A DNA stretch of 64,000 bases, taken from the NCBI GenBank assembly GCA_013178155.1, contig JABLXH010000018.1, positions 2,702 to 66,701 on the forward strand, given 5' to 3'. Of this stretch, positions 1-64,000 are shown one piece after another (positions within the stretch are counted from its first letter, which is position 1; each line of letters begins with the position of its first letter). The notes under the pieces were generated by a model. That model searched no databases. It worked only from the letters and a program-made list of their open reading frames with translations, and was not told the origin of the DNA. This DNA is from Armatimonadota bacterium (lineage in GTDB: Bacteria; Armatimonadota; Zipacnadia; Zipacnadales; UBA11051). A program made the translations under genes and the position numbers.

Positions 1-19
1 CGCGGTCTGGTGACCGCTC

Positions 20-1006
20 CTACCCTGCCAGCAGCGACTGGGCCAGGATGCGTTCGGCCAGCTCCATTGTCTTGACGGCGTCGCCGAAGTGCGAACCAGG
101 GAGTTTCCTGGCCTTCAGGCAGTCAATGAACTCCCGGTTCTTGCCCGCGAAGCCCGCATAGACATGGAACTCGTCGCTGCCGGCGACCTGCTTGGTGTCG
201 AAGGTCTGGCCCGCGTAGTCACCATCGGCGTAGAGGTGCCCGGCGCCCTCGTGCTCGCCCTCAGCGCAGATGCCGGGGGCGTGCATCTGCACCCGGAAGA
301 CGCGGCGGCCGCTGGTCCAGCTATTCACCATGAGGCCCGTGGCCCCGTTGTCGAACTCGATCAGCGCCGAGAGGAAGTTCAGGTCGGGGGTGCCCACCCG
401 GCGGGTGACGCTGTGGAGATCTTTCAGCTCGCCGCCGCACATCCAGCGGACGGTGTCCAGGGCGTGGACACAGTCGTCGTGCATGTGGTCTACGGCGCCC
501 AGCATGGCGTCGGGCGCGCACTTGTAGAACTCGCAGACGGCGTGGGTGATGGGACCGCGCTTGAGGCACTCGTCGCGCAACATGCAGATCATGGGGCAGG
601 TGCGGCGCTGGAAGCTGACCTGGGTAATGCACTGGTTCTTCTCGGCGAGATGGGCCAGCATCTGGGCCTGATGGAGCGTCATGCCCATGGGCTTCTCGAT
701 GTAGAGGTTGAGGCCCTGTTGCAGGCACCACAGCCATATATCGTACATGTGATGCGGCGGGCCGATGGCATAGACGGCGTCGGGAGCGACGGCCTCGATC
801 ATCTGACGATAGTCGCTGTAACGGGCCGCAATGCCATACCTGTCGGCTGTGGCATGGAGGCGCTCAGGGTTCAGGTCGCAGACAGCGGCGATCTCGACGT
901 CCGGGAAGGAAGCCAGGGACGGGTAGTGGACATGGTTGGCCATGGAGCCGGCGCCAATCATGGCGACGCGGACGCGGCGGGACCTGGTAGACTTGGGGGC
1001 AGCCAT
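20..1006 (-). CDS. Gfo/Idh/MocA family NAD(P)-dependent oxidoreductase (329 aa)
   Basis: Rossmann N-terminus 'VRVAMIGAGSMANHVHYPSL' followed by 'EKPM' motif typical of Gfo/Idh/MocA. The ORF-track N-terminal 92 aa look non-protein-like. ATG at 1004-1006 is preceded by GGAGG (6 nt spacer). Confidence 0.85.
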   Translation of the reverse strand: MAAPKSTRSRRVRVAMIGAGSMANHVHYPSLASFPDVEIAAVCDLNPERLHATADRYGIAARYSDYRQMIEAVAPDAVYAIGPPHHMYDIWLWCLQQGLNLYIEKPMGMTLHQAQMLAHLAEKNQCITQVSFQRRTCPMICMLRDECLKRGPITHAVCEFYKCAPDAMLGAVDHMHDDCVHALDTVRWMCGGELKDLHSVTRRVGTPDLNFLSALIEFDNGATGLMVNSWTSGRRVFRVQMHAPGICAEGEHEGAGHLYADGDYAGQTFDTKQVAGSDEFHVYAGFAGKNREFIDCLKARKLPGSHFGDAVKTMELAERILAQSLLAG

Positions 1007-1156
1007 GCAAGACCTCCTGAGCGCAGGGGACAGCCACCGCGAGTTGTTCGCGACGGCAGGACGCAGCACCTGCCGGGAGGTAGGTCCGCGATGCGACCAG
1101 GGGGAACTGACGGGCAGCAAACAGGCGCACGGTCTGCAGGCAGGTGATTGGCAAAG

Positions 1157-3937
1157 ATGCGAACCCGCGACATCCTGCTGGGCGTGGTGCTGGCCTCCGC
1201 GACCCTGGCACCGGCCGCGGCCCAGATCACGATTCCGGGCCCCACCGTGACAATGGCCCTCAGCGAGGCGGGAGTCTGGCAATCATTGCGGGGGGCTGAC
1301 GGGCACGAGCTATGCGCCGCCCCGGCGCACCTGCCACTGGCCACGGTGGTGGACCCCCAGGGGACGACCCAGCCCGTCGCTACGGCCAGCTACAGTGACG
1401 GACACCTGCGACTGACGTTCCAGGGCACCGATGCCGTGCTGACCTATGCGGTAGAGCCGGATGAGTACTGGACAGTGCTGCGCCTGGAGAGCGTCGAGGG
1501 TACCCGGCCCCAGCGGCTGACACTGTGCCAGGTGCCGGTGAACGTGACGGCGCACATCGGGCCGCGCCTCAACATCGCGTGGGATGACAAAGTGGCGGTG
1601 TGCCTGCTGGCAGCGACGCGGCAGGCAGACTGTGGCGCCCGGCGTGAGGGCGAGGTGGCGGTGCTGCGGGCGGGGCTTCAGGACGCGCCCGGGCCGAAGC
1701 TGGAGGGCGGAGCCGTGGCGCTGATCGTGGCCCCGCGCGAGGCCATCGAGGAGCGCCTGCGCGAGGCCAGTCATGCCTTCGGCCTGCTGACCAACGAGGA
1801 CGCCAGCGGGACTCCGGTCAAGCGGACCGACCTGCCACGCGGGTCGTACTGGTTCCTGGGGTGCGGCGAGGCGGAGGTGGATACGCTCATCGAGTACTGC
1901 CGCCGGGCGGGCTTCCGGCAGATCATGCTGTCCTCTGGAGCATGGTGCACCAAGGTCGGGCACTATGAGCTGAACACGGCGGCCTTCCCGGAGGGTGAGA
2001 AGAGCCTGAAGCGGTTCGTGGACAAGCTGCACGCTGCAGGGATTCTGGTCGGGATGCACTGCTTTGCCTCGAAGGTCTCCAAGACCGACGCCTATGTGAC
2101 GCCCGTGCCCGACCGGCGCTTCTGGGTGGACAAGCGGACTACGCTGGCCGAGGCCATTGACGCCACCCAGACCGAGATTCGTGCCGGCGACCTGAGCCAG
2201 TGGCCGGGCAGCCCGCTATGCTCCCAGAAGACCTGGGAGGGGGGCGTGGACAAGCACCGGGAAGTCATCGTAGACGACGAGATCATCCAGTATGAGGCCA
2301 TCGGGCCTGAGGGGAGGTGGGACACCTTCCTGGGCTGCAGGCGCGGGGCGTGGGGGACGCAGCCTGCCGCTCACGCCGCCGGAGCCGAGGGGCGCCACTA
2401 TGGCGTGGATGGCTGCATCAACGGGTACATCGTGGACCAGGAAACCACGCTGCTGGACGAGACCACCGACCGCCTGGCGCAGGTGTTCAATGACTGCGGC
2501 TTTGATATGGTCTACTTCGACGGCGGCGAGGATGTGGACAAGACGCGGTTCAACTACTATGTCTCCCGGTTCCAGGAGACGGCGATGCGGAAGTTCCGCA
2601 AGCGGCCTATCATCCACATGGGCACCATCATGACCCACCTGACCTGGCACTCCTTTGCCCGCAGCTCGACGGTAGACACCTACCTCAACACCCTCTATGG
2701 GGCTATCCAGTCCGGAGCGCCGGTGGAAAAGTGGCCGACGGTGCGGGACCACATTGACGTCTCGGTGCGGTACATGCTCAGCGTGCGTGAAGACCTGATG
2801 CCGGGGGAGCTCGGCTGGTTTGGCATCTGGCCCAAGGGTCCCAACACTGACGGCCTGCAGCTTGACGAAGTGGAATACCTGATGGGCAAATCCCTGGGCT
2901 ATGACGTACCCGTCTCGCTGCAGACCAGTTTCGAGCAGATGGAGCGCCACCCCCTGACGCCGGAGATACTCCGGATGGTGCGAGCCTATGAGGAGCTCCG
3001 CATGGCGCGCAAGGTGGCCCCTGGGACCCGGCAGCAGTTGCAGGCCCTGGGCAAGGACTTCGTGCTGCTACGCCACACCGGGCAGCCGGAGTTCGTGCCG
3101 GTGGAGCCGCTGGCGGTGGCGGGCGGTAGCCGTGAGGTGCGGGCGCTGTTCGGGCGCTACGGGGGGAGCGGGCTGGCGACGGTCTGGCCGGTGGTGCGGG
3201 AGTGCGAGCTGGCGCTGCCGGTAGACGCGCCACGCGTGCGGGCGCTGGACTTCGACGGCCGCGAGGTGGCCCTGCGGGCCAAGGGTGAGGCGACCATCGT
3301 GCCGCTGACCCACCGGCGGCTGACGCTTCTGTTCGATGGGGTCACGGCAACTCAGGTGCGCGAGGCACTGGAGCGGGCGGAGGTGAGGTTGCCACCGGCG
3401 GTTCGGCTGGTGATTCCGGCGGCGAACGGACGGCTGGTGGGAGAGATGGCCCTGGGATCGCAGGTGGGCGTCAGTGAGCCGGAGGCGTTCGGGGATGTCG
3501 TTGTCTGCACGAGTAAGCCCGGTTACGCCGCGCCGCAGGAGTGGTACGCGGAGTATGAGGTGCGCGTGCCGCGGGCGGGGCAGTACAACCTGTGGGCGCG
3601 GGTGCGATACCCCAGCGGCGCCGATGACTCCTTCGGCGTGCTGCTGCCGGGCGAGAGGCTGACCCTGAGCGGCACCCAAGTCCTGGGCAACTGCGGGATG
3701 AATGGCAGACAGTGGCACTGGACCGGACGCGGCGGCGGTTCCACGTCAGCGCCGCCGGGGGAGGTCGTCACGCTGAAGCTCGCGGCAGGCGTGACGAAGC
3801 TGCGGGTCTATGCCCGCGAGGGGCCCGGCACGGCCGCCATGAACCCGCGGCTGGATGTGCTCTATCTGACCAGTGACCTGTTCGAGACGCCGACGGATCA
3901 GGCAGTCAGCGCGCTGCTGCGCGCGGAAGGCAAGTGA
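1157..3937 (+). CDS. large secreted protein, putative glycoside hydrolase-like TIM-barrel with C-terminal carbohydrate-binding-like beta domain
   Basis: The ORF-track start is TTG at 1148. ATG at 1157 gives 'MRTRDILLGVVLASATLAPAAAQ', a signal peptide. The central region looks like an (alpha/beta) barrel ('FDMVYFDGGED'). The C-terminus is a beta-sandwich-like segment ('YEVRVPRAGQYNLWARVRY...'). The family call is tentative. Confidence 0.55.
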   Translation: MRTRDILLGVVLASATLAPAAAQITIPGPTVTMALSEAGVWQSLRGADGHELCAAPAHLPLATVVDPQGTTQPVATASYSDGHLRLTFQGTDAVLTYAVEPDEYWTVLRLESVEGTRPQRLTLCQVPVNVTAHIGPRLNIAWDDKVAVCLLAATRQADCGARREGEVAVLRAGLQDAPGPKLEGGAVALIVAPREAIEERLREASHAFGLLTNEDASGTPVKRTDLPRGSYWFLGCGEAEVDTLIEYCRRAGFRQIMLSSGAWCTKVGHYELNTAAFPEGEKSLKRFVDKLHAAGILVGMHCFASKVSKTDAYVTPVPDRRFWVDKRTTLAEAIDATQTEIRAGDLSQWPGSPLCSQKTWEGGVDKHREVIVDDEIIQYEAIGPEGRWDTFLGCRRGAWGTQPAAHAAGAEGRHYGVDGCINGYIVDQETTLLDETTDRLAQVFNDCGFDMVYFDGGEDVDKTRFNYYVSRFQETAMRKFRKRPIIHMGTIMTHLTWHSFARSSTVDTYLNTLYGAIQSGAPVEKWPTVRDHIDVSVRYMLSVREDLMPGELGWFGIWPKGPNTDGLQLDEVEYLMGKSLGYDVPVSLQTSFEQMERHPLTPEILRMVRAYEELRMARKVAPGTRQQLQALGKDFVLLRHTGQPEFVPVEPLAVAGGSREVRALFGRYGGSGLATVWPVVRECELALPVDAPRVRALDFDGREVALRAKGEATIVPLTHRRLTLLFDGVTATQVREALERAEVRLPPAVRLVIPAANGRLVGEMALGSQVGVSEPEAFGDVVVCTSKPGYAAPQEWYAEYEVRVPRAGQYNLWARVRYPSGADDSFGVLLPGERLTLSGTQVLGNCGMNGRQWHWTGRGGGSTSAPPGEVVTLKLAAGVTKLRVYAREGPGTAAMNPRLDVLYLTSDLFETPTDQAVSALLRAEGK

Positions 3938-3944
3938 GGCGACC

Positions 3945-6344
3945 ATGCGGACCATGATGGTGTTGCTCTATGGCATCGCGGGGACGGCCCTTTGGGCCAC
4001 CGCGCCGGTGCTGGGGCCCGACGACATCGGGACCAGCAAGCGCATCCCGGCGGTAGGGCAGGAGGTGCTGTATACGGTGCGTCTCCGTGCACCTGAGGGC
4101 GAGACGGTGCGCGGAGAGTACGTGGTGACCTTTGATGTGGACCAGTACTCCGTGGGACGCCGGCCGGTCTCGTTGAACCTGAAGCCCGGCGAGGTCGAGG
4201 AGGTGCTGTTCTCCTGGACCCCGACGCAGGACGGCTGGCGGGACCTGAAGTTCCGCGTCCTGCCGCAGGCCGGGGGAGCGGCGGCGGCCGAAGTGAAGCG
4301 CACCGTGCCGGTGACCAACCGGCCGCTCTATTTCGTGTGGTTCGGGGCGCCGCAACGGTTCAAGTGGTGCAACGTGCCGACGACCGTCCGGCCCCAGGAG
4401 CGGGAGTGGTGGCTGTGGCATGGCGGGTACCCCTGCGGCTGGAAGCCGGGGGTCTGCAACAAGGACTGGACCCAGGCGCAGTTCGCCGAGAGCTACAAAG
4501 AGAGCCCCTGGATCGCGATAGACGAGGTTGGCAGCCTCGACGACCTGGGCAAGCGCATCATGGAAGCTGTGCGTGAACACAAGCAGGCCCATCCCGACGG
4601 CCTGCGGGCTATCTGGTTCATGGGGGCGCACGAGTACTGGCGAGACTACGCCGACTGCGTGGACCTGTTCGTGCCCGAGATCTATATGAACTATTTCGGC
4701 AACCACCTGGGCAAGTTCGTGCCCTACCTGCGGACCACGCGGGCCACAGGTGTAACGGACAAGATGATCCCCGGCCTGGGGATCAACGTGATCCTGGACG
4801 AGAACAAGCAGCCGCGCGTAACGCCGACCAAAGCGGATGTGCTGCGGCAGATTCGTTACCTGAAGACCATCGCGCCGGAGCTCAACGGTGTTGGGTTCTT
4901 CAACTCCGGGTCCGCCGCGCCGGGCGTGGCGGAGTACGGCGATGCGCTGTGCTGTGAGTACTACATCAAGCCGGTGCTGACGCTGGTGGCGGGGTCGCTG
5001 CAGGCGCGGATTCGAGGTGACAAGCTGGAGCTAAGCGCGCTGGTGCGCAACTGTGGCGGCATGACGGCGCGCGAAGTGCGGGTGGAGGTGCGAACAGGCC
5101 ACAGCGGACAGCTCTCCCCGCGAGCAACTGTGGCGTTGCCTCGGCCGCTGCCGGCCGGTGAGGAGGTCCGTGTTACCGGATCTACCCCACTGCTCCGCGG
5201 GATCGGTGAGTATGGTCTGTGCCTGCCCGAGCACGGCGGCATGACACTGCTCAATGGCCGCCTCGTTACCACGGCGGCGCGTGGGCTGCCTGGGACCGGC
5301 ATGGTGCTGGCGCAGCCGCCAACGGAGACGGCCGCCAGCGGAGTGCCGCTGTTCGCCGAGGCGGGGTCAGGCTCCGCCGCGGCAAGCGTGGTGTCCCTGG
5401 ACAGGACCGGGAGGGCTGGCGATGCGGTGGCGGCAGCGGTGGTTGGCGAGGGTCCGACCCGAGCGTTGACCTGGGTGCCAAGGGAACTGCCCGATGGCGG
5501 CCCGGCCTACTTCCAGGTCTCCAAGGGGGTTCTGCCCACCCAACCGGGCATGGTGCGACGCGAGGGCGCTATCCTGACCATCTCCGGCAAGGGCTGTGTC
5601 GTGACTCTGGACACGGCCAGCGACCAGATCACCTCTCTCAAGGCGGCTACGGAGGCGACGGAGCTGCTGGGCGGTCCCTGGCGGTTCAACTGCACGGGCT
5701 GGGAGGGTTTCGGCGCGGCGACGGTGAGCGAAGAGCCCGCTGGTGTCACGATCACCGTGCCCTTCGCCAACGAGCAGGCCGAGGGCCTGAGCCGCTACTT
5801 CGTGTACCGCGATGCCCCGGTGGTCCGTATTGAGCGGGTGCTTAGGCCGAAGGGTGATTTGACGGTCACCGTGAGCATTGAGGGGGCCGCCATGCCGCAA
5901 CGGGGCGGGGTCTATGCCTTGCAGGGCGGTGTGGGCGCGGTGGTGTCCCGGGGGCAGCTCAATGACAGCGCTGACTACAGCGACCTGCTCTTCGGCTATC
6001 TAGGGGAGACGCCCAACGCCTACGGTGCTGACAAGGCGGGTTGGTTTGATTTCGCCTTCACCCGCGATGGTGGCGGCGGCCTGGGTGTCGCCATCGAGCG
6101 ACGCTGGGAGGCAGCGAAGTCCGAGGTGGGGTATGACGTGACCCGGTACTACGACGGGGCCGACTCGCTGGAGGTGCGCAACCTCTGGGGCAGTGAGCTC
6201 AACGTCGCGACACCGCAGACACAAGTCATCTACCTCGTCGTCCACGAGCCTGTGGCTCTTGACCAGCCAGGGGTCGTCGCTCCCGCGCAGCGGCTATGGG
6301 ACAACCTGCATCAGCGGGCACAACCTGTGCTCACCACACCCTGA
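3945..6344 (+). CDS. secreted hypothetical protein (800 aa), co-transcribed with the upstream secreted protein
   Basis: An internal ATG at 3945 yields signal peptide 'MRTMMVLLYGIAGTALWATAPVLG'. A GTGAGG RBS lies 6 nt upstream. It starts 8 nt after the stop of the upstream CDS, suggesting an operon. Confidence 0.65.
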   Translation: MRTMMVLLYGIAGTALWATAPVLGPDDIGTSKRIPAVGQEVLYTVRLRAPEGETVRGEYVVTFDVDQYSVGRRPVSLNLKPGEVEEVLFSWTPTQDGWRDLKFRVLPQAGGAAAAEVKRTVPVTNRPLYFVWFGAPQRFKWCNVPTTVRPQEREWWLWHGGYPCGWKPGVCNKDWTQAQFAESYKESPWIAIDEVGSLDDLGKRIMEAVREHKQAHPDGLRAIWFMGAHEYWRDYADCVDLFVPEIYMNYFGNHLGKFVPYLRTTRATGVTDKMIPGLGINVILDENKQPRVTPTKADVLRQIRYLKTIAPELNGVGFFNSGSAAPGVAEYGDALCCEYYIKPVLTLVAGSLQARIRGDKLELSALVRNCGGMTAREVRVEVRTGHSGQLSPRATVALPRPLPAGEEVRVTGSTPLLRGIGEYGLCLPEHGGMTLLNGRLVTTAARGLPGTGMVLAQPPTETAASGVPLFAEAGSGSAAASVVSLDRTGRAGDAVAAAVVGEGPTRALTWVPRELPDGGPAYFQVSKGVLPTQPGMVRREGAILTISGKGCVVTLDTASDQITSLKAATEATELLGGPWRFNCTGWEGFGAATVSEEPAGVTITVPFANEQAEGLSRYFVYRDAPVVRIERVLRPKGDLTVTVSIEGAAMPQRGGVYALQGGVGAVVSRGQLNDSADYSDLLFGYLGETPNAYGADKAGWFDFAFTRDGGGGLGVAIERRWEAAKSEVGYDVTRYYDGADSLEVRNLWGSELNVATPQTQVIYLVVHEPVALDQPGVVAPAQRLWDNLHQRAQPVLTTP

Positions 6345-6391
6345 AGCACCTTGCGCGGGCGGCGCGGAGGGTCTATAGTTGGGTGCACTTC

Positions 6392-6417
6392 GGCGGCCGG
6401 AACTTACTTCCGGCCGC
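6392..6417. terminator. perfect GC-rich hairpin GGCGGCCGGAA-cttac-TTCCGGCCGCC between operons
   Basis: An 11-bp perfect inverted repeat with a 5-nt loop, seen directly in the sequence. It lies between the stop at 6344 and the aminotransferase start at 6436. There is no T-tract, so it may be an intrinsic-terminator-like or RNA-stability hairpin. Confidence 0.4.
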
Positions 6418-6435
6418 CATTCGTGGAGGCTGAAC

Positions 6436-7380
6436 ATGCCACAGTATGACCAGTTGCGGGCCTATTACAACGGGGAGCTGGTACCGGTGACCGAGGCTCG
6501 CGTGTCGGTATACGACTCCGCTCTGATGTTTGGCGACATGGTCTTTGAGATGACCCGGTCGTTCCGACGGCAGCCGTTTCGGCTGGAGCAGCACCTGGAC
6601 CGCCTCTATGCGTCCCTGCGACTCCTGGACATAGACTGCGGGTTGACACGGACTGAGATGTTGCAGGTCACCATGGAGACCGTGGAGGCCAACCTGGCAT
6701 ACATTGAAGACGAGCTGGACTACTACATCATGCATGACATCTCGCGGGGGCCACTGGACTTCTACCGACGGGTGTTCCCCGCAGGACTGCGTCCGACGGT
6801 CATCATTGCCATCTGGCCCATGATCGAGCACATCGCCAGGGTCGCGGAGTATTATGAGACCGGCGTGCACGCCATCATCCCGTCGCAGGGGGCCATCCCC
6901 AGCCGCTACCTGGACCCCAAGGCCAAGACACGTTCGCGCTTGCACTATCAGATGGCGAACCTGCAGGCAGCGCGGTATGGCCCTGATGCCTGGGCGGTGA
7001 TGCTCGACGAGCACGGGTATATCGCCGAGGGCACGAGCTGCAACTTCTTCATGGTCAAGGACGGGGCGCTCTACACCTCGGAGCCGCGGAACATCCTGCG
7101 AGGAGTGAGCCGGGGGTATGTCTTCGCCCTGGCGGAGGAGCTGGGTATCCCCTGCCGGGGGGCCAACATTGAGCCCTACGATGCCTTGCAGGCCGACGAA
7201 GCCTTTCTGACCGCAACCTCCTTCTCGATCCTGCCTGTGACCCGGTTCGAGGGGCGTGTCATCGGCGACGGCCGGCCGGGGCCGGTGACGAAGCGGCTGC
7301 TTGCGGCCTGGAGCGAGAAGGTCGGGGTGGACATCCCGGCACAGGCGAAGTATGTCGCCGAGAAGTACATGACGCAGTAG
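6436..7380 (+). CDS. class IV aminotransferase (branched-chain amino acid / D-amino acid aminotransferase family)
   Basis: Start 'MPQYDQLRAYYNGELVPVTEARVSVYDSALMFGDMVFE' is typical of fold-type IV PLP enzymes. GGAGGC RBS is at 6425-6430. The minus-strand ORF 6373..7536 is a shadow. Confidence 0.85.
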   Translation: MPQYDQLRAYYNGELVPVTEARVSVYDSALMFGDMVFEMTRSFRRQPFRLEQHLDRLYASLRLLDIDCGLTRTEMLQVTMETVEANLAYIEDELDYYIMHDISRGPLDFYRRVFPAGLRPTVIIAIWPMIEHIARVAEYYETGVHAIIPSQGAIPSRYLDPKAKTRSRLHYQMANLQAARYGPDAWAVMLDEHGYIAEGTSCNFFMVKDGALYTSEPRNILRGVSRGYVFALAEELGIPCRGANIEPYDALQADEAFLTATSFSILPVTRFEGRVIGDGRPGPVTKRLLAAWSEKVGVDIPAQAKYVAEKYMTQ

Positions 7381-7490
7381 ACGGGCCTCAGCACGTCCAT
7401 CAGCCCGCGACCGGCTCGCGGGCTGACGCTTCATCCCCGGCGGGAGAACCGCCTCAAGCTTGCTCCACAACTGACGATATATCCTGCGGC

Positions 7491-8480
7491 ATGCAGACAC
7501 AGTTCGTCCCTGACCAAGGACCCTTGACGGTGGCATTGGTGGAGTCAGACCGGCCTACGGCCCGGATGCTGGAGGTGGTGCTGGCCGGCTGGGGGTATGG
7601 CGTGGCCACCGCGCAGGATGAGGATGAGGCCTGGGCCCTGCTGCAGTCGCACGATCCGCCGCCGATGGCGCTGGTAGAATACTCGCGCTGGGGGTTTGAC
7701 GGCCTGCAGCTCTGCCGTGATCTCCGAAAGGCGGAGCGGGCCGACGAGGGCGGCGTCTACCTGGTATTGCTGAGCACCCAGGGGTCACATGAGGACCTTA
7801 TGGCCGGAGTGGAGGCAGGGGCCGACGACTACGTGGTCAAGCCCTTCGACCCACTGGACCTGCGCTTGCGGTTGCGTGCGGGTGAGCGCATCGTGCGCCT
7901 GCGGCGGGAGGTGGAGGCGGTGGCCTTGGCGCTGCAGGAACGCACGACGCACGACGATCTCACCGGCGCCTGGAACCGGGCTTCGATCCTGCAGATGCTT
8001 GAGGAGGAGATCAACCGCGCGCGTCGGGACCGGGCCTCCCTGGCCGTTCTGATGGCCGATGTGGATGGCTTTAAGATGGTCAACGATACCCACGGGCACC
8101 TGGTGGGGGACAGTGTTCTGCGGGAGGTGGCGGCGCGGCTGGGCGCCACGGTGCGGGGCTATGACCGGGTGGGACGCTATGGGGGCGACGAGTTCCTCCT
8201 GGTGCTGCCGGGCTGCAGCGCTGAAGGCGCCCTGGGGCTCGGCGAACGGCTGCGCCAGGCGGTGGGTGGCGTACCGGTCACCCTCCCCGACGGGGAGCTG
8301 ACGGTCACCCTCAGCGTCGGCGTGGCCTGCCTGACCCACCGGCGGCTTACCGATGCCCGCGATCTGGTTGGTCGGGCCGACACCGCCCTGTACGAGGCCA
8401 AGCGTCTGGGCAGGGACCGGGTCTGTGTCATGCTGCACCCGGAGCGCCGCCCGCGAGTGGACGCAACGCAGGTGGCATAA
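7491..8480 (+). CDS. response regulator receiver domain fused to GGDEF diguanylate cyclase (PleD-like)
   Basis: REC domain ('TVALVESD...DYVVKPFD') followed by the GGDEF catalytic motif 'RYGGDEFLLVLPG'. Confidence 0.9.
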   Translation: MQTQFVPDQGPLTVALVESDRPTARMLEVVLAGWGYGVATAQDEDEAWALLQSHDPPPMALVEYSRWGFDGLQLCRDLRKAERADEGGVYLVLLSTQGSHEDLMAGVEAGADDYVVKPFDPLDLRLRLRAGERIVRLRREVEAVALALQERTTHDDLTGAWNRASILQMLEEEINRARRDRASLAVLMADVDGFKMVNDTHGHLVGDSVLREVAARLGATVRGYDRVGRYGGDEFLLVLPGCSAEGALGLGERLRQAVGGVPVTLPDGELTVTLSVGVACLTHRRLTDARDLVGRADTALYEAKRLGRDRVCVMLHPERRPRVDATQVA

Positions 8481-8612
8481 GTGTGCATGAAGCGGAAACG
8501 TGAGATGTGAACGCAGTCGATTACCGGCCAAGCCGCAGCACAGTAGCGGAAGCGCAGACGGTCGCGGCGCCCAGGCTGCGAATCACTGCCCGGAGCGGCA
8601 TCCTGACCGCAC

Positions 8613-9308
8613 TCATGCCGGACACAGACCGGCAATCCGGAAGAAGTTGCGCATGATGATCTCGCCATCGGTATAAGGACCGTCCCATACTTCCGCATGA
8701 AACTGGGCGCCGTAGAGGGGTCGGTCACGGTGACGGAACATCTCAATGCGACACTCCGGGCTGGTGGCAAGTAGCTCGAAGTCTGGCGGCAGTTGCTTCA
8801 CCTCGCAGTAATGGCTCTCGGGCACGCGGATGATCTTGCGTCGAAGGCCCGCAAAGATGGGGTCGCGCTTCACGATCTCGACCTCCTGTACGCCGCGGGC
8901 CACGTAGTACCCCCACTGGCCACTCACCGGCCCCATGTCTGGCTCTCCCGGCCGCAACTTCCGCATGGGCTCATTGCGTAGTCTTTTCACCTTCCGCAGG
9001 TCACGGTTGAAGCAGTAGCCGATGAGCTGGTGGCCGCCGCAGGCGCCGTAGACCGGCACCTCGGTGGTGTGCAGCAGGTCATTTACCGGGTAGAGGTCGG
9101 GGACGTGGAACGTCTCCCAGGCCTGACCGAAGCCGGTGATGAAGAGCGCCCGGGGATGCAGCCGCGCCACATACTCGGGGGAGGCCTCAGTGTAGTGTAC
9201 CGCCGCCACCGGCCAGCCGGTCAGCTTCTCAAAGCGACGCTTGCACATGGCCGCGCCGTCGCTGCGGTCGTAATCAGCCAATGGCGACATGTTGATAACA
9301 ACGATCAT
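8613..9308 (-). CDS. class I glutamine amidotransferase-like protein (GATase1 fold)
   Basis: Catalytic Cys motif 'YGACGGHQLIGY' plus a downstream His. ATG at 9306-9308 with GGAGG 8 nt upstream. ORF-track residues upstream of M151 look non-coding. Confidence 0.75.
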   Translation of the reverse strand: MIVVINMSPLADYDRSDGAAMCKRRFEKLTGWPVAAVHYTEASPEYVARLHPRALFITGFGQAWETFHVPDLYPVNDLLHTTEVPVYGACGGHQLIGYCFNRDLRKVKRLRNEPMRKLRPGEPDMGPVSGQWGYYVARGVQEVEIVKRDPIFAGLRRKIIRVPESHYCEVKQLPPDFELLATSPECRIEMFRHRDRPLYGAQFHAEVWDGPYTDGEIIMRNFFRIAGLCPA

Positions 9309-9397
9309 CACAGCGGCCTCCGGGATGTTGGTCACCCGACCGGTATGCCGGGCGAACGCCGACTTCGCTGCGGCCTCGGCAGGAACCTCCGTGCGCG

Positions 9398-10042
9398 TCA
9401 CTTCGCCGGGTTCCACAGCGGGCTGGCCATGTCGAGGTCCTGCTCGCCCAGCATCGCCACATGCCCATCCACAAAGCACGCGCTCATTCTGTCGAAGTGG
9501 TGGTATGGGAAGTCGTGCTGGCGGGGGACGTAGGAAGTGGAGGGGGCGACGTAGCGGACCTCGGGCCGCATCTTCTCCGACGGTGGTTCCGCCTCTATCA
9601 CCATGATCAGTTCGCCAGGCCGGTTCACGTCCTCCAGACAGCAGTACCCCGGCTCCGCCACCGCTCCGCCCAGCAGGTAGGTCGGGGTGTATGACTTCAC
9701 GGAGGAGCAGAAGAGGATGGACTCCGACCGCCCCAGATAGGGCGGGATGATGTCCCACCAGGTTAGCCTGACGTCCGGCTCCCAGGGCGTGCAGTAGCGG
9801 CTGGGGGGCGGTCCGCAGAAGGCGACCGGGGCCCAGCCTTCATGGTCCGCGGCATACGCGAGCACCGCAACCCCGATCTGGCGGACATTGGACAGGCAGT
9901 GGGTCTGCCGTCCCTTGGCCCGGACCCGTGCGAACACGGGGAACAGGATGGCAGTCAGCACAGCGATGATGCCGATGACGACCAGTAGCTCCACCAGGGT
10001 GAAGCCGCGCACCTGTCCTGGCAATCCGGCACGCTTGCACAT
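9398..10042 (-). CDS. DUF1559 / H-X9-DG family protein with prepilin-type N-terminal cleavage/methylation domain
   Basis: '[47 protein letters not shown]...' has a pilin-like N-terminus. The C-terminal motif is 'HHFDRMSACFVDGHV'. The ATG overlaps the upstream stop (ATGA), with GGAGGG 7 nt upstream. Confidence 0.85.
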   Translation of the reverse strand: MCKRAGLPGQVRGFTLVELLVVIGIIAVLTAILFPVFARVRAKGRQTHCLSNVRQIGVAVLAYAADHEGWAPVAFCGPPPSRYCTPWEPDVRLTWWDIIPPYLGRSESILFCSSVKSYTPTYLLGGAVAEPGYCCLEDVNRPGELIMVIEAEPPSEKMRPEVRYVAPSTSYVPRQHDFPYHHFDRMSACFVDGHVAMLGEQDLDMASPLWNPAK

Positions 10043-11349
10043 CAGATCGCCCTCCACCCCCCGCTCTTCATGGGAACCGCCGCCCCCACTCCGAAGGTGC
10101 GCCCGACGACCCGATAGAGCCCGTCCTCAAGGCTCTTCTGTACCTCATCCGCATAGTAGGCGTGCGCGAAGAAGTCTTCGGGCCGCGACCAATCCACCGA
10201 GTGGTCCTTAGGGTAGTCCCGTGGAAGAACCTGGCCTGGCTTCGGCTTGAGGCGATCCCAGAATGGCTCGCGGGCGCGTGCGGTGGCTACACATAGCTCA
10301 GCCACGTCCAGAGGCAGCTCGCGAAACCAGATGATGGCTTGGCCCCCCATCTCAATCAGCGCCCACTGCTGGGGTGTGATCAGGGCACAAAGGCGGTCCC
10401 GAAGCGGGATCCAGCCGCGCATGGGGTCGGCCAGGTCAACGCCCTGAGCCTGCACCTCCGCCACCCGGGCATCGGCGCCGCGCATGGCCCGATCCAGCCA
10501 CATGTGAGCGCCCATGGAGATGCAACCTTCTTCGGGTGGGCCGTCTATCACAGCGGGAAGAGCCGCCGCTACCTGCTGGATGCCGCGCGCAGGATCACCG
10601 CCCGTCATGCGGCCTACCAGCTTCCAGTCGCGGAGGCGCCCATCCACGGCGACCCGGCGGTTCAGGTGCGTGACGCCCCCGTCGGAGGGGTACCGGGCAG
10701 GGCGGAAGTGGTCAAGCACTGTGTCTATGGGCGTCGGTTCGGGGACCTCGAGGGCCTCCGCCGCGTCCTGCGCGGACGCCTCGACGCCGGCGATAGCCTG
10801 CGGCACCTCGGGTCGCTCCCGCGGGGGCATCAGGGCCGGCCAGCAGACAACCGCGCCGTGGGCGTAGCCCCAGTCGTAGCCGTAGGTCTCGAGAAGCTGG
10901 TCAAGTGCCTGCCAGAGAGGGACGTCACGCACCGTGAGTTGAGCCACCCTGTCCGCGCTCTCGCCGCGGACGCCGGCCAGCCAGAGCCGGTTGGTCTGGC
11001 CCATCAGCGCCTTCAGCGCTTCCACGACGGTACCGCTGACTTCGACCGACACGGGTTCCTCTAGCAGCGCGCGAGGGGCAGGCGGCACGTCGCTGGCGGG
11101 GTGGGCGTGCGGGCCACGCTTTGGGATGTCGGTGCGTTCGAGGCAGTAGGAGACCTCAGCATCAGTCATAGGCCTATCGAGGAAGCGTGGCGGCCGTGGC
11201 ATCCACAGAGGCAGCTCTTCCTCACCCACCAGGCCCAGTGTTGGCAGTGTCTGGGCCCCAGCCACGCCCCAGGCGATGAGAAAGATGCCCAAAGTCAATG
11301 TCGCAGGGCAGGCAGAGTGAATGCCGAATAGCCACCTTCGTAGTCTCAC
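10042..11349 (-). CDS. hypothetical exported protein (435 aa), first gene of a three-gene minus-strand operon
   Basis: GTG start 7 nt downstream of AGGAGG. Signal-peptide-like 'RLRRWLFGIHSACPATLTLGIFLIAWGVAGAQ'. No recognisable family. Confidence 0.65.
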   Translation of the reverse strand: MRLRRWLFGIHSACPATLTLGIFLIAWGVAGAQTLPTLGLVGEEELPLWMPRPPRFLDRPMTDAEVSYCLERTDIPKRGPHAHPASDVPPAPRALLEEPVSVEVSGTVVEALKALMGQTNRLWLAGVRGESADRVAQLTVRDVPLWQALDQLLETYGYDWGYAHGAVVCWPALMPPRERPEVPQAIAGVEASAQDAAEALEVPEPTPIDTVLDHFRPARYPSDGGVTHLNRRVAVDGRLRDWKLVGRMTGGDPARGIQQVAAALPAVIDGPPEEGCISMGAHMWLDRAMRGADARVAEVQAQGVDLADPMRGWIPLRDRLCALITPQQWALIEMGGQAIIWFRELPLDVAELCVATARAREPFWDRLKPKPGQVLPRDYPKDHSVDWSRPEDFFAHAYYADEVQKSLEDGLYRVVGRTFGVGAAVPMKSGGWRAI

Positions 11350-11454
11350 GAAGATACCTCCTTCCCATTCGCTCACCGAAGCCCTCCCAGGCACGCACCG
11401 GACTTGGGGCCCGCCTGGAAGGGCATACTCGGTGACAGTGCAAGATCACTCACG

Positions 11455-12003
11455 CTATTGGCCTAGTAATATGACCTGCTTGGTGAAAGTACAGTCAGTG
11501 TCATCGGCAGATCCGTGGACCTGGTTTCCGGGGATGCCCATGGGGCCAAGGGCTTGGTCACTCCAGAGTGGAGCGAAGTTGGCCCACAGTTGGTTGCCGG
11601 TGTCATTGAGTGAGCGTAGATACACGGTATAGAGCCTGGACGTGGCCCAATCGTTGGCAGTCCCTGGAGTGATCGAACACTGCCAGGTTCCCGGTACTTC
11701 CTGCGCCGTGACCCAACCTGTAAGCTTTATGGTGTCATCGTGCAAAGAGCTCCCGCCGTATGGTGGAGGTGGAGGCGGGGGAGCGGCGGGTGTGAACGTG
11801 TCCTTGTCGCTGATCGTGTAGTACAAGCTGTCCTCGTCGCTGGGGTACACCCATAGGATCACCGTCGGATAGGCCCTGGCCTGTGTCATGTAGACGTTTA
11901 TCTCTGGCGCGGGGTCCATGGTGACATCGGCGACAGCGACGGCGAGGGGGAAAACGACGAGTAGAGCCCCGACCAAGGCTGTGCCGTTCAGCATTCGCAA
12001 CAT
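11455..12003 (-). CDS. small secreted hypothetical protein with poly-proline stretch
   Basis: Signal peptide 'MLRMLNGTALVGALLVVFPLAVAVA' and 'PAAPPPPPPPYGG'. Confidence 0.6.
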   Translation of the reverse strand: MLRMLNGTALVGALLVVFPLAVAVADVTMDPAPEINVYMTQARAYPTVILWVYPSDEDSLYYTISDKDTFTPAAPPPPPPPYGGSSLHDDTIKLTGWVTAQEVPGTWQCSITPGTANDWATSRLYTVYLRSLNDTGNQLWANFAPLWSDQALGPMGIPGNQVHGSADDTDCTFTKQVILLGQ

Positions 12004-12119
12004 GGATCATCATCATCTCGCTCAAGCAGATGGTGGGCGACCCAACACAGCAGGGTGCGGATCACGACCCATCACGCGGCGGAGAGCGAGAACCTGTCGG
12101 TAACGTGTATGGGGTGGCG

Positions 12120-12185
12120 GGCGATGGCACGGCGATGGCACGGCGATGGCACGGCGATGGCACGGCGATGGCACGGCGATGGCGC
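12120..12185. repeat. tandem direct repeat, 11-bp unit GGCGATGGCAC x6 (last copy GGCGATGGCGC)
   Basis: Seen directly in the sequence. It lies in the 347-bp intergenic region upstream of the 11455..12003 gene (minus strand) and downstream of the beta-helix gene. Confidence 0.9.
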
Positions 12186-12350
12186 ACGCCGACGGGGGAA
12201 CGGAGGTAACCGGAAACGTAACTCATGCAGCCCATCCCTTCGCCACCAGCTCACGAACGGACCACAGGCGCTGCACTGCGTCACGGCGACACGTAGCTAC
12301 GATACTCCATCGGACCAATGCGTGTCAAGCGCATCTCGACGGCTGAGGGC

Positions 12351-15059
12351 TCACCCGGCGGGAGGCGCGAAGCGCACAAGTCCTGCGCCGGGTACATACC
12401 ACGTCTGGGCGCCCGTGCCACGCCACTCCACCCACGGGTCCGCGCCCTGCTTGCGTACGGAGAGGTTGAAGGGGTAGCGGACCCCCGGCCTGGGGGTGAA
12501 GCCCAGGGCGCTGAAGGGCACCCGGAGTTCGGCCACCCAGCGACTGCTGTCCACCACGCGGGCAGCGTACTGCACCCCCTCGCCGGCCCGCTTCACCACT
12601 TCCGGCGGGGCGCCGGCCTCGTCACTGGAAACGAAGGTACCCGTGGGGAAGCCGCGCAGGACCAGGATCGGGGCCTGCTCTCCCCACGCGGCGTCGCGGA
12701 TGGCAACCTCGACGGCGTCGCTGCTGCCCCAGGCGTCACCGATAGCCATGGGTGTGTCCGGGCTGACCTGGTTGTCGAAGGCCACGTAGAGGGCCTCGTC
12801 GTCCCAGGCGAGCCAGGCGCGGCTTAGAAGCCTCACCTTCTCGCCCTGCACACCCTCCTGCAGCAGCAGACCCTTCGACGGCTGGAGGCCGAACCACTCG
12901 GCGGCTTCCAGTTGGCCGTCAATGCTGATGGCGCCCAAGCGACGGGGGATGTCAAAGACCGGCGGGGGGCCAGCCTTGCGCACCGGCTTGGGCTTCGGCG
13001 CCGGGGGCCTGGGGTCCTTTCGCAGGGTGGAGACGACGGGCCACGAGGCGCGATCGGGACTCTCGTAGAGGCCAATGCGCCGGAAGGGGATGGGCCGGAA
13101 GCCGATCTTGTGAGCCGGGGAATCCGGGGCGAGGCGGAAGCCTGCGGGGGGCTGGACCGTGAGGCGGGGGTCTTCGTCAGTCAGGTTGTCCTCGACCTTG
13201 ACCAGCGGCTGCGCGAGGCCCTCGATCCAGCCCCAGGGGCCGCCCCAGCAGATGTTGCGGGCCACCACATTGCCCTTCGGGGCCAGCGGATCATCCTCGA
13301 GAATGCCCAGTAGCTCGGGGTACTTCACCGACCAGGGGGGCTTGGTGTAGTTGAGGTCATGCAATTCCTGTGTGGCGAACACACCTACCCCCTTGGCCCA
13401 CCCGAGGCCACGGGCGTCAATGCTGAAGGCCCGGCCGCAGTTGAGGAACAGGTTGTTTGTGATCAGGTTGTCCCGCCCGCCGCCGATGAGGATAGCTGTT
13501 GCGACATCGTAGAAGATATTGCTGGAGATGTCGGCCGAGGAGAAGCAGTCATCCAGGTAGACACCCATACAACCGCGGCCCTCGAAGCCGTGGATGTTGT
13601 GCAGGTAGTTGTAGCGGATCTTGTGGCCACGCATGGACCACGTCTCGTCGGGGGGCGAGGTGTAGATGGCGCCGGCGTCGTTGGATTGGAACACCGAGCT
13701 GTGGATCTCGTTGTACTCGATGGTCATGTCGTTGTGCGAGAAGCCGATGGCGATGTGGGGAACGTTGTCAATCAGGTTGTGAGTGGCGCGGTTGCCAACT
13801 CCGTAGAGGGCGATGCCCTGCTGGTAGACCGGATCCCAGCGCGACGTGTGGTGGATGTGGTTGTTGTCGGCATAGTGCCCGGCGGGCGTCAGGGTCTTAC
13901 GGTCGCCGCCCTCAAGGTGGATGCCGCCCTGGCCGGTCTGCGTGATGTCACAGCCGACCACACCGTGCTGCGTGCCGCCATAGACCTTCACGGCCCAGTT
14001 GCCCATGTTGCGGATGGTGCAGCCCACCACGCGCACGTTGCTTCCCCCCCGGATGATGAAGCCCTGGCCCCGTCCGGCTTCCACCGTCAGGCCCCGGAAG
14101 GTGACATGGGAGACGTCGGTCAGGCGGATCAGGTCGCGGACCACTGACACGACCGCCTTGCCCCTGGACAGCGGAGCGGGCGGCCAGAAGTAAAGGATGC
14201 CGGTGTCCCGGTCCAGGTACCACTCACCGGGGCTGTCCAGCTCGGGCAGGACGTTCTCGGCGTAAAACCACTGGCCGGTACGGATGCCGTAGCTGCGCGA
14301 GGTGGCATCGCCCAGGCTGATGGTCCTGGTCTCCGCGTCCACACTGAGCAGCGGCACACGCAGGTCGGCCCAGTCCCAGACCCAGAAGCCGTGGAGCCAG
14401 ATGTCCTTCTCGCTGGCCCAGGTGGCTGGACGCGGGTCCTCGCAGACGAACCTGGTGTTCGGTGTGGTGACGATGGACCCGGCAGGCTGCGGCTTGCCCT
14501 CGGCGTCCAGCGCGGCGGCGATCCGCATGTAGCCGGTGTTGGGGTAACGGGCCAGGGTCATCGGCTGGTCCCGAAAGAACAGCTCCAGACCGGGGTCGGA
14601 CTGGTAGGTCTGGGCACTGTTGATGCCCTGCAGGTCGGTGATGCCCAGGGCCTTCAGGTCGGCCTGGAAGACCTTGCCGCGGGCGAGGGGTGAGAGACGG
14701 CGGAGCACGGCGGGGTCACTGACGAGCCGCCAGCCGGTGACAGTGCGCCCACCCACGAGACGGACCTCCTGGCCCTCACGGGCACGGTACTCGATGGGCG
14801 CCTGCTCCGTCCCGGAGTCGGCTGCCCCGAACTCCAGCGGCTGCTTCAGCTCATACACTCCACCGGCGATCTCGACGGTGACCGGCCCGGTCTTCTGGAG
14901 ACTGCGCACCACGTCGCGAGCGCCCTCCAGCGTGGCGAGCGGCCGCGCCGCGGTACCGGGGTTGGTGTCTCTGCCGTTGGGGGCGACGTAGATGGTGGCG
15001 GCGGAGGCGGCGGATAAGGCACACGCGACGAACAGGCAGAGCAAGAGCGCCGGGTACAT
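12351..15059 (-). CDS. secreted right-handed parallel beta-helix repeat protein (pectate-lyase-fold; polysaccharide hydrolase/lyase candidate) with C-terminal beta-sandwich (CBM-like) domain
   Basis: ATG at 15057-15059 gives signal peptide 'MYPALLLCLFVACALSAASAATIY'. Repeated NxxH/beta-helix rungs ('NNHIHHT', 'THNLIDN', 'EYNEIH', 'ITNNLFLN'). It sits 35 nt downstream of the GH127 gene on the same strand. Confidence 0.8.
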   Translation of the reverse strand: MYPALLLCLFVACALSAASAATIYVAPNGRDTNPGTAARPLATLEGARDVVRSLQKTGPVTVEIAGGVYELKQPLEFGAADSGTEQAPIEYRAREGQEVRLVGGRTVTGWRLVSDPAVLRRLSPLARGKVFQADLKALGITDLQGINSAQTYQSDPGLELFFRDQPMTLARYPNTGYMRIAAALDAEGKPQPAGSIVTTPNTRFVCEDPRPATWASEKDIWLHGFWVWDWADLRVPLLSVDAETRTISLGDATSRSYGIRTGQWFYAENVLPELDSPGEWYLDRDTGILYFWPPAPLSRGKAVVSVVRDLIRLTDVSHVTFRGLTVEAGRGQGFIIRGGSNVRVVGCTIRNMGNWAVKVYGGTQHGVVGCDITQTGQGGIHLEGGDRKTLTPAGHYADNNHIHHTSRWDPVYQQGIALYGVGNRATHNLIDNVPHIAIGFSHNDMTIEYNEIHSSVFQSNDAGAIYTSPPDETWSMRGHKIRYNYLHNIHGFEGRGCMGVYLDDCFSSADISSNIFYDVATAILIGGGRDNLITNNLFLNCGRAFSIDARGLGWAKGVGVFATQELHDLNYTKPPWSVKYPELLGILEDDPLAPKGNVVARNICWGGPWGWIEGLAQPLVKVEDNLTDEDPRLTVQPPAGFRLAPDSPAHKIGFRPIPFRRIGLYESPDRASWPVVSTLRKDPRPPAPKPKPVRKAGPPPVFDIPRRLGAISIDGQLEAAEWFGLQPSKGLLLQEGVQGEKVRLLSRAWLAWDDEALYVAFDNQVSPDTPMAIGDAWGSSDAVEVAIRDAAWGEQAPILVLRGFPTGTFVSSDEAGAPPEVVKRAGEGVQYAARVVDSSRWVAELRVPFSALGFTPRPGVRYPFNLSVRKQGADPWVEWRGTGAQTWYVPGAGLVRFAPPAG

Positions 15060-15094
15060 GGGAGCACCCCTTTCGCAGATAGCCGTCTTACGCG

Positions 15095-16963
15095 CTACGT
15101 CTCCCGCAGCCACACCCGCATGGCGCCAGGCTCGCGGTTATCCCATGTGCAGTAGGGGATAGCCGTCAGGCGGGCGGGCTGCAAGGTGTCAGGAGTGGCG
15201 GAGTAGAGCTTCCCTTCCCAGTCACCGGGGACTTCCACCAGGCCTTCGGCCTCGATGACGGTCACTCCGCCCAGCAGGTCCGGCGCGTATCGCACGCTGC
15301 ACGTCGCATCTCGTGGCAGAACCACCCGGTGCAACGGCCAGGGATTGTCGGCGGCCTCGAGGCAGTACACCACCGGGCCGCGCTGCAGGGCCACGAGGCC
15401 GGCGTCAGCGCGGACGGCGGGGTGGGCGTAGACGCGCTGCACGGGCATGGGCAGCGTGAGCTCGATGACCTCATCGCCGGTCCACGTCCGGTCGAGGTGG
15501 AGGTAGCCCTGACGTGAGTTCGCCGCGATATCCACCGGCTCGCCGTCCACCGTCAACGTCGCGCCCGCGCACCAGTCCGGTAACCGCAGGTTCAGGGCGA
15601 AGGTGGCAGGTTCTGCCAGGCCGAGGGTCAGACGCACAGCGCCGTCCCAGGGATAGTCCGTCTGCTGCCGCAGAGTCGCGTCCTGTCCGGCCACCCGCAG
15701 CCTGCCCTCTCCCTGAACATACAGGTGCACGAAGACCCCATCATCCCCCAGGGAGTAGACGTAGCCGCCCAGCGACGCCAGCAAGCGGGCGATGTTGGGG
15801 GGGCAGCAGGCGCAGCCAAACCAGTCCTGGCGGTGGTGGTGGCCGGCGCTCTCCAGGGGGTTCTCGTAGAAGAAGCGCTTGCCGTCCAGGGACACACCAC
15901 TGATGGTCCCGTTGTAGAGCGCCCGCTCCATGACATCGGCATAGCGGCTGTCGGCGGTGAGCTGCAGCATGCGGTGGGCCCAGAAGACCAGGCCGATGGC
16001 GGCGCAGGTCTCGCAGTAGGCGGTGTCGTTGGGCAGGTCATAGTCTCTGGTGAAGCCCTCGTTGTGGCGAGTGGAGCCGATGCCGCCCGTCAGGTACATG
16101 TTCTTGAGTGTCAGGTGGTCCCAGAGCCGCTGGCAGGCGCGGAGAAGCCCCTCGTCTCCCGTCTCGCCGGCCACGTCCGCCATACCGCTATAGAGGTACA
16201 TCGCGCGGACGGCATGCCCCGTGACTTCGCTCTGCTCACGGACCGGTAGATGATCCTGACAGTAGGACGTGTCGAAGCTCTCGCCGGGGGCGAACTCGTG
16301 GGCGAACACCGACGGCTTCTGGCCACGCTGGTTGAGAAAGAACTCGCTCAAACGCAGGTAACGCTCCTCGCTGGTGGCGTGGTAGAGCTTGACGAGGGCC
16401 AGCTCGATCTCCTCATGGCCGCAGGTGCCGGAGCGGTGGCCCGGGCCCTCGCCGAAGACCGAGTCGATGTAGTCAGCATAGCGGGTCATCACGTCCAGGA
16501 GCGTGCGCTTGCCGGTGGCCTGATGGTGCGCCACGGCAGCCTCCATAAGATGTCCCGCACAGTAGAGCTCATGATGCACGTGCAGGTTGGCCCAGCGCTG
16601 CTCGGGGGCGACGACCGTGAAGTAGACGTTCAGGTAGCCGTCAGGCTGCTGAGCGCCAGCGATCTTGGCGATGACCTCGTCCAGCAGGGTGTCCAACTCC
16701 GGGTCCGGGTGAGTGGCGAGGGAGTACGAGGCGGCCTCGATCCACTTGGCGACATCAGAGTCCCAGAAGTAGTGTGGCACGGGCTCCATGCCCGGCTTCC
16801 AGGAGAGATCGAAGGCGTCAATCCGCCCCGTCTGCTGGAGCTGGGCATACTCCGCTGGAAGGGTCACGTCGCGGTTGGTGGCCAGGCGCGGCGCCCAGAA
16901 GCTATCGGTGATGCTTACGGCAGTGAAGGGAACGGGGCTGAGGCGGCGGGTCACAGCAGACAT
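15095..16963 (-). CDS. glycoside hydrolase family 127 (beta-L-arabinofuranosidase, HypBA1/DUF1680-like)
   Basis: Full-length similarity pattern to DUF1680/GH127, including the Cys-rich zinc site 'CETCAAIG ... FGCACCPPNIARL'. This is established knowledge of the GH127 family. Confidence 0.88.
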   Translation of the reverse strand: MSAVTRRLSPVPFTAVSITDSFWAPRLATNRDVTLPAEYAQLQQTGRIDAFDLSWKPGMEPVPHYFWDSDVAKWIEAASYSLATHPDPELDTLLDEVIAKIAGAQQPDGYLNVYFTVVAPEQRWANLHVHHELYCAGHLMEAAVAHHQATGKRTLLDVMTRYADYIDSVFGEGPGHRSGTCGHEEIELALVKLYHATSEERYLRLSEFFLNQRGQKPSVFAHEFAPGESFDTSYCQDHLPVREQSEVTGHAVRAMYLYSGMADVAGETGDEGLLRACQRLWDHLTLKNMYLTGGIGSTRHNEGFTRDYDLPNDTAYCETCAAIGLVFWAHRMLQLTADSRYADVMERALYNGTISGVSLDGKRFFYENPLESAGHHHRQDWFGCACCPPNIARLLASLGGYVYSLGDDGVFVHLYVQGEGRLRVAGQDATLRQQTDYPWDGAVRLTLGLAEPATFALNLRLPDWCAGATLTVDGEPVDIAANSRQGYLHLDRTWTGDEVIELTLPMPVQRVYAHPAVRADAGLVALQRGPVVYCLEAADNPWPLHRVVLPRDATCSVRYAPDLLGGVTVIEAEGLVEVPGDWEGKLYSATPDTLQPARLTAIPYCTWDNREPGAMRVWLRET

Positions 16964-17186
16964 CGTCCTCTCCCTGAGTGATACCTAACGTCTCTTGGCG
17001 CCGTTTTCGCCAAGATTCCCGCCGAACCTGCCTGCAGCCTGTGCTCACCCTTGACAGGAAGCGCAGCAGGGTCGTATATGTGTTATACAGCTATCCAACC
17101 AGCGAGCGAAGTGATACGGAATGCGACGCGGTCCATGTCCTCGGCACAGAGGCCAAGCCGGTCCCTGCTCGTGTGGCCTGGGCAGG

Positions 17187-17531
17187 ATGTCCCGGCTGGT
17201 CGAGCCAGTGCTGCTGGCCCTTCTGGCCGAAGGGCAAGCCACCTACGGCTACGAGCTGGTAGAGCATGCGAACCGCCAGGCTTTGACCGATTCTGAGATT
17301 GACACCGCGGTGGTCTACCGCACTCTGCGAACGCTGGAGGACGCCGGGTGTGTGGTGTCGCAGTGGCAGCCGGGTTCAGGTGGCCCGCACCGCCGGATGT
17401 ACCGCATCACTGACGTGGGGCGCCAGCATCTGAAAGACTGGCTGACGGTACTGGAGCGCCATGCCGAAGCGTTGCAGCGGTTCGTAGTGGGCCGGCGTTC
17501 AGCTTTGGAGGCACAGGGCGAGCTGGACTAG
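17187..17531 (+). CDS. PadR family transcriptional regulator
   Basis: Winged-helix PadR signature 'LALLAEGQATYGYELVEHANRQ...VYRTLRTLEDAGCVVSQWQ...RRMYRITDVGRQHL'. ATG at 17187. It is divergent from the GH127 operon. Confidence 0.8.
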   Translation: MSRLVEPVLLALLAEGQATYGYELVEHANRQALTDSEIDTAVVYRTLRTLEDAGCVVSQWQPGSGGPHRRMYRITDVGRQHLKDWLTVLERHAEALQRFVVGRRSALEAQGELD

Positions 17532-20185
17532 GGCAGCCGCTCCGTGATGGCGACAATCTCGTAGCTGGGGCCGTCGTCTCCTGCCCGCACCACGTCGCCC
17601 ACATGCCTGCCCACCAGCGCCTGACCCAGGGGGGCCTTGTAGGACACGACCTCATGGCCGTACTGGCTGTCGCCCTCTCCCAGCAGCCAGACCGTCTGTT
17701 CCTCGCCTGAGTCCACGTCCCGCAGCCGGATCTCCTTCCCAACGCCGGCAACCCCCGGTGGACGATGGATCTCCTCGATGACGAGAGCGCCTTCCATCTG
17801 CACCGAGAGGGCGTCATAGAGCGCCTTGGTGATGCCCTGGCGCTCGCGCGCGGCATGGTACTCGGCATTCTCGGACAGGTCCCCCAGGGCTCGCGCCTTG
17901 GCGATCTCCCGGGGGATCTCGTCATTGAGCTGGCGCTCCATCTCGCGCAGGCGCTCCGCCTGCAGCTCGAATGTCCTGCGGGTCATCAGCGTCACCCGCG
18001 GGTCCAGCTCTGGCGGAAGCTTCCCGTCATCCACCGGGGCGGCGCGACGGAAGCGGAGGATCTCGTCGGCCAACTGGGCATGCCCGGCTTCCTGCAGCAG
18101 AGCGTGAATGGCCAGTTGCACTTCACCCTCGATAGGCCGCCGTCGGTAGACGTCAAACAGCGCGTCAGTGGCCTCCGGCAGTTCGCGCTCCTTCAGGTGG
18201 GGCATCAGCGGCCCCGTCGCCCGGAGCAGACGGTTGGCGGTGCCGCGGCCCGCATGGCTGCCCTTGGCGCCCACGACCGAGAGGGCTGCGTGCAACAGAT
18301 ACCACGGGTCCACCGGCAACTCGCCCTCTGCCACACCCTCCCGGGTCAGCTCACCAGTGAGTATCAGGTCCGCGAGGGCCATCTTCTCCGCATAGTGGCC
18401 CCCCGCCAGCAGGAGGTCACTGACGTCATCCCAGAAGTGCTCACCACAGCGTTCGCGCAGCGTCTCCAGGCCCCGTCGCTGGACCGGAGCAAAGCGAGAG
18501 GTCAGAGCCTGAAAGGCCGCGTCTTTCCATGCCCTCGTTCGCAATGCCAGTTCCAGCAGCCGCTCCTGGTCCTCAACGGTCCAGCCGAGGGTCAGTGAGG
18601 TCTCGGGAAGGTACTGCTCGATGGCGGCCAGCCATTCACTCTCGCGGTGCGGGTACCAGCGGATGAGCAGCGGGAGAGCCCGCACCCAGTCGGAGCCCTT
18701 GGTGGTGTTGTGGAGCATCATCTCCAGCTCCGGACCGTAGGAAGCCCGGGCCCGGTTCTCAACGTCGGGATGCTGCTGCAGGAGCTTCACGATCAGCGAC
18801 ACGGCCCCCTTGACGCCCTTCCGGGCATCGAGGGTGGGCAGGGGCACCGCGGTCTCGTGGCCCTCCTGGGCCAGGCGGTAGATCTGCTGGAAAGCCCGGG
18901 AGCAGTCAACCCGTTGATCCTCTTCCAGAGCCTTGCGCGCCTTCTTCCACCACCCGGACCAGTCGTCCTCACTGATCAGCCAGTCCACGAGGCGGAGCTT
19001 GATGTCCGCCGTGGAGATCTCGCCACCGTTCTCCGCCAGCAGCCGACAGATGATGTCCGCCGGGCGCTCGGCGGCTTCCGCCTGGAGGGTGCTCAGGTCC
19101 GTGGCGCGCAGGACCTGAAGCGAGTCGGGAGCGAGTGGCGTGAGGACCTTCCGGGCCATCTCCAGGGCCATTCGGTGCCTGGGCTTCTCCGGGAAGTCTA
19201 TCATCAGCTCGCCGTCCTCGCTGTCCCGGATAAGCCCCACACCCCAGGTCCGATGTCCCACATAGGCCCCCGGGCTGAAGGCCACCGCCTGGTGGAAGGC
19301 GTCCAGCGCATCATCCAGTGGTAGTTCGGGGTTGTCCAGGCCTGTACTGTGGATGAGCTCGTCGAGAGTCTCGCTGTAGCGATGGGGCTGAGCCACAGCC
19401 CAGGCCCAGATGGGCCGCAGTGACGTCATTTGGGGCTCCTGGCGCAGAATGTCACCCAGGGTTGCCGCCAGCTGATCCACCATCTGCAGCTCGACGAGGG
19501 TGCCGGTAGCCAGGTCCAGAAGGGTGGTCAGAAGGTCGGACTGGCCGTGGCGAGCCATGCTGCGCATGATGTCCAGCAGACGCTCGTAGACAAGGGGGTC
19601 TCTGGACTCCAGCACGGCCAGAAGGGGATCCTCGGCGTGCTGAGGTTCCTTGAGCAGCACATAGCCCTTCAGCGCCTGCAATGCCAGCTCTACCGCATGG
19701 CCTGGACGGCCCGCGGCCAGTTCGGCCTGACTGCGTTCCCACAGCAAGTCGGGCGAATCGGCGCACTCCTCCCGGGCGACAGCCATGGCTTCGGTGATGT
19801 CCAAACCCCCCTCCTCGCCAGCACGTCGTACCAGGCGAACAAGCCGGTAGTCGCCGCTCAGGGGCATGGCCTGCAGGGCCAGGTCCACAACCCCTTCCCA
19901 GTCGCGCCGGGCCGCCAGATGCTGCGCCAGTTGCAGGTAGAGGTTGGAGGCGGCCTCCGTATCACCCCGAAGCTCGTCCGCGACAGCCCGGGCATACTGG
20001 GCCCGTGGGCTGCCGGGCGTGGCCTGCAGGACCTGGTTGGCAACGGCAGTCAGTTCCTCCAGTTCCTCCGCGGTGGCTTCGTCGAACAGCTCCACGATAG
20101 CCCGGCGGTCTTCGAGCAGAAGCGCGTTGGGCGCCTCGCGCGGTTCAGTCAGCAGAGTGCGCAAGCGGTCGGCTAGTTCGGCCAT
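17528..20185 (-). CDS. 886-aa protein with ~720-aa N-terminal helical (HEAT/TPR-like) region fused to a complete C-terminal GreA/GreB-type transcript cleavage factor module
   Basis: C-terminal 160 aa carry the GreA acidic-tip motif 'ALGDLSENAEYHAARERQ' and the FKBP-like 'VVSYKAPLGQALVGRHVGDVV'. ATG at 20183-20185 with AAGGAG 6 nt upstream. Confidence 0.8.
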   Translation of the reverse strand: MAELADRLRTLLTEPREAPNALLLEDRRAIVELFDEATAEELEELTAVANQVLQATPGSPRAQYARAVADELRGDTEAASNLYLQLAQHLAARRDWEGVVDLALQAMPLSGDYRLVRLVRRAGEEGGLDITEAMAVAREECADSPDLLWERSQAELAAGRPGHAVELALQALKGYVLLKEPQHAEDPLLAVLESRDPLVYERLLDIMRSMARHGQSDLLTTLLDLATGTLVELQMVDQLAATLGDILRQEPQMTSLRPIWAWAVAQPHRYSETLDELIHSTGLDNPELPLDDALDAFHQAVAFSPGAYVGHRTWGVGLIRDSEDGELMIDFPEKPRHRMALEMARKVLTPLAPDSLQVLRATDLSTLQAEAAERPADIICRLLAENGGEISTADIKLRLVDWLISEDDWSGWWKKARKALEEDQRVDCSRAFQQIYRLAQEGHETAVPLPTLDARKGVKGAVSLIVKLLQQHPDVENRARASYGPELEMMLHNTTKGSDWVRALPLLIRWYPHRESEWLAAIEQYLPETSLTLGWTVEDQERLLELALRTRAWKDAAFQALTSRFAPVQRRGLETLRERCGEHFWDDVSDLLLAGGHYAEKMALADLILTGELTREGVAEGELPVDPWYLLHAALSVVGAKGSHAGRGTANRLLRATGPLMPHLKERELPEATDALFDVYRRRPIEGEVQLAIHALLQEAGHAQLADEILRFRRAAPVDDGKLPPELDPRVTLMTRRTFELQAERLREMERQLNDEIPREIAKARALGDLSENAEYHAARERQGITKALYDALSVQMEGALVIEEIHRPPGVAGVGKEIRLRDVDSGEEQTVWLLGEGDSQYGHEVVSYKAPLGQALVGRHVGDVVRAGDDGPSYEIVAITERLP

Positions 20186-20372
20186 CAGGGACTCCTTGGC
20201 GGCAGGCACAAAACAAGGTACGACCGGCGGCGAGCCTGCCGTAGACCCCTGGGTTCGCCGCGCCCACCCCCGACCCCTTCTGCAACCGTGTCGAACCGGG
20301 ACACAGCCCAGGCAGGCGACGGCCCGCCCGGTAGCGAAACCTGCCTCCACCCTGACTGCACACCAACTCACC

Positions 20373-21356
20373 ATGCCCACGCGCCTGTTTGACGACGATG
20401 AGACTCCCCCTGCGGGAAGCCGGACCATACTGCCGACGGTCCCTCCCCTGTCACTGGATCAGGGCCTCTGCGCCCTGGTTGTCTGCCTGCAGGCCGCCCT
20501 GGCAGCCGCCGGGCAGACCCTTTCCTACGCCCGGCTCATGGGTCTTTTGGGCCCCGCTTTCATGTTTCGCATGGCCCCGGGTTTCCCGGCGACGGCGGCG
20601 GTGGTGGACCGTCAGCGTTACCTGACCAGTGTGCTTTGCGACCTGGGTTGGCAGCCCAGGTTGATAGCCAAACCTGACAAAGCGACGCTGGCCGAGGTCG
20701 TTGCCGCTGAGCTGGGACAGGGACGCCCTCTCCTCGTGCAGGGCTGGCCCCCCCAGCCGCTGGACTGGGCACTCATCTTCGGCCTGGAGGGACAGGAGCT
20801 ACTGGGGAGGTGGCTGGGCAGTGGGCGCGGTCCCCAGCGGGGCGCCTGCGCCGCCGACTTGGTTCTGGCCCTTGGGGCACCCAATGAACCGGTGGAGACC
20901 GCGACCGGCACGGCGGCGGCCCTGGCACGGGCCGTCACCCTCCTGGATGAGAGCCAGAAGGCTTTCCGCGTCTGGGCCGACCTCCTGGCTGCCGCGATGC
21001 CTTACGGGCCGCCGCTAGGACGGCGAGACCGGGTTCTGGCGGAGCAGTGGTTGGTGCAGTGTCTGGCTGACGCCCGTTGGGCCGGACAGGAGTTTCTGCA
21101 GCAATCCGCCGAGTTGTTCCCGGAAGCCATCGCGGAGGGGCTGGATTCCGCTGCGGACTGCTGTGCAGCTCTAGCCGAGCAGGTCGAGATGCTGCTGGTA
21201 CCATCGGATGCCGCCGGGACCGGTCCCTGGTTGGAAGAGGCCGACTGGCTGGGGCACCGTCGCGACATCATTGTGGAGGTCGCGGCGCGAGAGGCAGCCC
21301 TGGCCGACTTGCTCCGGCGGGCTCTTGACGGCGCAGGTGCCGAATACGTAGAGTGA
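20373..21356 (+). CDS. hypothetical protein (327 aa)
   Basis: ATG at 20373, 'MPTRLFDDDETPP...'. Divergent from the GreA-fusion gene. No recognised motifs. Confidence 0.55.
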   Translation: MPTRLFDDDETPPAGSRTILPTVPPLSLDQGLCALVVCLQAALAAAGQTLSYARLMGLLGPAFMFRMAPGFPATAAVVDRQRYLTSVLCDLGWQPRLIAKPDKATLAEVVAAELGQGRPLLVQGWPPQPLDWALIFGLEGQELLGRWLGSGRGPQRGACAADLVLALGAPNEPVETATGTAAALARAVTLLDESQKAFRVWADLLAAAMPYGPPLGRRDRVLAEQWLVQCLADARWAGQEFLQQSAELFPEAIAEGLDSAADCCAALAEQVEMLLVPSDAAGTGPWLEEADWLGHRRDIIVEVAAREAALADLLRRALDGAGAEYVE

Positions 21357-21406
21357 AGCGTGAACCGAGACAAGCGCGGCGATCAGAGCTGCGCGAGGAG
21401 CACATC

Positions 21407-22204
21407 ATGCTGCGAGCGGCCGCAATCGGGCTGATGACACTGCTCACAGCCTCAGCCTGCCTCACCGATGAGTTCAGGGACTATCCCGAGTTCCGCTATA
21501 TGTCGGGTCTGCCCGGGGGTGGCTTCGGCGTGACGCCGGACCATGCCGTCGGTTTTGACGGGGCCCTGCAACTCAATATCCCGGTGGGCTATACGCCCGG
21601 CGCGGGCAGTTACCTCCTCGGCGGCTACAGCAGCGCCGTAGACGGCGGGTTTCCCACCGATTACGACGGGGCCGATGTCAATGGCATGGCGGTCTTCGGT
21701 CTGGGTGGCACTTGGCGCGGACATGGCTTGTGGTTGGCGGACATGGAGACCGGTGAGGAGTTGGAGTCGGCGTACAACCTGCAGGTGGAGCTGGTGCCGG
21801 CCAGGCCGGGGCGCCCCGGCGTCTCGATAGGTGTGGTGGACCTGTTCGGCCGGCGCACCTCCGACCTGGAGCACCCCGAATACACCGATAGCCGCTCCTT
21901 CTTTGTGGCGGCCACCTGGGCCGCCGGTGACGAGCGTCATCCGCTGTGGGTGACCATGGGCGCCGGCAACGGGCGCTTCAACGACCGCCTCTTCGGTGGC
22001 ATCAGCTACCAGGCCACCGACCGCCTGAAGCTGATGGCGGAGTACGATGGCTGGAACGTCAACGCTGGTGCCGCTTACGACATTTCGGGCGGCTGGGGCG
22101 ATGGGGAATGGCATACTGTGGCCGTGGGCGGCCTGACCGACCTGGACCGCATCACCATCGGCCTCACCGTCACCCGTACCAGTCCGGACGACTGGCCCTG
22201 GTAA
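21407..22204 (+). CDS. secreted hypothetical protein, paralog A of a tandem pair
   Basis: GAGGAG RBS and signal peptide 'MLRAAAIGLMTLLTASAC'. It shares 'EF.DYP.FRYMSGLPGGG...GFDGALQLNIPV.YTP...YDGWN.NAGAA.D' with the next gene. Confidence 0.7.
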   Translation: MLRAAAIGLMTLLTASACLTDEFRDYPEFRYMSGLPGGGFGVTPDHAVGFDGALQLNIPVGYTPGAGSYLLGGYSSAVDGGFPTDYDGADVNGMAVFGLGGTWRGHGLWLADMETGEELESAYNLQVELVPARPGRPGVSIGVVDLFGRRTSDLEHPEYTDSRSFFVAATWAAGDERHPLWVTMGAGNGRFNDRLFGGISYQATDRLKLMAEYDGWNVNAGAAYDISGGWGDGEWHTVAVGGLTDLDRITIGLTVTRTSPDDWPW

Positions 22205-22238
22205 GCAGCTCAGACCGCAGCAAAGAGAGGGCACGGCG

Positions 22239-23018
22239 ATGCACACCAGACTTGTTGCGCTTACGCTGGGGCTCGGGTTGGCCGTCGCCGTTAGTGCCGA
22301 GGAGTTCGAGGACTATCCCCAGTTCCGGTACATGTCGGGTCTTCCCGGTGGCGGGTACGCAGTCGATCCCGACGGCTATGTCGGTTTCGACGGCGCCCTG
22401 CAGTTGAACATACCGGTGGCCTACACTCCGTCATCAGGCAACTACCTCGGCACCTATCACTCCTCGGCCGTCAATGGCGGTGTCGAGATCAGCTTCGGCG
22501 GCGACGACGCCAACGGGACGGGGACCATTGCCGCCGGCTTCGGCCCCGAAGGCAACGGGCTGTACCTCGCGGCCATGCTCACCGGGAAAGGAAACGGAGG
22601 CGAAGCCGCGTACAATATGCAGTACCAGATCCTCGCTGAAACGGACAACCGGCCGGGCTTGGCTATCGGTGTGGTGGACATCCTCAACATGCGCCCGGAG
22701 AAGCGGTCCGAGATCTTCGCGGGCGGTGGGCGATCGTTTTACATCGCCGCCACGCGCAGCTATCCCGATGCCAGGTACCCCAGTTACTGGACCGTGGGAT
22801 TCGGCGACGGAAGGTTCAATGACCGTCCGTTTGCGGGGGTGTGTGTGGATGTCAATCCGCGTCTCAAGCTGGCCGCGGAATATGATGGCTGGAACATCAA
22901 CGCCGGGGCCGCGTGGGATGCGTGGCGTCATGACCAGTGGCACGCGGTCGTCCTCGCCGGCCTCACCGACCTGGATCGCTGGACGGTGGGCGCCACCATC
23001 ACCCGCTGCCCTGACTAG
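22239..23018 (+). CDS. secreted hypothetical protein, paralog B of a tandem pair
   Basis: Signal peptide 'MHTRLVALTLGLGLAVAVSA'. It is colinear with the upstream gene along its whole length. Confidence 0.7.
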   Translation: MHTRLVALTLGLGLAVAVSAEEFEDYPQFRYMSGLPGGGYAVDPDGYVGFDGALQLNIPVAYTPSSGNYLGTYHSSAVNGGVEISFGGDDANGTGTIAAGFGPEGNGLYLAAMLTGKGNGGEAAYNMQYQILAETDNRPGLAIGVVDILNMRPEKRSEIFAGGGRSFYIAATRSYPDARYPSYWTVGFGDGRFNDRPFAGVCVDVNPRLKLAAEYDGWNINAGAAWDAWRHDQWHAVVLAGLTDLDRWTVGATITRCPD

Positions 23019-23056
23019 GCAGCCTACCGCTCGACCCCCTGCCGGAGGAGCCTGCC

Positions 23057-24013
23057 ATGGCGGCACGAATCGTTGTGCTGGGCAACATCAACCAAGACTT
23101 CGTGATGCGGGCTGAGCGGATGCCGCGGCCCGGGGAGACCATCCTGGGCGACGACCTGCGATTCGTGGCGGGGGGCAAGGGCGCCAACCAGTCTGTGACC
23201 GCCGCCCGTCTGGGCGCTCAGGTGGCCCTGATCGGGTGTGTGGGTCGCGATGCCTTCGGCCCGACCCTGCTGGACAACCTGCGGCGCGAGGGCGTGGACA
23301 CCCAACACGTGGGCCTGGACGACGACATCGCCACCGGCGCTGCCTTCATCGCCCTGGCGCCAGATGGCCAGAACAGCATCCTGTCAGTAGGTGGCGCGAA
23401 CATGGCGGTGACGCCGCAGCACGTGGAGGCGGCAGCGCCCGCGATCGCTCAGGCGGATATGTGCCTGGTGCAGTTCGCCGTGCCCATCGAGAGCGTGGAA
23501 CGGTTCATTGCCCTGGCACGTGAGCACGATGTGCCCGTTCTGCTGGACCCGACCCCGGCCATGGACAGACTGCCCGTGAACTGGCACCAGGCCAGCATCC
23601 TCACGCCCAACGAGACCGAGACCGAATATGTGATCGGTTATGTGTGCCCCGACCGTGCCACAGCCGTGCAGGCTGCGCGGGAGATACACTCCCGGGGGGT
23701 CAACATCGCCGTGGTAAAGCAGGGCCCCGACGGCTGCATCGTCTGTGACGCCGACGGCTGCCGATTGGTCGGAGGGTACCGCGTAGACGTGGTGGATACC
23801 ACCGGCGCGGGCGACGCCTTCGCCGCCGGTCTCGGCGTGGCCCTGGCGGAGGGCCTGCCCGTCAACCAGGCTCTGGCCTTCGCCAACGCCTGCGGCGCCC
23901 TGGCCTGCACCCGTTTCGGTGCCCAGACCAGCCTGCCCCACCGGAGCGAAGTCGAGGCCTTATTGGCGGACCGCGGCGGCCTCGCAGGCGCCACGGTGAC
24001 CGCCCTGACTTGA
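23057..24013 (+). CDS. rbsK: ribokinase (PfkB family)
   Basis: 'GGKGANQ' and 'DTTGAGDAF' PfkB motifs. Typical ribokinase length. GGAGGAG RBS 6 nt upstream. Confidence 0.88.
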   Translation: MAARIVVLGNINQDFVMRAERMPRPGETILGDDLRFVAGGKGANQSVTAARLGAQVALIGCVGRDAFGPTLLDNLRREGVDTQHVGLDDDIATGAAFIALAPDGQNSILSVGGANMAVTPQHVEAAAPAIAQADMCLVQFAVPIESVERFIALAREHDVPVLLDPTPAMDRLPVNWHQASILTPNETETEYVIGYVCPDRATAVQAAREIHSRGVNIAVVKQGPDGCIVCDADGCRLVGGYRVDVVDTTGAGDAFAAGLGVALAEGLPVNQALAFANACGALACTRFGAQTSLPHRSEVEALLADRGGLAGATVTALT

Positions 24014-24024
24014 GGGCACCCTTG

Positions 24025-25932
24025 CTAGTTGACTAGCTCGGCAGCCTTGAGCTGCCTCATGGTCTCCGGCACCGGGCTGCCGACTGTCGGCAGGATCAGC
24101 AGCAGGCTTTCATGGTACATGGTCACCGGTGCCTTGCGGAGCCGGAAAAGCTGCCCGATGAGCGGGATCTGCCCCAGGAACGGGACCACGTTCGGCGACC
24201 GGGGCTGGGTGGTCTGGATCTCCAGGCTGGACAGCTCCAGGGGGACCAGGGACTCCGCGTAGCGCACCGTGCTGACCTCGTGCTTCCCGACCCGTGCCTG
24301 CGGCCACGACGTTGCCTGCGCCGGGACGGCTGTCCCCGGGTCGTTGTGTGTGACAGTCAGCTTGATGTTGACCTCGGCCGTTCTCCCGTTGAGCATCACC
24401 GTCGGCGTAAGCGTGACCTGCGCTCCGTCGTTGAGGGCCTCCCAAGTCTGGGCCTCCTGGCTGGCCGCCATGGCCAACCCCAGGCTGCCCATGGCCACAC
24501 TGGTGGGTGAGCCGCCCAGGAGCGCGCCGAGCCTGGCAGCCAAGGCATCGGCGGTGCCGGGGCTCGTGGCGGTCCCTGCCGCCGTGCTGTCGAGTTTGCC
24601 CAGCTTCGTGGACTCGACGTAACTCACCGCCGCCCCGGTCAGCGTGATAGCACAGCCGGAGAGACCGGTCACGGTAGTATGCGTCACGCAGCCGAGCCCT
24701 GACGTGCGCCGCGGCCCGACGCCTGCCTCAAGTGCCTTCATCGCCGGGTCGACGACCTCGGCTCTGAGCCTGCCCGTTGCGGCGGCACTGATCTCGTTCA
24801 GGGACCGCTGTGCCCTGTTCTGTGTCTCTCTCCAGGTGTCGAGGTCTGCACCACCGAGCAGTCCAGGACCCCGCGCGGCGTCGGCTCGGTAGGCCTCGAG
24901 GGCGCCGGCCCAGTCACTGGTCCGCTGCCCGGTCAGTTGCTCGAGGGTGGCGGCCCCTGTCGTGCTGGGGTTGGCCAACAACGCAGCCGCCAGAGGCGTG
25001 ACACCCAGTTCCCTGTACTCATCAGCCCGGTCTGCCTTCTGTAGGGCCTCCGCAAGCTTCTTGGCGAGGTCCGAGCGCACCGTCCGCTGCCATTCGTCAC
25101 ACGCGAGTTGGATACGCTTGATATCCTTCCTGACCTCCTCAACACGCCTCGCGACGTCCTTGCGGTCGCGGCCGCTGACCTGGACGGCCCAGATGTCGAA
25201 GGTCACCTGAGGCAGCGGCCGGTCGATCTCCGCCACCATGCGCCTGAGCTGGTACACCTGATGGACGGGGCCAGAGAGCATGAGGAAGGGGACCGTGTCG
25301 TCGGCAGTCGCCGCGCCGACCTTGACCTCAGGCGCTAATGCCGGCGCCAGGGAGTTGAGCATGGCGCCTACGGCCGCCGGCTTGCGGACGTAGTAGAGCT
25401 GGACTCGCTCGCAGACAGGCACTGAGGGGTCGCGGATATAGCCGCTCTGCAGCAGCATCGCCTCGGCACTCGCCACCGCTGAGACCGGCCCGCGGACCAG
25501 GAAGTGGGTCCCCTGGTGGTCCCAATCGGGGACCTGGTTGCTCAGAAGAACCCTTTCGGTGGCTTCCCACAGGCTCTCGCTGGTCAGCTCGTATATGCGT
25601 GTCTCATTGAGTTGAGCAAGTTTCTGCACGATCTCAACGATGCGCTCGTAGTCCTGCCTGCGGGAATAGACGCCCAGCATCTCCCGCCCCAGAAGGAAAG
25701 CCTTGCCGTTCTCAGTGCTGGTCTGCGGTGTCAGAATGGCCTTCGCCGCATTCTCCACCTCCGTCGCCCTCTGCGCGCCAATGCCCGCTGGCAGTGGCAC
25801 CCAGCGCAGAGCGAATGACTCTTGTGTGTTCCCAAGACGCGGCATCACAAGCGCCACGACCGACATAGCCGCTGTCAGCCCCAGCAGTCTGTGCCCCGGA
25901 GTGACGACCCATCGCTGCCTCCGCATAGCCAT
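24025..25932 (-). CDS. secretin family outer-membrane channel protein (T2SS/T4P GspD/PilQ-like), orphan
   Basis: C-terminal secretin signature 'VPFLGQIPLIGQLFRLRKAPVTMYHESLLLILPT'. N-terminal signal/anchor 'MAMRRQRWVV...'. The start (25926 or 25932) is ambiguous. No other secretion-system genes are adjacent. Confidence 0.7.
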   Translation of the reverse strand: MAMRRQRWVVTPGHRLLGLTAAMSVVALVMPRLGNTQESFALRWVPLPAGIGAQRATEVENAAKAILTPQTSTENGKAFLLGREMLGVYSRRQDYERIVEIVQKLAQLNETRIYELTSESLWEATERVLLSNQVPDWDHQGTHFLVRGPVSAVASAEAMLLQSGYIRDPSVPVCERVQLYYVRKPAAVGAMLNSLAPALAPEVKVGAATADDTVPFLMLSGPVHQVYQLRRMVAEIDRPLPQVTFDIWAVQVSGRDRKDVARRVEEVRKDIKRIQLACDEWQRTVRSDLAKKLAEALQKADRADEYRELGVTPLAAALLANPSTTGAATLEQLTGQRTSDWAGALEAYRADAARGPGLLGGADLDTWRETQNRAQRSLNEISAAATGRLRAEVVDPAMKALEAGVGPRRTSGLGCVTHTTVTGLSGCAITLTGAAVSYVESTKLGKLDSTAAGTATSPGTADALAARLGALLGGSPTSVAMGSLGLAMAASQEAQTWEALNDGAQVTLTPTVMLNGRTAEVNIKLTVTHNDPGTAVPAQATSWPQARVGKHEVSTVRYAESLVPLELSSLEIQTTQPRSPNVVPFLGQIPLIGQLFRLRKAPVTMYHESLLLILPTVGSPVPETMRQLKAAELVN

Positions 25933-26151
25933 CGCCTCCTGCCATGTTCCCGCTGAGGACCCGCGTCTCACCACGGGTGAGTCCCCGCCCTGAGACCGAC
26001 TTCGGACTGAGCTGCCCACTCTCCTACCGCGATTTTGGGAGTGTGCATCGCGCGGCACCCCGGCGAGACATCGCGCGGATCGCAGGCAGGCCTGCTGTGG
26101 GCGACTGTCGAAAGGGGCGCACAGCATGCATGCAGAGAGGGGATATGACAG

Positions 26152-26949
26152 ATGCGCCTGGCCTTCATCGCCAACAACGACCTGCCGGGACTTGAGGCGG
26201 ACGCCAGATTCGCGGCCCAGCACGGCTTCGCGGGACTGGAGTTCAACTACTGGGGAGACTTTGCACAGCTTGAGCGCGAGACCGTGGTAGAGATGAGGCG
26301 GGTGCTAGACCGACACGGCGTCGGCTGCTGCATGCTGGGGCTGTGGGGCTGGAACCATCTCGCCCCTGACCCGCAGGAGCGAGCGACGGCCCATGCCATG
26401 CTGCAGCGTGCCATCGAGTATGCCGGCTTGCTCGGTGCGGAAGTGCTGACCACCGGCGGCGGCGTAGCAGTGCCAGGAAACCTGCAGGCGAATGTGGATG
26501 AATTCCTTGGGGTCTTCCCGCCGTTCCTGGACGCGGCCCACGCCGCAGGACTTGCCACGGCCTTCTATGCCGTCCATGGGAACAGCTTCTTTGACACCCT
26601 GGATGCCTACGAGGCAGTCTGGGAGCATCGGCCCGAGGTTACCATCAAGTACGATCCCGCCAACTGGCAACACGCTGGCGAGGACTATCTGGCGGTCGTG
26701 CGGCGCCACGGCGACAAGGTCGGGCACGTCCACATCAAGGAGCATCTCTACCACGCTGGCGACCTGGCCTCCCAGCCGGCCGCCGGCATGGGTGACATCG
26801 AGTGGGGGAAGGTCATGGCCTTCCTGTACGAGCACGCTTACTCCGGCTATCTGTCCTTCGAGCCCCACGGGCCGCTCTGGTCAAGACCGCCGCTGCGCGA
26901 GAAGATGCTGCTGCTGAGCCGTAAGCACCTGGACCAGTTCCTCCTGTAA
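26152..26949 (+). CDS. sugar phosphate isomerase/epimerase (xylose isomerase-like TIM barrel)
   Basis: The 265-aa ORF shows the conserved His/Glu-containing barrel pattern ('HVHIKEH', 'SFEPHGP') typical of the AP-endonuclease-2/xylose-isomerase-like TIM-barrel family. Confidence 0.78.
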   Translation: MRLAFIANNDLPGLEADARFAAQHGFAGLEFNYWGDFAQLERETVVEMRRVLDRHGVGCCMLGLWGWNHLAPDPQERATAHAMLQRAIEYAGLLGAEVLTTGGGVAVPGNLQANVDEFLGVFPPFLDAAHAAGLATAFYAVHGNSFFDTLDAYEAVWEHRPEVTIKYDPANWQHAGEDYLAVVRRHGDKVGHVHIKEHLYHAGDLASQPAAGMGDIEWGKVMAFLYEHAYSGYLSFEPHGPLWSRPPLREKMLLLSRKHLDQFLL

Positions 26950-26956
26950 GAGCAAT

Positions 26957-26986
26957 GGGCGGGGCGTCCTGCGCGCCGCCCCGCCC
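26957..26986. terminator. perfect hairpin GGGCGGGGCG-n10-CGCCCCGCCC in a convergent intergenic region (putative bidirectional terminator)
   Basis: Seen directly in the sequence. It lies 8 nt after the isomerase stop, with genes converging from both sides. Confidence 0.55.
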
Positions 26987-27018
26987 GGCTCTTCCCGCAT
27001 CATCCCGGCAAATCGATA

Positions 27019-27057
27019 GGGCCCCGCCAGGCAACCACTCGGAGACTGGCGGGGCCC
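27019..27057. terminator. second perfect hairpin GGGCCCCGCCAG-n15-CTGGCGGGGCCC in the same convergent gap
   Basis: A 12-bp perfect inverted repeat, ~27 nt upstream (plus coordinates) of the stop of the minus-strand 27084..27539 gene. Confidence 0.5.
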
Positions 27058-27083
27058 TGCGCTCTTACAGTCGGCGTGAGACG

Positions 27084-27539
27084 TTAGCGGCGGTCGCGGT
27101 ACCGCTCATACCTGTCGCGAGCGCGGCCTCGGTCTCGGTCGCGGTCATTGTCCCGGTCTCTGCGCTGCTCCCGGCGGTCATCTTCCCAGCCGCCATAGCC
27201 ATAGTGATGGCGCTGTGCGTAGTACGGGGGACCGTAGTAGCGGCCGTAGGGCTGGGGCACGCTATACCAGCCTTCAACATACCGCCGGCCGTCCCAGTAC
27301 CAGCCATAGACCCCGCGTCGCTCCCAGTCGCTCCACAGGTAAGGGTCGTGGCTGAAGCCGCGGTAGTAATAGTACCCAATGTCGGGATTGCCGTAGTAGC
27401 TTGGGCCGTACAAGTACCGCTGCAGACCACCACCGCCAAAGCGGAAGTAGAAGGTCTGGGCATAGACAGCCGTCGCAAGCAACGTGATCACAACGGACAG
27501 CGCTAACACCAGCAGTACGGTCCTGTACATGGAACTCAC
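27084..27539 (-). CDS. small secreted low-complexity protein, Tyr/Gly/Trp-rich with C-terminal Arg-Asp repeats
   Basis: Signal peptide 'MSSMYRTVLLVLALSVVITLLATAVYA', then 'YYYYRGF...YGWYWDGRRY' and 'RDRDNDRDRDRGRARDRYERYRDRR'. Coding is plausible but uncertain. Confidence 0.5.
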   Translation of the reverse strand: MSSMYRTVLLVLALSVVITLLATAVYAQTFYFRFGGGGLQRYLYGPSYYGNPDIGYYYYRGFSHDPYLWSDWERRGVYGWYWDGRRYVEGWYSVPQPYGRYYGPPYYAQRHHYGYGGWEDDRREQRRDRDNDRDRDRGRARDRYERYRDRR

Positions 27540-27698
27540 CTCACGCCCCCCATTATCCTGACCTTAGATTATACCCGCTCATCTCGCCCGGCAAACTGCG
27601 CGGCCTGAAGGGCACCCGGAAACGACGCCCCGCGGACAAGAGTCTCCTCACCCGCGGGGCGTGCAGAACGACGAACTCCACTGATCGCCGACGGCGGC

Positions 27699-28934
27699 CT
27701 ACTTGGCCCGCTGGTATTTCTCCAGCTTGGGTTCCACCATGTGCCTCTGGAAGACGGGGTAGGCGGGGATGTCCATGGGCACCTGCGGCGGTGTCTTGCC
27801 CAGCAGGGGAGCCACATACCGGATGAACTCCTCGGTGACGCCATTCTGGTCAGCGTTGATCCATTCGGCGGGCACCAGTTTGGTTTGGTCGGCGACGCTC
27901 ATCAGCGATGTCGTGCCAATCTCCCACTCGTAAGGATCGTCACTGTTGCGGACGATAGTGGTCATGATGTCAGTCTCGCCGGCCAGGGCCTTTTCGACGG
28001 CGGCATAGCCCGCGGCATAGGCCTGTTCGTTGTCCACGTCCGACATGCAGTAAGCAAAGCAACGCTGCAGATTGCCCAGCTTGTCAGTCCGGACGCGGGT
28101 GCCAATGGCCTCTTCCACCATCTTGCCCAGCGCCTCAGCCACGCCACCCAGTCGCGCATGCCCAAACTCGTCCACCTTGTCGGAAGTGGTCGCGAGTTGG
28201 CTCTCCGCGAAGGTGAAGCCCTCCGAAACAGCCACAACCAGATAGCCGTACTGCTTGTAACAGGCTTCGCAGTCGGCCAGGAACTTGTCGGGATCCACCT
28301 TGACCTCGGGCAGGTAGACAAGATGTGGCGCCATCCAGTCCTCTTTGCGGCCAACCGCCGTGGCGCCGGTCAGCCAGCCGGCATGGCGGCCCATGACCTC
28401 CACGATCTCCGCCTGTCCAAAGGCCATGGCGTCGCGCGCGGCGAATTGCACCGCCGCTGCCGCATACCGGGCCGCGCTGGCAAAGCCGGGGCAGTTGTCG
28501 GTGACTACGAGGTCGTTATCAATCGTCTTGGGGATGCCTACCACCCGCATGTCCCAGTCGGACTGCTTGGCCAGCTCCGAGATCTGATGACAGGTCAACT
28601 GGGAATCGTTGCCCCCATTGTAGAAGAAGTACCGGATGTTGTGCGCCTTGAAAACCTCCATGCACCGCGCGACGTCCGCCTCGGTGACCTTGATGCGGCA
28701 GGTCCCGAGGGCGGCCGAGGGCGTGTAGCGCATGGCCTTGAGGACTTCATCGTCTTCGCGGAAGAGGTCGAACATCTTCTCGTTCATCACGCCGGAAACG
28801 CCGTTGGCGGCTCCGAAGAATTGATCCACGAGTTCCGACTTCTCCGCGGCCTGGACCGCGCCCACGAGGCTGGCGTTGATGACGATACTCGGCCCGCCGG
28901 ACTGACCGATGCAGGCATTGCCTTTGAGTGACAT
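27699..28934 (-). CDS. pfp: 6-phosphofructokinase, PPi-dependent type (Pfp/PfkA family)
   Basis: PFK fold motifs 'GGPSIVINASLVG', 'FFYNGGNDS', 'VVGIPKTIDNDL', 'MGRHAGWL'. 411 aa, like long PPi-PFKs. Confidence 0.88.
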   Translation of the reverse strand: MSLKGNACIGQSGGPSIVINASLVGAVQAAEKSELVDQFFGAANGVSGVMNEKMFDLFREDDEVLKAMRYTPSAALGTCRIKVTEADVARCMEVFKAHNIRYFFYNGGNDSQLTCHQISELAKQSDWDMRVVGIPKTIDNDLVVTDNCPGFASAARYAAAAVQFAARDAMAFGQAEIVEVMGRHAGWLTGATAVGRKEDWMAPHLVYLPEVKVDPDKFLADCEACYKQYGYLVVAVSEGFTFAESQLATTSDKVDEFGHARLGGVAEALGKMVEEAIGTRVRTDKLGNLQRCFAYCMSDVDNEQAYAAGYAAVEKALAGETDIMTTIVRNSDDPYEWEIGTTSLMSVADQTKLVPAEWINADQNGVTEEFIRYVAPLLGKTPPQVPMDIPAYPVFQRHMVEPKLEKYQRAK

Positions 28935-29206
28935 AGCAGGTTACCTCCCTGTAGTAAGACACATGGGTAAGGGTGTGGGGGAGCCGGCGGAGGTGGTCCC
29001 GAGACCAGACCGGGACACAAGCCGACGCCTTCGGCTCGCTCTGTGGGAACTGATAGGGCAAAGGTTATGTTATTATACGGACCGGGCACCGTCAAGGCGG
29101 TTGTCCGGCCGCCGTTGGAGGGGAAAGCGGAACACGCTCCGCCGCTGACCCACGCCCACACACCATGAGTTCCCCGCAGGCACTGATCAGTTCCTGACCG
29201 TAGGGG

Positions 29207-29815
29207 GTGGTGCCATCCATGACCGCGCAGAGAGCCCACCGCAGCAGCGGTTGGCGCGCCTCCCGATACTTCATGTCCGCGCTGGGTTTCGCCCTCTTGG
29301 CTGTGCCCACCTGGTGGCTTTGGAGTGCTGTCCGCCTGGCGGAAGTGCCCTCTGAGTCGATGGAGCCTACCCTGCTACCCGGCGATGTGCTCGCCGTACG
29401 GATCGATGCCTACCGTAAAGAACCACCGGCCCGGGGTGACATCATCATCCTGCGTGATCCCAAGTCCGACGGGTGGATGGTGAAGAGGGTGGTGGGGGAG
29501 CCCGGCGAGGAACTGGTCGTCGCCAGCGGCCATGTGGTGACACCCTACGGCTGGCTCGAGGAACCCTACATCCGCGAACCGAAGGTGCGGGAGCGCGCCT
29601 TTGTAGTTCGCCTCGCCACCGACGAAGTGTTTGTCATGGGCGACAACCGGGACCGTTCCGACGACAGCCGGGACTTCGGCCCGGTGAAGCTCAACCGAGT
29701 GGTCGGACGCGTCGCCGGCATCATCTGGCCCTGGTCACGCCGTACCACCATCCCCCGGTTCGTAGACATCATCCCCGACAAGACGCCCGCGACCAACCGC
29801 GCCCCGGGTCGTTAG
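29207..29815 (+). CDS. lepB: signal peptidase I
   Basis: Catalytic Ser box 'SESMEPTL', 'GDIIILRDP', 'VKRVVGEPGE', 'VMGDNRDRSDDSR' (S26 boxes B-E). Confidence 0.9.
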   Translation: MVPSMTAQRAHRSSGWRASRYFMSALGFALLAVPTWWLWSAVRLAEVPSESMEPTLLPGDVLAVRIDAYRKEPPARGDIIILRDPKSDGWMVKRVVGEPGEELVVASGHVVTPYGWLEEPYIREPKVRERAFVVRLATDEVFVMGDNRDRSDDSRDFGPVKLNRVVGRVAGIIWPWSRRTTIPRFVDIIPDKTPATNRAPGR

Positions 29816-31101
29816 CCGCGACTGCCTTCCCCTGCAGTTCCGAAGGCAGCCATGGCGGCCTGCAGAGCGACTGCCGGCTCCTCCCGGCCACTGAGAGCCA
29901 ACCAGATGGCGTGCTCGATCACTGCAGCAGCCGTGTCACCCTCGGTCAGTGGCCAGCCCTGTGCCGTCTCCAGGTCCGCCAGGAACGGAGCCAGGTTCGC
30001 AAACTGCCGCGCCTCTCGCACGTGGTCAGTGCAGACCGGCAGGCCCCCCATCATCCAGAGCGCTCGTTGGGCCCTCGGGCTGGCAACAAAGCGCAAGAAC
30101 GCCCCGCACTCCCGCGGCTTGCTGGTACTGGCCAGGGCCACCACCAAATCACAGGATATCTGGTTGCCCGGGGCTTTGTCACCTGGAGCGGCCGTGATAC
30201 CGACAGCTAGCTGCGGGCGGTTGCGCTTCAGCCATCCCCCAAACCCTTGCCCGGCTAGCACCATCGCCACGCGACCATCGGCAAAAGCGCGTTCCATATC
30301 GGCTGCGCTCCAGCTCAGCGCCTCGGGTGGCGTGGCCCCGGCCCGGGCCAGCTCCACCCAGTACGCCAGAGCCTTGGCCGCCACTTCCGACCCCAACTGC
30401 AGCGCGCCCTCGGCGTCAACCGCCTCGCCGCCAAAGGCATGCAGCAGGGCCAGATAAGTGCTGACGCCGTCTCCGCCGGGGAGTGCCGGCAGACCCAGCC
30501 CATAGACCCCAGGAGGATGGGAGAGCTTCGTCGCCACCGCCGTTAGCTCCCCCAGGGTCTTCGGTGGCTTCAGCCCCGCTGCCTGCAGCAGATCATGTCG
30601 GTAATAGAGCGCCTGAGCGTCCAATCGCCAGGGCAAGCCCAGAAGCTTGCCGCCGACCCGACAGCGCTCGACCACCGAGGGGGTCAGACCGGCCAGGTCT
30701 TGAGCACTCAACACGTCGTCGAGGGGCAGCAGCGAGGAGGCGTAGTCAGGCAGCCACACATCGCGCACGATCGTCAGATCGGGCGCGTACTGCTTCAGAC
30801 TGCCCGACCAGTAACGCATCCGCGGCCGAGCCTGAGGCCACCGGTCGTACATCAGGTCCAGCCGAACGCCTCGCTGGTTCTCCGCAAAGGCCTCCACAAT
30901 GTCCCTGGATCCGCTCGGCAGCCGCTCGCCCGGCTCGGCCCACGCCACCATACGTAGGACAACGGGCTCTGCAACCGCTGGTTCCGCGCTGGCCGAAAGG
31001 GTCAGTGGCGCGCTGCAGACGAGCAGCAGGGCGAACAAAGCAACGAGGGCCGCACGACGGCGGCCCCCGGTATGCTCCACGCTCACTACCAGGAAAGCCA
31101 T
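29812..31101 (-). CDS. ABC transporter extracellular solute-binding protein (family 1, sugar-type)
   Basis: Signal peptide 'MAFLVVSVEHTGGRRRAALVALFALLLVCSAPLTLSASA'. The mature domain shows a periplasmic binding protein pattern. ATG at 31099-31101. Confidence 0.72.
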   Translation of the reverse strand: MAFLVVSVEHTGGRRRAALVALFALLLVCSAPLTLSASAEPAVAEPVVLRMVAWAEPGERLPSGSRDIVEAFAENQRGVRLDLMYDRWPQARPRMRYWSGSLKQYAPDLTIVRDVWLPDYASSLLPLDDVLSAQDLAGLTPSVVERCRVGGKLLGLPWRLDAQALYYRHDLLQAAGLKPPKTLGELTAVATKLSHPPGVYGLGLPALPGGDGVSTYLALLHAFGGEAVDAEGALQLGSEVAAKALAYWVELARAGATPPEALSWSAADMERAFADGRVAMVLAGQGFGGWLKRNRPQLAVGITAAPGDKAPGNQISCDLVVALASTSKPRECGAFLRFVASPRAQRALWMMGGLPVCTDHVREARQFANLAPFLADLETAQGWPLTEGDTAAAVIEHAIWLALSGREEPAVALQAAMAAFGTAGEGSRG

Positions 31102-31111
31102 GACGGCTCGC

Positions 31112-32731
31112 TTAGCTGACCTCGGTGACCTTGATCGTGACCGTGCCCTTGGCCTCGATCTTGGCTGGCATAGTGGACCCACCACCCATGCCTCCGGCTC
31201 CACCCGGCATCATCCCGGGCATGCCGCCACCGGGGCCGCCACCCGGCATCATCCCCGGCATGCCGCCACCGGGGCCGCCACCCGGCATCATCCCCGGCAT
31301 GCCGCCACCGGGGCCGCCACCCGGCATCATCCCGGGCATACCGCCACCGGGTCCGCCACCGGGCATCATCCCCGGCATGCCGCCACCAGGACCGCCGGGC
31401 ATCATCCCCGGCATGCCGCCACCAGGACCACCGGGCATCATCCCCGGCATGCCACCACCAGGGCCGCCACCCGGCATCATCCCGGGCATACCGCCGCCGG
31501 GGCCGCCGCCGGGCATCATCCCCGGCATGCCGCCACCAGGACCACCGGGCATCATCCCCGGCACCTCCGGCACACCTGGCATCCCTGGCATCCCTGGTTC
31601 CATCCCCGGCATCCCCGCCTCCATGCCTGACATGCCCATGCTCATGCTCATGCCACCGGTGGCCTGGGCCATATAGGCCTCATACTCGTGGTTGATCTCA
31701 TCCTCGATCCCCACGAATCGGCCTGCCTCGTAGGCGAAATAGGAGTACCGGGTACCCTCGTAGTCAGTAACCACTCGCCAGGAGCTTCCCTGACCGGGGA
31801 CCAGTAGGTCCACGTCCTTCGCCTCGAACTTGCTCACGATGCGAGCCGTCTTGATGCCGGAGTACCACTGGAAGCCGTCAAGCTTGTGCTGGGCCCGGAC
31901 ATGGTGTCGCTTGTCGTCGGCGGGGTCCAGCAGCAGCCACAGGTCACTGCTCCAGGTGTCACCCACCCGCAGCGGGCGGTCCGGCAACTCCAGAGTGAGC
32001 GAACCCAACTCCAGCAGCGGGTCGCCGGTGCGCTTGACCTCAACCCGACCCTCGGCCGTCAGTACCTGGATGAAGCTCTTCCCGACCCCGCTGACATTCT
32101 TGGGCTTCTCCCGCCCCCACCGCGTCCAACCCTCCACGAGGCGCTTCCGCAGCAGGGCCGGTCCGCCCGAACTGGTCGTGAGACTTGTATCTACGTAGAG
32201 GGCCTCCAGGACGCCCGTGAACTGGTCTACCAGGGGCTGCAGGAAGGGGTTTGGTTCCTTGAGGGAGACGACCCGCGACCCCTCGACGTCATACTTGTAC
32301 TCGTGGCCGCGAGTGTAGTTGACCTTTAGCCTCACCGAACTGGGAGCCTCACCTGGCCCCAGATTGTTGGCCACGGTCACCTGGATCGAGGTCTCACCGA
32401 TGGCTGCTCCCGCGGGAGACTGGGCAACGGCCCGGATGGTGTACATGCCATCGGGGAACAGACGTTTGTCCTGGTCCCGCGCCGTCGTGTCCCACACCCA
32501 TATGTAAGGCTTGATGACCGCCGCGACAAACTCGTCCTTCTGCCCTGGACCCTCGAGCTTGAAAGACATCCACCCGCTCTCCGGGTCCGGCTTCACCCCC
32601 TGGATCTTGACCAGTCCGCGCACCGTCGAGCCCGAGGCGGGGGAGGTGATGCTGACCTCCTGCGCCAGCACCAGGGTGGCGTGGCCCAGGAGAGTCATGA
32701 CTAACAGCACGATCCAGGGGTGTCTACTCAT
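31112..32731 (-). CDS. secreted protein with Ig-like N-terminal region and C-terminal array of Met/Pro/Gly-rich 13-aa repeats (MPGMMPGGGPGGG x ~9)
   Basis: Signal peptide 'MSRHPWIVLLVMTLLGHATLVLAQE'. The repeat block is followed by 'STMPAKIEAKGTVTIKVTEVS'. It ends 10 nt before the solute-binding gene starts, suggesting an operon. Confidence 0.75.
   Translation of the reverse strand: MSRHPWIVLLVMTLLGHATLVLAQEVSITSPASGSTVRGLVKIQGVKPDPESGWMSFKLEGPGQKDEFVAAVIKPYIWVWDTTARDQDKRLFPDGMYTIRAVAQSPAGAAIGETSIQVTVANNLGPGEAPSSVRLKVNYTRGHEYKYDVEGSRVVSLKEPNPFLQPLVDQFTGVLEALYVDTSLTTSSGGPALLRKRLVEGWTRWGREKPKNVSGVGKSFIQVLTAEGRVEVKRTGDPLLELGSLTLELPDRPLRVGDTWSSDLWLLLDPADDKRHHVRAQHKLDGFQWYSGIKTARIVSKFEAKDVDLLVPGQGSSWRVVTDYEGTRYSYFAYEAGRFVGIEDEINHEYEAYMAQATGGMSMSMGMSGMEAGMPGMEPGMPGMPGVPEVPGMMPGGPGGGMPGMMPGGGPGGGMPGMMPGGGPGGGMPGMMPGGPGGGMPGMMPGGPGGGMPGMMPGGGPGGGMPGMMPGGGPGGGMPGMMPGGGPGGGMPGMMPGGGPGGGMPGMMPGGAGGMGGGSTMPAKIEAKGTVTIKVTEVS
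31186..31570. repeat. in-frame 39-bp (some 36-bp) tandem repeat array inside the 31112..32731 CDS
   Basis: Unit ccggcatcatcccgggcatgccgccaccggggccgccac repeated about nine times, seen directly in the sequence. Confidence 0.9.
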
Positions 32732-32867
32732 GTCTCGCGGACCCCTTTCGGAGGTAACCCGTCTGCCATGTCACTGCGCTGCTGGCCCAGATGCAACACC
32801 AATAAACACCGGCCGGCACTGCCAGTTCCCCTGGATCGTCCCCCACTCAGCGCTGGCAAGGCCGTCG

Positions 32868-33404
32868 TCATTGTCCCCCGTCAGCCCCTGCGTCCTGCTC
32901 TGTGCCCAGACGCGCGCTGACTGCCGCCCGCATCGGCGGCGCCAGACAGGCCCAGGTACTGGCCAGCGACTGCGGCACGACCCGCGTGCCGGCCGTGACA
33001 GCCATGAAGTTGGTGTCGCCCGACCACCGGGGCACCACGTGTAGGTGCACGTGGTCCCTGATCCCTGCCCCCGCCGCCTTACCGATGTTCATGCCCAGGT
33101 TGGCAGCTTCGGCGTGCAGAACCTCCTGCAGCACCGCTACCGCCACTTGGGCCAGCACAAACATCTCAGCCAAGACCTCAGCCGCCAGGGATGTGAAATC
33201 CCTCTCGTGGGCATACGGCACGATCATCAGGTGCCCACTGTTGTAAGGAAAGGCGTTCAGGATGACGTAGTTGTAACGTCCGCGGGCCAATATCCCGTTC
33301 GCCTGGTCGCATTCCTCGCCCGGCTTCGTGCAGAATATGCAGCCATCTTGTGCGTCGGCCGTGACCACATATTCCATCCGCCAAGGTGCCCAAAGATGAT
33401 CCAA
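32868..33404 (-). CDS. HIT (histidine triad) family nucleotide hydrolase/transferase
   Basis: 'MDHLWAPWRMEYV' start and the histidine triad 'HVHLHVVPR'. Confidence 0.8.
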   Translation of the reverse strand: MDHLWAPWRMEYVVTADAQDGCIFCTKPGEECDQANGILARGRYNYVILNAFPYNSGHLMIVPYAHERDFTSLAAEVLAEMFVLAQVAVAVLQEVLHAEAANLGMNIGKAAGAGIRDHVHLHVVPRWSGDTNFMAVTAGTRVVPQSLASTWACLAPPMRAAVSARLGTEQDAGADGGQ

Positions 33405-33443
33405 TATCCCCGGCTCCTGCCTGACCGCCCGGCCGCTCTCGTC

Positions 33444-33689
33444 CTACTTGTTCATCTGAAACCAGACCATGGCATTGAGGGCGCAGGCCACGATCCAGAC
33501 GATCGCTGACACCTTGGTCAGGCGGTCCAGCATCTCCTCCTTGCTGCCCTTGCGGAAGCGCCCGCTGTCCCCGCCGCCCATGGCCGCCGAGAAGCTCTCG
33601 GCCTTGTTGGTCTGAAGGGTCACCGCCGTGATCAGGCCGATGCCACTCAACAGGGCGATCCCCATCAGTATCTTGTGCAGAAGATCCAT
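33444..33689 (-). CDS. secG: preprotein translocase subunit SecG
   Basis: 'MDLLHKILMGIALLSGIGLITAVTLQTNKAE...GGG...' is a typical SecG sequence. GGGAGG RBS. It sits upstream of and on the same strand as the HIT gene. Confidence 0.8.
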   Translation of the reverse strand: MDLLHKILMGIALLSGIGLITAVTLQTNKAESFSAAMGGGDSGRFRKGSKEEMLDRLTKVSAIVWIVACALNAMVWFQMNK

Positions 33690-34000
33690 GCCTACCTCCC
33701 TGCAGACGCCACGCCCCGTGGCGACCACAGACCACAACGCCGGGCAGGAGATACCCACTCCTACCTTATCACAACGGCACCCAAATGGCCCCGTCGCAAC
33801 CGTTGCTTACCGGATTGTGCCAGGCAAAGCCCGACCTGTCAGGATTGTACAGCACCTCCCGCGCGGCGTCAAGACAACCGGGCACCAGGCCTGGGGAGGT
33901 GCCCCTGCGGGCACCGCCGAACCATCCGCTACCGCCTTGTCCCACGGTCGGAGAACACTCCTCCCGCTTGCAGGCAACCCAGACCCAGCGGAGCCACGAG

Positions 34001-36343
34001 ATGAGCCTCACGCCCAGATGTGCCATCCTCCCACTCGCGCTGCTTGTCACCAGCGGAGTCTGGGCGCGGGACCCTTTGCACTGGGGCTTTGAACAGCCCG
34101 ATCAGGACTGGGTGGCCTCTCCCCTTGACCCTCAGACCCAGAAGGTGGCTCGCGACCCCGGCCGCTGTACCGAGGGCAAAGCCTCGCTGGCGATCGTCGG
34201 CAAACTGCCCGGAAGCTTCGGTGTCACCTACTACCCCTGGCACGACTGGACTGGCTTCACGCAGCTCAGCTTCGATCTCTACGTACCGAAAGACATCCCG
34301 CGGGACTTCGACCTGTGGGTCTACCTCAAGGACAAGCAGTACTACTGGTACCAGACCGCGCCCTTCCGCTCCCCTCAGACTGGCAAGCCCACCGGCAGTC
34401 TCCGCCCCGGACAGTGGCACACCGTCAAGCTCGATGTGTCCTCGCACTCCACCATCTGGAAACCGGGTGGCCACCGCCGCGCGTGGGAACGCACTCTCTA
34501 CTACCCCCGCGAATTCGGCATCCGTGTCTTCTCCAGGAGCCACTGGAGCGGCGTGATCTACCTGGACAACGTCAACCTGACCGGCAACGCCCAGCCCCTC
34601 GGGCGCTTCGACCCCGGGATGCTCAGACCGGTCGCCGCTCCGCTGACCCTCAGACCCAGCGCCCAGACCGTGCCGGTGTACGGCAAGTTCGAGTTGAGCT
34701 TCAACCTGGACCGCGAGTACGAGAACCCCTTCGACCCTCGGGTGGTGGACGTCACCGGCGTCTTCACCGCCCCCGACGGCACCTCCGTCACCATCCCGGG
34801 TTTCCTGTACCAGGACTATGAGCGCAGCCTGACCAAGGACCAGTGGGAACAGCTCATCCCTGTCGGCCACACCTTCTGGAAAGTCCGCTTCGCCCCCACC
34901 ATGCCCGGCACGCACCGCTACCACGTGGTGGTCAAGGACGCCACCGGCATCCAGCGCTCGGCCGAATCGACCTTCACCGCCATTGCTCCCACTGACCCCC
35001 GTGGCTACGTGCGCGTGAGCAGAGACGACCCCAGGTATTTCGAGTTCGATAACGGGGAGTTCTTCTTCCCGACAGGGATCAACATGCGAGACGGTGGGGA
35101 TCAAGCAGAGCAGCAGAAGGGCACCTATGAGTTTGACTACTTCTTCCGGCGCTTCGAGGAACAGGGCCTGAACTTCGTGCGCACCTGGATGTGCGCGTGG
35201 TGGGCCGGCATCGAGTGGAGTGACAAGTACCACTCCCGCTTCGACGGCGTGGGTCGCTACAACCTCTACAACGCCTGGCGACTGGACTACGCCCTCGACT
35301 TGGCCGAGAAACACAATCTCCTGGTCGAGCTAACCCTCAGCAGCCACGGTCAGTTCCGCCGTGACAAGTTCGACGCCGAGTGGCAGTACAATCCCTACTC
35401 CGTCCGCAACGGCGGAATGATCGCCTCCCCGGCCATGTTCTTCACCAGCCCCACGGCAAAGGAACTGGTCCGGCAGCGGCTGCGCTATATCGTCGCCCGC
35501 TGGGGCTACAGCCGCAATCTCATGTCCTGGGATCTGGTCAACGAAGTCGATCTGACCGAGGGGTACGACCGTGAGCAGGTTGCCCAGTGGCACCGCGAGA
35601 TGGCTGCCTACCTGAAGTCCATAGATCCCTGGAAGCACCTCGTCTGCACCCACATCTGCCTCTACTGGTCCTATGGCGACGAGCTCTGGCAGCTCCCCGA
35701 AATCGAGTACATCCAGGCCGATGCCTACTGGAAACGGCGCGACATCGGCATGAACGAGTGCTGGGAGGCCAAGAAGCAGTACCGCAAACCGTTCCTCTTC
35801 ATCGAGTACGGGCCGCAGACCGCCTCCCTGCCCATCCCCTACGAAGCCTGGCAGCAGGACTTCCGCGTCGGCATGTGGGTCTCCAACCTCATGCCCGCCG
35901 CCGCCCCGGCTCAGTTCTGGTACAACCGCGAATGGGAAGAACACAAGCTGTGGCGCTACCAATCGGGCCTTATCGCCTTCAACCGGGGTGAAGACCGCAG
36001 GGGCAAGAACCTCAAGTCGCTCTCCGCCACCTGCCGCGCTGCCAACGGCATCCCCCTCGACGTCCAGGCCATGGGCAACGGCACCTCCGGAGCCTTCTAT
36101 GTCTACAGCTTCGACAACCTCGCCGTCCCGGATCCAAACAACGTTCCCGCCGAACGTGTCATTCCCTCGGCAACTGTCGCCCTGCCGGGCTTCCGAAACG
36201 GCACCTACACGCTGGAATACTGGGACACCATCGCCGGCCAGGTAGTCGCCACCAGGTCGTGTCAGGTCACCAATGGCCTCATCCTGGCCGAGACTCCGGC
36301 CTTCGCCGCCGACCTGGCCTGCAAGATCAGGCCCGCCGACTGA
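34001..36343 (+). CDS. secreted DUF5060/DUF4038-type glycoside hydrolase-like protein (GH5-like TIM barrel with N-terminal Ig-like domain)
   Basis: ATG at 34001 gives signal peptide 'MSLTPRCAILPLALLVTSGVWA'. The pattern 'GINMRDGG...NFVRTWMCAWWAGIEW...WDLVNEVD' fits the cellulase-like GH5 superfamily. Specific activity is unknown. Confidence 0.68.
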   Translation: MSLTPRCAILPLALLVTSGVWARDPLHWGFEQPDQDWVASPLDPQTQKVARDPGRCTEGKASLAIVGKLPGSFGVTYYPWHDWTGFTQLSFDLYVPKDIPRDFDLWVYLKDKQYYWYQTAPFRSPQTGKPTGSLRPGQWHTVKLDVSSHSTIWKPGGHRRAWERTLYYPREFGIRVFSRSHWSGVIYLDNVNLTGNAQPLGRFDPGMLRPVAAPLTLRPSAQTVPVYGKFELSFNLDREYENPFDPRVVDVTGVFTAPDGTSVTIPGFLYQDYERSLTKDQWEQLIPVGHTFWKVRFAPTMPGTHRYHVVVKDATGIQRSAESTFTAIAPTDPRGYVRVSRDDPRYFEFDNGEFFFPTGINMRDGGDQAEQQKGTYEFDYFFRRFEEQGLNFVRTWMCAWWAGIEWSDKYHSRFDGVGRYNLYNAWRLDYALDLAEKHNLLVELTLSSHGQFRRDKFDAEWQYNPYSVRNGGMIASPAMFFTSPTAKELVRQRLRYIVARWGYSRNLMSWDLVNEVDLTEGYDREQVAQWHREMAAYLKSIDPWKHLVCTHICLYWSYGDELWQLPEIEYIQADAYWKRRDIGMNECWEAKKQYRKPFLFIEYGPQTASLPIPYEAWQQDFRVGMWVSNLMPAAAPAQFWYNREWEEHKLWRYQSGLIAFNRGEDRRGKNLKSLSATCRAANGIPLDVQAMGNGTSGAFYVYSFDNLAVPDPNNVPAERVIPSATVALPGFRNGTYTLEYWDTIAGQVVATRSCQVTNGLILAETPAFAADLACKIRPAD

Positions 36344-36362
36344 GTGTCTGCGGACGCCTCGG

Positions 36363-36875
36363 TCACGTCTCGCCCCGAGCCAAGAGCTCCTTCAAAGTCT
36401 TGATGAGTTCATCCACAAATCGCGCGGTCTTTGCCAGGTGCTTGGCCCTCAGTCGCTCCGCTCGCGCAACCTCCGCCGGCAAAGTGGCCTTCCCGGTCAG
36501 CAGAACCACTGGCAGGTCCGCCCACAGTGGATTGCTGCGGATGCTCTCCAGCACCTGCCAGCCGTCGACCCCGCCCTCCATCACAATGTCCAGCACCACG
36601 CAGTCGGGTCGCTTCCCTTCCGCCGTGTACTGACAGAGCGTTTCCAGCGCCTCCTGCCCGTTGGCCGTCTCCGCACACGAGATGCCCTCATCCATCAGCG
36701 CGTAGGCGACAACACGGCGCAACTCCAGGTCATCCTCGACGATAAGCACCCTCGGCGCTGCCGCAACCTCGTTTCCCTGCAGAGTCCAGCCTTTGCTGCT
36801 GGCCGCCAGTGCCCTGTGTCGCCACCGAAGCGACCTGGCTTGCCCGGCATCAGGGCCAAGCGGTACACAGGCCAT
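36363..36875 (-). CDS. single-domain response regulator (CheY-like REC)
   Basis: 'RVLIVEDDLELRRVV...CVVLDIVMEGGVDGWQVL...PVVLLTGK'. The start is uncertain: ATG at 36875 or GTG at 36941. It lies immediately downstream of the phage-like lysis gene on the same strand. Confidence 0.72.
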   Translation of the reverse strand: MACVPLGPDAGQARSLRWRHRALAASSKGWTLQGNEVAAAPRVLIVEDDLELRRVVAYALMDEGISCAETANGQEALETLCQYTAEGKRPDCVVLDIVMEGGVDGWQVLESIRSNPLWADLPVVLLTGKATLPAEVARAERLRAKHLAKTARFVDELIKTLKELLARGET

Positions 36876-36963
36876 TTCACCGCCCGATGACGTCAGACCT
36901 CTCTTCGGCCAAACGTATACCGCCCCGGGGTGTGGACGCACCGGGGCGGCTTACGTTGCCAGT

Positions 36964-37251
36964 TCAGCTCCCGTGAAGCCTGTAGACAGCCGCCTCAAGC
37001 TCCTCGCGGCTCACCTGATGCAGCCCCTTCTGTTTCAGCCTTTCCCTCACGAACCGGCGCTTCGCCTCACCTTTGCCTGGGCCGTACAACTGCTCTGCCG
37101 CCTCAACCAGCGTCATCAGTAGCGCTCGCATCCGCTCATCCCTCAGCCGTGCGACCCACTCACGCACCATCCCCGTCAGCGCCAGCGCCAACACTCCCAC
37201 CAGTCCCGGCACCACAGCATCTCCTATCCAACCTGCAACCAACTCCCGCAT
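36964..37251 (-). CDS. putative phage holin (LL-H/phi-LC3-like, Phage_holin_6 family)
   Basis: One N-terminal TM segment 'WIGDAVVPGLVGVLALALTGMV', then 'LVEAAEQLYGPGKGEAKRRFV...LKQKGL...EELEAAVYRL', resembling LL-H family holins. It is the last gene of the phage block. Confidence 0.45.
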   Translation of the reverse strand: MRELVAGWIGDAVVPGLVGVLALALTGMVREWVARLRDERMRALLMTLVEAAEQLYGPGKGEAKRRFVRERLKQKGLHQVSREELEAAVYRLHGS

Positions 37252-37335
37252 CCTGGTCCGTCCTCCCTCGCCAGACTTGCTACTGCCATGCCCTGCACCA
37301 ACCGCTGGCCTCACGATGGCCCGGGCTTCGGCGCC

Positions 37336-38037
37336 TCAAGCCACAAACCCGCTGCGCGTCCACGAATACTCGAAGTCTTGCGCGGTCTGCGCCTGGTTAG
37401 TCGCCACCACCACGAAGCCATCGGCGCGGTATGTCTCCCACACCTCAACAACGAAGTCCGGAGCCGCTACCTCCACCTCGATCGCCCCCGGCACCACGAA
37501 GACCGTGTCATGGCTGATTGGCACCGTCACCGATCCCCCTGGAGGCACCGCCTCACTCAGGCCACTGCCCGAGGCCCTGCCGATGTGCAGCCGCCGACAG
37601 TCCCGGTCCACTCCCCCGGCCCAATCATCCACTGCCGTGACCGCGCCACTTCCGTCCAGCGTCATCGTGCCCAGTAAGAGCGACCCCGCTGGCCTTGTCG
37701 GACTCAGCGCGGCGAAGAAGCGCACCGTCCCTTTCGGCGCCGAATCGCTGTCCGTCCCCGCAAACACATAGTTCACTGCTCCCGGTGTCAAGTTCGCCAC
37801 GCTCTGTGCTCCCGTCGTGGCACACCAGCACGCCCCCACCAGGCCTTCCCCTGCCGTCACCGTACCGTCCAGCGCCAGAGACCAGCCTTCGTATACGCCG
37901 GCGGCCATCATCCGCTTGAGGAACCAGCCCAGCACCCGATCTACCGTGTCTGCCACACGATTGTGGTGCTGTGGCTCGATGAGATCATCGGCCAGTACAC
38001 CGGTCGCCAGGCCGTAGTTCGCCGAAACGCCTGCCAT
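37336..38037 (-). CDS. phage tail-associated hypothetical protein (233 aa)
   Basis: Position within the block. No recognisable motif. Confidence 0.5.
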   Translation of the reverse strand: MAGVSANYGLATGVLADDLIEPQHHNRVADTVDRVLGWFLKRMMAAGVYEGWSLALDGTVTAGEGLVGACWCATTGAQSVANLTPGAVNYVFAGTDSDSAPKGTVRFFAALSPTRPAGSLLLGTMTLDGSGAVTAVDDWAGGVDRDCRRLHIGRASGSGLSEAVPPGGSVTVPISHDTVFVVPGAIEVEVAAPDFVVEVWETYRADGFVVVATNQAQTAQDFEYSWTRSGFVA

Positions 38038-38082
38038 CCGCTCTACAGCTCCCTTCCTTGCCGCCTCTCTGCGGCCCCTCGC

Positions 38083-38295
38083 TCACCACCCCGCCGCCAC
38101 GTAACTCACCTTTCCGTAACGGCCCCGGCTGTAACGTCCTCCCTCCAGACCGCCCGGCCGCCCACTAAGAAACACATAGCGGTTTCCCACGTCCAGGGTG
38201 CGATCCGGCAGCCGTCCCGCGACCGTCGCCCCGCCGCGCTGCGCGGGTCGCACCCGCTGGTCCACCACTTCCTTTACCAGAGCCGCCAATCTCAT
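38083..38295 (-). CDS. small hypothetical protein (70 aa) in phage block
   Basis: Only a short ORF between tail genes supports it. Confidence 0.3.
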   Translation of the reverse strand: MRLAALVKEVVDQRVRPAQRGGATVAGRLPDRTLDVGNRYVFLSGRPGGLEGGRYSRGRYGKVSYVAAGW

Positions 38296-38307
38296 CTCCG
38301 AACCTCC

Positions 38308-40605
38308 TCACTCGCCACTTCCCAGCCACCAGGCCTCCAGGACCGTCACCGCCAACCGCTCGGGGTCCCGCACCACCTGATGTCGCACCCCCGAAATCCG
38401 GTAAAGCTGCCTGGTCACCCCCACCGTCTCACCCCCATTGACACGGATCACCTGTCCCGGCTCCGCCTCAGGCAACAGCGGGGTAACCACGACCACATGC
38501 TCCGGGCGCGGTGACAGCTGTGCCAGCCGCTCGGCGGCCAGGCGGTTTACCGTGTCCTGCCCCACCATTCCCGGCAACGTCCATACATCCATTTTCCTCC
38601 AGCCCACGAACCTCTCGCAGCTCGGATCGCTCACTGACGCTGCATCGTACAACACGGCCCGCACCGGAGCCCCATCGGTGCCCAGACCGCACACCACCAC
38701 CCAGTTGGCGTAATCCTCGCGACCCAGGCTGCGGCGCTCCCTCCGCAGCTCCAGCACCTCCCCGGGCTCCGCCGGATCGGGTGCCACCGCATCCCGCGTG
38801 TAAAGCTCCCATGTCACCTCCGCCGGACACGCGCTCCCCAGGCCACCCGAGTGCCTTGCTACATCCTGCGCCGTCCGCATCTGCCGGCAGTACCGACAGC
38901 CCTTCCGGAAGACGCCGTCTACCCCGAACCAGAACGCCGCGTTGTAGTCAAACCGGGCCACCTCCTGCAGAAACTCCGACCAGGTGCGCCCGGCCTCCAC
39001 TTGCCAAAGAGGCTTCGCCGCCGAACCCGTCGTCAGTGCGACACCCGTATCCTCCAGCGACTGCTGGGCTGCCGCGATCCCACACCGTCCCAGCACCCAC
39101 CTGAAGACCTCCACCACCGGCCAGCCGTCGAAGACGGGCGTACGCCCTTCCGCCTTCTCATCACGCAGGCGGAGCATTCCATCGAGCACACCAATCTCGG
39201 TCTCCGCCGCCCCGCCCGACAGAAGTGCCGCCGGCGGCTCCACTACGTACCCATCACAGACCTGGCGCAGTTCCTGGTGACCTTCGTCGTCTTCCCAGCC
39301 CAGGGCTATCGTCAGCCGACGATGCTCGGACAGCTCCTTGTAGCCTCCCAGTTGCCCATCTACCCGCACCTCATAGTATGCGGTCAGCAGGTCATCTGTC
39401 CGCTCGCCCAACACCGCGATGACATCACCGCTGATGTCCGCAAACTCCAGCCCCTCATCAACCTCAACCTGCGCTTCCTGCCAAATGTGCGTCGCCAGCC
39501 ATTCCGGGGACACCCACGTGCTGAACTCCACGGCTTCCCCTGTGTCAGGGTCAGTGCCGACCTCACCCTCATAGTGCAGATGGGGCATCATCCGCACCCG
39601 CCAACTCCGCTGCGTAACCCCCAGACCCTCGCGCTCCGCCGTATCATCCGTTACCTCAACCCCAGCCAACACCTGCCCGGCATCATCAATGACCGGAATG
39701 CTTCGCCCCTCCACCCGCACCACCCCGGTGCTCTCACGGGTAGGGTACCCGGTCTCGATGGGACCACTGTGCACGGTTGCCAGAACCATCTTTACCGGGA
39801 AGAAGGAGAAGCTCCACTGGCCAGCGTTGTGCCACAGGCTCACCTTGCCCTGCCGAACAGCCGCCGGACCGTCGGCGAGTGTGCACACCATCACGTCATT
39901 AGCAAACCCGTCCGTGGACAGCACGACCTTGCCCTCCAGCACACCAATCCACAGGAAGCTGCGCTGCCCCTTGGGCAGACCCTCCAGCGACGGCAGGCGC
40001 AAGGCTCGCTCGCTGTGCGGCACGCGCTCCCATTGGCCACCAAGACGCCGAACCAGGTACATCGGTGACCCGTAGGGAATCACCACAGCCCATTCCTCCT
40101 GCTCCCCGACCCCAAAGTGCACCTCGGTATAGGGCGGCTGGCCCCAGTCATGGCCGGACCCCGGTTCCGCGCGCCACAGCGCCAGGGCAAACATGGGGTT
40201 GCGCGGTAGCGTGAAGCGACTCTCCACGCCGGTCACGATGTTCGGTGTGCCGTCCTCCTGGTAAAGGCGCACCTCCTCATTCAGCCCCAACCCCCGAAGC
40301 GCCCGCCACCGCCCGGCAACCGGTGCGAAATGGCCCAATCCGATGGCCTGAGTAGTGTCCAGGAACGGCCGACACAACACAGTATCAAGCCCCTCGGCCG
40401 CCACATGCATCGCCGCCGGATAGACGGCCCGGTACCCTTGCCCATCCCAAAGGCCCAGTGCCTCTACCGGACTCACCTGCACCTGGTTCCGCCTCATCAG
40501 GTCACCGGCCAGATCGTAGCGCCCAAAGCCATCGTACTTGGCCCGCGACCTCACTCCCGGCTCATACAGCCTGACCCGTGCTATTGGACAACCTCGCCTC
40601 GCCAT
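38308..40605 (-). CDS. large phage distal tail / host-specificity-like protein (765 aa)
   Basis: Size and position after the 1070-aa tail protein. The call is inferred by analogy with the large distal genes of GTA and siphophage tails. Confidence 0.55.
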   Translation of the reverse strand: MARRGCPIARVRLYEPGVRSRAKYDGFGRYDLAGDLMRRNQVQVSPVEALGLWDGQGYRAVYPAAMHVAAEGLDTVLCRPFLDTTQAIGLGHFAPVAGRWRALRGLGLNEEVRLYQEDGTPNIVTGVESRFTLPRNPMFALALWRAEPGSGHDWGQPPYTEVHFGVGEQEEWAVVIPYGSPMYLVRRLGGQWERVPHSERALRLPSLEGLPKGQRSFLWIGVLEGKVVLSTDGFANDVMVCTLADGPAAVRQGKVSLWHNAGQWSFSFFPVKMVLATVHSGPIETGYPTRESTGVVRVEGRSIPVIDDAGQVLAGVEVTDDTAEREGLGVTQRSWRVRMMPHLHYEGEVGTDPDTGEAVEFSTWVSPEWLATHIWQEAQVEVDEGLEFADISGDVIAVLGERTDDLLTAYYEVRVDGQLGGYKELSEHRRLTIALGWEDDEGHQELRQVCDGYVVEPPAALLSGGAAETEIGVLDGMLRLRDEKAEGRTPVFDGWPVVEVFRWVLGRCGIAAAQQSLEDTGVALTTGSAAKPLWQVEAGRTWSEFLQEVARFDYNAAFWFGVDGVFRKGCRYCRQMRTAQDVARHSGGLGSACPAEVTWELYTRDAVAPDPAEPGEVLELRRERRSLGREDYANWVVVCGLGTDGAPVRAVLYDAASVSDPSCERFVGWRKMDVWTLPGMVGQDTVNRLAAERLAQLSPRPEHVVVVTPLLPEAEPGQVIRVNGGETVGVTRQLYRISGVRHQVVRDPERLAVTVLEAWWLGSGE

Positions 40606-40629
40606 GCCATCGCTCCCGTGCGCCCCGGT

Positions 40630-43600
40630 CTAGCTCCCGACCACCAACCACCGCCCACCATCATCCACACTGTGAGCTCTTGCCACTGCTCCCGCATGTT
40701 CCCACAGCAAGACCAACCTCCCCGTCCCATCCTTCTCCACCGTCGGGTTCGTGTTGTCGCCGTCGCTGGTCACCGCTCGCCCTGTCTCCCACTGACCGGG
40801 TAGTCCCCCCCGCCGCGTCATCCACACCTCACCCTCCTGACCCCAGAACAGAAAGAGCTGTCCCACCGCGTCGTCCAGGAGGTGCGGCCCGCCCCAGAGG
40901 CCACCGATCTGCCAGGCCACATGCGTGGGCGCCCGCTCCGTCACCGAGACCCCTGCCCCTGGCGCCAACAGCGGCCCATCGTTGACCAACGCGAATCGGC
41001 ACTGCCCACTCGGCGGCGCCTCCACGATCCGCACGTCTGTCACCGCGTCGTAGAGCCCTGCTCCCTCGTATGGGGCGCCCACCAACTCCGCCCGCGACTT
41101 GCTCACTGGCGTGACCGGAATGACCTGCCCTACGGGATCCTCCTCGTTCGGCCCTCGCGTGCCCGCAGGGATCACCACCCGCCGCGTCTCCACCATGCCG
41201 TCTGACCGACGGCAGTCCACCTCCACCACCGCCTGCTCCTCTTGCACGTACCCCCACGGAAAGCACAGCTTCACCTGTGACAGACCCAGCTCCCGTCCAA
41301 CCTCGGGCAGCTCACCGAAGTACTCCAGGTCATGCCCGGCGATGAAGGGCGGGTTGTGCGCCAGGTCAAAGCGTCCAAACCCCTTCCCGTCGTCCACCTC
41401 ATCCACATGGCGCGCAAACCATCGCGGCGCGTTCGTCGCCTGCCCCAGCCCGCCCTGAACCAGATAGTCGTCCGTCTCGTTGTAGAGATCAGGCCGCCAG
41501 TGCCGTCGCACTCGGCTCGCCGCCACTCCACCGCCTCGCCGCACACGCAGGAAGCCTAGGGCATAGGCAGCCTCTCCCGCCAACAGTCCCGGCGTCAGGA
41601 AATGCGTGCGCCCATCCATCGCCTCCGCAGCCCCGAAGCAGTCGGCACATTGTATGCAATACCCGCGTCGGTACCCCGGTACGTCCGGATCCCGCCACGT
41701 CGGGCCGCCGCAGTAGGGACAGAGCAGGTCCGTCCAGCAGCTTGCCTCCGCTCCGCCCTCAAACGCCCGCTCCGCGCGAACCTGTGTGTACCACTCGTGC
41801 TCCCCGAACTCCAGCCCCAGCCGCAGGGCCTCCGGGAGTTCAACCCCGATGGGCGCCGAGTGTCCAGCCACCACGCCTCCCTTGACCTTCCCGCCGATCA
41901 GGAACTTCGCTTCAGGATAGTAGCCAGAGGCCCGGAACTGACCTGCCAGGTCCTCATACTCGCAAAACGACTGCGACCGTAACCCGAAGCTGCTCTGCAG
42001 CACACCGCTCTCCGACCAGAGGCTGTACTCCCGCAACTGCGGACCGGATAGGAGCAACTCCCAGGGATCAGCCACATAGCGAAACTTGGGCAACGCCTCG
42101 ACCGTCACCCAGCCCCCATAAGCAGCCTCTTCGGTCTCATAGCGCTGCTGTGTCTGCGTGTCCTCAACCCAGATCCCGTCTTGCAGGTACTGGAAGTTCG
42201 CGTGTCCCCGGTCACCCTTGCGCCACAGCTCGGGCTTGTAGATCTCCTGCCACCCGGCGTAGGCCCTGGCGCCCAGGACCACGTCCGAATACGGGTATCC
42301 CAGCACGGGCACGCTCCCCCAGACCGCATCATGCACCCACGGGTCTCCGCTCAGGCCGTCCTGCGGAATCTCCACCTCCCAGTACCCGCTCTCATCGGTC
42401 TCGGCGATCGGCTCTCCAAACTCTCCTGTCTCGTAGTTGAGCGGCAGGATGGACACCCCAACCGCCGGTCGCCCCATCCGCTCGTAGACCCGGCCCGCGA
42501 TGACGCCAGCCTCCGGGTCGTAGAAGCGCATGGCTCCCATGTCCACCGTCGCCGTCTCGCCCTCGCGCACCACCACACTCTTTCGCGCGCACCCGTACCT
42601 GCTGTCCCATTCCCCCCACGCATCGCGCCGAAACTGAACCACCGTGTGTTCGCCGCTCGGTAAGCCGGTCACCGTCACCATGCCATCCGTCGGGACCAGG
42701 TACGCATCTCCCGCCTCGTCATGAACCCCTACCCTCACCCACGCCCCTGGTTCCCCGGTTATCTGCAGCCGCCCGCTCAGGAGGTCTATGACCGCCTCCT
42801 CACCCTCACGCAACTCCGCTCTCCGTCCCCGATAGACCATCCACAGCTTGTCCACGTGTCGGTCAGACCGCTGCCCCGCCGTCTCCGCACTCTCATCGCG
42901 CCGGTCTCCGGCTCGCTGGTAGATCGCCCCGTGGCCCTTTGGACACACGAAGCTCCAGCGCCCATCCGCGTCCGTCCGGATGGGCGCCACCACACTTGGG
43001 CCCTCAACCCACGTCTCCAACTCCGGCGACCAGATGAGTTCGTTGTACTCCTGGCTGTCCCAGAAGCGACTCTCCACGCCCTGGTGGTCAACGGTAATGC
43101 CCTCCAGGCTGACGTTGGCCCCCTCCACGGGCGCCCCATTGTGCAGCACCCGCCCCCGCACCCGGTAGCCCATCACAAAGGTCTCGTCCAGCGGCGGCGC
43201 ACAGAACTCCTCAGGCTGTAGCCGTCGCCCCCAGTAAGGGTCATCTACCATGACCACGTACTTCCCTGTCAGGGCCCCCACCGGAGTCCGGAAGTCCATG
43301 GCCTCCAGGGCGATCTGCTCCACCAGGTACACGTCAGCACCGTCCAGGACCGTGTCCGGCTCTAGGGCCTTGTACACGCGGCCCGTCACGACCCCTCCTG
43401 CGGCCTCAAAGCTGACCAGGCCCCCACTCGTCCGTTTCCGGGCCACGGTCACTCCCCATTGACCACCCAGTTGCACCAACTCGGGCCGCCACTCTTCAGA
43501 CGCCGCCCCATCCAGCAGTGTCGCGCACTCCGCCAGCTCCTCGACCTCGCTCCAGTCCCGCCTGGGCGTTGCCCTCGAAAGCCCAACTAGCTGCTCCAGA

Positions 43601-43842
43601 CACCCCGCCACCTCGGCCGCAATCCCGCGCTCCAGCGCCGTGCGGTCTGCACCATCGTAGTCCAGCCCACTGGTCCCGTCGGAGCGCCAGGCCTGCTCAA
43701 CCAGCGCCAGTGCAAGGTACGTGAGGCCAGCCTTCAAAGCGCCCACTCCAACCGGGTTGTCCTCAGCCTCCGCCTCCCGGGCCCGGACCACACCGACCAG
43801 CCCCGCTATCCTCTCGCCCAGACCCGGCTGCACCAGACCCAT
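40630..43842 (-). CDS. giant phage tail protein (1070 aa) with carboxypeptidase-regulatory-like beta domains, a CxxC..CxxC zinc-ribbon and C-terminal BNR-like repeats
   Basis: 'DADGRWSF', 'DESGYWEVEIP' (CarbopepD_reg/Cna-B-like). 'CPYCGGPTW...CIQCADC'. C-terminal 'TSDGDNT', 'DDGGRW'. Confidence 0.6.
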   Translation of the reverse strand: MGLVQPGLGERIAGLVGVVRAREAEAEDNPVGVGALKAGLTYLALALVEQAWRSDGTSGLDYDGADRTALERGIAAEVAGCLEQLVGLSRATPRRDWSEVEELAECATLLDGAASEEWRPELVQLGGQWGVTVARKRTSGGLVSFEAAGGVVTGRVYKALEPDTVLDGADVYLVEQIALEAMDFRTPVGALTGKYVVMVDDPYWGRRLQPEEFCAPPLDETFVMGYRVRGRVLHNGAPVEGANVSLEGITVDHQGVESRFWDSQEYNELIWSPELETWVEGPSVVAPIRTDADGRWSFVCPKGHGAIYQRAGDRRDESAETAGQRSDRHVDKLWMVYRGRRAELREGEEAVIDLLSGRLQITGEPGAWVRVGVHDEAGDAYLVPTDGMVTVTGLPSGEHTVVQFRRDAWGEWDSRYGCARKSVVVREGETATVDMGAMRFYDPEAGVIAGRVYERMGRPAVGVSILPLNYETGEFGEPIAETDESGYWEVEIPQDGLSGDPWVHDAVWGSVPVLGYPYSDVVLGARAYAGWQEIYKPELWRKGDRGHANFQYLQDGIWVEDTQTQQRYETEEAAYGGWVTVEALPKFRYVADPWELLLSGPQLREYSLWSESGVLQSSFGLRSQSFCEYEDLAGQFRASGYYPEAKFLIGGKVKGGVVAGHSAPIGVELPEALRLGLEFGEHEWYTQVRAERAFEGGAEASCWTDLLCPYCGGPTWRDPDVPGYRRGYCIQCADCFGAAEAMDGRTHFLTPGLLAGEAAYALGFLRVRRGGGVAASRVRRHWRPDLYNETDDYLVQGGLGQATNAPRWFARHVDEVDDGKGFGRFDLAHNPPFIAGHDLEYFGELPEVGRELGLSQVKLCFPWGYVQEEQAVVEVDCRRSDGMVETRRVVIPAGTRGPNEEDPVGQVIPVTPVSKSRAELVGAPYEGAGLYDAVTDVRIVEAPPSGQCRFALVNDGPLLAPGAGVSVTERAPTHVAWQIGGLWGGPHLLDDAVGQLFLFWGQEGEVWMTRRGGLPGQWETGRAVTSDGDNTNPTVEKDGTGRLVLLWEHAGAVARAHSVDDGGRWLVVGS

Positions 43843-43930
43843 ATGCCCACCTCTTATCCCGCCAGGGCCCTTCCCTCGACCGCCCGGGCCCCCGCAACAA
43901 TCACCGGAACCAGCTTCGGGCAGGGCGCTG

Positions 43931-44641
43931 CTACCAGCGAGCCATGTCTAACCTCAGCCGCTCCTCCGCCGCTGCCACCATCGCCGCCGCCCGTTCCTTC
44001 GCCCGTCGCCACTCCCGACGTCGGTCCCGGGCCAACCCGTGACCCGTTTCGTGCGTCTCGCCCAGCCGGGACTGACCGCGCTTCCCCTCCCGCTCACCGG
44101 CACCCGGCGTCGCTGGCCGGCGCCGCACTATCGGCCCCAGCACCTCACGCACCGTGCCGACGGCCATGGCCGCCTTCATCTCAAACTCGGCCGTCCGGAG
44201 ACCCCGCCCCCCACCAGGACCATTGGCATTCAGCTCCAGTCGCACTGGCTGCCGGCCGCTGACGGCCCGAGCAGACATCGAACCTGGCCTTGCGGGCGCC
44301 ATACGCCTTGCCCCCGTCCCGTCGGCCGCTGGCTCCCGTGCGCTGTCGCGCCATCGTCCTGCCACGGTGCCCTCCTGACCCCTCACGGCCTCCTGGGTTG
44401 CCCGACCCCTGAGGTCCTCCTCCGCGACCTGCATCCCCCGCTGCAGCCTCCCCTCTCGCTCCTCGGTCAGCGCGTACTTCCCAACGTGATGGGCCGCATC
44501 GGCCGTCACTTCGACTTCGGGCAACCCCCGGGCTACCACCGACTGGGCCGACCGGGCTATGCGCGGCCCCTCTGTCTGCGCCAACATCACTGGCACCGGC
44601 GCCCTCTTGAGCCTCCGTCTCCCCTTGCTCTCACCAACCAT
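43931..44641 (-). CDS. phage hypothetical protein (236 aa), Arg/Ala-rich; possible short tape-measure or tail-assembly protein
   Basis: Position between the tail chaperone-like small genes and the giant tail protein. A function guess is inference only. Confidence 0.45.
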   Translation of the reverse strand: MVGESKGRRRLKRAPVPVMLAQTEGPRIARSAQSVVARGLPEVEVTADAAHHVGKYALTEEREGRLQRGMQVAEEDLRGRATQEAVRGQEGTVAGRWRDSAREPAADGTGARRMAPARPGSMSARAVSGRQPVRLELNANGPGGGRGLRTAEFEMKAAMAVGTVREVLGPIVRRRPATPGAGEREGKRGQSRLGETHETGHGLARDRRREWRRAKERAAAMVAAAEERLRLDMARW

Positions 44642-44942
44642 CGTCCCGCGGACCTCCCGCTCGGTCCCAACCCCTCCAGTACGCCCGCTGCAACTCCGCC
44701 CGCCACGCCTCCACCAACAACTCAGGGGGCGCCGCAGGGCGCCCCCCTCTCCACACGTCCTCCAGAGCCCGCCAGGTTAGCAGCACCCACCCGGGCAAGG
44801 GTCGCGCCGTCCACCCCTCGCTGCCTGCGAGGGCCTCCAGCTCCCGCTGATCCGCGAAGTCAACCCCCTCCCGCCTCTGCGGGGCCGCACTTGCCGGAAG
44901 CCAAGCCGCCAGATCGGCCAGACCAACCGTCGCCGCAGTCAT
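44631..44942 (-). CDS. small phage hypothetical protein (103 aa)
   Basis: Short ORF co-oriented in the tail module. It overlaps the next gene by 11 nt. Confidence 0.35.
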   Translation of the reverse strand: MTAATVGLADLAAWLPASAAPQRREGVDFADQRELEALAGSEGWTARPLPGWVLLTWRALEDVWRGGRPAAPPELLVEAWRAELQRAYWRGWDRAGGPRDDGW

Positions 44943-44962
44943 CTGCAGCGCCCCCAGCCAAG

Positions 44963-45385
44963 TCAGTTTTTTTTGGCCAGCTCGATCTCCGCTCTCTGCT
45001 CAGGCAGACGGTGGTTAACCTCGGCGATGACCTCCTGCACCCAGTCGCTCAGCGGCGGCGTCAAGGCCATCAGCAGCCTTACCCTCTCCTCCGGGTCTTC
45101 CGGGCGCCCCTCCCACGCAACGCTCCCGTCCGACCCCGGGGCGGCCAGGTGGAAAGCCACGACGCTGTGCCGAAAGTCATACTCGGCCATCGCCCTCAGG
45201 TCATACCGCCTTCTCACCTGCACCGCTGCGTCGCCAACCCCTCCGCTTACCAGCAGGTACTCCTCATATAGGCCCAGGCTCTCCCGCTCCAGCGCCTCCG
45301 CTTCAGTCAGCGCCCGCACCTCTATCCAGCCCTCGCCCTCAGGCCTCTCGTACACCCGACTCGGCGGTTGCCACTCACCATTCAT
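44963..45385 (-). CDS. phage hypothetical protein (140 aa), tail-assembly chaperone position
   Basis: Acidic 140-aa ORF immediately after the putative major tail gene. Confidence 0.5.
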   Translation of the reverse strand: MNGEWQPPSRVYERPEGEGWIEVRALTEAEALERESLGLYEEYLLVSGGVGDAAVQVRRRYDLRAMAEYDFRHSVVAFHLAAPGSDGSVAWEGRPEDPEERVRLLMALTPPLSDWVQEVIAEVNHRLPEQRAEIELAKKN

Positions 45386-45394
45386 CGCTCGCTC

Positions 45395-46312
45395 CTAAGC
45401 CAGCACCACCGGCGGCGTCAGACCATCGAGGCTTCCCAGCCCCACGAACTGCACCGTCTCCACGATCCGCTGCTCGTGCGACCCTGGCAGGCCCAGATCA
45501 CTCTCGGTGTACAAGACGCGGGGCAGGGCGATGCTCGCTACGTTCGCGCCCCGGACCAACTCAATCCTCAGCGCTGCCTCCTGCCCCGCCGCGAAGTCGC
45601 TGTAGACCCTCGTGTCCACAAAGTCGCGACTGATCAGCCCCCGGCAACGCAGCCCGCTGAGGTTGTAAAGCTGCTGGGGATGTTTGCCACCCGTCAGCCG
45701 CAGGCCCTCGGCAGGTTCCTCCAGCATGTTGTCTATCACCAGGCGAATCCGTTCGCAGGCCACATCCTCCAGTAGCTGACCGCCACCACTGGCCAGTGCC
45801 ACCTCGGCCTCCTGATACAGATAGGGCGCTGTCGTCGGCAGACTCGGGGACGGATGCGCACCCCTCTCCATCTTCAGCGCCGCCAACTCCAGAGTGCACG
45901 TCACCGGCTGGCCCTTCACGAAGTCCATGACCATCCGCCGCACCTTGGCATCGGTCAACTGCTTGACCTCGTTCACGCAGTCCACTACCACCGACGCCCA
46001 CTTGCCCTGACTGTCCGCATCTCGATCCTGGACCCAGGAAAACAACGCGGTCAGTGCCCCGGGCACCAGTGGCACCGTCACCTTGCCTTCGGCCCACTCA
46101 CCAGCGCTGTAGTACTTGCTCTCGTAGGCGTTGTGATCCGCCATGTCCAGCGTGACATAGCTCTTCTGCCACTTCAGTGTGTCACTCTGACCACCGGGAC
46201 CTGCCATCAGGGGCAGCCATACACTCGGCGCCACATACTCCCCCTTGCTGGCCTGCAACCCAAACCCAAAGGCGCCCTCCTGCGCCAACGCCACTCCCAT
46301 CCTGCGCACCAC
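45395..46312 (-). CDS. putative phage major tail protein (305 aa)
   Basis: Positional call, downstream of the connector/adaptor genes and flanked by intergenic repeat copies. Confidence 0.5.
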   Translation of the reverse strand: MVRRMGVALAQEGAFGFGLQASKGEYVAPSVWLPLMAGPGGQSDTLKWQKSYVTLDMADHNAYESKYYSAGEWAEGKVTVPLVPGALTALFSWVQDRDADSQGKWASVVVDCVNEVKQLTDAKVRRMVMDFVKGQPVTCTLELAALKMERGAHPSPSLPTTAPYLYQEAEVALASGGGQLLEDVACERIRLVIDNMLEEPAEGLRLTGGKHPQQLYNLSGLRCRGLISRDFVDTRVYSDFAAGQEAALRIELVRGANVASIALPRVLYTESDLGLPGSHEQRIVETVQFVGLGSLDGLTPPVVLA

Positions 46313-46465
46313 CTTCCTCAGTACCTAACCGTTCGTCCCGGCCCCATCCGCCGGGCGTGTTTCGCCTCCCTGGTACGCCCTGCGTTCCCGCCAGGCTCGC
46401 CGCCCTCCCTGTTCCCTGACCTTCACCTCGCAGAGCAGCCACCAGGCGGCGATGTCCGCGTTCGC

Positions 46466-46507
46466 GCCTCTCCAATCTGTGCGAAGAGACACGAGGGGAG
46501 TTGTCAC
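46466..46507. repeat. phage-block intergenic repeat, degenerate copy R0
   Basis: gcctctccaatctgtgcgaagagacacgaggggagttgtcacc. The stop codon of the 46504..47190 gene lies in 'gtTCAcc'. Confidence 0.7.
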
Positions 46508-47190
46508 CCGCTCCACAACTCTGACCGCTTTGCCAGCACCCCGATTCGTGCCACGCGCAGCCCCGGCACCTTCGACCCCAGCTCCTCTGCCACTCGACTC
46601 TGCAACTCCACCTCGACCACCTGAGCGTGCCAGCAGGTCTCGCTCAGGTAGGGGTCAGCCATCACCAGGTTGAACAGGTCAGCCACCTTGGCGCCCAGCA
46701 CTTCCTCCGCACTCTCGCCCTCGCCCCCCTGACGCAGGTAGTAGACGTCCATCAGGTACTCCTGCTGGTACATGCGATTGCTGCCGGTGTTGGCCGGCTG
46801 GTTCATACGCACCGGGCACACCACCGCAGCCGGCAACTGCAGCGAGTGGGGCAGAGGCATCAGCCACGGCTGCCCACTGGCTACCCAACGCAACTCGGCT
46901 CCCGCCCCCTCAGCTAGCTGCAGCACCGCGCCCTGCACGGGCCCGAAGCTGCCCTCTACCTCCGTCCACAGCCGCACCTCCGTACTGCTGATCCGCTCCG
47001 CCACCTCATGCTGCTCAACCTGCCCCCCGTTATCCACCAGCCGAACTGCCGTCCCCGGCGCAAACAGCCGGGTGCTTCTGACTCGGACCCGATCCGACCC
47101 GTCAGTCGCTGCCGTCAGCTCCGAAGCCCCCTGCACGGCCATACGCAGCGCCTGCACAATCTCATTCTGATGGTACATGTCCACTCCCAT
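46504..47190 (-). CDS. phage head-tail joining/tail-terminator-like protein (228 aa)
   Basis: Positional call. Its stop codon is embedded in an intergenic repeat copy. Confidence 0.5.
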   Translation of the reverse strand: MGVDMYHQNEIVQALRMAVQGASELTAATDGSDRVRVRSTRLFAPGTAVRLVDNGGQVEQHEVAERISSTEVRLWTEVEGSFGPVQGAVLQLAEGAGAELRWVASGQPWLMPLPHSLQLPAAVVCPVRMNQPANTGSNRMYQQEYLMDVYYLRQGGEGESAEEVLGAKVADLFNLVMADPYLSETCWHAQVVEVELQSRVAEELGSKVPGLRVARIGVLAKRSELWSG

Positions 47191-47245
47191 GGAGCCACCT
47201 GCCCTTCCGCGCCATCACACCATCCCCTGCCATCGCCTTCTCCCT

Positions 47246-47288
47246 CCCCCTCTCCGCTGTGTGGCGGGGGAGCCAGGGGGTGAGAACC
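47246..47288. repeat. phage-block intergenic repeat, degenerate copy R1
   Basis: cccctctccgctgtgtggcgggggagccagggggtgagaacc lies between the 47292..47837 and 46504..47190 genes. Confidence 0.7.
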
Positions 47289-47291
47289 CTC

Positions 47292-47837
47292 CTACCACAG
47301 CCGCCGCACCACAACCCGACGGTGATGCCCCAGACCCGCTTCGTCCTCCACGCCCAGCACCTCATAGCGCTGTCGCAGCGCTACCGGGCTTCCCTCTGCA
47401 TGCGCCACCTCCACAGGTCGCTCCAGCAGGAACCCTTCTCCTGACCATTCCGCCACCCGCCGCACCTCGCGACCGGCGCCCTCGCCAATCTCGATCTCAT
47501 CTCCTGCCAACAGGCTGAGAGCCCCGGAGACCTGGATGACCTGATCCGCCACCTCCAGCGGCTCGGCCAGCACGCCTTGCGCAGCCCGTCTCACCACCAG
47601 GTCGCCCACCGCCACCTCCGGAACGACCCCGGCCAGGTACACCACGTGGCTGCTTTCGGGGTACAACCCCAGCAACCCCGACCGCGCCGTCGCCCCCGCC
47701 GGCTGCACCAGGCCCTTGACGCTGGCCACCAGGACATACTCCGGGTTGGCCACTCCCAGCTCCGGCCCACTGGCAACCGTCGCCCGCTCGATGCCGAGAT
47801 CATGCTCCAGCAACGCCGCCAACGCCACATCCACCAT
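47292..47837 (-). CDS. phage head-tail adaptor/head-closure-like protein (181 aa)
   Basis: Positional call. Confidence 0.5.
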   Translation of the reverse strand: MVDVALAALLEHDLGIERATVASGPELGVANPEYVLVASVKGLVQPAGATARSGLLGLYPESSHVVYLAGVVPEVAVGDLVVRRAAQGVLAEPLEVADQVIQVSGALSLLAGDEIEIGEGAGREVRRVAEWSGEGFLLERPVEVAHAEGSPVALRQRYEVLGVEDEAGLGHHRRVVVRRLW

Positions 47838-47857
47838 CGCTCACCCCTCGCTCTCCC

Positions 47858-48511
47858 CTAGACCGCTCTCAGGCGCATGACTCGGTAGCTCGCCAAAGCC
47901 TCCTTGGCCTCGCTGCACAGCCGGCATACCGCCGTGGCATACCGACCGTCTCGTCCGTAAGTCACCGCGTAGTCGCCGATCCGGGTGGCGGTAACCTCGC
48001 CCGCCTCGCCTCCTGCCGCGCCCAGGATCTCCGCAGCAGTCAGTTTGGCCTGGGCTATCCGGACCGCCTCTGGTACCGCCTCAAAGCCCCAGCTCACCAC
48101 CACCCCCACATTCAGGACCCCCGCCGCAAAGACCCGCAGCCGAGCCTTGCTCGTCAGCCGCAACATCCCCAGTTGCGGATAGGCCGCCCACTCCTCCTCG
48201 GCCAACTCCTCCTCACCCACCGTCACCGTGTGGACCAACGCCGGCGGCCGCACTCCAGCCTCACCCAGCATCAACCGTTCTGTGCCGCTGCCGTCCAGCC
48301 ATACCTCTTCACGCTCATGCCACATGAAGTCTCTTCCCGCATACCGCTCCACTGCCTCGCGGCTGGCCGCCAGCAGCCCACTGATCCGGTCCCGCAACGC
48401 CTCTGGCCCCAGTTCGTCACTCAGGTCGTAGCCCGCCAGCAACTGCTCTACCTCGGTGACGCTGCAGTAAGAGGTCGTGCGCCCGGTCGTGAACACACCC
48501 TCCGCTACCAT
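47858..48511 (-). CDS. phage gp6-like head-tail connector protein
   Basis: N-terminal 'VTEVEQLLAGYDLSDELGPEALRDRISGLLAASREAVERYAGRDF' matches the conserved N-terminal helix pair of gp6-like connectors. Confidence 0.55.
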   Translation of the reverse strand: MVAEGVFTTGRTTSYCSVTEVEQLLAGYDLSDELGPEALRDRISGLLAASREAVERYAGRDFMWHEREEVWLDGSGTERLMLGEAGVRPPALVHTVTVGEEELAEEEWAAYPQLGMLRLTSKARLRVFAAGVLNVGVVVSWGFEAVPEAVRIAQAKLTAAEILGAAGGEAGEVTATRIGDYAVTYGRDGRYATAVCRLCSEAKEALASYRVMRLRAV

Positions 48512-51500
48512 GTCTCAGACCACACTCCCTCCGAGTTCCGCACCCGCACCTTCCAGAAGTAAGTCGTGTCATCGGACAGCTCCGGTCCCCCAAACTCGAC
48601 CTCTGTCTCCGGGCTTGCCACCACACCGCTGTCCCAGATGTCCCCGGTGTTGGCTGCCAGCAGCTCAGCACTGGACGCCACCAGCACCTGGTACGCCGTC
48701 TGGGGCTTGCCCTGCGGATCGGAGTACCTCCACGAGAGCGCCGGTGTCAGGTCCGTTATGCCCGTGGGATTGATCTGACCCTCCACCCGCAGCTCCGTCG
48801 CCGTTGGCGCTCCCACAGCGTCCCGACCCGCCGCGTACCACGCATAGAGACTGGGCGAAACGTCGGTCGCCAGCGGCCGCTGCAGCACAAAGCGCAACCG
48901 CACCTCCTCCGCGGTCACGTGGTTGAGTGACACCCCGCCCCACGACACCACCTGCTCCACGCCCGGCCCCAGCACGTCACAGTCCTCGGCCCCAAATCCC
49001 GCCAGCGGCTCCTCCGTGCGCGGGTCAATCACCTCCACCCGCACGCTCCCCGCCCCTGGTTCGCAGTTCACCAGCAATCGGGACCAACCGCTGCTCGGCC
49101 TCTGCAGTACCGGCGTCTCCAGGAACCCGGTTACCGCCCCCGCCGCCAGCTCGTAGTACGTCTCCCGGTCACGCCCAATGTGCGCCATATTCAGACCGGT
49201 GCCGGCGTAGTAGTACAGAACCAGCTTGTCCCCCAGCAGAAACGAAGTCCGCACCGGCCCCCCGGCCAGGAACTCTTCATCCACCGGCTGGAAGTGCCGG
49301 TCATCCTCCGTCGCCCAGAGCCTGAGGTAGCTCCCAAAGGACAACACGTACAGCGTCGTGAAGTCGTCCGACACGGGCCGCGGGTGTAGCTCGTACAGAT
49401 CCGCCGCTGCCAGAGGGCTCAGCAGATTGCCGTGCGGCAGCAGGAAGAAGCTCCTGAGGTCTCCGCTCGTCCACCCGGCGAGCGGGCGCCGGTTGTAGCT
49501 GAGGTAGTCCCCCGACATCAGCATCGTCTTGAACCGACTGTAGCCCACAAAACGACGCTCTGGTCTCGAAGCATAGGGATTGTGCGCCACCATCCAGTCC
49601 GCGTCCCGGTTGCCCCACAGGCAGATGCTGCCACCGTCCGCCGACAGCTTCTCCGTGCCGCCCATGCCCGGCAGCAACGGGTTCTCCGTCCACCAGTGTT
49701 TCTCCCAGTCAAAGCTCCAGCGGTCCTGCGCGCCCACCAGCGCCCTGATCCAGTAGTGATCCGGATTTGCCTCCGTCCCCCCCTGCAGCATCGTCCAGGA
49801 CCCATCCGGCATCCCCAGCACCGTCGCGATCCCCGGGCTCTCCAGACCCCAGGTCGCGTCCCGGGTGCTCCATGGTCGCACGTCCTCCGGACTCAGGAAG
49901 GGATTCTGCCGTCCTGCGGGAGGGGTCTCGTCAGCCCACGACACCCGTGACCGGGTCGCATCCCAGGTTCCGACCAGATAGCCCCCTCGCCACACGCCTC
50001 CGGGGTCCGTGCCTCCCACCAGCACCGTCACCCGGTCCAGAAGCTCCTGGGGCTGCACGACCGAGTGCAACTCCGCCGTGTGCCGCCAAGTCCCCGCCGC
50101 CCGCAGGTCCGCCTCCACACCCGCAGGATCCGGGTCAACGACCGGCTTGGCCGATCTCCAGACCACACCCTCCTGGCGCCACACCCGGCTACTCTGACCA
50201 GTGTCCACGTCTCGCACCAGGAAACTGTCCCCCAGCTCGAAACCCCGCCCCAGCGCGGAGTCCTCGGGAGCCATTGTCTGGTACCCGCCGGGCCCCTCGA
50301 TGGTCAGGCTCTCCAGCCGGATATCGCATTGATAGCTCGCCGGCACCGGGTGGCTGATGCTTCGCCCAAACATCATGTACCGCCCAAGCGGGTCACTCCG
50401 GTAGTTTGTCAGCGTCATCAGCGCCGACCGACCACGCTCATACCGCACCAGCGTAGTGCTCTTGTCCGCGCTATAGACACACTCCAGCTCCAGCCACGGA
50501 CGATCGGTGCTGTAAGACTCCCACAACCACGCCTCCAGATTCTGCTGCTCATTCAGGGGCGTCGCCGATGCGAGCAGGCGCCCCCGGTGATCCACAACTC
50601 CCTTGTCGCCGGCCGCTGGCACTCCCGCCAACGCCCCGCTCACAGTGATCACGCCGGTCGCCGCCGTGTAGCCCGTCACCTTCAGCCGACACCCCGCCTG
50701 CGCCCCCGTCCGCATCGTCAGCTCTGCGCCAACCCAGTAGCCATCCCCACGGTTTGGCAGGTTCGTCTTGAACCGGGACGCCGTGTTCCCCGCATCGGCC
50801 ACCACCGCGAACAGCTCTCCGGTACCCCAGGTCCCGAAGTTGTTCCCGAGTTGGCCTCCAGCCACGTAGCACAGGGGACCCAGCGTGATCTGCGTCCCCA
50901 CCGGGTTCGTCTCCGCCGGGCAGTTCACGCGCATCCGAATCGTCGCCGGACACGCCATGTGAAACGGGTTGATCCATTCCCGCAGCCACCCTACGCCTTG
51001 CCCCGTGCTGCTGCCTCCATATAGCTGACTGACTTGCACCTGGCCGTAACGGGCGTGGTTGGTCAGCGTCGTGTAGGCGCTCGCCCCCGCATGCGTAATG
51101 GGGGTCAGCACCGCCTGCAGCGGAACGCGGTCATCGGGCGTGTTGTCATGCCGAGGCATGCCGATATTGAAATGGTGTCTGACGCCTCGCGCCCGTGACC
51201 CATCGTCCAGCCGGCAGAACTCATCCCAATCCGCACTGCCAACCTCCCAGTACGCCGTGGCGTCGCCACCAGCTATCTCCGCATCGTAGCTGCCGTCGAA
51301 GGTCGCCAACAGGGTCAGTTGCCCCGTGCCATCGCTCTCCCGGATCAGTCGTCGGCGCCGGTTCTGCCTCGTGGCCCACGAGTTGGCGCCCCCCAGGATC
51401 GCGTCATGCTGCGCCTTCGTCATCACGCCGTCCCAGACTGCGAAGTTGTCGTAGCACCCGTTCACCGCTTCCGCCGTCTCCGTGGCTCCCGGGCCCAGGT

Positions 51501-51912
51501 ACAGCTTCGCCGCCTCCACCACGGGTGCCGAAGCGTTGTTTACCTGCGCCGGCGCCTCAACCCCATTCACATACACTCGCAACTGCCCGGCCCCTGGCGT
51601 CGTGAAATCCCACGTACAGGTCACCGGCATCCAGTGGTTCCTGTCGCGCCACGGGTAGTTGGGCCAGCTAACCCACCACGAAGTGCCGCCTGACCGACAC
51701 TCGAAACCCAGCGAATCTGCCCCGAACACACCGAAGCGCAGATAGTTGTTGCTGTCGCCCACGGCCTTCCATAGCGGACGCCACGACGGATAGTCCGGGG
51801 AGGCATGGAACCAGAAGAACACCGTCCCCTGGCTGCCCGGTCCGATCCTGATGTTGCCCGGACCCGAGTAATAGAACCCCGGCTTGCCCACATACAGAAA
51901 CTGCTTCCTCAT
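48505..51912 (-). CDS. giant phage protein (1136 aa) with N-terminal LamG/concanavalin-like jelly-roll and C-terminal fibronectin-III-like domains, encoded between capsid and connector genes
   Basis: The ORF-track N-terminus 'MERGEGRE...' is a translation of the intergenic repeat. The real ATG at 51910-51912 ('MRKQFLYVGKPGFYY') has GGAGG 6 nt upstream. LamG-like region 'WRPLWKAVGDSNNYLRFGVF...LRVYVNGVEA'. C-terminal FN3-like 'PTGITDLTPALSWRYSDPQG...YFWKVRVRNSEGVWSETW'. Confidence 0.65.
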   Translation of the reverse strand: MRKQFLYVGKPGFYYSGPGNIRIGPGSQGTVFFWFHASPDYPSWRPLWKAVGDSNNYLRFGVFGADSLGFECRSGGTSWWVSWPNYPWRDRNHWMPVTCTWDFTTPGAGQLRVYVNGVEAPAQVNNASAPVVEAAKLYLGPGATETAEAVNGCYDNFAVWDGVMTKAQHDAILGGANSWATRQNRRRRLIRESDGTGQLTLLATFDGSYDAEIAGGDATAYWEVGSADWDEFCRLDDGSRARGVRHHFNIGMPRHDNTPDDRVPLQAVLTPITHAGASAYTTLTNHARYGQVQVSQLYGGSSTGQGVGWLREWINPFHMACPATIRMRVNCPAETNPVGTQITLGPLCYVAGGQLGNNFGTWGTGELFAVVADAGNTASRFKTNLPNRGDGYWVGAELTMRTGAQAGCRLKVTGYTAATGVITVSGALAGVPAAGDKGVVDHRGRLLASATPLNEQQNLEAWLWESYSTDRPWLELECVYSADKSTTLVRYERGRSALMTLTNYRSDPLGRYMMFGRSISHPVPASYQCDIRLESLTIEGPGGYQTMAPEDSALGRGFELGDSFLVRDVDTGQSSRVWRQEGVVWRSAKPVVDPDPAGVEADLRAAGTWRHTAELHSVVQPQELLDRVTVLVGGTDPGGVWRGGYLVGTWDATRSRVSWADETPPAGRQNPFLSPEDVRPWSTRDATWGLESPGIATVLGMPDGSWTMLQGGTEANPDHYWIRALVGAQDRWSFDWEKHWWTENPLLPGMGGTEKLSADGGSICLWGNRDADWMVAHNPYASRPERRFVGYSRFKTMLMSGDYLSYNRRPLAGWTSGDLRSFFLLPHGNLLSPLAAADLYELHPRPVSDDFTTLYVLSFGSYLRLWATEDDRHFQPVDEEFLAGGPVRTSFLLGDKLVLYYYAGTGLNMAHIGRDRETYYELAAGAVTGFLETPVLQRPSSGWSRLLVNCEPGAGSVRVEVIDPRTEEPLAGFGAEDCDVLGPGVEQVVSWGGVSLNHVTAEEVRLRFVLQRPLATDVSPSLYAWYAAGRDAVGAPTATELRVEGQINPTGITDLTPALSWRYSDPQGKPQTAYQVLVASSAELLAANTGDIWDSGVVASPETEVEFGGPELSDDTTYFWKVRVRNSEGVWSETW

Positions 51913-52067
51913 CCCAACCTCCCCATCAGTACTCGTCCTGCCACCCCAGACGGTCAGGGCGGCGAGCCTCCACCTCCGCCCGCCGCCCGTCACCTCTACA
52001 GACAGCGCCGCATGTCCCACCGCCTTCGGTAGGAGCGGCCACGAGACTGCGATGCCCTCCCGCCCCT

Positions 52068-52107
52068 CCCCCCTCTCCACCCTGTGGAGAGGTGCCGGGG
52101 GTGAGGT
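52068..52107. repeat. phage-block intergenic palindromic repeat, copy R2
   Basis: cccctctccaccctgtggagaggtgccgggggtgaggt lies 5 nt after the capsid stop. Confidence 0.85.
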
Positions 52108-52112
52108 GCCGT

Positions 52113-53051
52113 CTAGCTCTTCGCCACGTTCACGGCCACCACCATCGCATCCGGGTTCTCGATGGCCACCGCCACCCGAGTCGTGATCGCATACACATTC
52201 ACGCCCCGCAGGATGTCCTTGTCCTTGTCAATGCGGATCTCCCGATGGATACCAAACACCAGGTTCTCACGCGGCGTCAGAAACCCGTAGCTCAGGTTCG
52301 TCCCCACGTGACCAAGGATCCCGCTGAGGTTGGTCGGAATGACCGGCACCGACACCACGGGCACCCCCATGTACGGCGGCACCTCACCACCAAGCAATGC
52401 CTTGTCCCCCAGCGACGTGCCCCGGTCGGCAAAGGTGTCATGCCAATCCTGCGCTGCCGCCGGCGCAAAGTAGAACCGCAGGTCCTTGTAGTTGCGCTTG
52501 TACTTGTCCGGCAGCGCCCGGAACATCGCCCCAAGGCCCGACTTGTCCAGCGTTGCCCCCTCCAGGTCCACCACGTGCCCGTCATCCGCCAGCACCCGCC
52601 AGCCGTCCAGCCCCGACAGGAACGGATCAGCGGAGTTCGTGTCACCGTGCACCGCCAGCTCCTCCAGGTCCGTGGCCGTCTGCTTGGCCATCACCCGCAC
52701 CACCGTGCTCTCCAGACCATCGCCCTCGATGCTGTCCTCCAGCGCCTCAAAGGTGATCTCAAACGGGGTGATGACGTCCGTCGCCCGTAGTATCACCTTC
52801 CCGAACGCTGGCTCGCTCAACGTGGCCGGAGCCACTCCCTCATTCTTGAGTTGGCTCACACGCCCCGTGGTCGCGATAGTGTCCAGCTCGGTCACCGCCG
52901 AGCGCATCCGCACCACGCGCACTTCCTTCAGCATTACCGACTGGTCCACTACCAGGTCCGTGAACCGTTTGGCCTGCTCAGTCCCCAGCAACCCACCGTC
53001 CGCCAGATCCGTCGTGTCCACGGCCTTCTGCAGCATCTCGTCTACTGTCAC
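52113..53051 (-). CDS. HK97-fold major capsid protein
   Basis: 312 aa with the Phage_capsid pattern ('...TLSEPAFGKVILRATDVITPFEITFEALEDS...VMAKQTATDLEELAVHGD...'). Confidence 0.82.
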   Translation of the reverse strand: MTVDEMLQKAVDTTDLADGGLLGTEQAKRFTDLVVDQSVMLKEVRVVRMRSAVTELDTIATTGRVSQLKNEGVAPATLSEPAFGKVILRATDVITPFEITFEALEDSIEGDGLESTVVRVMAKQTATDLEELAVHGDTNSADPFLSGLDGWRVLADDGHVVDLEGATLDKSGLGAMFRALPDKYKRNYKDLRFYFAPAAAQDWHDTFADRGTSLGDKALLGGEVPPYMGVPVVSVPVIPTNLSGILGHVGTNLSYGFLTPRENLVFGIHREIRIDKDKDILRGVNVYAITTRVAVAIENPDAMVVAVNVAKS

Positions 53052-53492
53052 TCACAGCACCCCTTCCCAGATCTCGTCTGCCGTCAGTAGTCGCGCCCGC
53101 TGGCCGCGCAGCCCCTGCGGGACCCCTGGACGCGTTACCTCCTCTGCCGTCCGGTCAGCCTCGGCCGCCCTGCTCTTGGTCAGAGCGTCCGTATCCGGGT
53201 TCTCCCTCCACTCGCTGACCGCCTCGACCAACTGCGCCTCGCTACCACCTTGCCCCACGCCATACGCCGCCTCCACCGCCGCCACGCGCTCACTCAGCTG
53301 TCTGACCTGTTCTGCCAGTCCTGCCAGTCCGTCACCACCGCACCCCCCGCCGCAACCGCCCTCATCCACGTTGTTCGCCAGGGCCGGCTGACCCAGACTC
53401 GCCTCGTAGCCTCCCTCACTATCCCGCGGCCCGGCCACCGGGCGGCGAGACCTCCTCATCCACCACCAGAGCGCCCTCAGCCAGCCGCGCAT
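53052..53492 (-). CDS. phage scaffold/decoration-like acidic Gly-rich protein
   Basis: It lies between the protease and capsid genes. ATG at 53492 (GAGGTGG RBS) overlaps the protease end by 16 nt. An alternative ATG is at 53459. Confidence 0.45.
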   Translation of the reverse strand: MRGWLRALWWWMRRSRRPVAGPRDSEGGYEASLGQPALANNVDEGGCGGGCGGDGLAGLAEQVRQLSERVAAVEAAYGVGQGGSEAQLVEAVSEWRENPDTDALTKSRAAEADRTAEEVTRPGVPQGLRGQRARLLTADEIWEGVL

Positions 53493-54007
53493 CCGCTTCC
53501 CACCTCGCCCTGCCCCCTCTCCCGCTCCGTCCTCGCCGCCGACACCAGGGTCTCCACCCACGTCTCCGGGTTCTGTGCCTCACTGCTGTGGCAGACCGCC
53601 ACATGGTCCAGCTCCGCCATCTCCACCTTGCGCACCCGCCGCCCCGTCCGGACGTCCATCTCGTATGTCACCTCGCGGACGCGCCCTCCCACGCTCAGCC
53701 TGCGACCCCGCAGGCGCACCAGCCCGCGCTTCAGCCGACCCTCGACCCGCAGCTTGCCATCCTCCACCCAGCAACGCTCCACGACCCCGATCGCTCGGCC
53801 GCCGTGGCGCTCAAGCAGTGGCACCGGCTGCGCCGCCGCCAGGCTTTCCAGAGCTGCCTCTGTCATGCAGTCGCCCTGACGGTCCACTGCGGTCGTCGCG
53901 GCGACCCCCTGAAACCGCACTGCCGTGCGATTACCCCGCCCAGCTCTCAGCAGCACCGCAAAGCCCATGCGGCCTCCGCTGCCCTCACTCACTCCCCGTC
54001 TGGCCAA
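53477..54007 (-). CDS. HK97-family prohead protease (Peptidase S78)
   Basis: 'FQGVAATTAVDRQGDCMTEAALESL...VPLLERHGG.AIGVVERCWVEDGKLRVEGRL' fits the S78 pattern with the catalytic His. Confidence 0.72.
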   Translation of the reverse strand: MARRGVSEGSGGRMGFAVLLRAGRGNRTAVRFQGVAATTAVDRQGDCMTEAALESLAAAQPVPLLERHGGRAIGVVERCWVEDGKLRVEGRLKRGLVRLRGRRLSVGGRVREVTYEMDVRTGRRVRKVEMAELDHVAVCHSSEAQNPETWVETLVSAARTERERGQGEVGSGCAAG

Positions 54008-54186
54008 CCCTCACTCCCCTCCCCGAAACAGCAAGCGGCCCACTCTCCCGAGTGAGCCGCAATGATCAACGTTCATCCTCGCCTTGTCTGCCCGACGTGC
54101 CGCCGCAGTGGCCCGACGTGATTCACCAACCTCAATCTCTCACTCGCCCTCTGCACCCGGTGGTGAGGGGGCCAGGAAGTGAGGCC

Positions 54187-55398
54187 CTATCCCAGCGGCG
54201 CCAACCCCATCTTGCCCCGAATCTCGTCTACCGTCAGCGCCCCAATGCCTGCGTATACCGCGGCCACCTCGGCCTCTTCCTTCGCCTCCGACAGATCGAG
54301 TTCGTTGAACCGAAATGCCCAGTCGCCAATCCCCAACTGTTCCGCAATCAGCCGGTTGAACCGGTACTCCACCCGCCGCTGCTCGGGCCGCACCACTTGC
54401 TCCCGGAACGTCTTGTCCTGGTCTTTGCTGTTGGCCAGGTTGGCGTTCTCAATAACCGTCACCTTGCTCGGCGGCACGCGATGAACCAGCAGCACCTCGT
54501 CTCGATTCGCCCGCCGGTAGTCCAGGAACGCCGCGTCCTCCTGACCCCCCGCTGTCAGTTTCTCCAGACGCACCCGCGTCTCTCGCCCCGGCACCTCGAG
54601 CACCAGCGTCTTGTGCCCCTGCCCCTTCACCTCGCTTTGCATGAAGTGGCGCAGTTGCTCCAGAACCTCCTCTGACAACTGACCACCCTCCACGATGATC
54701 GCCATCCGGGGCACCGCGTTATGGGTGAAAAAGTCCACGTTGTACTCTCGGGCCGCCTTGTCCCCCAGTACCGCCGATACCGCGGGCACAATGTCTGGCA
54801 CTCCATAGTAGCTGGACATCGGCGTGTACTTCATGAAGTGCAGCATCTCGTTTTGCACCAGCCCGCTCTCCGGGTCAATCTCCTCCGGTCCACCAACCAT
54901 CCGGAACCGCCGCCGCTGACCCTCGCGTTCCTGGACGAACCCCTTCCGGTCCGCGCGCACGCGCACAGTTGTCGCCGGCACATGGTACATCCCGTCCAGT
55001 TGGCCCCGGCTGTTGCGCGTCAATTCCATATACCCGTTGCCAACGCACTCCACGTCCGTCCACACCGCTCGCATGACCTCCGTGAAGGTCATGTCTGGAT
55101 TGCAGGTGGCAAAGAGATGCTCCAGCACTGCCAGGTTCTCCGCCGAAGCCTCTCGCTCATCCCCGACAGGCACGAAGCGGTATCCCAGACCCACGATGTT
55201 GGTAGCCTTGGCATCAACGCACGCCTTGTGGGCCGCATTGGTCTCATACAGCGAGGCCAGCGCCTCCAGATCATACGGCGGCTGCACAACCTCTCCGGTT
55301 GCGTAAGCTTCACTCCACACCGCCTCTGGTAGCTGCTGACTACGCCCACCGACCGTCTCACCGACCACCCTCGCCTTAATCAGCTCATCAATCGCCAT
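54187..55398 (-). CDS. phage portal protein (HK97 family)
   Basis: Portal pattern 'NIVGLGYRFVPV...VECVGNGYMEL...'. The ORF-track N-terminal 64 aa derive from the intergenic repeat. ATG at 55396-55398 has GGAGG 8 nt upstream. Confidence 0.82.
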   Translation of the reverse strand: MAIDELIKARVVGETVGGRSQQLPEAVWSEAYATGEVVQPPYDLEALASLYETNAAHKACVDAKATNIVGLGYRFVPVGDEREASAENLAVLEHLFATCNPDMTFTEVMRAVWTDVECVGNGYMELTRNSRGQLDGMYHVPATTVRVRADRKGFVQEREGQRRRFRMVGGPEEIDPESGLVQNEMLHFMKYTPMSSYYGVPDIVPAVSAVLGDKAAREYNVDFFTHNAVPRMAIIVEGGQLSEEVLEQLRHFMQSEVKGQGHKTLVLEVPGRETRVRLEKLTAGGQEDAAFLDYRRANRDEVLLVHRVPPSKVTVIENANLANSKDQDKTFREQVVRPEQRRVEYRFNRLIAEQLGIGDWAFRFNELDLSEAKEEAEVAAVYAGIGALTVDEIRGKMGLAPLG

Positions 55399-55526
55399 GC
55401 CTCCAACCTCCGCTACGTTGCCCATCACTCGCCCGGCCCGCCGGCCACCGACCCCGTCCGCCCTCGCCTCCCGCCTCTTGCCGTCTGGAGAGGCCGGACC
55501 TGTCCGGCCTGCCGTCACACCTTTCT

Positions 55527-55560
55527 CCCCTCTCCACTGTGTGGAGAGGGGCCGGGTGTG
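55527..55560. repeat. phage-block intergenic palindromic repeat, copy R3a
   Basis: cccctctccactgtgtggagaggggccgggtgtg. Confidence 0.85.
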
Positions 55561-55577
55561 CGCCTTGCCCTTGCCGT

Positions 55578-55620
55578 CCCCCCTCTCCACTCTGCGGAAA
55601 GAGAACCAGGGGTGAGGTCA
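55578..55620. repeat. phage-block intergenic repeat, degenerate copy R3b (contains stop codon of upstream BNR gene)
   Basis: cccccctctccactctgcggaaagagaaccaggggtgaggtca. The TGA of the 55618..56052 gene lies in 'gtgaggTCA'. Confidence 0.8.
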
Positions 55621-56052
55621 CACCTCACTCTCCTTCACCCACGTCTCACCATCATCCACACTCACGTACACATCGATCGCCGGCGCCCTCTGGACAGCGA
55701 CCACCAGCGGTCGCCCTTGGGTGTCCACCTTGACCAGCCCCGCCCGTGCCTCATCCGCTGGCGACGCCACCAGCCGCTCCTCGCTCCCGTCGGCAAACCT
55801 TAGCCACGTCTGACACCCATCGGCACTCTTCCGCAGATACTGCCCGCCGCCGCGATACCCTACCACGTACCAGATCCCCCCATACTCCACCATCACCGGA
55901 TGGCTCAGCCCTGTCACCTCACCCACCTCGCTCCCCTCCCCGCCGTCGCCGTACGCCACGCACCATAGGCCATCGCCGTTGCCCTCTTGTTTTTCTCTTA
56001 TGCGCCTGATATGCGCCTGACCCAAACTCCCGGAGCGATGAGGCTCCGTCAT
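55618..56052 (-). CDS. small BNR (bacterial neuraminidase) repeat-containing protein within phage head module
   Basis: Two S-x-D-x-G-x-T-W motifs, 'SADGCQTW' and 'VDDGETW'. It lies between the terminase and portal genes. Confidence 0.5.
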   Translation of the reverse strand: MTEPHRSGSLGQAHIRRIREKQEGNGDGLWCVAYGDGGEGSEVGEVTGLSHPVMVEYGGIWYVVGYRGGGQYLRKSADGCQTWLRFADGSEERLVASPADEARAGLVKVDTQGRPLVVAVQRAPAIDVYVSVDDGETWVKESEV

Positions 56053-56109
56053 GCTGTTCCCCGCTCTCCCGCCGGGGTTGGGGTCGGAGTGTCACCCCCT
56101 CGCCTTTCT

Positions 56110-56150
56110 TCCCTCTCCACCCTGTGAAGAAGGGCCGGGGGTGAGGTCAC
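56110..56150. repeat. phage-block intergenic palindromic repeat, copy R4 (contains terminase stop codon)
   Basis: tccctctccaccctgtgaagaagggccgggggtgaggtcac. The terminase stop TGA (plus-strand tca) is at 56147-56149. Confidence 0.85.
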
Positions 56151-57667
56151 ACGATCCTCCCCCTGACCCCATCGTCCTCACCCCATGCCCGCACCGCCTC
56201 ACTCACCGCACCGGCCACCGCATCAGCCACATCCTTCGAACCCCCTGGCGGATGGTCCACCTTCACGCCCCGCACCAGCTCCAGCCGCCGCAGTTCCCGC
56301 AGCAACGGCTCGTAGGCATACATCCGGAGCCGCCCGTCATACGCCAACTCCTTCAGCGTCTCGTACGCCCCCGTATCCCGATCCACCGACACCGTCGCCA
56401 CCTGCAGACCGTGGCGCCGCAGAATCTGCTGACTATCGGCACTCTGCCAGCCGTCGTAGCTCACTTGGGCAATCGGAAAGCCCCGCGCTCTGAGCGCCAG
56501 TATCAGCTCGCGAACCTGTGCCAGGTCCACCTCCCCACGCGCGGGAGCCGCGATCCGGTGCATCAGCTCCACCACCGCCACCGGCCGCCCCGCCTCGGTG
56601 ACCACCTTTGCCATCGCCACGCCGCACGCATCCCGTCGCAGCCCCAGGTCCACGTGCACATATCGGGCCTCCCGGTCGTCAGGCCGAAACCACGCTGCCA
56701 GCGCGCCCTGGCCCTCGATCGGATGCCGCCGGTGCGCCTCGCAGGCCTCCTCCAGGGGCCCTATGTCCGTGAAGTAGGGCTGAAACGCCGTCCCGGGCAG
56801 CGCCGCCAGATCTCGCTTGGCCTTCTCTGGGTTCCGACGAAACTCCGCCTCATACTCCACGGGCACCGTCAGCCCATCAAACTCAAAACGCTTTCCGCAA
56901 AACCTCCCACGAGGCTTGACCTCCCACGTTGCCCTCCGCGACCCGTAGATCGTCGGATCACTCTCCGCCTCAGCCAGCTTCCGCATGACGAAATCGTCGC
57001 AGTGCCGCGGCGAAGAGGCGATAACCATCAGCCCCTGGTCGCCAAACCTTGACCGGATCCGCCGCTGCAAGGCCAGATACACATCCTCCGCCGCCTCCCG
57101 CCGACCATCCAGGGTCTCCACGAAGAAGCTCGCCTCATCCATGGTCGCGCACAGCACGTTCAGCCCCAGCGGAAAAGTCTCACTGGAATTACCCGGCAGC
57201 ACCACCACATTCTTCGGAAAGTGCAACTCTCGCCGCACCCGCGCATCGGGCTTGTAACGCTCCCCAAACCATGGCGACCGCTGCACCAGCTCCCGCAGCT
57301 CCCCAAACACCACCTTCTCCGCCACTCGCGCCGTCGGACCCACCGTCGCCAGGACGATCTGACTCCCCTCCGCCAACCCCAACTCCCTTTGCGGCGCCCG
57401 CAGACACAGCGTCCGATACAGCCGGTAGAGTAGCGCCAGCGTGCACAGGTACGACTTCCCACTCCCAATCCCCCAGCACAGCACCGCCTCCTGGTAACGG
57501 CCCCGGAAGATCCGTCCCAGCGTCCTCAGCACCTCCGGATAGACGCTGGCCCCCACCCCCAGGTACTCCTCGTCACACACAAAACGCCGCACCGAGACCG
57601 GCCTCTCATCCCACCTCTGTCGTCCCGCCCGGGCCACCGGCGCCAGACCTTCGCCCTTCTCGTCCAT
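56147..57667 (-). CDS. phage terminase large subunit
   Basis: Walker A-like 'CWGIGSGKSYLCT' near the N-terminus and a C-terminal nuclease-like region. 506 aa. First gene of the block. Confidence 0.78.
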   Translation of the reverse strand: MDEKGEGLAPVARAGRQRWDERPVSVRRFVCDEEYLGVGASVYPEVLRTLGRIFRGRYQEAVLCWGIGSGKSYLCTLALLYRLYRTLCLRAPQRELGLAEGSQIVLATVGPTARVAEKVVFGELRELVQRSPWFGERYKPDARVRRELHFPKNVVVLPGNSSETFPLGLNVLCATMDEASFFVETLDGRREAAEDVYLALQRRIRSRFGDQGLMVIASSPRHCDDFVMRKLAEAESDPTIYGSRRATWEVKPRGRFCGKRFEFDGLTVPVEYEAEFRRNPEKAKRDLAALPGTAFQPYFTDIGPLEEACEAHRRHPIEGQGALAAWFRPDDREARYVHVDLGLRRDACGVAMAKVVTEAGRPVAVVELMHRIAAPARGEVDLAQVRELILALRARGFPIAQVSYDGWQSADSQQILRRHGLQVATVSVDRDTGAYETLKELAYDGRLRMYAYEPLLRELRRLELVRGVKVDHPPGGSKDVADAVAGAVSEAVRAWGEDDGVRGRIV

Positions 57668-57763
57668 CTACCCCTCCCACGCCTCGCCCTGCACCAGCCT
57701 CCGCCGTTGCTCGGCAAGGGCTTGTCCCCCGCCCGCCATCGGTCCTCGCTCCCTCGCTGTTCT

Positions 57764-57802
57764 CCCCTCTCCACCCTGTGGAGAGGGGCTGGGGGTGAGG
57801 TC
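57764..57802. repeat. phage-block palindromic repeat, copy R5a (upstream of terminase)
   Basis: cccctctccaccctgtggagaggggctgggggtgaggtcc. Confidence 0.85.
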
Positions 57803-57816
57803 CAGCCCCCTGCCGT

Positions 57817-57860
57817 CCCCCTCTCCACCCTGCGGAGCGGGGCCGGGTGTGAGGTCTCAC
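57817..57860. repeat. phage-block palindromic repeat, copy R5b
   Basis: cccctctccaccctgcggagcggggccgggtgtgaggtctcac. It is preceded by 'tgccgtcc', as in R3b, so R3a/b and R5a/b are the same composite ~95-bp unit. Confidence 0.85.
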
Positions 57861-57985
57861 CATCAACCCCCATGTACTAAGCACACTCACAGACCGTTTC
57901 TCCCACTCACTCTGCTCCCGAAGACCAAACGGGGCGCGGTCTCCCGCGCCCCTCTCGGTTATCGCTTCGCCGACCCGCCGCTGGC

Positions 57986-58723
57986 TTACTCCTGCGGCCA
58001 GTCGTACCCCGGAAACTCACAATGCCCCGGACCCAGCTCGTGATGGTCCAGCCACCCCGTCGGTTTCCCCGGGCATGAGCCGGTGCCATCATTCACCCAC
58101 GGCCCCGACCCATACGCAAACCACTTGCCATGCCCATCCAGGAAAGCGAAGTTGTTACCGCCATTGTGCCGCGGCTTGACCTCATCGGGATAAAGCTGGC
58201 TCCATCCTGCCTGTCGCGGGTGCTCCGAAGCTGCATCATCCCACGTGCCCATCAGGCATGCGCCCTTCTCCAACAGAAGCAACGTGCTGGACGGATATGG
58301 CGGGTCATCCAGGTCTTGGGCGCTCACATACCGCGGCAGCGCATACCCCCGCTTCGGCCCCGTCTGCTGCACATCCGTTCCGTTCATCTGCACCGTCACC
58401 GTCTGCCCGTTGAACACGTTCATCGGACATACGAACACCTGCGTGTTCTTCACGTACGGCATGAGCTGAATGTCCCACGAGTAGCCCTGCCCGTCGGCCG
58501 GCCGCGGCCAGTGGTAGAGGTTCCAGCAGGGCACCAGGTTGTCAAAGTCACTGGCGTATAGCAGCGCCGCCGTCGCCAACTGCTTCATGTTGGAAAGGCA
58601 GTTCGCCTGCCGCGCCTTGCCCCTTGCCTGCGCGAACACGGGGAAAAGTATCGCCGCCAGGATCGCGATGATCGCGATTACCACCAGCAGCTCGATCAGC
58701 GAGAACCCATGTCTCCTGCCCAT
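57986..58723 (-). CDS. DUF1559 / H-X9-DG family protein with prepilin-type N-terminal methylation domain (second copy)
   Basis: '[49 protein letters not shown]...' and C-terminal '[14 protein letters not shown]'. ATG at 58721-58723. Confidence 0.85.
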
Positions 58724-58969
58724 CGCAAGCACCGACCCTCCTGGCTGACCACCTGTCCCAGGCATCGTTTCACCAGCATCAAGCGGTACGCCAACACGTA
58801 CAGGATACCCCTGCCGGCAGTGCCAGAAACGCCCCCTCCTGGTCACCCCTTTGACCCTCTGTTGCCCCATCTGGTTTCCGGGTTCCTCCGCCACCGTTGC
58901 CAGGCGTCCGTCCCCCTCACCACCTCCGCCGCCCAGCCCACGGACATCCTCACCCCGCCCCCGTCTCTC

Positions 58970-61210
58970 TCACAGGTACCCCTCCCAGGGCCTTCCGATC
59001 TCATCCATGTAGTGCAATCCCAGCCACCCTAGAATGCTCGTGACCAGCGAACCGTTGTCCTCCGTGCGCGCCCCCAACCTCCCGTCCCGCCCGGTGAACA
59101 TCACCCAGCCCGGCCGCACCGTGTAGGCCTCCGTGATCCCCTTCATCCACTCGGCGAACACCGGGTCCGGTGGCAGCGCCGTGTTGTACTCCTTCAGCTC
59201 CCAATACAGATACGGCCCCACCCAGAATTCGTTCGGAATACCGAACTTCCGGCCCCGGATCACGCAGTTGTCAGTGACATAACGGTAGGCCAGCTTCGTG
59301 GCCCTCGCCGCCGCACGCGCCTCCTCCCGGTTGCCCAGCAGGTCCTCCACGAAGTAGTGCCCCATGGTCCCCTCGCCGATATACTGGTTGCCCAGGAAGG
59401 TGTGACAGCCCCCTTCCACCACGTCCTCGCACACATAGTCAAACCATCCTCCGCGCGGCTCCATCACTGACGTTGCCCACGCCGTCGTGTCCCGGAGCGC
59501 CTGCAGCCACGTCGCCGGCACCTCCCGTCCGCACGCCGCCAGGGCGTAAGCCATGTACGAGACACCCGCCATCGCCCGGCCCGTGTACACCTCACACTGC
59601 CGCCCCTCCTGCACGTACACCGTCTGCTTGAGCGGCGCGCCATAGGACGACAGGGTGTAGTGTCGGATCACATGCTCCCAGCCGTCCTTCGGCGCTACCG
59701 AGGTGCGGATGATGAAATCGGCGGCCGCATGGCCGGCCCGCAGCAGTTTCCCGACATACGCCTCCTGTCCCGGCACGCGCCGGAAGTACAGAATCGCCCG
59801 GGCTATGGGGCGTACCCATTCGCCCACTTGGTTGCTGTCACGGCCCGACTGGCTCACACCCCCGCGCCCGCCCAGCACATCTCCGTAGTTGTCCACCAGT
59901 TCGTTGGTATACGTCCGCGCGCCCCCGTCCGGATCCTGCATGCCACGGATCATGTAGTCCAGATTGTTCCGCAGCAACCCTTCGGCATACCGCAACCTCT
60001 CGCTGTCACCCGCCCGCCGCAGCGCTTCGCAGGCAAACACCAGCCCCGTCACTCCCGCCTCCAGCCCCTCCGTGTGCTTGCCCGTGTCGCTGCAGAAACC
60101 TCGCAGCCACAGCGGATAGGTCTGCTTGTTATACGGGTCGTAGGTGTGGGGGATGTTGATACTGCTGTGGGTCGTCATCCCCCCGTAGTATCGGTCAATG
60201 ATCCAGGCCACCATCCCCAGCCGATGCGAGAGCGCCGTATAGGTCATGCTCTCGCCGGGCTTCCTTACATAGAAGTCGTCGGCTCCCACACGCCCCCCGC
60301 ACAGCGACCGCTGCCCGCGCACGATGTCGGCTGTCAGCAGGTAGTACCCCGGCGGTAGACCGGCCAGCGACGCCGCCAGCGGTATCTCGGCCTCGGTGCC
60401 CCCTGACACCGCCTGCGGCAGGGCGACCCGCTGCCGAAACAGCCGGTCCGTGAACACATTCCGCGCCGTCAGCAGCACCCCGTCACTCGTCGCCAGGGCA
60501 CAATCCGCCCCCGTCGTCAGCTTAAGCACACACGGCAGGCTTTCGGTACCCGCCTCAATCAGCCGCCATGCCTGGTCTTTCCCCGTGTAAAGTTCCGCCC
60601 GGCACTCGGCCGCCGGCAGAACAGCATCGGCCACAGCCGTCTTCTCCAGCGAGAACCCATCTACCGTAAACTGCATCTGCAGCTTGTCCGGGTACTCGTT
60701 CTCGCAGACAAACAGGTGCACCCGCGTCACCCGGTCCAGGTCCGGCACCCGCGACAGGTCAAACCGCGCCTGCACCCACTTCCCCGCGCGGAAGGGCGGA
60801 ACCAGCTCGTTGAGCGTACAGACCCCGCCGGTATGCAGAATGAAGCGAATGGGGAAGAGGCGCTTGCGGTCACTGCTATCCACTCGGATCCAGAAGCTGA
60901 CGCTGTTGTAGCCACTCCAGTCCTGCGGCGGGTCCAGCAGCACCTGACACGAGGGCCAGCCCTCCGGATACGTCGCCCCGGGTGGGCCCATCCGGTCTAT
61001 CCTCACCGTAAATCGCACCGCCCGCCGTCCCGCCCTGGCCCCCGTCGTCACCATCGCCACCGCGCCCTCAGGTCCGCCGCTGTTCTCCCATTCCGCCGTC
61101 TCTGTCAGGGCCTCAAGGTCCTTGCTCTCCAGGACCGTCACCAGCCCTTGCCCGCAAGCCCCTGCCGCCGCCAGGAGCGCTAACAGCAAGCATGTCACTG
61201 CCTTCAGCAT
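58970..61210 (-). CDS. secreted hypothetical protein (747 aa), candidate polysaccharide-active enzyme (N-terminal beta-sandwich plus alpha-helical barrel-like region)
   Basis: Signal peptide 'MLKAVTCLLLALLAAAGACGQG'. No confident family. It sits 4 nt downstream of the TPR gene on the same strand. Confidence 0.6.
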   Translation of the reverse strand: MLKAVTCLLLALLAAAGACGQGLVTVLESKDLEALTETAEWENSGGPEGAVAMVTTGARAGRRAVRFTVRIDRMGPPGATYPEGWPSCQVLLDPPQDWSGYNSVSFWIRVDSSDRKRLFPIRFILHTGGVCTLNELVPPFRAGKWVQARFDLSRVPDLDRVTRVHLFVCENEYPDKLQMQFTVDGFSLEKTAVADAVLPAAECRAELYTGKDQAWRLIEAGTESLPCVLKLTTGADCALATSDGVLLTARNVFTDRLFRQRVALPQAVSGGTEAEIPLAASLAGLPPGYYLLTADIVRGQRSLCGGRVGADDFYVRKPGESMTYTALSHRLGMVAWIIDRYYGGMTTHSSINIPHTYDPYNKQTYPLWLRGFCSDTGKHTEGLEAGVTGLVFACEALRRAGDSERLRYAEGLLRNNLDYMIRGMQDPDGGARTYTNELVDNYGDVLGGRGGVSQSGRDSNQVGEWVRPIARAILYFRRVPGQEAYVGKLLRAGHAAADFIIRTSVAPKDGWEHVIRHYTLSSYGAPLKQTVYVQEGRQCEVYTGRAMAGVSYMAYALAACGREVPATWLQALRDTTAWATSVMEPRGGWFDYVCEDVVEGGCHTFLGNQYIGEGTMGHYFVEDLLGNREEARAAARATKLAYRYVTDNCVIRGRKFGIPNEFWVGPYLYWELKEYNTALPPDPVFAEWMKGITEAYTVRPGWVMFTGRDGRLGARTEDNGSLVTSILGWLGLHYMDEIGRPWEGYL

Positions 61211-61214
61211 GGCC

Positions 61215-62327
61215 CTACTGCTCTCCCGCCAGACGCTCCAACTGCCGCCGGGCGATGGGGTCATTGGGGTCTAGCTGCAGTATCTGCTGCCACACCTGTC
61301 GCGCCTCATCATACCGCCCCAGGATCTCCAGCACATGCCCCCACGCTCGCCGCTGGATCGGCGGGCTGCCCAGCCGCGCCGCCTGCGCATAGTACTTCTC
61401 CGCCAGCAGGTACCGCTTCTGCATCCGGTAGTAGTTCGCCAGCTCGTCCGCCGCGTCCCAGCTCAACGGGTTAGCCGCAATTGCCCGGCGGTAGGTGCTG
61501 ATAGCCTCCCCGTGTCGCCCCATGCTCCACTGCAGCCACCCAATGTTGCTGTACCCCTCCACGTTCTGCGGGTCAAAGACCAGCGATGCCTCCAGGCACC
61601 GGATGCACTGATCGTAGTTTCCTTTGTGCCACCACCAGTCACACTCGCTGATCAGCGCATCCGCCACCTGTCCCCACAGGTCCGCCCGGTCCGCGGGCGC
61701 ATGAGCCCGGTCCGCAACCACCTCGACCCCCTCGGCCACAGGCTCCCACGGCGCGGCCAGCGCCTGTTCCACGCAGTCTTGCAGAAACCGGGACAGGTGC
61801 GGGCGTGCGTTCTGCAACGCCTCCTCCGCCCGCCGGCCGCCCACCCGCCACAGGCCCGCCACCGCGTAGTACCGCAACCAAGCCGGTGCGTAGCCCAGTG
61901 CCACGCGGGCCGCGGGCAGGCCGCTGTCCTCTCCGAGCAGGCATAGCGACACCCCCGCCTGCATCCGGACCTCCCGGTCCGCGTCCTGCCGCAGCGTCTC
62001 CAGCGCCGGCACACCCTCGGCCATCCCCAGCAACCCCAGCAACAGCGCCGCTCGTCGCCTCTCGGTCGTCACCTTATCCCGGCTCGCGGCGACGGCCGGC
62101 TCACAGAGCGCGGCCTGGTCCTCCAGGATCGCAAGTGGCCCCCATTCGGGCCGCCCCGGCCGCTCGCCCAACTCCGCCACCCACCCGTGTTGGGCGTCAT
62201 CGGACCGCTCCTCCATGGGCGGTGGACCTTCCATCGGTGGTCGCGGCGTCGCCGCCAGACCCGGAGTGCCCGCCAGAACGACTACCATCATTCCCACATA
62301 TACCAGCACAGCCAGGCCCGTTCTCAT
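61215..62327 (-). CDS. secreted TPR/HEAT repeat protein
   Basis: Signal peptide 'MRTGLAVLVYVGMMVVVLAGTPGLAA'. C-terminal TPR motifs ('WWWHKGNYDQCIRCLEASLVFDPQNVEGYSNIGWLQWSMGRHGEAISTYRRAIAANP'). Confidence 0.7.
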   Translation of the reverse strand: MRTGLAVLVYVGMMVVVLAGTPGLAATPRPPMEGPPPMEERSDDAQHGWVAELGERPGRPEWGPLAILEDQAALCEPAVAASRDKVTTERRRAALLLGLLGMAEGVPALETLRQDADREVRMQAGVSLCLLGEDSGLPAARVALGYAPAWLRYYAVAGLWRVGGRRAEEALQNARPHLSRFLQDCVEQALAAPWEPVAEGVEVVADRAHAPADRADLWGQVADALISECDWWWHKGNYDQCIRCLEASLVFDPQNVEGYSNIGWLQWSMGRHGEAISTYRRAIAANPLSWDAADELANYYRMQKRYLLAEKYYAQAARLGSPPIQRRAWGHVLEILGRYDEARQVWQQILQLDPNDPIARRQLERLAGEQ

Positions 62328-62380
62328 GGTTGCAGATCCCCTGTCGGTAGTCGGCACGTGGTCCCACTCCCTTACCCGCA

Positions 62381-62863
62381 TCAGGTCGCGTGCACCGCGC
62401 GCAGCACTAGCCCTATCCCTATCGTCAGCACCCCCACGGCGAACGCCACGAGGCCCAGAACAGCCGCCACTCGCGCCGCAGTGACGATGCCCGCTCCCTC
62501 AGCTTCCCCCGCCAAAGCGGCCTCCCGCAGGGCCAGCACAGAGAATACCGGCGCCAGGCACGGGAAGACGATCCCCATCACCCCCAGTACCAGCGCCGTC
62601 ACTCCCCGGCCCACCGCCGGCGTCACTGCCACTGATGGAGGCGGCGCGGGGGCGTCAGGGGCCGCGGGCGGCAGCATCGCTGGGGGCGGAGGGGGTGCAG
62701 CCGCCGCCAGCGGGTGCCCACACCGCCAACACCGCTCCTCGCTCGCGTAGAGCACCTCACCACATTCCCGACAGCGCACCTGCCCGTCGGGCAGCGCCTC
62801 GCCCGGGGGCGGGGGAGGGAGCGGTAGCCCGGCCTTCCTGCCATCGTCCGACTGCTCAACCAT
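62381..62863 (-). CDS. zinc-ribbon domain membrane protein (CxxC..CxxC + Pro-rich linker + C-terminal TM helices), paralog 1
   Basis: 'VRCRECGEVLYASEERCWRCGH', then PPPPP linkers and two hydrophobic helices. Confidence 0.6.
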   Translation of the reverse strand: MVEQSDDGRKAGLPLPPPPPGEALPDGQVRCRECGEVLYASEERCWRCGHPLAAAAPPPPPAMLPPAAPDAPAPPPSVAVTPAVGRGVTALVLGVMGIVFPCLAPVFSVLALREAALAGEAEGAGIVTAARVAAVLGLVAFAVGVLTIGIGLVLRAVHAT

Positions 62864-62889
62864 GCGGGGCTGGACCCTCTCCTAGCTGC

Positions 62890-63402
62890 TCACGAAGTCG
62901 CGAAGACTCTGAACGAGACGAACAGGGCAAGGGCGCCAACGACCAGGGCCGCCGTCGCCAGCTTGGCTTGTCCCGCCTTGTAGGCCTTGCCGACATGGTA
63001 GAGCATGACCGGGGCCGCGATGAAACCTCCCACAGGCAGCACGCACAAGAAGGCCAGGACCAGGGCGACCACGCCGGGGCTGAGTGTGCCGGGGGTCGGC
63101 TCCGGTGCAGCCGCGTCGCCCCGCTCCACCAGTGCCACAGGCTCGGCTATGGATCGCGGAACACTACCCTCCACTGCCGCCGGCCGCTCGTGACCGCACT
63201 TCCAGCACACCCTCTCCACCTGCAGGAGCGGGGTAGCGCACTTGGCGCAGCGGTACTGCCCCGCCGGCAGGTCGGAGGGGTTGCACTGCGGGCATCGGCC
63301 CCCCAACGCGGGGTCGAGGGCGCCACCACAGCGTACACAGCGCATCACCTCGCCCGGGTCCGCCTTCCTTACCCGCCTCGCTCGCGCTCGCATCGGGCGC
63401 AT
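62890..63402 (-). CDS. double zinc-ribbon membrane protein, paralog 2
   Basis: 'MRCVRCGGALDPALGGRCPQCN' and 'YRCAKCATPLLQVERVCWKCGH', then TM helices. The ORF-track start is GTG at 63447. ATG at 63402 has GGAGGAGGG immediately upstream. Confidence 0.6.
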   Translation of the reverse strand: MRPMRARARRVRKADPGEVMRCVRCGGALDPALGGRCPQCNPSDLPAGQYRCAKCATPLLQVERVCWKCGHERPAAVEGSVPRSIAEPVALVERGDAAAPEPTPGTLSPGVVALVLAFLCVLPVGGFIAAPVMLYHVGKAYKAGQAKLATAALVVGALALFVSFRVFATS

Positions 63403-63772
63403 TTCCCTCCTCCGCGGGAGCCAACCTGCATCCAGACAGGTCCTCACGACGTTTGACGGCCGTCCCGCCGGGTATAATGACAGTGCAAGCGCGAGAGTGC
63501 CGAAGCGAAGCTGTCAAAACTGAAGCCGTAAAGTCCAGAAAGGAGTGCTGGACCATAGCTGTAGCCGCAAACAATCCCACGAACTCGCCCGGCCTAACCG
63601 ACGGATGATTTTGGGGCTATAGACGGCCCTCGGGAGTTACACTCCAACATGAACTCGGGAAGGCGCCGTTCAAGAGGGCGAGTTCGCTGGTTCTGGGAGA
63701 CCCCCGCCCGGCCGCTGCGCTGCTCCCCCTCCGACCGCTGCCTCAGCCCCCCCGGGCCTCGACCCTGACCAC

Positions 63773-64000
63773 TCATCCCTTCCGTGCGCGGATCAGATAG
63801 GTCGTGCAGCGGGCCCAGGTAGCCACCTGGTCTGATATGCTTCCCAGCAGGCGCTCCGTCAGCGAACGCGTGCGCGTCATTCCCACAATGATGGCGTCAA
63901 ACTCCCAGGCCGCCGCCAGAATGCCCTCCGCAACATCCCCGCTGCTCGCCACCCGAAAGCTTACCTCGCCCAGGAACCCGCACTGCTCTGCCACACTCCG
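63773..64000 (-). CDS. universal stress protein (UspA family), C-terminal part; the gene continues beyond the window end
   Basis: C-terminal Usp signature 'FDAIIVGMTRTRSLTERLLGSISDQV'. Usp proteins are ~140 aa, so the N-terminus lies past position 64000. Confidence 0.65.
   Translation of the reverse strand, partial: RSVAEQCGFLGEVSFRVASSGDVAEGILAAAWEFDAIIVGMTRTRSLTERLLGSISDQVATWARCTTYLIRARKG

Follow-up and report, generated by a model that had tools for sequence, protein, structure and literature searches.

Does an ~21 kb block of phage-type genes in an Armatimonadota chromosome represent an ordinary prophage, the remains of one, or a gene transfer agent (GTA) or other domesticated phage-like particle, as a reading of the sequence alone had proposed? 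The block lies within 64,000 nucleotides of contig JABLXH010000018.1 (assembly GCA_013178155.1), referred to here as the window. We compared its genes, boundaries, and divergence with those of relatives, sequenced phages, and known particle systems.

A Phage-Type Head, Tail, and Holin Cluster of ~19 Genes

The element occupies positions 36964–57667 on the minus strand, as do all features given below. It comprises ~19 real genes, fewer than the ~23 counted previously. Pfam and PHROG matches, together with the structure of the tail hub, bear out its description as a phage head-tail-holin block at this position. The gene set includes a large terminase (TerL), a portal, protease and scaffold candidates, an HK97 capsid, a 1135 aa LamG/Ig protein, an adaptor, a tail tube, a short protein in the tape-measure position, a 1070 aa tail protein, a gp27-type hub, and a holin. 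In GC content and GC3, the element does not differ from the host. Two copies of an intergenic hairpin repeat (57746–57856) lie upstream of TerL, at a site where a small-terminase ORF is absent. An ORF at 57526–57873 was rejected as a wrong-frame artifact (GC2 0.74). Promoter and terminator scans gave site counts no higher than in shuffled controls, and an Rfam search of the window returned no RNA families.

TerL (56147–57667, 506 aa) matches phrog_2 (7e-15), and PF27249 is precomputed for an identical protein. Its Walker A (GIGSGKS), Walker B (MDEAS), and nuclease Asp motifs are readable in the sequence. The next gene encodes a small BNR/Asp-box-like protein (55618–55959, 113–144 aa); in distant relatives, its homolog is found between the 1070 aa protein and the hub. 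The window had been described as having no small terminase, and this is confirmed: a TerS-like ORF of distant relatives, for which we found no Pfam or PHROG match, has no counterpart here. From its position, that ORF is a putative small terminase.

The HK97-family portal (54187–55398, 403 aa in the NCBI call) matches PF04860 (4e-43) and phrog_12 (4e-65). Position favors the earlier assignment of a prohead protease at 53477–53968, and the gene is kept in all relatives. The family evidence is a weak Peptidase_S78 match, in the ortholog from L026, and the window copy has no direct Pfam match; we therefore retain it as a candidate. The scaffold-like protein (53052–53492) is named by its position between the protease and the capsid and has no match in Pfam, PHROG, or relaxed-threshold Pfam searches; it is fused with the protease into one protein in L030. 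The major capsid protein (52113–53036) has the HK97 fold (PF05065, 8e-8; phrog_1623, 5e-82).

The most unusual component of the head module is the 1135 aa protein (48505–51912), which contains LamG and C-terminal Ig domains (PF13385, PF25788). It holds the same position in all relatives and has no match among 50,697 phage records. We infer that it is a candidate glycan-binding head fiber or decoration protein. It is followed by a head-tail adaptor (47858–48511; phrog_442, 1.7e-15) and by two proteins assigned by position, both with synteny kept: a neck or head-completion protein (47292–47837), which has no family match, and a neck or tail-terminator protein (46504–47178), with a dN/dS of 0.115.

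The tail module begins with the tube protein (45395–46300; PF18906, 3.5e-7), which is 56%–87% identical across relatives and has a dN/dS of 0.078. Two small ORFs of 140 and 103 aa (44631–45385) fill the tail-assembly-chaperone position, with synteny kept. The sequence-only reading found no recognizable long helical tape measure, but a short protein of 236 aa (p236, 43931–44641) occupies the tape-measure position and may serve that function; its orthologs are 230–239 aa throughout, with a conserved C terminus and a hypervariable middle. As a tape measure, p236 would predict a tail roughly 35–50 nm long. Neither NCBIfam nor Pfam at relaxed thresholds yielded anything further for the small proteins in the neck, chaperone, and tape-measure positions.

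The distal tail protein of 1070 aa (p1070, 40630–43842) is 39%–74% identical in relatives and gives weak CarboxypepD_reg (carboxypeptidase-regulatory-like) Pfam matches below the cut-off. Structure comparison identifies the next protein (38308–40605) as a tail-tip hub of the gp27/Mu gp44/VgrG-like type with a C-terminal extension: its AF2 model (pLDDT 88.8) matches the PDB in Foldseek with an E value of 1e-13 and a probability of 1.0, and full-length BFVD matches reach 4e-29. PDB searches by sequence gave no match for the capsid, tube, p1070, or hub. A conserved 70 aa ORF (38083–38295) has orthologs of 71–74 aa in relatives. Beyond it lies a conserved 233 aa protein (37336–38037), 44%–78% identical in all relatives covering the region and, by position, a candidate fiber or receptor-binding protein. 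The cluster ends with a 95 aa holin-like protein (36964–37251; phrog_6918, 1.6e-7; PF09682, 2e-3). No endolysin is recognizable in the window copy.

The Element Is Embedded in Host Genes

Ordinary host genes had been noted on either side of the block, as had the absence of integrase, replication, and repressor genes. Both observations are confirmed and extended by a 77 kb twin contig, in which the 10 kb upstream of TerL holds host-type genes only; the opposite flank consists of 37 kb of host genes. Neither the window flanks nor this 10 kb contains an integrase, replication, or repressor gene. The window has no tRNA, and the element ends carry no att-like direct repeats. The surroundings therefore do not support an intact prophage, and nowhere in the window or the sampled relatives are an integrase or transposase, att sites, a repressor, and replication genes contiguous with the late genes. 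What is found in both is a structural cluster without its own replication, integration, or lysogeny-control genes, which is the arrangement of a GTA or viriform. A REC-only response regulator adjoins the element and is part of a conserved flank.

Sequence conserved over 117–215 nt upstream of the element in L007, L009, and L010 was considered as a possible att site and rejected; it corresponds to host rnpB and has no copy at the other end.

Gene Order and Boundaries Are Conserved across Two Classes

Gene order is identical in 16 Armatimonadota genomes, each representing a species, and in many metagenomic contigs, spanning two classes (Armatimonadia-labelled and Ca. Zipacnadia-labelled); all carriers are MAGs. 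The element also occurs in metagenomic clusters that number in the hundreds. Capsid homologs fall into >140 protein clusters at 60%–89% identity. The capsid clade is discrete, with a single 50%-identity representative, beyond which identity falls to ≤44%. The element ends alike in all sampled genomes, running from TerL or the TerS-like ORF to the holin/lysis genes, and its ORFs are full length even at 43%–50% identity. In one lineage, the hub-to-lysis segment is separate from the rest, yet intact.

We sampled ~9 proximal and ~5 distal contexts. The flanks in relatives are host genes (ilvD/ilvB, rnpB, jag-yidC-rnpA, and truB/ribF), and neighbors are kept within three genome groups, by RR-DUF5060-SecG-HIT, rnpB, and jag-yidC-rnpA, respectively. 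The jag-yidC adjacency is shared by genomes whose YidC proteins are just 61% identical. The window and its closest relative, L024, have a common distal flank, with identities of 57%–88% for element proteins and 78%–85% for flank proteins. Between deeper groups, the flanks differ from one another, which indicates that the element has moved, or its neighborhood has been rearranged, several times.

The Element Diverges with Its Flanks under Purifying Selection

Comparison of the window with L024, the one genome pair with clean, unsaturated dS, gives dS values of 0.59–0.97 for the element (1.49 for p236) and 0.65–1.12 for the flanks. Over the same pair, dN/dS in the element is 0.08–0.45, comparable to flanking host genes, with purifying selection on every gene. 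For L020 and L034, dS is saturated, and amino-acid identities were used instead. These comparisons place the element at an orthologous locus in relatives and match its dS to that of its flanks. Sporadic presence with foreign composition, which would speak against a GTA, is refuted by its occurrence in the 16 species genomes and its host-like GC and GC3. Vertical inheritance under selection is thus seen in three conserved-locus groups, with the dS and dN/dS values coming from one pair.

The nearest sequenced phages are distant, at 33%–40% identity (≤36% for the capsid and ≤40% for the portal). We found no free phage genome of the element lineage. IMG/VR holds fragments or cluster-sized pieces only, none with a replication module. 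A 57 kb IMG/VR contig considered as a circular free phage was rejected, as its hub gene is split by an ~44 kb insert with an unrelated terminase.

Discussion

Distinguishing a GTA from a dead prophage by sequence alone is a recognized problem (PMC12946183). For this element, the signals readable from sequence agree: it has structural genes only, host flanks, conserved loci, host-like dS, purifying selection, and no free-phage relatives. Gene content, absences, locus conservation, and dS suggest that the block is probably a domesticated phage-like particle system, of the GTA/viriform type, that has been maintained by vertical inheritance, and it makes a strong candidate for a GTA-like particle system that is new and evolved independently.

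A domesticated particle could also serve a role other than transfer, acting as a PBSX-like killer (bacteriocin) or delivering to glycan-coated targets, with DNA packaging incidental. The architecture and conservation fit such a role equally well, and the LamG/Ig protein, along with glycosyltransferases in relatives, points to surface glycans. The intactness of TerL and the portal, both under purifying selection, argues that packaging matters, and the lack of a sheath excludes a contractile killer such as PBSX or an R-pyocin. We regard a non-transfer particle as a serious but rather unlikely alternative. That the element is a decaying, functionless cryptic prophage, whose copies were left separately by a single widespread family of temperate phages, is improbable. 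Several copies are indeed damaged (TerL is split in L026, p1070 is fragmented in L023, a lone TerL is left in L031, and the hub is interrupted in one UViG), deep groups have unlike flanks, and the window copy is without a small terminase and an endolysin. Decay of this kind is at odds with uniform boundaries in all sampled genomes, with ORFs that stay full length at such low identities, and with dN/dS values like those of flanking host genes at a dS of ~0.9; moreover, no intact parent was found among sequenced phages or in IMG/VR.

Two further explanations would make the element mobile. It might comprise the late genes of a working temperate phage whose integrase, regulatory, and replication genes lie elsewhere or are too divergent. 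An Xer-like recombinase ~3.5 kb upstream in L007 and an HTH_3 gene beyond the lysis genes in L032 could be taken in its favor, but among all sampled contexts an Xer-like gene recurs only in the degraded L031, that of L007 lies beyond rnpB, and the HTH_3 gene is the sole regulator-like neighbor. With housekeeping genes adjoining the element and its dS equal to that of the flanks, we consider this very improbable. Even less probable is a helper-dependent satellite that makes its own virion and borrows integration and replication. Genomic positions that vary between deep groups would suit one, but known satellites keep an integrase and replication/primase genes and usually have no tails, none of which applies here, and both the co-divergence with flanks and the absence of att repeats argue against recent mobility.

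If the element is a domesticated GTA-like system, it would derive from a phage head-tail-holin operon in which functions for integration, replication, and lysogeny were lost or never retained and which persists as an Armatimonadota chromosomal cluster held by selection. Under host control, the operon would build HK97-type capsids by means of the portal, protease, and scaffold, and TerL would fill them by headful packaging. As the lineage has no recognizable small terminase, the packaged DNA is probably not element specific. A non-contractile tail would be assembled from the tube, the short tape measure, the 1070 aa distal protein, and the gp27-like hub. The LamG/Ig head protein and distal proteins may bind cell-surface glycans, the holin would aid release, and the particles would then deliver DNA to related cells. 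A more specific scenario, which we put forward tentatively at somewhat below even chances, is that this is an additional independently domesticated GTA lineage, the first in Armatimonadota, which pre-dates the split between Armatimonadia- and Ca. Zipacnadia-labelled classes. The window sub-lineage would have lost its small terminase, leading to non-specific TerL packaging of host DNA, and the giant glycan-binding head protein would aid recipient targeting.

Armatimonadota is a poorly studied phylum whose members are common in soil, in sediment, and in bioreactors. The GTA lineages known to date are few and come mostly from Alphaproteobacteria, and our full-text literature searches turned up no description of a GTA in Armatimonadota. 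If the particles transfer DNA, they would constitute a previously unrecognized route of gene exchange in this phylum and a new, non-homologous system for studying phage domestication.

Comparison with Known Systems

The element differs from tailocins (R/F-type), which have tail genes only, in keeping a capsid, portal, and TerL. It differs equally from cf-PICI-type satellites, which encode an integrase, a replication/primase module, packaging functions, and heads but not tails, in having a full tail module and neither integrase nor replication genes. With temperate HK97-like siphophages it shares protein folds and the late-operon order of terminase, portal, protease, capsid, connectors, tube, chaperones, tape measure, distal tail, and lysis. 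Unlike HK97-like prophages, it has no integrase, att sites, repressor/Cro pair, or replication module, is only ~21 kb long, and co-diverges with its host flanks.

The PBSX-like defective prophages of Bacillus are chromosomally fixed, carry structural and lysis genes without integration or replication functions, and are kept in the host group. The element resembles them in being a fixed structural-plus-lysis element of this kind. PBSX itself builds a sheathed, contractile tail and encodes an Xre repressor and a small terminase; the element has no sheath, and no repressor was found in the window.

Likeness to RcGTA of Rhodobacter capsulatus (Alphaproteobacteria) is one of organization. Both are ~15–21 kb head-to-tail clusters that lack integrase, replication, and repressor genes; both reside in the chromosome, are kept throughout a clade of hosts, and evolve under purifying selection; and both combine an HK97-type portal, protease, and capsid with a non-contractile tail. 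There is no homology beyond this generic HK97 module: the RcGTA portal is a marginal PDB match (E value 2e-3) within the generic HK97 family, and Pfam and NCBIfam searches gave no match to RcGTA-specific families (g10–g15, the GTA TIM-barrel host-specificity protein). The element lineage is further set apart by having no recognizable small terminase. Also unlike RcGTA, the element carries the 1135 aa LamG/Ig protein inside its head module and a holin at the cluster end. RcGTA encodes lysis functions and head spikes at loci apart from the main cluster. Its head-spike locus tags are indeed far from that cluster. Both systems have a very short protein in the tape-measure position, ~216 aa in RcGTA (PMC7296036) and 236 aa in the element. 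For RcGTA, a small oblate head, packaging of random DNA, and transfer have all been demonstrated, whereas the element is known from its genes alone.

The GTA-like elements of gut Oscillospiraceae/Ruminococcaceae (PMC12946183) were found by packaged-DNA sequencing, whereas the present element, from another phylum, comes from comparative genomics only and is likened to them by description. Each is a candidate capsid system domesticated independently in hosts other than the classic GTA carriers.

Gene Content of the Block

The phage head, tail, and holin genes form a minus-strand run of ORFs spanning 36964–57667 of the window. Family searches identify a large terminase (TerL; phrog_2, 7e-15), an HK97-family portal (PF04860, 4e-43), an HK97-fold capsid (PF05065; phrog_1623, 5e-82), a head-tail adaptor (phrog_442, 2e-15), a tail tube protein (PF18906), and a holin (phrog_6918, 2e-7), in agreement with the packaging/head, tail, and holin functions proposed in a sequence-only reading of this stretch. 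The gap between capsid and adaptor is occupied by a giant protein of 1135–1191 aa, comprising LamG and a C-terminal Ig domain. The protease and scaffold are candidate assignments that rest on position; the former is also backed by a weak Peptidase_S78 match in an orthologue, and fusion of the two ORFs in another relative supports both. The block contains ∼19 real genes, rather than the ∼23 counted previously, including a conserved 70-aa ORF at 38083–38295 (p70); an ORF at 57526–57873 was rejected as a wrong-frame artefact (GC2 0.74).

A structure model of the 765-aa protein encoded close to the distal end, built from a 45-sequence alignment (pLDDT 88.8, pTM 0.86), resembles gp27, Mu gp44, and VgrG-type baseplate hubs (Foldseek against the PDB, E 1e-13, probability 1.0), and is a near end-to-end structural match to two uncultured-phage proteins. 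As modeled, this protein matches a hub of the gp27/Mu gp44/VgrG type. Family searches found no sheath gene among the block ORFs, so the tail is probably non-contractile. The tape-measure (TMP) position is filled by a 236-aa ORF (230–239 aa in relatives), with a conserved C terminus and a fast-evolving middle. The earlier reading recognized no long helical tape measure, but its position is not empty.

Missing Modules and Flanking Genes

Family searches, including relaxed and extra profiles, found nothing similar to a small terminase, repressor, replication protein, or endolysin in the block. A 77 kb contig bearing an identical TerL copy exposes 10 kb upstream of TerL, which encodes Usp, a GHL10-like protein, PIG-L, and an E1 dehydrogenase, and no integrase. 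No direct repeat linking the two block ends was found, and a tRNA scan of the window returned none. The distal flank comprises host genes (a REC-only response regulator, a DUF5060 hydrolase-like protein, HIT, a solute-binding protein, signal peptidase, PFK, and more beyond), as does the proximal flank (a DUF1559 pseudopilin-like protein, a 764-aa secreted protein, a TPR protein, and zinc-ribbon membrane proteins). The absences and host flanks described from sequence inspection are thus upheld.

Coding-strand GC skew is 0.25–0.30 in the block (36000–58000) and 0.12–0.22 in co-oriented host genes at 30000–36000 and 58000–64000. Total GC is equal despite the clearly stronger skew, which G-rich first codon positions may explain in part.

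A hairpin repeat, CCTCACCCCCGGCCCCTCTCCAC-AGG-GTGGAGAGGGG on the coding strand (9–11 bp stem, 3 nt loop, no U tract), occurs nine times against 0.07 expected: at 47249–47269, 52072–52092, 54148–54168, 55529–55549, 55582–55602, 56112–56132, 57766–57786, and 57820–57840, and outside the block at 63211–63231. It lies directly 3′ of the TerL, p144, portal, capsid, p181, and p228 stop codons, with two copies upstream of TerL. Among relatives, the exact motif is absent except in L013. A possible role is intercistronic processing or stabilization of mRNA; alternatively, the hairpin may be a REP-like repeat.

Distribution and Gene Order in Relatives

Homologues of the window's capsid form more than 140 clusters (90% identity clustering) at 60–89% identity to it, whose named carriers are Armatimonadota MAGs; every carrier is a MAG or metagenomic contig. 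Single-strain occurrence with foreign composition had been named as evidence against a gene transfer agent (GTA). When one genome was scanned for each GTDB species, the capsid appeared in 16 of them, one copy each; these are labeled Armatimonadia, the Armatimonadota class Candidatus Zipacnadia, or unclassified. GC is 66% along the whole window. TerL has more than 240 homologues, and the hub at least 58 full-length ones (755–801 aa) among the matches listed. Searched exhaustively against 1.8 billion representatives, the capsid clade is covered by one 50%-identity representative (57% identity, E 8e-100), beyond which full-length relatives fall to 42–44% identity and lower. Among 50,697 sequenced phages, the closest reach ≤36% identity for capsid and ≤40% for portal, and none matches the giant LamG protein. 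IMG/VR holds the lineage solely as short fragments or cluster-sized pieces.

Where contigs extend, relatives keep the window's order: TerL, portal, protease, capsid, giant protein, adaptor, two neck proteins, and tube, continuing with chaperone-position ORFs, the TMP-position ORF, a 1070-aa tail protein (p1070), hub, p70, a 233-aa protein (p233), and small membrane proteins. In flanks read 10 kb at a time, host genes upstream of TerL include ilvD-TPR-ilvB (locus L016), sigma factor, NYN, and FHA genes (L003), GGDEF, RR, and FUN14 genes (L026), MocA, GHL10, and GHL6 genes (L027), and truB, ribF, and more, then two DUF1559 genes (L030). Downstream, L019 carries an Amidase_2 endolysin, then Usp and M48 peptidases. 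Xer-like recombinases occur in two sampled contexts, on the far side of rnpB in L007 and after a lone TerL in L031. The extra genes that relatives have within their clusters encode glycosyltransferases of the GT4 and GT9 families and, in one case, a MazF/SocA pair; no regulator or recombinase is among them. In distant relatives a conserved 175–205 aa ORF precedes TerL and may be a small terminase; it has no family match and no counterpart anywhere in the window.

The glycosyltransferases of distant relatives (GT4 in the portal-protease gap, GT9 after capsid and after p233; L007 7847–8911 and 10961–12220, equivalents in L009 and L010, L019 13515–14570) hint at glycosylated virion proteins. The MazF/SocA toxin-antitoxin pair lies at L010 7990–9037; the window's lineage lacks both. 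DUF1559/N-methyl pseudopilin-like genes lie beside or within the cluster in several unrelated contexts (window 57986–58894, L030 7881–9423, L003 11410–12102, L032 16165–16767), which may reflect mere abundance of the family in these genomes. A BNR/Asp-box-like gene (p144, window 55618–55959) occupies the TerL-portal gap, where L026 has a 100-aa ORF; the homologue of this gene in distant relatives sits in the p1070-hub gap (L019 9699–10001, L020 9657–9959), so a single gene has moved within the cluster.

Some copies look damaged. In L031 (9481–12638), TerL stands alone: the homologue is 47% identical, a 168-aa ORF precedes it, and the Xer-like recombinase and a Czc/Cu efflux island come directly behind; this copy is degraded or interrupted. 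In IMG/VR UViG 3300037692_000675 (57 kb; L038 5620–7431, L039 10001–10480), the hub is broken at residue 604 by a ∼44 kb insert that encodes head-type proteins and an unrelated large terminase of its own, with GT4 at one edge. The insert is likely to be a distinct prophage or phage-like element.

In L003 (10882–14365), an opposite-strand DUF1559 gene, a GT9 gene, and tRNA-Ile separate capsid and giant-protein genes, with synteny otherwise kept. In L032/L033 (1–22304), a still intact hub-p72-p233-GT9-lysis segment stands alone amid host genes, preceded by an amino-acid permease, Usp, and Amidase_3. A Fic gene is inserted behind the hub, and the far end carries HTH_3. The isolated segment suggests that the cluster may be split across loci in this lineage.

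Vertical Inheritance and Selection

The synteny comparison recommended earlier reveals three genome groups, each retaining one common neighbor of the element. The window and its closest relative, L024/25, have the distal flank in common (RR-DUF5060-SecG-HIT), with 57–88% identity for element and 78–85% for flank proteins. Only this genome pair yields unsaturated dS (Nei-Gojobori): 0.59–0.97 for the element, 1.49 for the TMP-position gene, and 0.65–1.12 for three flank genes. Because element and flank dS are similar, the element has been resident since these genomes split, and dN/dS of 0.08–0.45 (flank, 0.08–0.12) shows purifying selection on every element gene since then. In the second group (L007, L009, L010), three species with 77–90% identical element DNA, rnpB, which encodes the RNase P RNA, neighbors the cluster upstream of TerL; L009-L010 homology ends ∼225 nt before the candidate small-terminase (TerS-like) ORF. 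In the third (L020–22, L034/35), jag-yidC-rnpA lies downstream, although YidC is just 61% identical between L020–22 and L034/35 and outer genes differ. Since neighbors differ between groups, the cluster relocated, or its surroundings were rearranged, a few times in the history of the phylum.

Between rnpB and the cluster (L007 482–4000, L009 1–4060, L010 770–3160) lies one variable gene, encoding a HATPase_c_3 protein, an 845-aa membrane protein, or a STAND NTPase, and the rnpB 5′ end is partially duplicated (L009 1375–1480, L010 774–891). The arrangement resembles a hotspot of integration at rnpB that is unconnected with the head-tail block.

A Probable Domesticated Particle System

An ordinary prophage is excluded because modules are missing and the element co-diverges with its flanks. 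A functionless phage remnant is hard to reconcile with identical boundaries everywhere sampled, ORFs that remain full-length down to 43–50% identity, and dN/dS far under 1. Considered together, the absences, co-divergence, and purifying selection favor the earlier proposal of a GTA or domesticated phage-like particle: the best reading of these genes is a domesticated particle system, GTA-like in architecture and evolutionary behavior. That the block is a selectively maintained, structural-only, host-resident element we regard as quite likely. DNA transfer, as its predicted function, is more tentative, with a chance somewhat short of even; at this level, a PBSX-like killer or a particle with some other role would be indistinguishable from it.

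Full-text searches turned up no paper substantively connecting GTAs with Armatimonadota and none on this cluster, and the paper naming Zipacnadia mentions neither phage, capsid, nor gene transfer. Recognizing new GTA-like elements bioinformatically is still difficult according to a 2026 paper that reports candidates in gut Firmicutes (PMC12946183). Membership of the family of RcGTA, the Rhodobacter capsulatus agent, was rejected because no RcGTA-specific family is matched and the sole connection, a resemblance of the portals, is marginal and generic. The RcGTA tape measure has ∼216 residues and spans a 49 nm tail (PMC7296036), and the TMP-position ORF of the block is close to it in size.

Follow-up and report, generated by a model that had tools for sequence, protein, structure and literature searches.

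Hairpin repeats in a phage-derived gene cluster of an Armatimonadota bacterium as probable members of a widespread dispersed palindrome family

The window analyzed here, a 64-kb stretch of DNA from an Armatimonadota bacterium, contains a phage-derived head-tail gene cluster whose spacers carry short palindromic repeats. This raises the question of whether these repeats are sites dedicated to the phage element or members of a more general family. The initial annotation described a private family of eight copies occupying nearly every intergenic gap of the phage block and argued for a recognition site of the stoperator type, with partial terminators and RNase processing sites as further options. 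Our analysis suggests instead that the copies are probably local members of a widespread, dispersed REP/BIME/MITE-like palindrome, acting as generic intercistronic stem-loops rather than as sites for a phage regulator.

A box-plus-hairpin unit repeated along a head-tail gene cluster

The cluster encodes TerL, portal, capsid, a 1191-aa LamG/Ig protein, adaptor, tube, a 1070-aa ORF, and a tail protein. Searches of Pfam and PHROGs gave no family match for the 1070-aa ORF, which is in the tape-measure position, and revealed neither a recognizable DNA-binding regulator nor an evident antiterminator gene in the cluster. The cluster, the terminator next to it, and the repeat copies, with their covariance model (CM) scores, are as follows.

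38308..57667, minus strand: phage-derived head-tail gene cluster carrying the repeats (Pfam and PHROGs), with host genes on its flanks
57931..57952, minus strand: canonical intrinsic terminator of the upstream host pilin-like gene (9-bp GC stem, then a T-rich tail)
57815..57858, minus strand: R5b, in the leader 5′ of TerL, unit 1 of a direct tandem pair (CM R1, 54.6 bits, E 8e-12)
57761..57804, minus strand: R5a, unit 2 of that pair (CM R1, 65.2 bits, E 2e-14)
56107..56150, minus strand: R4, directly 3′ of TerL (CM, 55.4 bits)
55577..55621, minus strand: R3b, directly 3′ of a 144-aa ORF, unit 1 of a tandem pair (CM, 51.8 bits)
55524..55567, minus strand: R3a, unit 2 of that pair (CM, 50.5 bits on the minus strand, 32.7 bits on the plus strand)
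54143..54188, minus strand: weak degenerate unit directly 3′ of the portal TAG (CM, 16.6 bits, E 0.015)
52067..52110, minus strand: R2, in the post-capsid hairpin slot, whose position is conserved (CM, 61.8 bits)
47244..47289, minus strand: R1, between 181-aa and 228-aa ORFs (CM, 42.9 bits, E 5.8e-9)
46463..46510, minus strand: R0, a hairpin loosely resembling the family, with a 13-bp G-U-rich stem on folding

On the minus strand the unit reads ACCTCACCCCC-nn-CCCCTCTCCAC-nnn-GTGGAGAGGGG, that is, a C-rich 5′ box (ACCTCACCCC), 2-4 nt, and an 11-bp hairpin, CCCCTCTCCAC-nnn-GTGGAGAGGGG. This repeated unit is present in the window well beyond chance: across the 64 kb, CCCCTCTCCAC with ≤1 mismatch has 17 matches (spanning 44744-63219) where 4.3 are expected, and the 21-nt hairpin pattern with ≤3 mismatches has 17 where 0.5 are expected. 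When all 64 kb were scanned, filters off, with a covariance model made from the repeat family (CM R1), seven copies scored strongly (E 2e-14 to 6e-9), each of them on the minus strand at 47.2–57.9 kb, and one additional weak copy was detected in the same interval. The motif scans and the model thus bear out a repeated hairpin family in the phage block. Seven of the eight copies originally counted stand; the eighth, R0, went undetected in the same 64-kb scan even at E ≤ 10 and is possibly a degenerate relic at best. The weak unit at 54143-54188, which has two neighboring stem mismatches, was absent from the earlier list. Both tandem composites described there are seen, with a spacing of 53-54 nt and the common linker GGACGGCA (TGCCGTCC on the plus strand). 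Conservation past the hairpin is likewise real, but the conserved part is the family's own box, ACCTCACCCC, and not a phage-specific site.

The copies differ in their degree of preservation. R5a, the best-scoring copy, has a perfect 11-bp stem, while the R4 stem contains two G-U pairs and that of R3b several. R4 has a degenerate 3′ box (GGGGGTGA) that, by sequence and fold, pairs with its 5′ box, and R3a is flanked on both sides by a degenerate box and precedes by ~130 nt the ATG near 55397, where the portal gene probably begins. R1 is a diverged copy whose predicted minimum-energy fold differs from the canonical hairpin (fold z-score +0.49).

All window copies are intergenic, and unit starts fall 0-5 nt past stop codons. 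The TerL TGA (56149-56147) abuts the R4 box within GTGTGA/CCTCAC, the same junction that holds the TGA of the 144-aa ORF (55620-55618) at R3b; a third stop said to lie inside a repeat was assigned to R0, itself unsupported as a copy. The capsid TAG does lie 5 nt before the R2 box, as reported, and gene calls do run over repeats in two ORFs: the portal ORF is called from 55590, inside R3b, although its Pfam portal domain starts only at residue 122, and the 1191-aa ORF is called from 52080, inside R2. Occupation of nearly every gap holds for head-side gaps >40 nt, at 47-58 kb only, whereas the covariance model found zero copies in the tail-side gaps at 38-46 kb. R5b and R5a are preceded by no cluster gene and lie in the leader between the host-gene terminator (57952-57931) and TerL. 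No copy was detected in the host DNA of the window (~36 kb, 1-38 kb) or in the host flank at 58-64 kb.

The unit is dispersed across many genomes

The family is not private to this element. The exact box-plus-hairpin pattern has matches in >119 genome stretches, labeled Chloroflexota, Gemmatimonadota, Acidobacteriota, Myxococcota, Bacteroidota, Zixibacteria, Spirochaetota, Armatimonadota, Pseudomonadota, SAR324, and Patescibacteria, and in 9 viral contigs from unrelated viruses (GC 44-65%). A close variant also turns up in plasmid or chromid records from cultured Cupriavidus (sp. EM10, 11 places) and cyanobacteria (Leptolyngbya and Pseudanabaena) and from Prevotella and Sulfitobacter, and in several matching MAGs copies are spread over 5-12 different contigs. 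Between genes, the setting is co-directional in 48 cases, convergent in 17, and divergent in 4. Each lineage has its own loop triplet. Loci labeled Chloroflexota, Acidobacteriota, Myxococcota, and Spirochaetota often contain inverted doublets (60-85 nt apart), and Armatimonadia have direct arrays of units and mosaics with other hairpins. Neither a RAYT nor any other transposase was found adjoining any copy.

Orthologous clusters vary in whether and where they carry the unit

The Armatimonadia MAG CAYWBK01 has an orthologous cluster, L121, with identities of 60% for the capsid, 37% for the large protein, and 46% for the adaptor. It also carries the element at host loci: five units in direct tandem follow fusA, and the element is likewise present downstream of an MFS transporter gene and at two more intergenic positions among metabolic genes (L105, adjoining creatininase and DegT-type aminotransferase genes). 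From this relative we infer that the source organism may likewise hold copies in its chromosome beyond the cluster. Five orthologous clusters with capsid identity of 70-72% (L144, L142, L145, L132, and L133) contain no copy. Two others, L151 and L139, have copies at different junctions, many in reverse orientation, and in-frame copies within TerL, whose ORFs stay intact (640 and 609 aa vs 506) and gain short peptides, for example ...PLSP..GEGxGVR...; L139, a truncated cluster, has a further copy inside a scaffold-like ORF. Because orientation varies among relatives, any role of the box in the mRNA is putative. The unit is therefore both scattered among intergenic regions that are unrelated to each other in many genomes, among them housekeeping loci of a relative with the orthologous cluster, which the initial annotation had said would indicate a generic element, and not conserved across orthologous clusters, which it had said would weaken an element-specific reading.

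These comparisons bear directly on the proposal that the repeats are bound by a phage- or cluster-specific regulator or by the adjacent REC-domain response regulator. The single orientation of the window copies and sequence conservation past the stem are consistent with it, and mycobacteriophage stoperators similarly comprise many copies of a short asymmetric motif, in small phage-block gaps and in one orientation to transcription. However, a stoperator is a 13-bp site bound by a repressor, and it is private to one phage cluster with its immunity repressor, whereas the present unit is a hairpin that occurs genome-wide in many phyla, at hundreds of unrelated places, including after fusA in the relative. 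Five orthologous clusters lack it, and L139 and L151 carry it in reverse. There is no repressor gene in the vicinity, the cluster encodes no regulator recognizable by Pfam or PHROGs, and the REC gene lies outside it amid host genes. This distribution already contradicts the regulator-site reading, which we regard as extremely improbable.

A different proposal keeps the REP/MITE-like identity of the repeats but makes them passengers, neutral or slightly harmful, that built up in spacers able to tolerate them as a phage remnant stayed long in the chromosome and perhaps decayed, with expression unaffected. The five clusters that manage without copies, the variable position, copy number, and orientation among relatives, the copies inside coding sequence, the truncation of L139, and the degenerate state of R1, R0, and the 54143 unit all fit this proposal. 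Nearly all relatives, however, retain a strong hairpin directly 3′ of the capsid stop whatever its sequence, the sequences being unrelated; the repeat element occupies this slot in the window and in L121/L150, while in L141 a different hairpin comes first after the capsid gene and a family copy follows it, and L140 has a weak, nested family variant. Against it, too, are the intact, invariant 3′ arms and G-U-compatible stem changes of the window copies, and the 3-4 separate positions per 6-12 kb in the unrelated phage head modules L002, L005, and L010, compared with a single position in 100 of 119 host loci among the matches listed. We consider neutrality possible but unlikely.

Predicted folding and candidate effects on the transcript

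The window copies share one sense orientation and are predicted to fold as hairpins, with z-scores that are modest (−1.8 to −2.8; R1, +0.5) because the background is GC-rich. Each of the six wobble-type stem changes in the window (6/6) gives a G-U pair when read on the mRNA strand; the 3′ arm is invariant. Outside the window, copies unselected by pattern have 11 G-U and 18 A-C mismatches, no G-U excess, so that strand-biased mutation from C to T on the G-rich strand (GC skew) could also account for the window pattern.

Partial terminators, factor-independent or Rho-dependent, might lower transcription stepwise from one end of the operon to the other, with an antiterminator perhaps overriding them. 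The units are stable GC-rich hairpins 3′ of genes, and over ~24 nt the 5′ box and 5′ arm are rich in C and devoid of G, resembling a Rho utilization site; Rho-dependent attenuation associated with BIMEs in E. coli was reportedly described by Espéli and colleagues in 2001. Yet a T/U tract is missing from every unit and a terminator scan picks up none of them, so they are not canonical terminators. Classical terminators of the hairpin and T-tail kind do occur at this locus, at the adjoining host gene, and the units are unlike them. Two units, moreover, lie in the leader ahead of the first gene, and an antiterminator gene is not evident in the cluster. Termination of this kind, partial or stepwise, is improbable in our estimate. 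Endoribonuclease processing cuts the polycistronic mRNA of T7 into separately stable segments, and RNase III or RNase E type sites might do so here: the units are intercistronic, and the composite folds of R4 and R2, in which 5′ box–3′ box pairing surrounds the inner hairpin with an internal loop, resemble RNase III substrates. RNase III, however, typically acts on stems longer than the inner ones here (11 bp), and orientation and position differ among relatives, which makes this proposal, too, quite improbable.

E. coli REPs act as decay barriers that favor upstream cistrons. By analogy, the generic stem-loop reading that we favor envisages that insertion and local tandem duplication, as suggested by comparison with relatives, brought units into the leader and into the gaps between cistrons of a phage-derived head-tail operon that resides in the chromosome. 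Transcribed within the polycistronic minus-strand mRNA, they would fold into stable stem-loops and probably serve as decay barriers or attenuators. The most likely effect would be a generic barrier to 3′-to-5′ exonucleolytic decay, with weak attenuation or obstruction of ribosomes at stop codons a possible addition; the cistrons lying upstream would benefit, the capsid gene being the most plausible case. What survives of the earlier interpretation is that hairpins lie on the transcribed strand, between cistrons or over stops, where an effect on expression is possible, including partial termination or processing as a generic stem-loop effect; a dedicated regulator site does not. Intergenic stem-loops are known to set stoichiometry through selective RNA stabilization (PMC4423207), and REP stabilizers are a class recognized among mRNA decay intermediates (a paper on them appears among the references of PMC5927463). 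As in the cip-cel operon and the malEFG REP stabilizers, a stable hairpin lies directly 3′ of the cistron in highest need, here capsid, and its position is conserved while its sequence varies among relatives (PMC4423207). In contrast to those cases, the window hairpin comes from a mobile repeat family rather than a locus-specific sequence, and its function is deduced from position only.

Relation to known repeat families

Like the REPs, BIMEs, and REPINs of E. coli, Pseudomonas, and Stenotrophomonas (definitions in PMC3337134 and PMC3116915), the unit is an imperfect palindrome of ~38-45 nt with an asymmetric conserved flank; it is extragenic, mainly at gene 3′ ends and seldom between divergent genes, has many dispersed copies per genome, causes spurious ORF extensions, and occurs as singles, as REPIN-like inverted doublets, and in BIME-like clusters with other hairpins. 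It differs in lacking a GT[AG]G head at the stem foot and an adjoining RAYT, in being arrayed in direct tandem, not as inverted pairs, in Armatimonadia, and in being dense in phage-derived gene clusters. A sequence of ~38 nt kept across genomes labeled with >10 phyla is, moreover, not explained by the REP model and counts against the reading that we favor, since REPs and REPINs are described as specific to lineages and inherited vertically (PMC5581495; for REPINs also 10.1101/2022.05.22.493013). Chunjie of Geobacter and SPRITE of pneumococcus are also small non-autonomous repeats that form transcript hairpins within operons or at gene ends and leave the operon intact (PMC10969869), but the unit is without defined terminal inverted repeats and target-site duplication, without a known parent IS, and without the U-tract of SPRITE. 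Rickettsia palindromic elements are longer (~100-150 bp against ~40 nt) and confined to Rickettsia, whereas the unit is pan-bacterial and all of its window copies are intergenic; they do enter genes of unrelated kinds without breaking the reading frame (PMC10969869), as the unit does in the TerL and scaffold-like ORFs of L151/L139.

A Repeat Family within the Head-Tail Gene Cluster

The repeats lie in a cluster (38.3-57.7 kb) that holds structural head-tail genes alone, with host genes directly on both sides, and every gene of the repeat region is on the minus strand. Cluster assignments are from Pfam and PHROGs.

Genes of the cluster and its flanks
57986-58894, upstream flank, DUF1559/N-methyl pilin-like gene
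56147-57667, minus, TerL
54187-55590, minus, portal (ORF as listed)
52113-53051, minus, HK97-type capsid
48505-52080, minus, 1191-aa LamG/Ig protein
47858-48511, minus, head-tail adaptor
45395-46312, minus, tail tube
40630-43842, minus, 1070-aa ORF at the tape-measure position, no family match
38308-40605, minus, tail protein, weak PHROG match
36363-36941, downstream flank, REC-domain gene, then secG and a HIT-family gene

The cluster yielded no gene for an integrase, a repressor, replication or lysis, and a tRNA/tmRNA gene search of the window returned none. It represents a prophage remnant or else a domesticated cluster of gene-transfer-agent type. The product of the 1191-aa ORF (~1180 aa) combines a LamG-like lectin domain with, at its C terminus, a Rha78A-type Ig domain and is encoded between the capsid and adaptor genes, a position that it keeps in relatives at 33-37% identity. 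Overlapping ORFs of 176 and 169 aa occupy 53052-54007, between the portal and capsid genes; their counterpart is one ORF of 343 aa in L139 and one of 300 aa in L144, two orthologous clusters, and the comparison points to a frameshift, a programmed shift or an erroneous call of the gene at the scaffold/protease position. A classical terminator-like hairpin with a T-rich tail is also present inside the cluster, at 54035-54060 (minus), in the gap that separates the portal gene from the following ORF.

Pattern scans of the window support a real repeat family: allowing up to one mismatch, the 11-mer CCCCTCTCCAC gives 17 matches versus 4.3 expected, all within 44.7-63.2 kb, and the 21-nt hairpin pattern with at most three mismatches gives 17 versus 0.5 expected. 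Repeat finding recovered the family and a spacing of 53-54 nt in both tandem pairs, upholding the two tandem composites of the initial annotation. As defined by alignments and folds, the unit consists of an 11-bp stem, a 3-nt loop and a conserved 10-nt box; on the minus strand it reads ACCTCACCCCC-GG-CCCCTCTCCAC-AGG-GTGGAGAGGGG, with CCCC/GGGG at the stem foot, GTG adjoining the loop and ACCTCACCCC as the conserved flank. A covariance model, model R1 (not to be confused with the copy named R1), was built from alignment A2 (box plus 11-bp hairpin) and searched against all 64 kb with filters off, yielding seven strong copies (E 2e-14 to 6e-9), all on the minus strand, and one weak copy that earlier had gone unlisted.

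Copies of the unit found by covariance model R1
57815-57858, minus, strong, tandem pair R5b/R5a
57761-57804, minus, strong, tandem pair R5b/R5a
56107-56150, minus, strong, R4, after TerL
55577-55621, minus, strong, tandem pair R3b/R3a
55524-55567, minus, strong, tandem pair R3b/R3a
54143-54188, minus, weak (E 0.015), directly after the portal stop
52067-52110, minus, strong, R2, after the capsid gene
47244-47289, minus, strong, copy R1

Model R1 found no copies in 1-44 kb or 58-64 kb, and none in the window's 44 kb outside the cluster. Eight copies had been proposed initially; seven stand, but the one at 46466 (R0) gave no match by model R1 even at E <= 10 and is at most a relic. The related proposal that the upstream TGA lies inside the repeat end of R0, R3b and R4 holds for the stops of TerL (56149-56147) and the 144-aa ORF (55620-55618), which share the context GTGTGA immediately followed by CCTCACCCC, but in R0 the copy itself is undetected. 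The box of R2 begins 5 nt past the capsid stop (TAG), as had been noted, and the suspected mis-extension of ORFs over repeats is borne out by two ORFs that, as listed, start inside units, the portal ORF at 55590 and the 1191-aa ORF at 52080; the portal Pfam domain starts at residue 122 of the listed ORF. R5b and R5a follow no cluster gene and lie in the leader, downstream of the classical terminator (57952-57931; 9 GC pairs, then GTTTGGTCTT) that ends the upstream host gene. The purine-rich tail 3' of each hairpin represents a degenerate form of the 3' box; at some copies it plausibly also serves as the ribosome-binding site of the next gene. At 44730-44780 (minus), a half-unit, GTGGAGAGGGG, is joined to a perfect hairpin of another kind, GGGGGCGCC-CTGC-GGCGCCCCC; it falls within a 103-aa ORF (44631-44942) that may not be a real gene.

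Near-Identical Units in Distant Bacteria

The initial annotation was largely right in what it observed, but its interpretation of the repeats as a private regulatory code was not sustained. Exact-pattern scans for box plus hairpin placed the unit in nine viral contigs (GC 44-65%) and in at least 119 stretches of species-representative genomes. Among the matches listed, the genome labels comprise Chloroflexota (Anaerolineae, Chloroflexia and Dehalococcoidia, with complete chromosomes such as OZ243944 and OZ244848), Gemmatimonadota, Acidobacteriota, Myxococcota, Bacteroidota, Zixibacteria, Spirochaetota, Armatimonadota, Pseudomonadota, SAR324 and Patescibacteria; near-identical 38-nt units thus occur in genomes labeled as more than 10 phyla, and single MAGs carry copies on 5-12 different contigs. 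Anaerolineae F20_72, Zod_Metabat.474 and the two chromosomes OZ243944 and OZ244848 are among the genomes with many units. A close variant, CCCTCACCCCC-GG-CCCCTCTCCCGC...GCGGGAGAGGGG, was found by blastn in plasmid records, at 11 places in the cultured Cupriavidus sp. EM10 (with an inverted doublet) and also in Leptolyngbya, Pseudanabaena, Prevotella and Sulfitobacter; phage records gave one weak match. In its full form the element is a nested palindrome of box, hairpin and reverse-complement box (for example in the loci L004, L067 and L068), the commoner form having the box on one side only, and the loop triplets vary freely across the family while being shared within lineages. Rfam gave no match over the whole window at the gathering threshold and only chance-level miRNA/snoRNA matches (E >= 1.4) in 44-64 kb at E <= 10. 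A full-text literature search with four 10-11-mers of the unit returned only unrelated primers and eukaryotic sequences, and a search for REP elements in prophages nothing specific.

In these genomes the units are intergenic, lying, among the matches listed, between codirectional genes in 48 cases, convergent genes in 17 and divergent genes in 4. Many loci carry inverted doublets of units 60-85 nt apart, the layout of REPINs, which consist of two inverted units with a short spacer (PMC3337134, PMC3116915). Such doublets are common in loci labeled Chloroflexota, Acidobacteriota, Myxococcota and Spirochaetota; the window and an Armatimonadia MAG, CAYWBK01, show direct tandems and mosaics with other hairpins. 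Across phyla the box comes first on the sense strand in 33 cases against 15, a ratio that is confounded by kinship among copies and by the co-orientation of genes with replication, and that the orthologous clusters L139 and L151 contradict. Anaerolineae F20_72 carries, in the loops of family hairpins, a ~100-nt element with inverted ends CTGAGGGGAGGACA...TGTCCTCCCCTCAG and a box-plus-hairpin unit of its own (loci L035, L043, L066, L068, L115 and L119); the loop region of these hairpins is apparently duplicated, and the insertions are nested and loop-targeted.

CAYWBK01 is the source of five matches. One, L121, is an orthologous cluster (capsid 60%, large protein 37% and adaptor 46% identical) with six to seven units in 6 kb, three of them in the gap between capsid and large-protein genes, as for R2. 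The other four, which decide against a phage-specific element, are ordinary host DNA: five direct tandem units with a 55-59 nt period that follow fusA (EF-G) directly, in the rpoC-fusA region, an array that reaches the contig end (L095:1-261); two units after an MFS transporter gene; two occupied intergenic positions among metabolic genes (creatininase, DegT-type aminotransferase; L105); and one unit upstream of a gene for a putative SAM-dependent methyltransferase. The linker of the window composites, GGACGGCA / GGAACGGC, is found again in the CAYWBK01 arrays. Such similarity makes an Armatimonadota genome the probable source of the window.

Insertion Polymorphism among Orthologous Clusters

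A capsid-based search recovered 2 viral and 21 metagenome loci. L134 (FWPV01001125.1, 77 kb, 99% identical) has the same copies as the window. The order TerL, portal, capsid, large protein, adaptor, tube and tape-measure-position ORF is kept in L144 and L151, and the clusters adjoin other host genes in relatives; in L151 a small ORF and TerL directly follow glgC and glgA. Model R1 found no copy in L144 (20.9 kb of cluster), L142, L145, L132 or L133, the capsids of which are 70-72% identical. It found seven copies in L151, four of them in the opposite orientation, including two inside TerL; four or five in L139, mostly in the opposite orientation, with one inside TerL; two in L141; and a single weak one in L140. 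In L139 the cluster breaks off after the capsid gene.

The TerL ORF remains intact despite these insertions. It measures 640 aa in L151 (L151:5851-7773) and 609 aa in L139 (L139:4855-6684), the window's TerL having 506 aa; translation of the element in frame accounts for the added segments, among them SPPSLPERGGQGGES and RPLSPLLQRSEGEGAGVRRS. The scaffold-like ORF of L139 (8945-9976) likewise contains the element-derived SPLPQGEGSGVRD, and PLSPLLQRSEGEGAGVR is among the peptides that the element contributes to ORFs of L151 and L139. At one TerL insertion site the native sequence is GGGGAGGT (residues GGEV), which resembles the 3' box; another insertion, in the TerL of L151, has direct GGGTGAGTC repeats on both sides. 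Insertion polymorphism is thus clear, both as presence or absence at orthologous junctions and as in-frame insertion in TerL. Such differences among orthologous clusters mark the element as insertion-derived and variable; they do not reveal a conserved component of the cluster.

Comparison with Known Classes of Repeat Elements

Like REP, BIME and REPIN sequences, the element is a short imperfect palindrome that forms a stem-loop, within the 20-45 nt of that class, and has many dispersed extragenic copies, as seen in the genomes of relatives, including those after fusA. Unlike them, it has no GT[AG]G (or CGTC) at the stem foot and is not restricted to a lineage, being found under more than 10 phylum labels and in viral contigs. 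With IS200 TnpA and E. coli RAYT sequences as queries, tblastn gave no credible match to a RAYT/IS200 transposase in the window plus 131 loci (~1 Mb around random copies). Two weak leads to a Y1 transposase were discarded, one lying in a glycine dehydrogenase gene (Pfam) and the other in a different ORF that by eye resembles pyruvate:ferredoxin oxidoreductase. The symmetric form also recalls a MITE, as the box and reverse-complement box can act as inverted ends; direct repeats flank one L151 insertion, and no consistent target-site duplication emerged across sites. In-frame insertions such as those in the L151 and L139 ORFs are likewise known from Rickettsia palindromic elements (PMC10969869). 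Overall, the element behaves like, and mostly resembles, REP/BIME/REPIN sequences or a small MITE, while departing from the REP class in the two respects named.

Two further classes were rejected. A phage regulator site of the stoperator kind is at odds with a unit that is cross-phylum and genome-wide and is absent from five orthologous clusters; Pfam and PHROGs identified no regulator gene in the cluster. The tandem arrangement of 38-44-nt units could suggest a CRISPR array, a reading that we reject because the linkers are only 10-20 nt long and themselves repeated, whereas CRISPR spacers are unique and at least 26 nt long; loops and stems vary.

RNA Structure and the Hairpin after the Capsid Gene

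Folding of the minus-strand transcript gave the expected hairpins, as the initial annotation had anticipated, with z scores of -1.8 to -2.8 against the GC-rich background, the exception being copy R1 (+0.5). Window copies are uniformly oriented relative to transcription, and their 3' arm is invariant. The eight non-Watson-Crick stem positions in the window include six G-U and no A-C on the mRNA strand, whereas copies elsewhere that were not selected by the search pattern have 11 G-U versus 18 A-C; hence this strand test is weak evidence for a role of the RNA, and the strand composition of the region together with a C-to-T bias could be an alternative source of the window's pattern. An intrinsic (Rho-independent) terminator is ruled out because no unit is followed by a T-tract; a consensus terminator scan reports the host terminator and not the units. 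A mimic of the anti-Shine-Dalgarno sequence, in which the box (ACCTC...) would pair with downstream ribosome-binding sites, was also set aside, such pairing being inconsistent across copies. The 3' box seems to resemble a stretch of 16S rRNA, GGGGTGAAGTC, a likeness judged coincidental.

The region after the capsid gene is more informative. In the 160 nt past the capsid stop, nearly every relative (L132-L152) has a strong hairpin, and these are of unrelated sequence (for example in L133, L144, L146, L149, L151 and L152). The family supplies this hairpin in the window (52113 downwards) and in L121/L150; in L141 a family copy lies downstream of another hairpin, and L139 and L140 have variant nested forms. 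Because nearly all relatives keep a hairpin there despite unrelated sequence, a hairpin after the most abundant structural gene is a conserved slot, which the repeat fills in the window. REPs are known to affect translation when close to a stop codon, and REP stabilizers are recognized mRNA-stabilizing elements. By analogy, the post-capsid hairpin would fit both these and the intergenic stem-loops that set subunit stoichiometry through selective stabilization (PMC4423207). With its fixed position and variable sequence, it is a directly testable example of a functional RNA structure that a mobile repeat provides.

Accumulation in Phage Structural Operons

Occupied positions were counted by a stringent hairpin criterion, in host loci of up to 8 kb. 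Among the 119 listed host loci, 100 have one such position, 18 have two and one has three, and the window has six within 10.6 kb. Three viral contigs (L002, L005 and L010; IMG/VR) have 3-4 occupied positions within 6-12 kb. They are head modules with differing gene families by PHROGs, including TerL/portal/Mu-F-like minor head protein and portal/protease-capsid fusion, and have no detectable similarity to the window cluster except for a 26%-identical portal match in L005. Dense occupancy is therefore a recurrent feature of phage structural operons, shared by the window and these unrelated modules. Candidate causes are the many tolerant junctions that a long operon offers, selection for RNA structures, and insertion bias.

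The conservation of the unit across phyla and its density in phage head-tail operons remain mildly surprising. A single horizontally spreading family in place of a common REP tied to one lineage, its ~38-nt sequence fixed across more than 10 phyla by a conserved trans-acting partner and with phage head-tail operons as its preferred habitat and possibly its vehicle, would fit the multicopy occupancy of unrelated head modules (window, L121, L002, L005 and L010) and the TerL insertions next to box-like targets, yet we consider it improbable. The partner would be a widely transferred single-strand transposase/nuclease or a universal host factor, and direct arrays would be built by repeated insertion beside existing boxes. 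If a common partner protein or phage-borne spread were behind the conservation across phyla, this would challenge a strictly vertical, lineage-bound view of REP sequences and offer a handle on how REP-type elements move.

For the window, the analysis dispels an attractive but mistaken reading, a private phage regulatory code, and puts right the gene starts that had been extended across repeats. More broadly, it describes a REP-like unit that is common, almost unchanged, to very distant bacteria, that accumulates in phage-derived structural operons, and that can be taken up in frame by an essential phage enzyme, TerL. Elsewhere in the window, 17528-20428 encodes a 966-aa protein that carries a long N-terminal extension ahead of a C-terminal GreA domain, resembling the GreA fusions of NCBIfam PRK14720 and PRK06330.

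Follow-up and report, generated by a model that had tools for sequence, protein, structure and literature searches.

A giant LamG and propeller protein in the head module of a phage-like cluster of Armatimonadia: a candidate particle-borne glycan-binding adhesin

Introduction

Why would a compact phage-like cluster devote 17% of its length to one gene, wedged between those for its major capsid protein and its head-tail adaptor? The question is raised by a 64,000-nt stretch of contig JABLXH010000018.1 from an Armatimonadota bacterium, hereafter the window. The post-capsid slot holds small genes in both cultured phages that we inspected among the nearest capsid relatives (104 and 76 aa in Bacillus phage 0105phi7-2; 88, 247 and 203 aa after the capsid gene in Stenotrophomonas phage DLP_3), and to that extent an earlier note, which called this the normal state of the slot, is borne out. 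The note considered the giant product a Hoc-like capsid decoration or an adhesin carried on the particle. Here we weigh these and other readings against the gene, its predicted fold and its relatives.

Results

The open reading frame that the earlier note had placed in a phage-like structural cluster (Table 1) is upheld by the ORF list, the relatives and the AlphaFold2 (AF2) model; its coordinates stand, and its length is corrected from 1136 to 1135 aa (124.5 kDa, pI 5.2, computed from the translation). Given 43 relatives (33–61% identity, mostly full length) and a model with pLDDT 89.3 and pTM 0.84, this is a real gene and not a chance ORF of high-GC DNA. A longer GTG-initiated alternative extends to 52080; we favour the ATG because almost all full-length homologues carry MRKQFLW at this position or no more than a few residues into the protein. 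The strong GGAGG ribosome-binding site noted previously is also in place. No signal peptide or transmembrane segment was found in the protein by hydropathy.

Table 1. Coordinates of the giant gene, its encoded domains and its surroundings in the window
Feature	Position	Strand	Basis or remark
Structural-only phage-like cluster, ~20.3 kb	37336..57667	minus	Profile matches, housekeeping flanks
HK97-type major capsid gene, upstream neighbour	52113..53051	minus	Phage_capsid PF05065; phrog_1623, E 5e-82
Palindrome CCTCTCCAC-NNN-GTGGAGAGG, perfect copy	52072..52092	.	Cluster-specific repeat
Non-coding gap, 200 nt, capsid to giant	51913..52112	minus	RNA fold z = -2.9, strongly structured
Shine-Dalgarno-like GGGGAGG	51918..51924	minus	Sequence read; ATG 5 nt downstream
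Giant CDS	48505..51912	minus	ATG at 51912, stop included at 48505; ORF list and translation
LamG / concanavalin-like jelly roll, N-terminal, aa 26-168	51409..51837	minus	Pfam Laminin_G_3 PF13385, E 2.6e-14
Family-specific region, aa 171-590	50143..51402	minus	DSSP of AF2 model, invariant columns
Beta-propeller, aa ~605-930	49123..50100	minus	Sub-model pLDDT 89.4, Foldseek
Beta-sandwich after propeller, aa 931-1030	48823..49122	minus	DSSP
C-terminal Ig/FN3-like domain, Rha78A N-terminal type, aa 1039-1133	48514..48798	minus	Pfam Ig_Rha78A_N PF25788, E 1.3e-21
7-nt overlap ACATGGTAG	48505..48511	minus	Giant stop codon inside first adaptor codons
Head-tail adaptor gene, 217 aa, downstream neighbour	47858..48511	minus	phrog_442, E 1.7e-15

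The profile matches of the two neighbours agree with the noted position between major capsid and head-tail connector; the adaptor has no solved-structure relative by sequence. The enclosing cluster reads TerL, g144, portal, g176, g169, capsid, giant, adaptor, g181, g228, tube, g140, a 103-aa ORF, g236, g1070, g765 and g233, and is flanked by housekeeping genes; we recognised no integrase, lysis or replication gene and no tRNA. With its size of about 20 kb, exclusively structural content and housekeeping flanks, it resembles a gene transfer agent (GTA).

The cluster is present in many Armatimonadia bacteria, and the place of the 3.4-kb giant gene in it does not vary. The homologous position that the earlier note proposed to look for proved to be the identical slot in every related element found: a search seeded with the giant protein recovered the order capsid, giant, adaptor in 8 elements, and one seeded with the capsid protein found the giant gene next in 14/14 loci, counting only those with at least ~0.9 kb past the capsid gene. 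The capsid-seeded loci reach down to 60% capsid identity, at 31–39% identity of the giant protein (the major capsid protein is 60–88% identical across related elements), and more than 20 diverged elements keep the pre-adaptor position. The best explanation is that the giant gene is a fixed core gene of a conserved HK97-type siphovirus-like cluster of the class Armatimonadia. Its stop codon falls inside the opening codons of the adaptor gene, a sign of translational coupling, and an overlap of 7 or 4 nt is kept in other elements (L001, L003, L008, L015, the P0031 locus, L040, L044, L051 and L056). Upstream, the gap after the capsid gene measures 108–1400 nt in relatives, where it holds hairpins too, and in the window it carries one of 8 intergenic copies of a palindrome spread over 47.2–57.9 kb (16 strand-matches against 0.11 expected).

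Could the giant gene have entered the cluster as a host gene or moron, without any role in the particle? Such traffic does occur: in L001, host genes (DUF1559, GT9) are inserted at the capsid-giant junction, and elsewhere that cluster harbours another DUF1559 gene as well as a toxin-antitoxin pair; moreover, NCBI names the giant product only 'LamG domain-containing protein'. The gene is nevertheless found in every related element, those reached from the capsid gene alone included; it overlaps the adaptor gene and has diverged about as much as the adaptor, g181 and g228. Because its codon usage (as well as its GC3) is indistinguishable from that of the cluster and all 14 capsid-seeded loci with enough downstream sequence carry it, it is not a foreign insertion; this origin, which the earlier note had held open, is largely refuted and we consider it hardly credible.

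Pfam confirms both terminal domains that the earlier note had read from the sequence, a lectin-like LamG domain and an FN3-like Ig fold, and the AlphaFold modelling that it suggested adds what lies between them: family-specific beta domains, a propeller and a beta-sandwich, in this order. LamG is detected by Pfam in 31/39 family members. The C-terminal domain, matched by PDB 6i60 at E 1.4e-19, is where the family varies: 9/39 aligned members lack it, and in others Big_5/Big_10 domains take its place or extend it. Residues 171–590, which have no sequence match in Pfam or PDB, begin with an alpha/beta segment bearing an invariant loop motif, PRHDxxxDDRVPL (aa 253–265), followed by beta-rich domains (DSSP); an insert of ~70 aa at about 367–438 recurs as a repeat in unrelated giant proteins, which matched profile positions 367–438.

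The 870 aa that lack a Pfam assignment hold the propeller and beta-sandwich. The propeller, with about five blades judged from the strand pattern, finds its top Foldseek matches in the PDB among the five-bladed glycosidases GH32/GH43/GH130/GH117 (7vco at 7e-8; 9gph, 5a7v and 4mlg at TM ~0.5), and a marginal sequence match to a GH43 arabinanase (E 0.028) points the same way. Alignments to GH32 enzymes span ~550 columns against a 446-residue query and so reach beyond the propeller; propeller and sandwich together form a predicted GH32-like two-module layout. The resemblance to GH32, GH43, GH130, GH117, GH62 and sialidases is distant (9–16% identity, TM about 0.3–0.5, rmsd 6.5–17 Å). Conserved polar residues of the propeller include R610, D718, H719, R731, R769-D770, R793, K795, R809, D870 and E917. 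The conserved pocket is Arg-rich, and the catalytic Asp/Asp/Glu of five-bladed hydrolases and phosphorylases, or the canonical GH43/GH32 residues, cannot be mapped; no Pfam, NCBIfam or CAZy-type Pfam family model matches the core. We counted the unmappable residues and the missing CAZy-type match against the reading favoured below, a glycan-binding and possibly glycan-cleaving protein. The protein is best explained as an all-beta multi-domain carbohydrate-recognition protein with a GH43/GH32/GH130-like propeller between LamG and Ig ends.

Relatives at 33–42% identity occur in other genomes. In three phage-like contigs they are encoded with tail or fibre genes, at 33–40% identity: past the tape measure in L005, next to tail-fibre-like or minor-tail genes in a 52-kb viral contig (L004, an IMG/VR UViG), and closing a series of similarly sized, large uncharacterised genes in L018. 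We therefore take the module to be mobile and to serve at more than one position on the virion, a tail-fibre slot included. No neighbouring gene common to head-slot and tail-slot contexts was found, and hence no conserved docking partner is evident; two relatives (L006/L007, L019) have contexts that are not clearly structural. The AF2 model is a compact monomer, in which we recognised neither an anchor domain nor a coiled coil nor a trimeric beta-helix. We counted against the reading favoured below, an adhesin on the particle and most probably on its head or neck, the missing anchor, the compact monomer and the relatives among tail and fibre genes, and likewise the lack of a common neighbour and the two not clearly structural settings. 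Among 50,697 deposited phage genomes, the giant core has no relative.

These contexts raise the possibility that the giant is a tail fibre or receptor-binding protein, encoded out of its usual order as the first gene of the neck/tail operon and docking on the g1070/g765/g233 tail tip. In addition to the tail-slot relatives, a 498-aa gene standing by itself in L005 is homologous to the C-terminal extension of P0043, shuffling of a kind typical for fibre modules; the window's cluster shows no further obvious fibre gene past g233; and the capsid-giant gap is the cluster's loosest junction, which would group the giant with neck and tail genes rather than head genes. Against this stand the fixed pre-adaptor position, the coupling to a head-completion protein and not to a baseplate gene, the absence of fibre-type elements (N-terminal anchor, coiled coil, beta-helix) from the model, and the lack of a PHROG tail family match. 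The earlier note's own counter-hypothesis of a tail fibre or baseplate protein is partly borne out by the tail-fibre setting of some relatives; for the window copy we regard this role as rather unlikely.

Alternatively, the giant might be a late, soluble glycan-degrading or glycan-binding enzyme, released at lysis and absent from the virion, which loosens exopolysaccharide or the envelope for particle release and spread as a free depolymerase or release factor. The glycosidase-like propeller and sandwich in a globular monomer without obvious anchor, the want of a partner gene shared across contexts, the non-structural neighbourhoods of some relatives and the absence of a recognisable lysis gene from the cluster would suit such an enzyme. 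Its strict position and coupling within a structural operon would not, nor would lectin and Ig domains of the kind typical of virion-displayed proteins; no lysin family matches, catalytic residues are not identifiable, and we think this role improbable.

The Hoc-like decoration favoured by the slot, directly after the capsid gene, and by the C-terminal Ig-like domain would place the protein at high copy on every capsid hexamer, where it would lend the capsid stability or cover it in Ig-like domains. No PHROG decoration family matches, however, and the single Ig-like domain, dispensed with by some members, ends a protein whose bulk is LamG, propeller and sandwich, with best fold matches to five-bladed glycosidases. 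A T=7 capsid has about 60 hexamers and 415 capsid subunits, so that one 125-kDa copy per hexamer would add an estimated half of the capsid shell mass, T=7 being assumed. The structured gap separates the giant from the capsid gene, and the coupling is to the adaptor instead, a low-copy protein of about 12 copies per particle. Decoration of this type is thus unsupported and very improbable; nor is the giant about 10x larger than Hoc, as had been supposed, but roughly 3x, T4 Hoc having ~376 aa.

Discussion

What could a lectin-like giant do in this slot? We lean, at roughly even confidence, towards an accessory adhesin that is carried on the particle, binds and possibly cleaves glycans, and is made together with the head-completion proteins. 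Of the earlier interpretation, the integral, conserved slot and the lectin and Ig domains survive and the Hoc-like decoration does not; its other option, an adhesin carried on the particle, is compatible with all the evidence (slot, lectin/Ig domains, no signal peptide or transmembrane segment). Among viral proteins, the fold is matched best (E 1e-13 to 1e-7) by large LamG structural proteins of uncultured and cultured phages, for example the Brevibacillus phage SecTim467 LamG protein and a Synechococcus phage ACG-2014h structural protein. They share the giant's size range and multi-domain beta architecture, at global TM of 0.1–0.2, so that the domains are common and the overall architecture is not.

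Known particles offer partial parallels. Like T4 Hoc, other Ig-domain head decorations and phi29 gp8.5, the giant is encoded with head genes and may display an Ig-like domain; as with them, dispensability for assembly and a role in adherence are expected. Hoc, in contrast, has four tandem Ig-like domains at hexamer centres and gp8.5 is a trimeric fibre, whereas the giant has a single such domain ending a 1000-aa lectin/propeller body. Among enzymes, GH32 proteins share the succession of propeller and sandwich, and lectin-winged sialidases such as Vibrio cholerae neuraminidase the combination of lectin and propeller; unlike these enzymes, the giant has no signal peptide, and its gene belongs to a phage structural operon.

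A precedent for a glycan binder away from the tail tip is the capsule-binding head spike of the Rhodobacter capsulatus gene transfer agent (RcGTA), which sits on the head of a domesticated, structural-only particle and mediates first, reversible attachment to recipient polysaccharide (PMC7296036). The window's cluster is broadly similar in having TerL, portal, protease, capsid, adaptor, tube and a short candidate tape measure. The spike consists of a base, Rcc01079, and a head fibre, Rcc01080/GhsB; this fibre is 325 aa long, is encoded outside the main cluster and attaches through an N-terminal (I/L)-G repeat to the pentameric base, whereas the 1135-aa giant lies inside its cluster and starts with MRKQFLY, without a Leu-Gly repeat, and no base-protein gene was recognised. 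We found no sequence or fold relationship between the two. In lactococcal siphophages, one kind of carbohydrate-binding module (CBM) serves as auxiliary adhesin at neck, tail tube and baseplate (PMC6669499), in the neck passage structure (NPS), MTP/TpeX extensions and evolved Dit respectively, much as the giant's family takes a head/neck slot here and tail slots elsewhere. The NPS proteins combine a BppU-like N-terminal ring domain with a trimeric coiled coil and with a CBM of BppA or beta-helix type. The giant has none of these, and its propeller-plus-sandwich core differs from known NPS modules.

We propose that the giant gene is transcribed after the structured gap 3' of the capsid gene and would be translated in tandem with the head-tail adaptor. 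Having no export signal, the protein could leave the cell only with particles, on whose surface it would sit, most probably on the finished head or neck; the variability of its C-terminal Ig-type domain is as expected of an outward-facing end. There it would bind a cell-surface polysaccharide of the target cell, and might also cut it with the conserved residues, rich in Arg and Asp, that sequence places in the propeller. The result would be first, reversible attachment or a route through the exopolysaccharide layer. The retention of so large a gene in all members of the cluster argues that it is needed for the function of the particle.

The giant gene and its product

The reading frame of the giant gene can be mechanically extended to a GTG at 52080. 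Since MRKQFLW stands at the ATG start, or no more than a few residues from the N-terminus, in almost all full-length homologues, we prefer the ATG at 51912, which has GGGGAGG 5 nt on its 5' side. The product (124.5 kDa, pI 5.2) displays no signal peptide or hydrophobic segment. The place, domains and neighbours that the earlier note had described for this frame agree with the ORF list and with the Pfam and PHROG matches, and its coordinates stand as well; its length of 1136 aa had counted the stop codon, and the strand had been omitted. The same note had considered that a host gene might have been inserted into the cluster, which fails on the conserved slot, the overlap with the adaptor gene and the cluster-like codon usage described here. 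The GC3 and codon usage of the cluster are those of the adjacent same-strand host genes, and a foreign origin of the giant is rejected by GC3 and the codon-usage correlation. Scanning for sigma-70 promoters and T-tract terminators around the giant gave nothing above background and is uninformative, as the genome is 66% GC and the promoter rules of the phylum are unknown.

Coordinates of the giant gene, its predicted domains, its cluster and associated features
Feature	Position	Strand	Remarks
Giant gene	48505-51912	minus	ATG at 51912, stop included; 1135 aa
LamG	aa 1-170		AlphaFold2 strand pattern
Alpha/beta segment	aa 171-300		AlphaFold2 strand pattern; holds the family's most conserved loop, PRHDxxxDDRVPL
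Beta-rich domains	aa 301-590		AlphaFold2 strand pattern
Propeller, about five blades	aa ~605-930		AlphaFold2 strand pattern
Beta-sandwich	aa 931-1030		AlphaFold2 strand pattern
Ig-like domain	aa 1037-1135		AlphaFold2 strand pattern
Major capsid gene, HK97-type	52113-53051	minus	upstream neighbour; PF05065; phrog_1623, E 5e-82
Head-tail adaptor	47858-48511	minus	downstream neighbour; phrog_442, E 1.7e-15
Cluster, first half	57667 downward	minus	large terminase, g144, portal (PF04860), g176, g169, capsid, giant, adaptor
Cluster, second half	down to 37336	minus	g181, g228, tail tube (PF18906), g140, 103-aa ORF, g236, g1070, g765, g233
Expected tape-measure region	43843-44962	minus	103-aa ORF and 236-aa Arg/Gly/Glu-rich ORF only
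g144	55618-56052	minus	two BNR-like SxDxGxTW motifs
539-aa protein	31112-32731	minus	GGGMPGMMPGG(P) repeats
Palindrome copies, window	47249-47269, 52072-52092, 54148-54168, 55529-55549, 55582-55602, 56112-56132, 57766-57786, 57820-57840
Palindrome copies, relatives	L001 5413, 6961, 9931; L008 5902, 14471, 16968; L015 6600-6709
P0043 gene (giant family)	L018 3524-7213		1229 aa
Gene homologous to the P0043 extension	L005 14760-16256		498 aa
Cellular insertions, L001/L021 lineage	7046-9200, 14926-15571, 16771-17379

Domains and fold

Pfam recognizes the two ends of the protein: Laminin_G_3 (PF13385) at aa 26-168, with 54.1 bits against a cutoff of 27.6 (E 2.6e-14) and matched in 31 of the 39 family members, and Ig_Rha78A_N (PF25788, an FN3-like Ig domain) at aa 1039-1133, with 77.3 bits against a cutoff of 27.4 (E 1.3e-21). 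The latter domain also matches the N-terminal domain of the PDB rhamnosidase 6i60 (E 1.4e-19). The central 870 aa find no match in PHROGs, NCBIfam or Pfam, in the giant or in any of the 39 aligned members, and a PDB sequence-profile search with the whole family returned matches limited to the Ig and weak LamG domains. An assignment as alpha-L-rhamnosidase (GH78) was rejected: the N-terminal Ig domain of that family alone matches, the catalytic (alpha/alpha)6 barrel and Bac_rhamnosid domains have no counterpart, the NCBIfam alpha-L-rhamnosidase model scores 55 bits against a cutoff of 1800, and only 7-8% of the giant is shared with the true rhamnosidases P0044 and P0045.

Structure prediction, named in the earlier note as a check on the domains, was carried out with AlphaFold2 on the 39-sequence family alignment and gave a confident, almost entirely beta model (pLDDT 89.3, pTM 0.84) with a layout of lectin, propeller, sandwich and Ig-like domain. 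Foldseek with the whole chain returned lectin-winged sialidases, GH43, GH130, GH32 and neurexin LNS domains from the PDB, and many 900-1400-aa LamG proteins of uncultured phages from among viral predicted structures. A separate model of aa 590-1035 (pLDDT 89.4, pTM 0.89) resembles mainly five-bladed propeller enzymes of the PDB (GH32, GH130, GH117, GH43 and GH62), with six-bladed sialidases lower; its named matches include GH32 7vco (7e-8), in an alignment that takes in the C-terminal sandwich too, GH130 9gph and 5a7v, and GH43 4mlg (TM 0.53). With identities of only 9-16% and TM of about 0.3-0.5, these matches place the modelled region in the five-bladed propeller glycosidase fold of the GH43/GH32/GH130 clans as a similarity at the level of fold only. 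At the level of sequence, the profile of the propeller region alone found marginal GH43 arabinanase matches in the PDB (E 0.028-0.2), and no Pfam glycosidase model matched any of the 39 family members, so that by Pfam- or CAZy-type HMMs the giant would fall outside the GH43, GH32 and GH130 sequence families. As modelled, then, the protein has a clear fold class and represents a new family.

The polar residues conserved in the propeller are D718, H719, R731, R769-D770, R793, K795, R809, D870 and E917. As placed by sequence relative to the predicted strands, D718, D770, D870 and E917, together with many arginines, are invariant or nearly so, which suggests a functional Arg-rich pocket, any catalysis by which would be hypothetical. 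The glycosidase-like propeller and sandwich would also suit a soluble late glycanase, the second rival to the reading that we prefer, which we consider improbable for a gene so firmly placed among head and neck genes.

A fixed position between capsid and adaptor

Does the gene hold the same position in related elements? The earlier note had proposed to look for this, and the order capsid-giant-adaptor indeed recurs in giant-seeded loci of MAGs from class Armatimonadia and 'Ca. Zipacnadia' (L001/L012, L003, L008, L010, L011, L014, L015 and the locus of the family member P0031). To avoid circularity, metagenomes were also scanned with the capsid protein instead of the giant as seed, which yielded 35 loci; the giant comes next after the capsid gene in 14 of the 14 in which at least ~0.9 kb follows that gene, and the order is kept even where identity is as low as 60% for the capsid and 31-39% for the giant. 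The single apparent exception, L030, is of the L001 type, with DUF1559 and GT9 genes after the capsid gene, and its contig stops before the giant.

Between the capsid gene and the giant there is in every case non-coding sequence, 108-1400 nt long, with strong GC-rich hairpins. On the other side, the stop of the giant and the start of the adaptor overlap by 7 nt in the window (ACATGGTAG) and by 7 or 4 nt in most relatives. The giant has diverged to about the same degree as the adaptor, g181 and g228; the capsid and tube proteins have changed more slowly. From this similar divergence and the conserved position we conclude that the giant is a core gene of the element, expressed with the head-completion and neck genes.

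These observations bear on the two options raised in the earlier note, a Hoc-like capsid decoration or an adhesin carried on the particle. A decoration of the capsid lattice is what a gene encoded in the head module beside the capsid gene might be expected to specify. Its Ig domain, however, is single and terminal, not tandem, and is absent from 9 of the 39 aligned members, and no PHROG decoration family matches. This architecture argues against Hoc-like decoration, as do the structured stretch that follows the capsid gene and the coupling of the giant to a neck protein of low copy number; we regard such decoration as highly improbable. The adhesin is the reading that we prefer and infer below.

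Upstream of the giant, some assemblies differ. In L001, L002, L020 and L021, at 9200-9858, an identical giant-neck-tail block follows three different contexts, namely the head module, an ArsP/DHDPS region and a GluRS/ThiC/SurA region. The breaks fall within ~800 nt upstream of the giant, where the assemblies share mosaic repeats, and the variation reflects either an artefact of assembly across dispersed repeats or a genuine hot spot of rearrangement. We have accordingly rejected the loci of the family member P0018 as evidence for a cluster split just upstream of the giant, since three assemblies share mosaic repeats there.

A palindrome with the coding-strand sequence CCCCTCTCCAC-AGG-GTGGAGAGGGG, the core of a cluster-specific repeat of ~57 nt, occupies most intergenic gaps of the head and neck module, that between capsid and giant included (16 strand-matches against 0.11 expected). 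Outside the cluster there is one weak match with 3 mismatches (63211-63231), and none at 1-47000 of the window. Its arms recur in diverged relatives, and Rfam holds no family for it. It may serve between cistrons as an attenuator or stabilizing hairpin, or as the operator of a cluster regulator.

A structural-only, GTA-like cluster

All genes of the cluster, which spans roughly 20 kb, lie on one strand between cellular genes of ordinary kinds. Those on one side encode a DUF1559/prepilin-type protein, a TPR protein and zinc-ribbon membrane proteins, and those on the other a response regulator, a DUF5060 protein, HIT, a solute-binding protein, PFK and a secretin. No integrase, repressor, replication or lysis gene was recognized among the ORFs examined, and no tRNA was found. 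The same gene order is present in more than 20 contigs from Armatimonadia, the longest of them 370 kb, and housekeeping genes abut the terminase gene in L008 and the P0031 locus. As known from its genes, this is a structural-only chromosomal cluster without recognized replication, lysogeny or lysis modules, as is characteristic of GTAs. It resembles a domesticated, GTA-like element more than an intact prophage.

Pfam, PHROG and NCBIfam searches assigned no family to the cluster's small genes, and g765 has a weak tail PHROG match. Neither the 103-aa ORF nor g236, in the region where a tape measure would be expected, has a family match or detectable similarity to the equivalent gene of L003. Possibly g236 is a short tape measure, in which case the tail would be short, as in RcGTA.

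The small gene g144 lies between the terminase and portal genes in the window, with the palindromic repeat on both sides, and its homologues lie between those of g1070 and g765 in L003 and L011; a 102-aa gene, called the same size, occupies that place in the P0031 locus. This gene has moved within the cluster. In the L001/L021 lineage, cellular genes are inserted into an otherwise intact cluster, with DUF1559 and GT9 genes between capsid and giant and, between the genes of neck and tube, a further DUF1559 gene and a PhdYeFM-type toxin-antitoxin pair.

Elsewhere in the window, a 539-aa protein without any Pfam match combines a signal-peptide-like hydrophobic N-terminus with a long run of near-perfect repeats at the C-terminus. 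The cumulative GC skew has its maximum near 24 kb, followed by a steep fall (~24000-30000), with skew values of -0.15 to -0.29 from about 36 kb onward; the turn coincides with a switch to long runs of minus-strand genes, and could be a replication landmark or only gene-strand bias.

Relatives in other gene sets

The giant family is small and sharply bounded: clustering gives 43 groups at 90% identity and, at 50%, about 14 of full length. Core relatives are absent from 50,697 deposited phage genomes, in which tblastn matched the C-terminal Ig domain alone, in one record; a second, word-indexed search with the family profile added two short C-terminal matches and no full-length relative. Some members at 33-42% identity have no other gene in common with the cluster of the window. 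In L005 the relative lies downstream of a 1108-aa tape measure and six further genes, in the 52-kb IMG/VR viral contig L004 it comes after a 'minor tail protein' and another protein whose N-terminus is tail-fibre-like, and in L018 genes of 691, 273 and 157 aa precede it, its neighbours there being without informative family matches. Searches with tblastn and phmmer found no conserved partner gene common to the head and tail contexts. Further homologues, at 36-42% identity, adjoin glycosyltransferase, methyltransferase and RCC1-repeat genes in L006/L007 (GC 0.39-0.41), and ferritin and PARP-domain genes in the non-structural neighbourhood of L019. The gene has passed into genomic backgrounds that differ widely; for several relatives the context is known from short metagenomic contigs.

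Members from head and tail contexts interleave in both deep clades of a midpoint-rooted NJ tree, which suggests repeated exchange, the tree being simple and truly unrooted. The C-terminal end of the protein is variable: besides the members that lack the Ig domain, there are others in which Big_5/Big_10 domains replace or extend it. The C-terminal extension of P0043 has a homologue (E 1.7e-46) in a gene of L005 that stands by itself, three genes downstream of the giant homologue there, a case of domain fusion or fission in the fibre-like region. The propeller and sandwich are also found as a protein of their own (P0121, 445 aa), or joined to different N-terminal regions. That the protein moves between unrelated sets of virion genes, varies at its outward end and serves in more than one slot is what would be expected of a host-recognition module, and not of a capsid-specific part.

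Could the giant then be the tail fibre of the particle, encoded out of order? The earlier note had allowed for a translocated tail-fibre or baseplate protein, and the distant relatives in the tail slots of L005 and L004 speak for this, as do its carbohydrate-binding or -degrading types of fold (LamG, GH-like propeller, Ig-like). In the window and in more than 20 related elements, however, the gene sits between capsid and adaptor instead of distal to tape measure and baseplate genes. The monomer model, moreover, has neither an N-terminal virion anchor nor a trimeric coiled coil or beta-helix behind it: its secondary structure consists almost wholly of short beta strands within globular domains, with the LamG domain beginning at residue 4. 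We consider this main rival unlikely.

Discussion

We find a gene of clear predicted fold in a fixed and coupled position within a pared-down structural cluster, and from this we infer a particle-borne, glycan-binding accessory adhesin, possibly also glycan-cleaving, its presence on the particle, its site and its ligand all being part of that interpretation. The protein would be made, and probably assembled, with the head-completion proteins, which would give it a head or neck location. The nearest functional precedent is the head spike of RcGTA, a fibre that docks through an N-terminal (I/L)-G repeat on a pentameric jelly-roll base protein and binds the capsule of the recipient (PMC7296036). 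The defining sequence features of that spike are absent in the giant, whose N-terminus, MRKQFLYVGKPGFYY, has no such repeat. Use of the family at several slots parallels the lactococcal phages, which place the same CBM at neck, tail tube and baseplate (PMC6669499).

A more far-reaching possibility, which we regard as quite doubtful, is that the cluster is a domesticated, vertically kept GTA-like system of Armatimonadia, in which the giant serves as a built-in head or neck module for glycan binding and cleavage, is exchanged with phages of the same hosts and chooses recipients by recognizing or digesting their surface polysaccharide. In one collection of papers, searched in full text, none describes a GTA in Armatimonadota.

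Carbohydrate-binding decorations of virions, including auxiliary modules on phage and GTA particles, are already a known kind of structure. What is new is the architecture and size of the giant, its fixed slot between capsid and adaptor, and its GTA-like carrier in Armatimonadia. It is unusual for a 125-kDa protein that combines a lectin with a glycosidase-type propeller to be a core gene at this place, and the gene is the mark of a conserved phage-like element, structural-only and widespread among Armatimonadia. It also provides a new propeller family, modelled with confidence (pLDDT 89) and matching no CAZy-type family, for work on glycan specificity. If the giant rides on the head or neck, the principle of the RcGTA head spike, attachment by the capsid first, would extend to an unrelated lineage and to a much larger, possibly enzymatic module.
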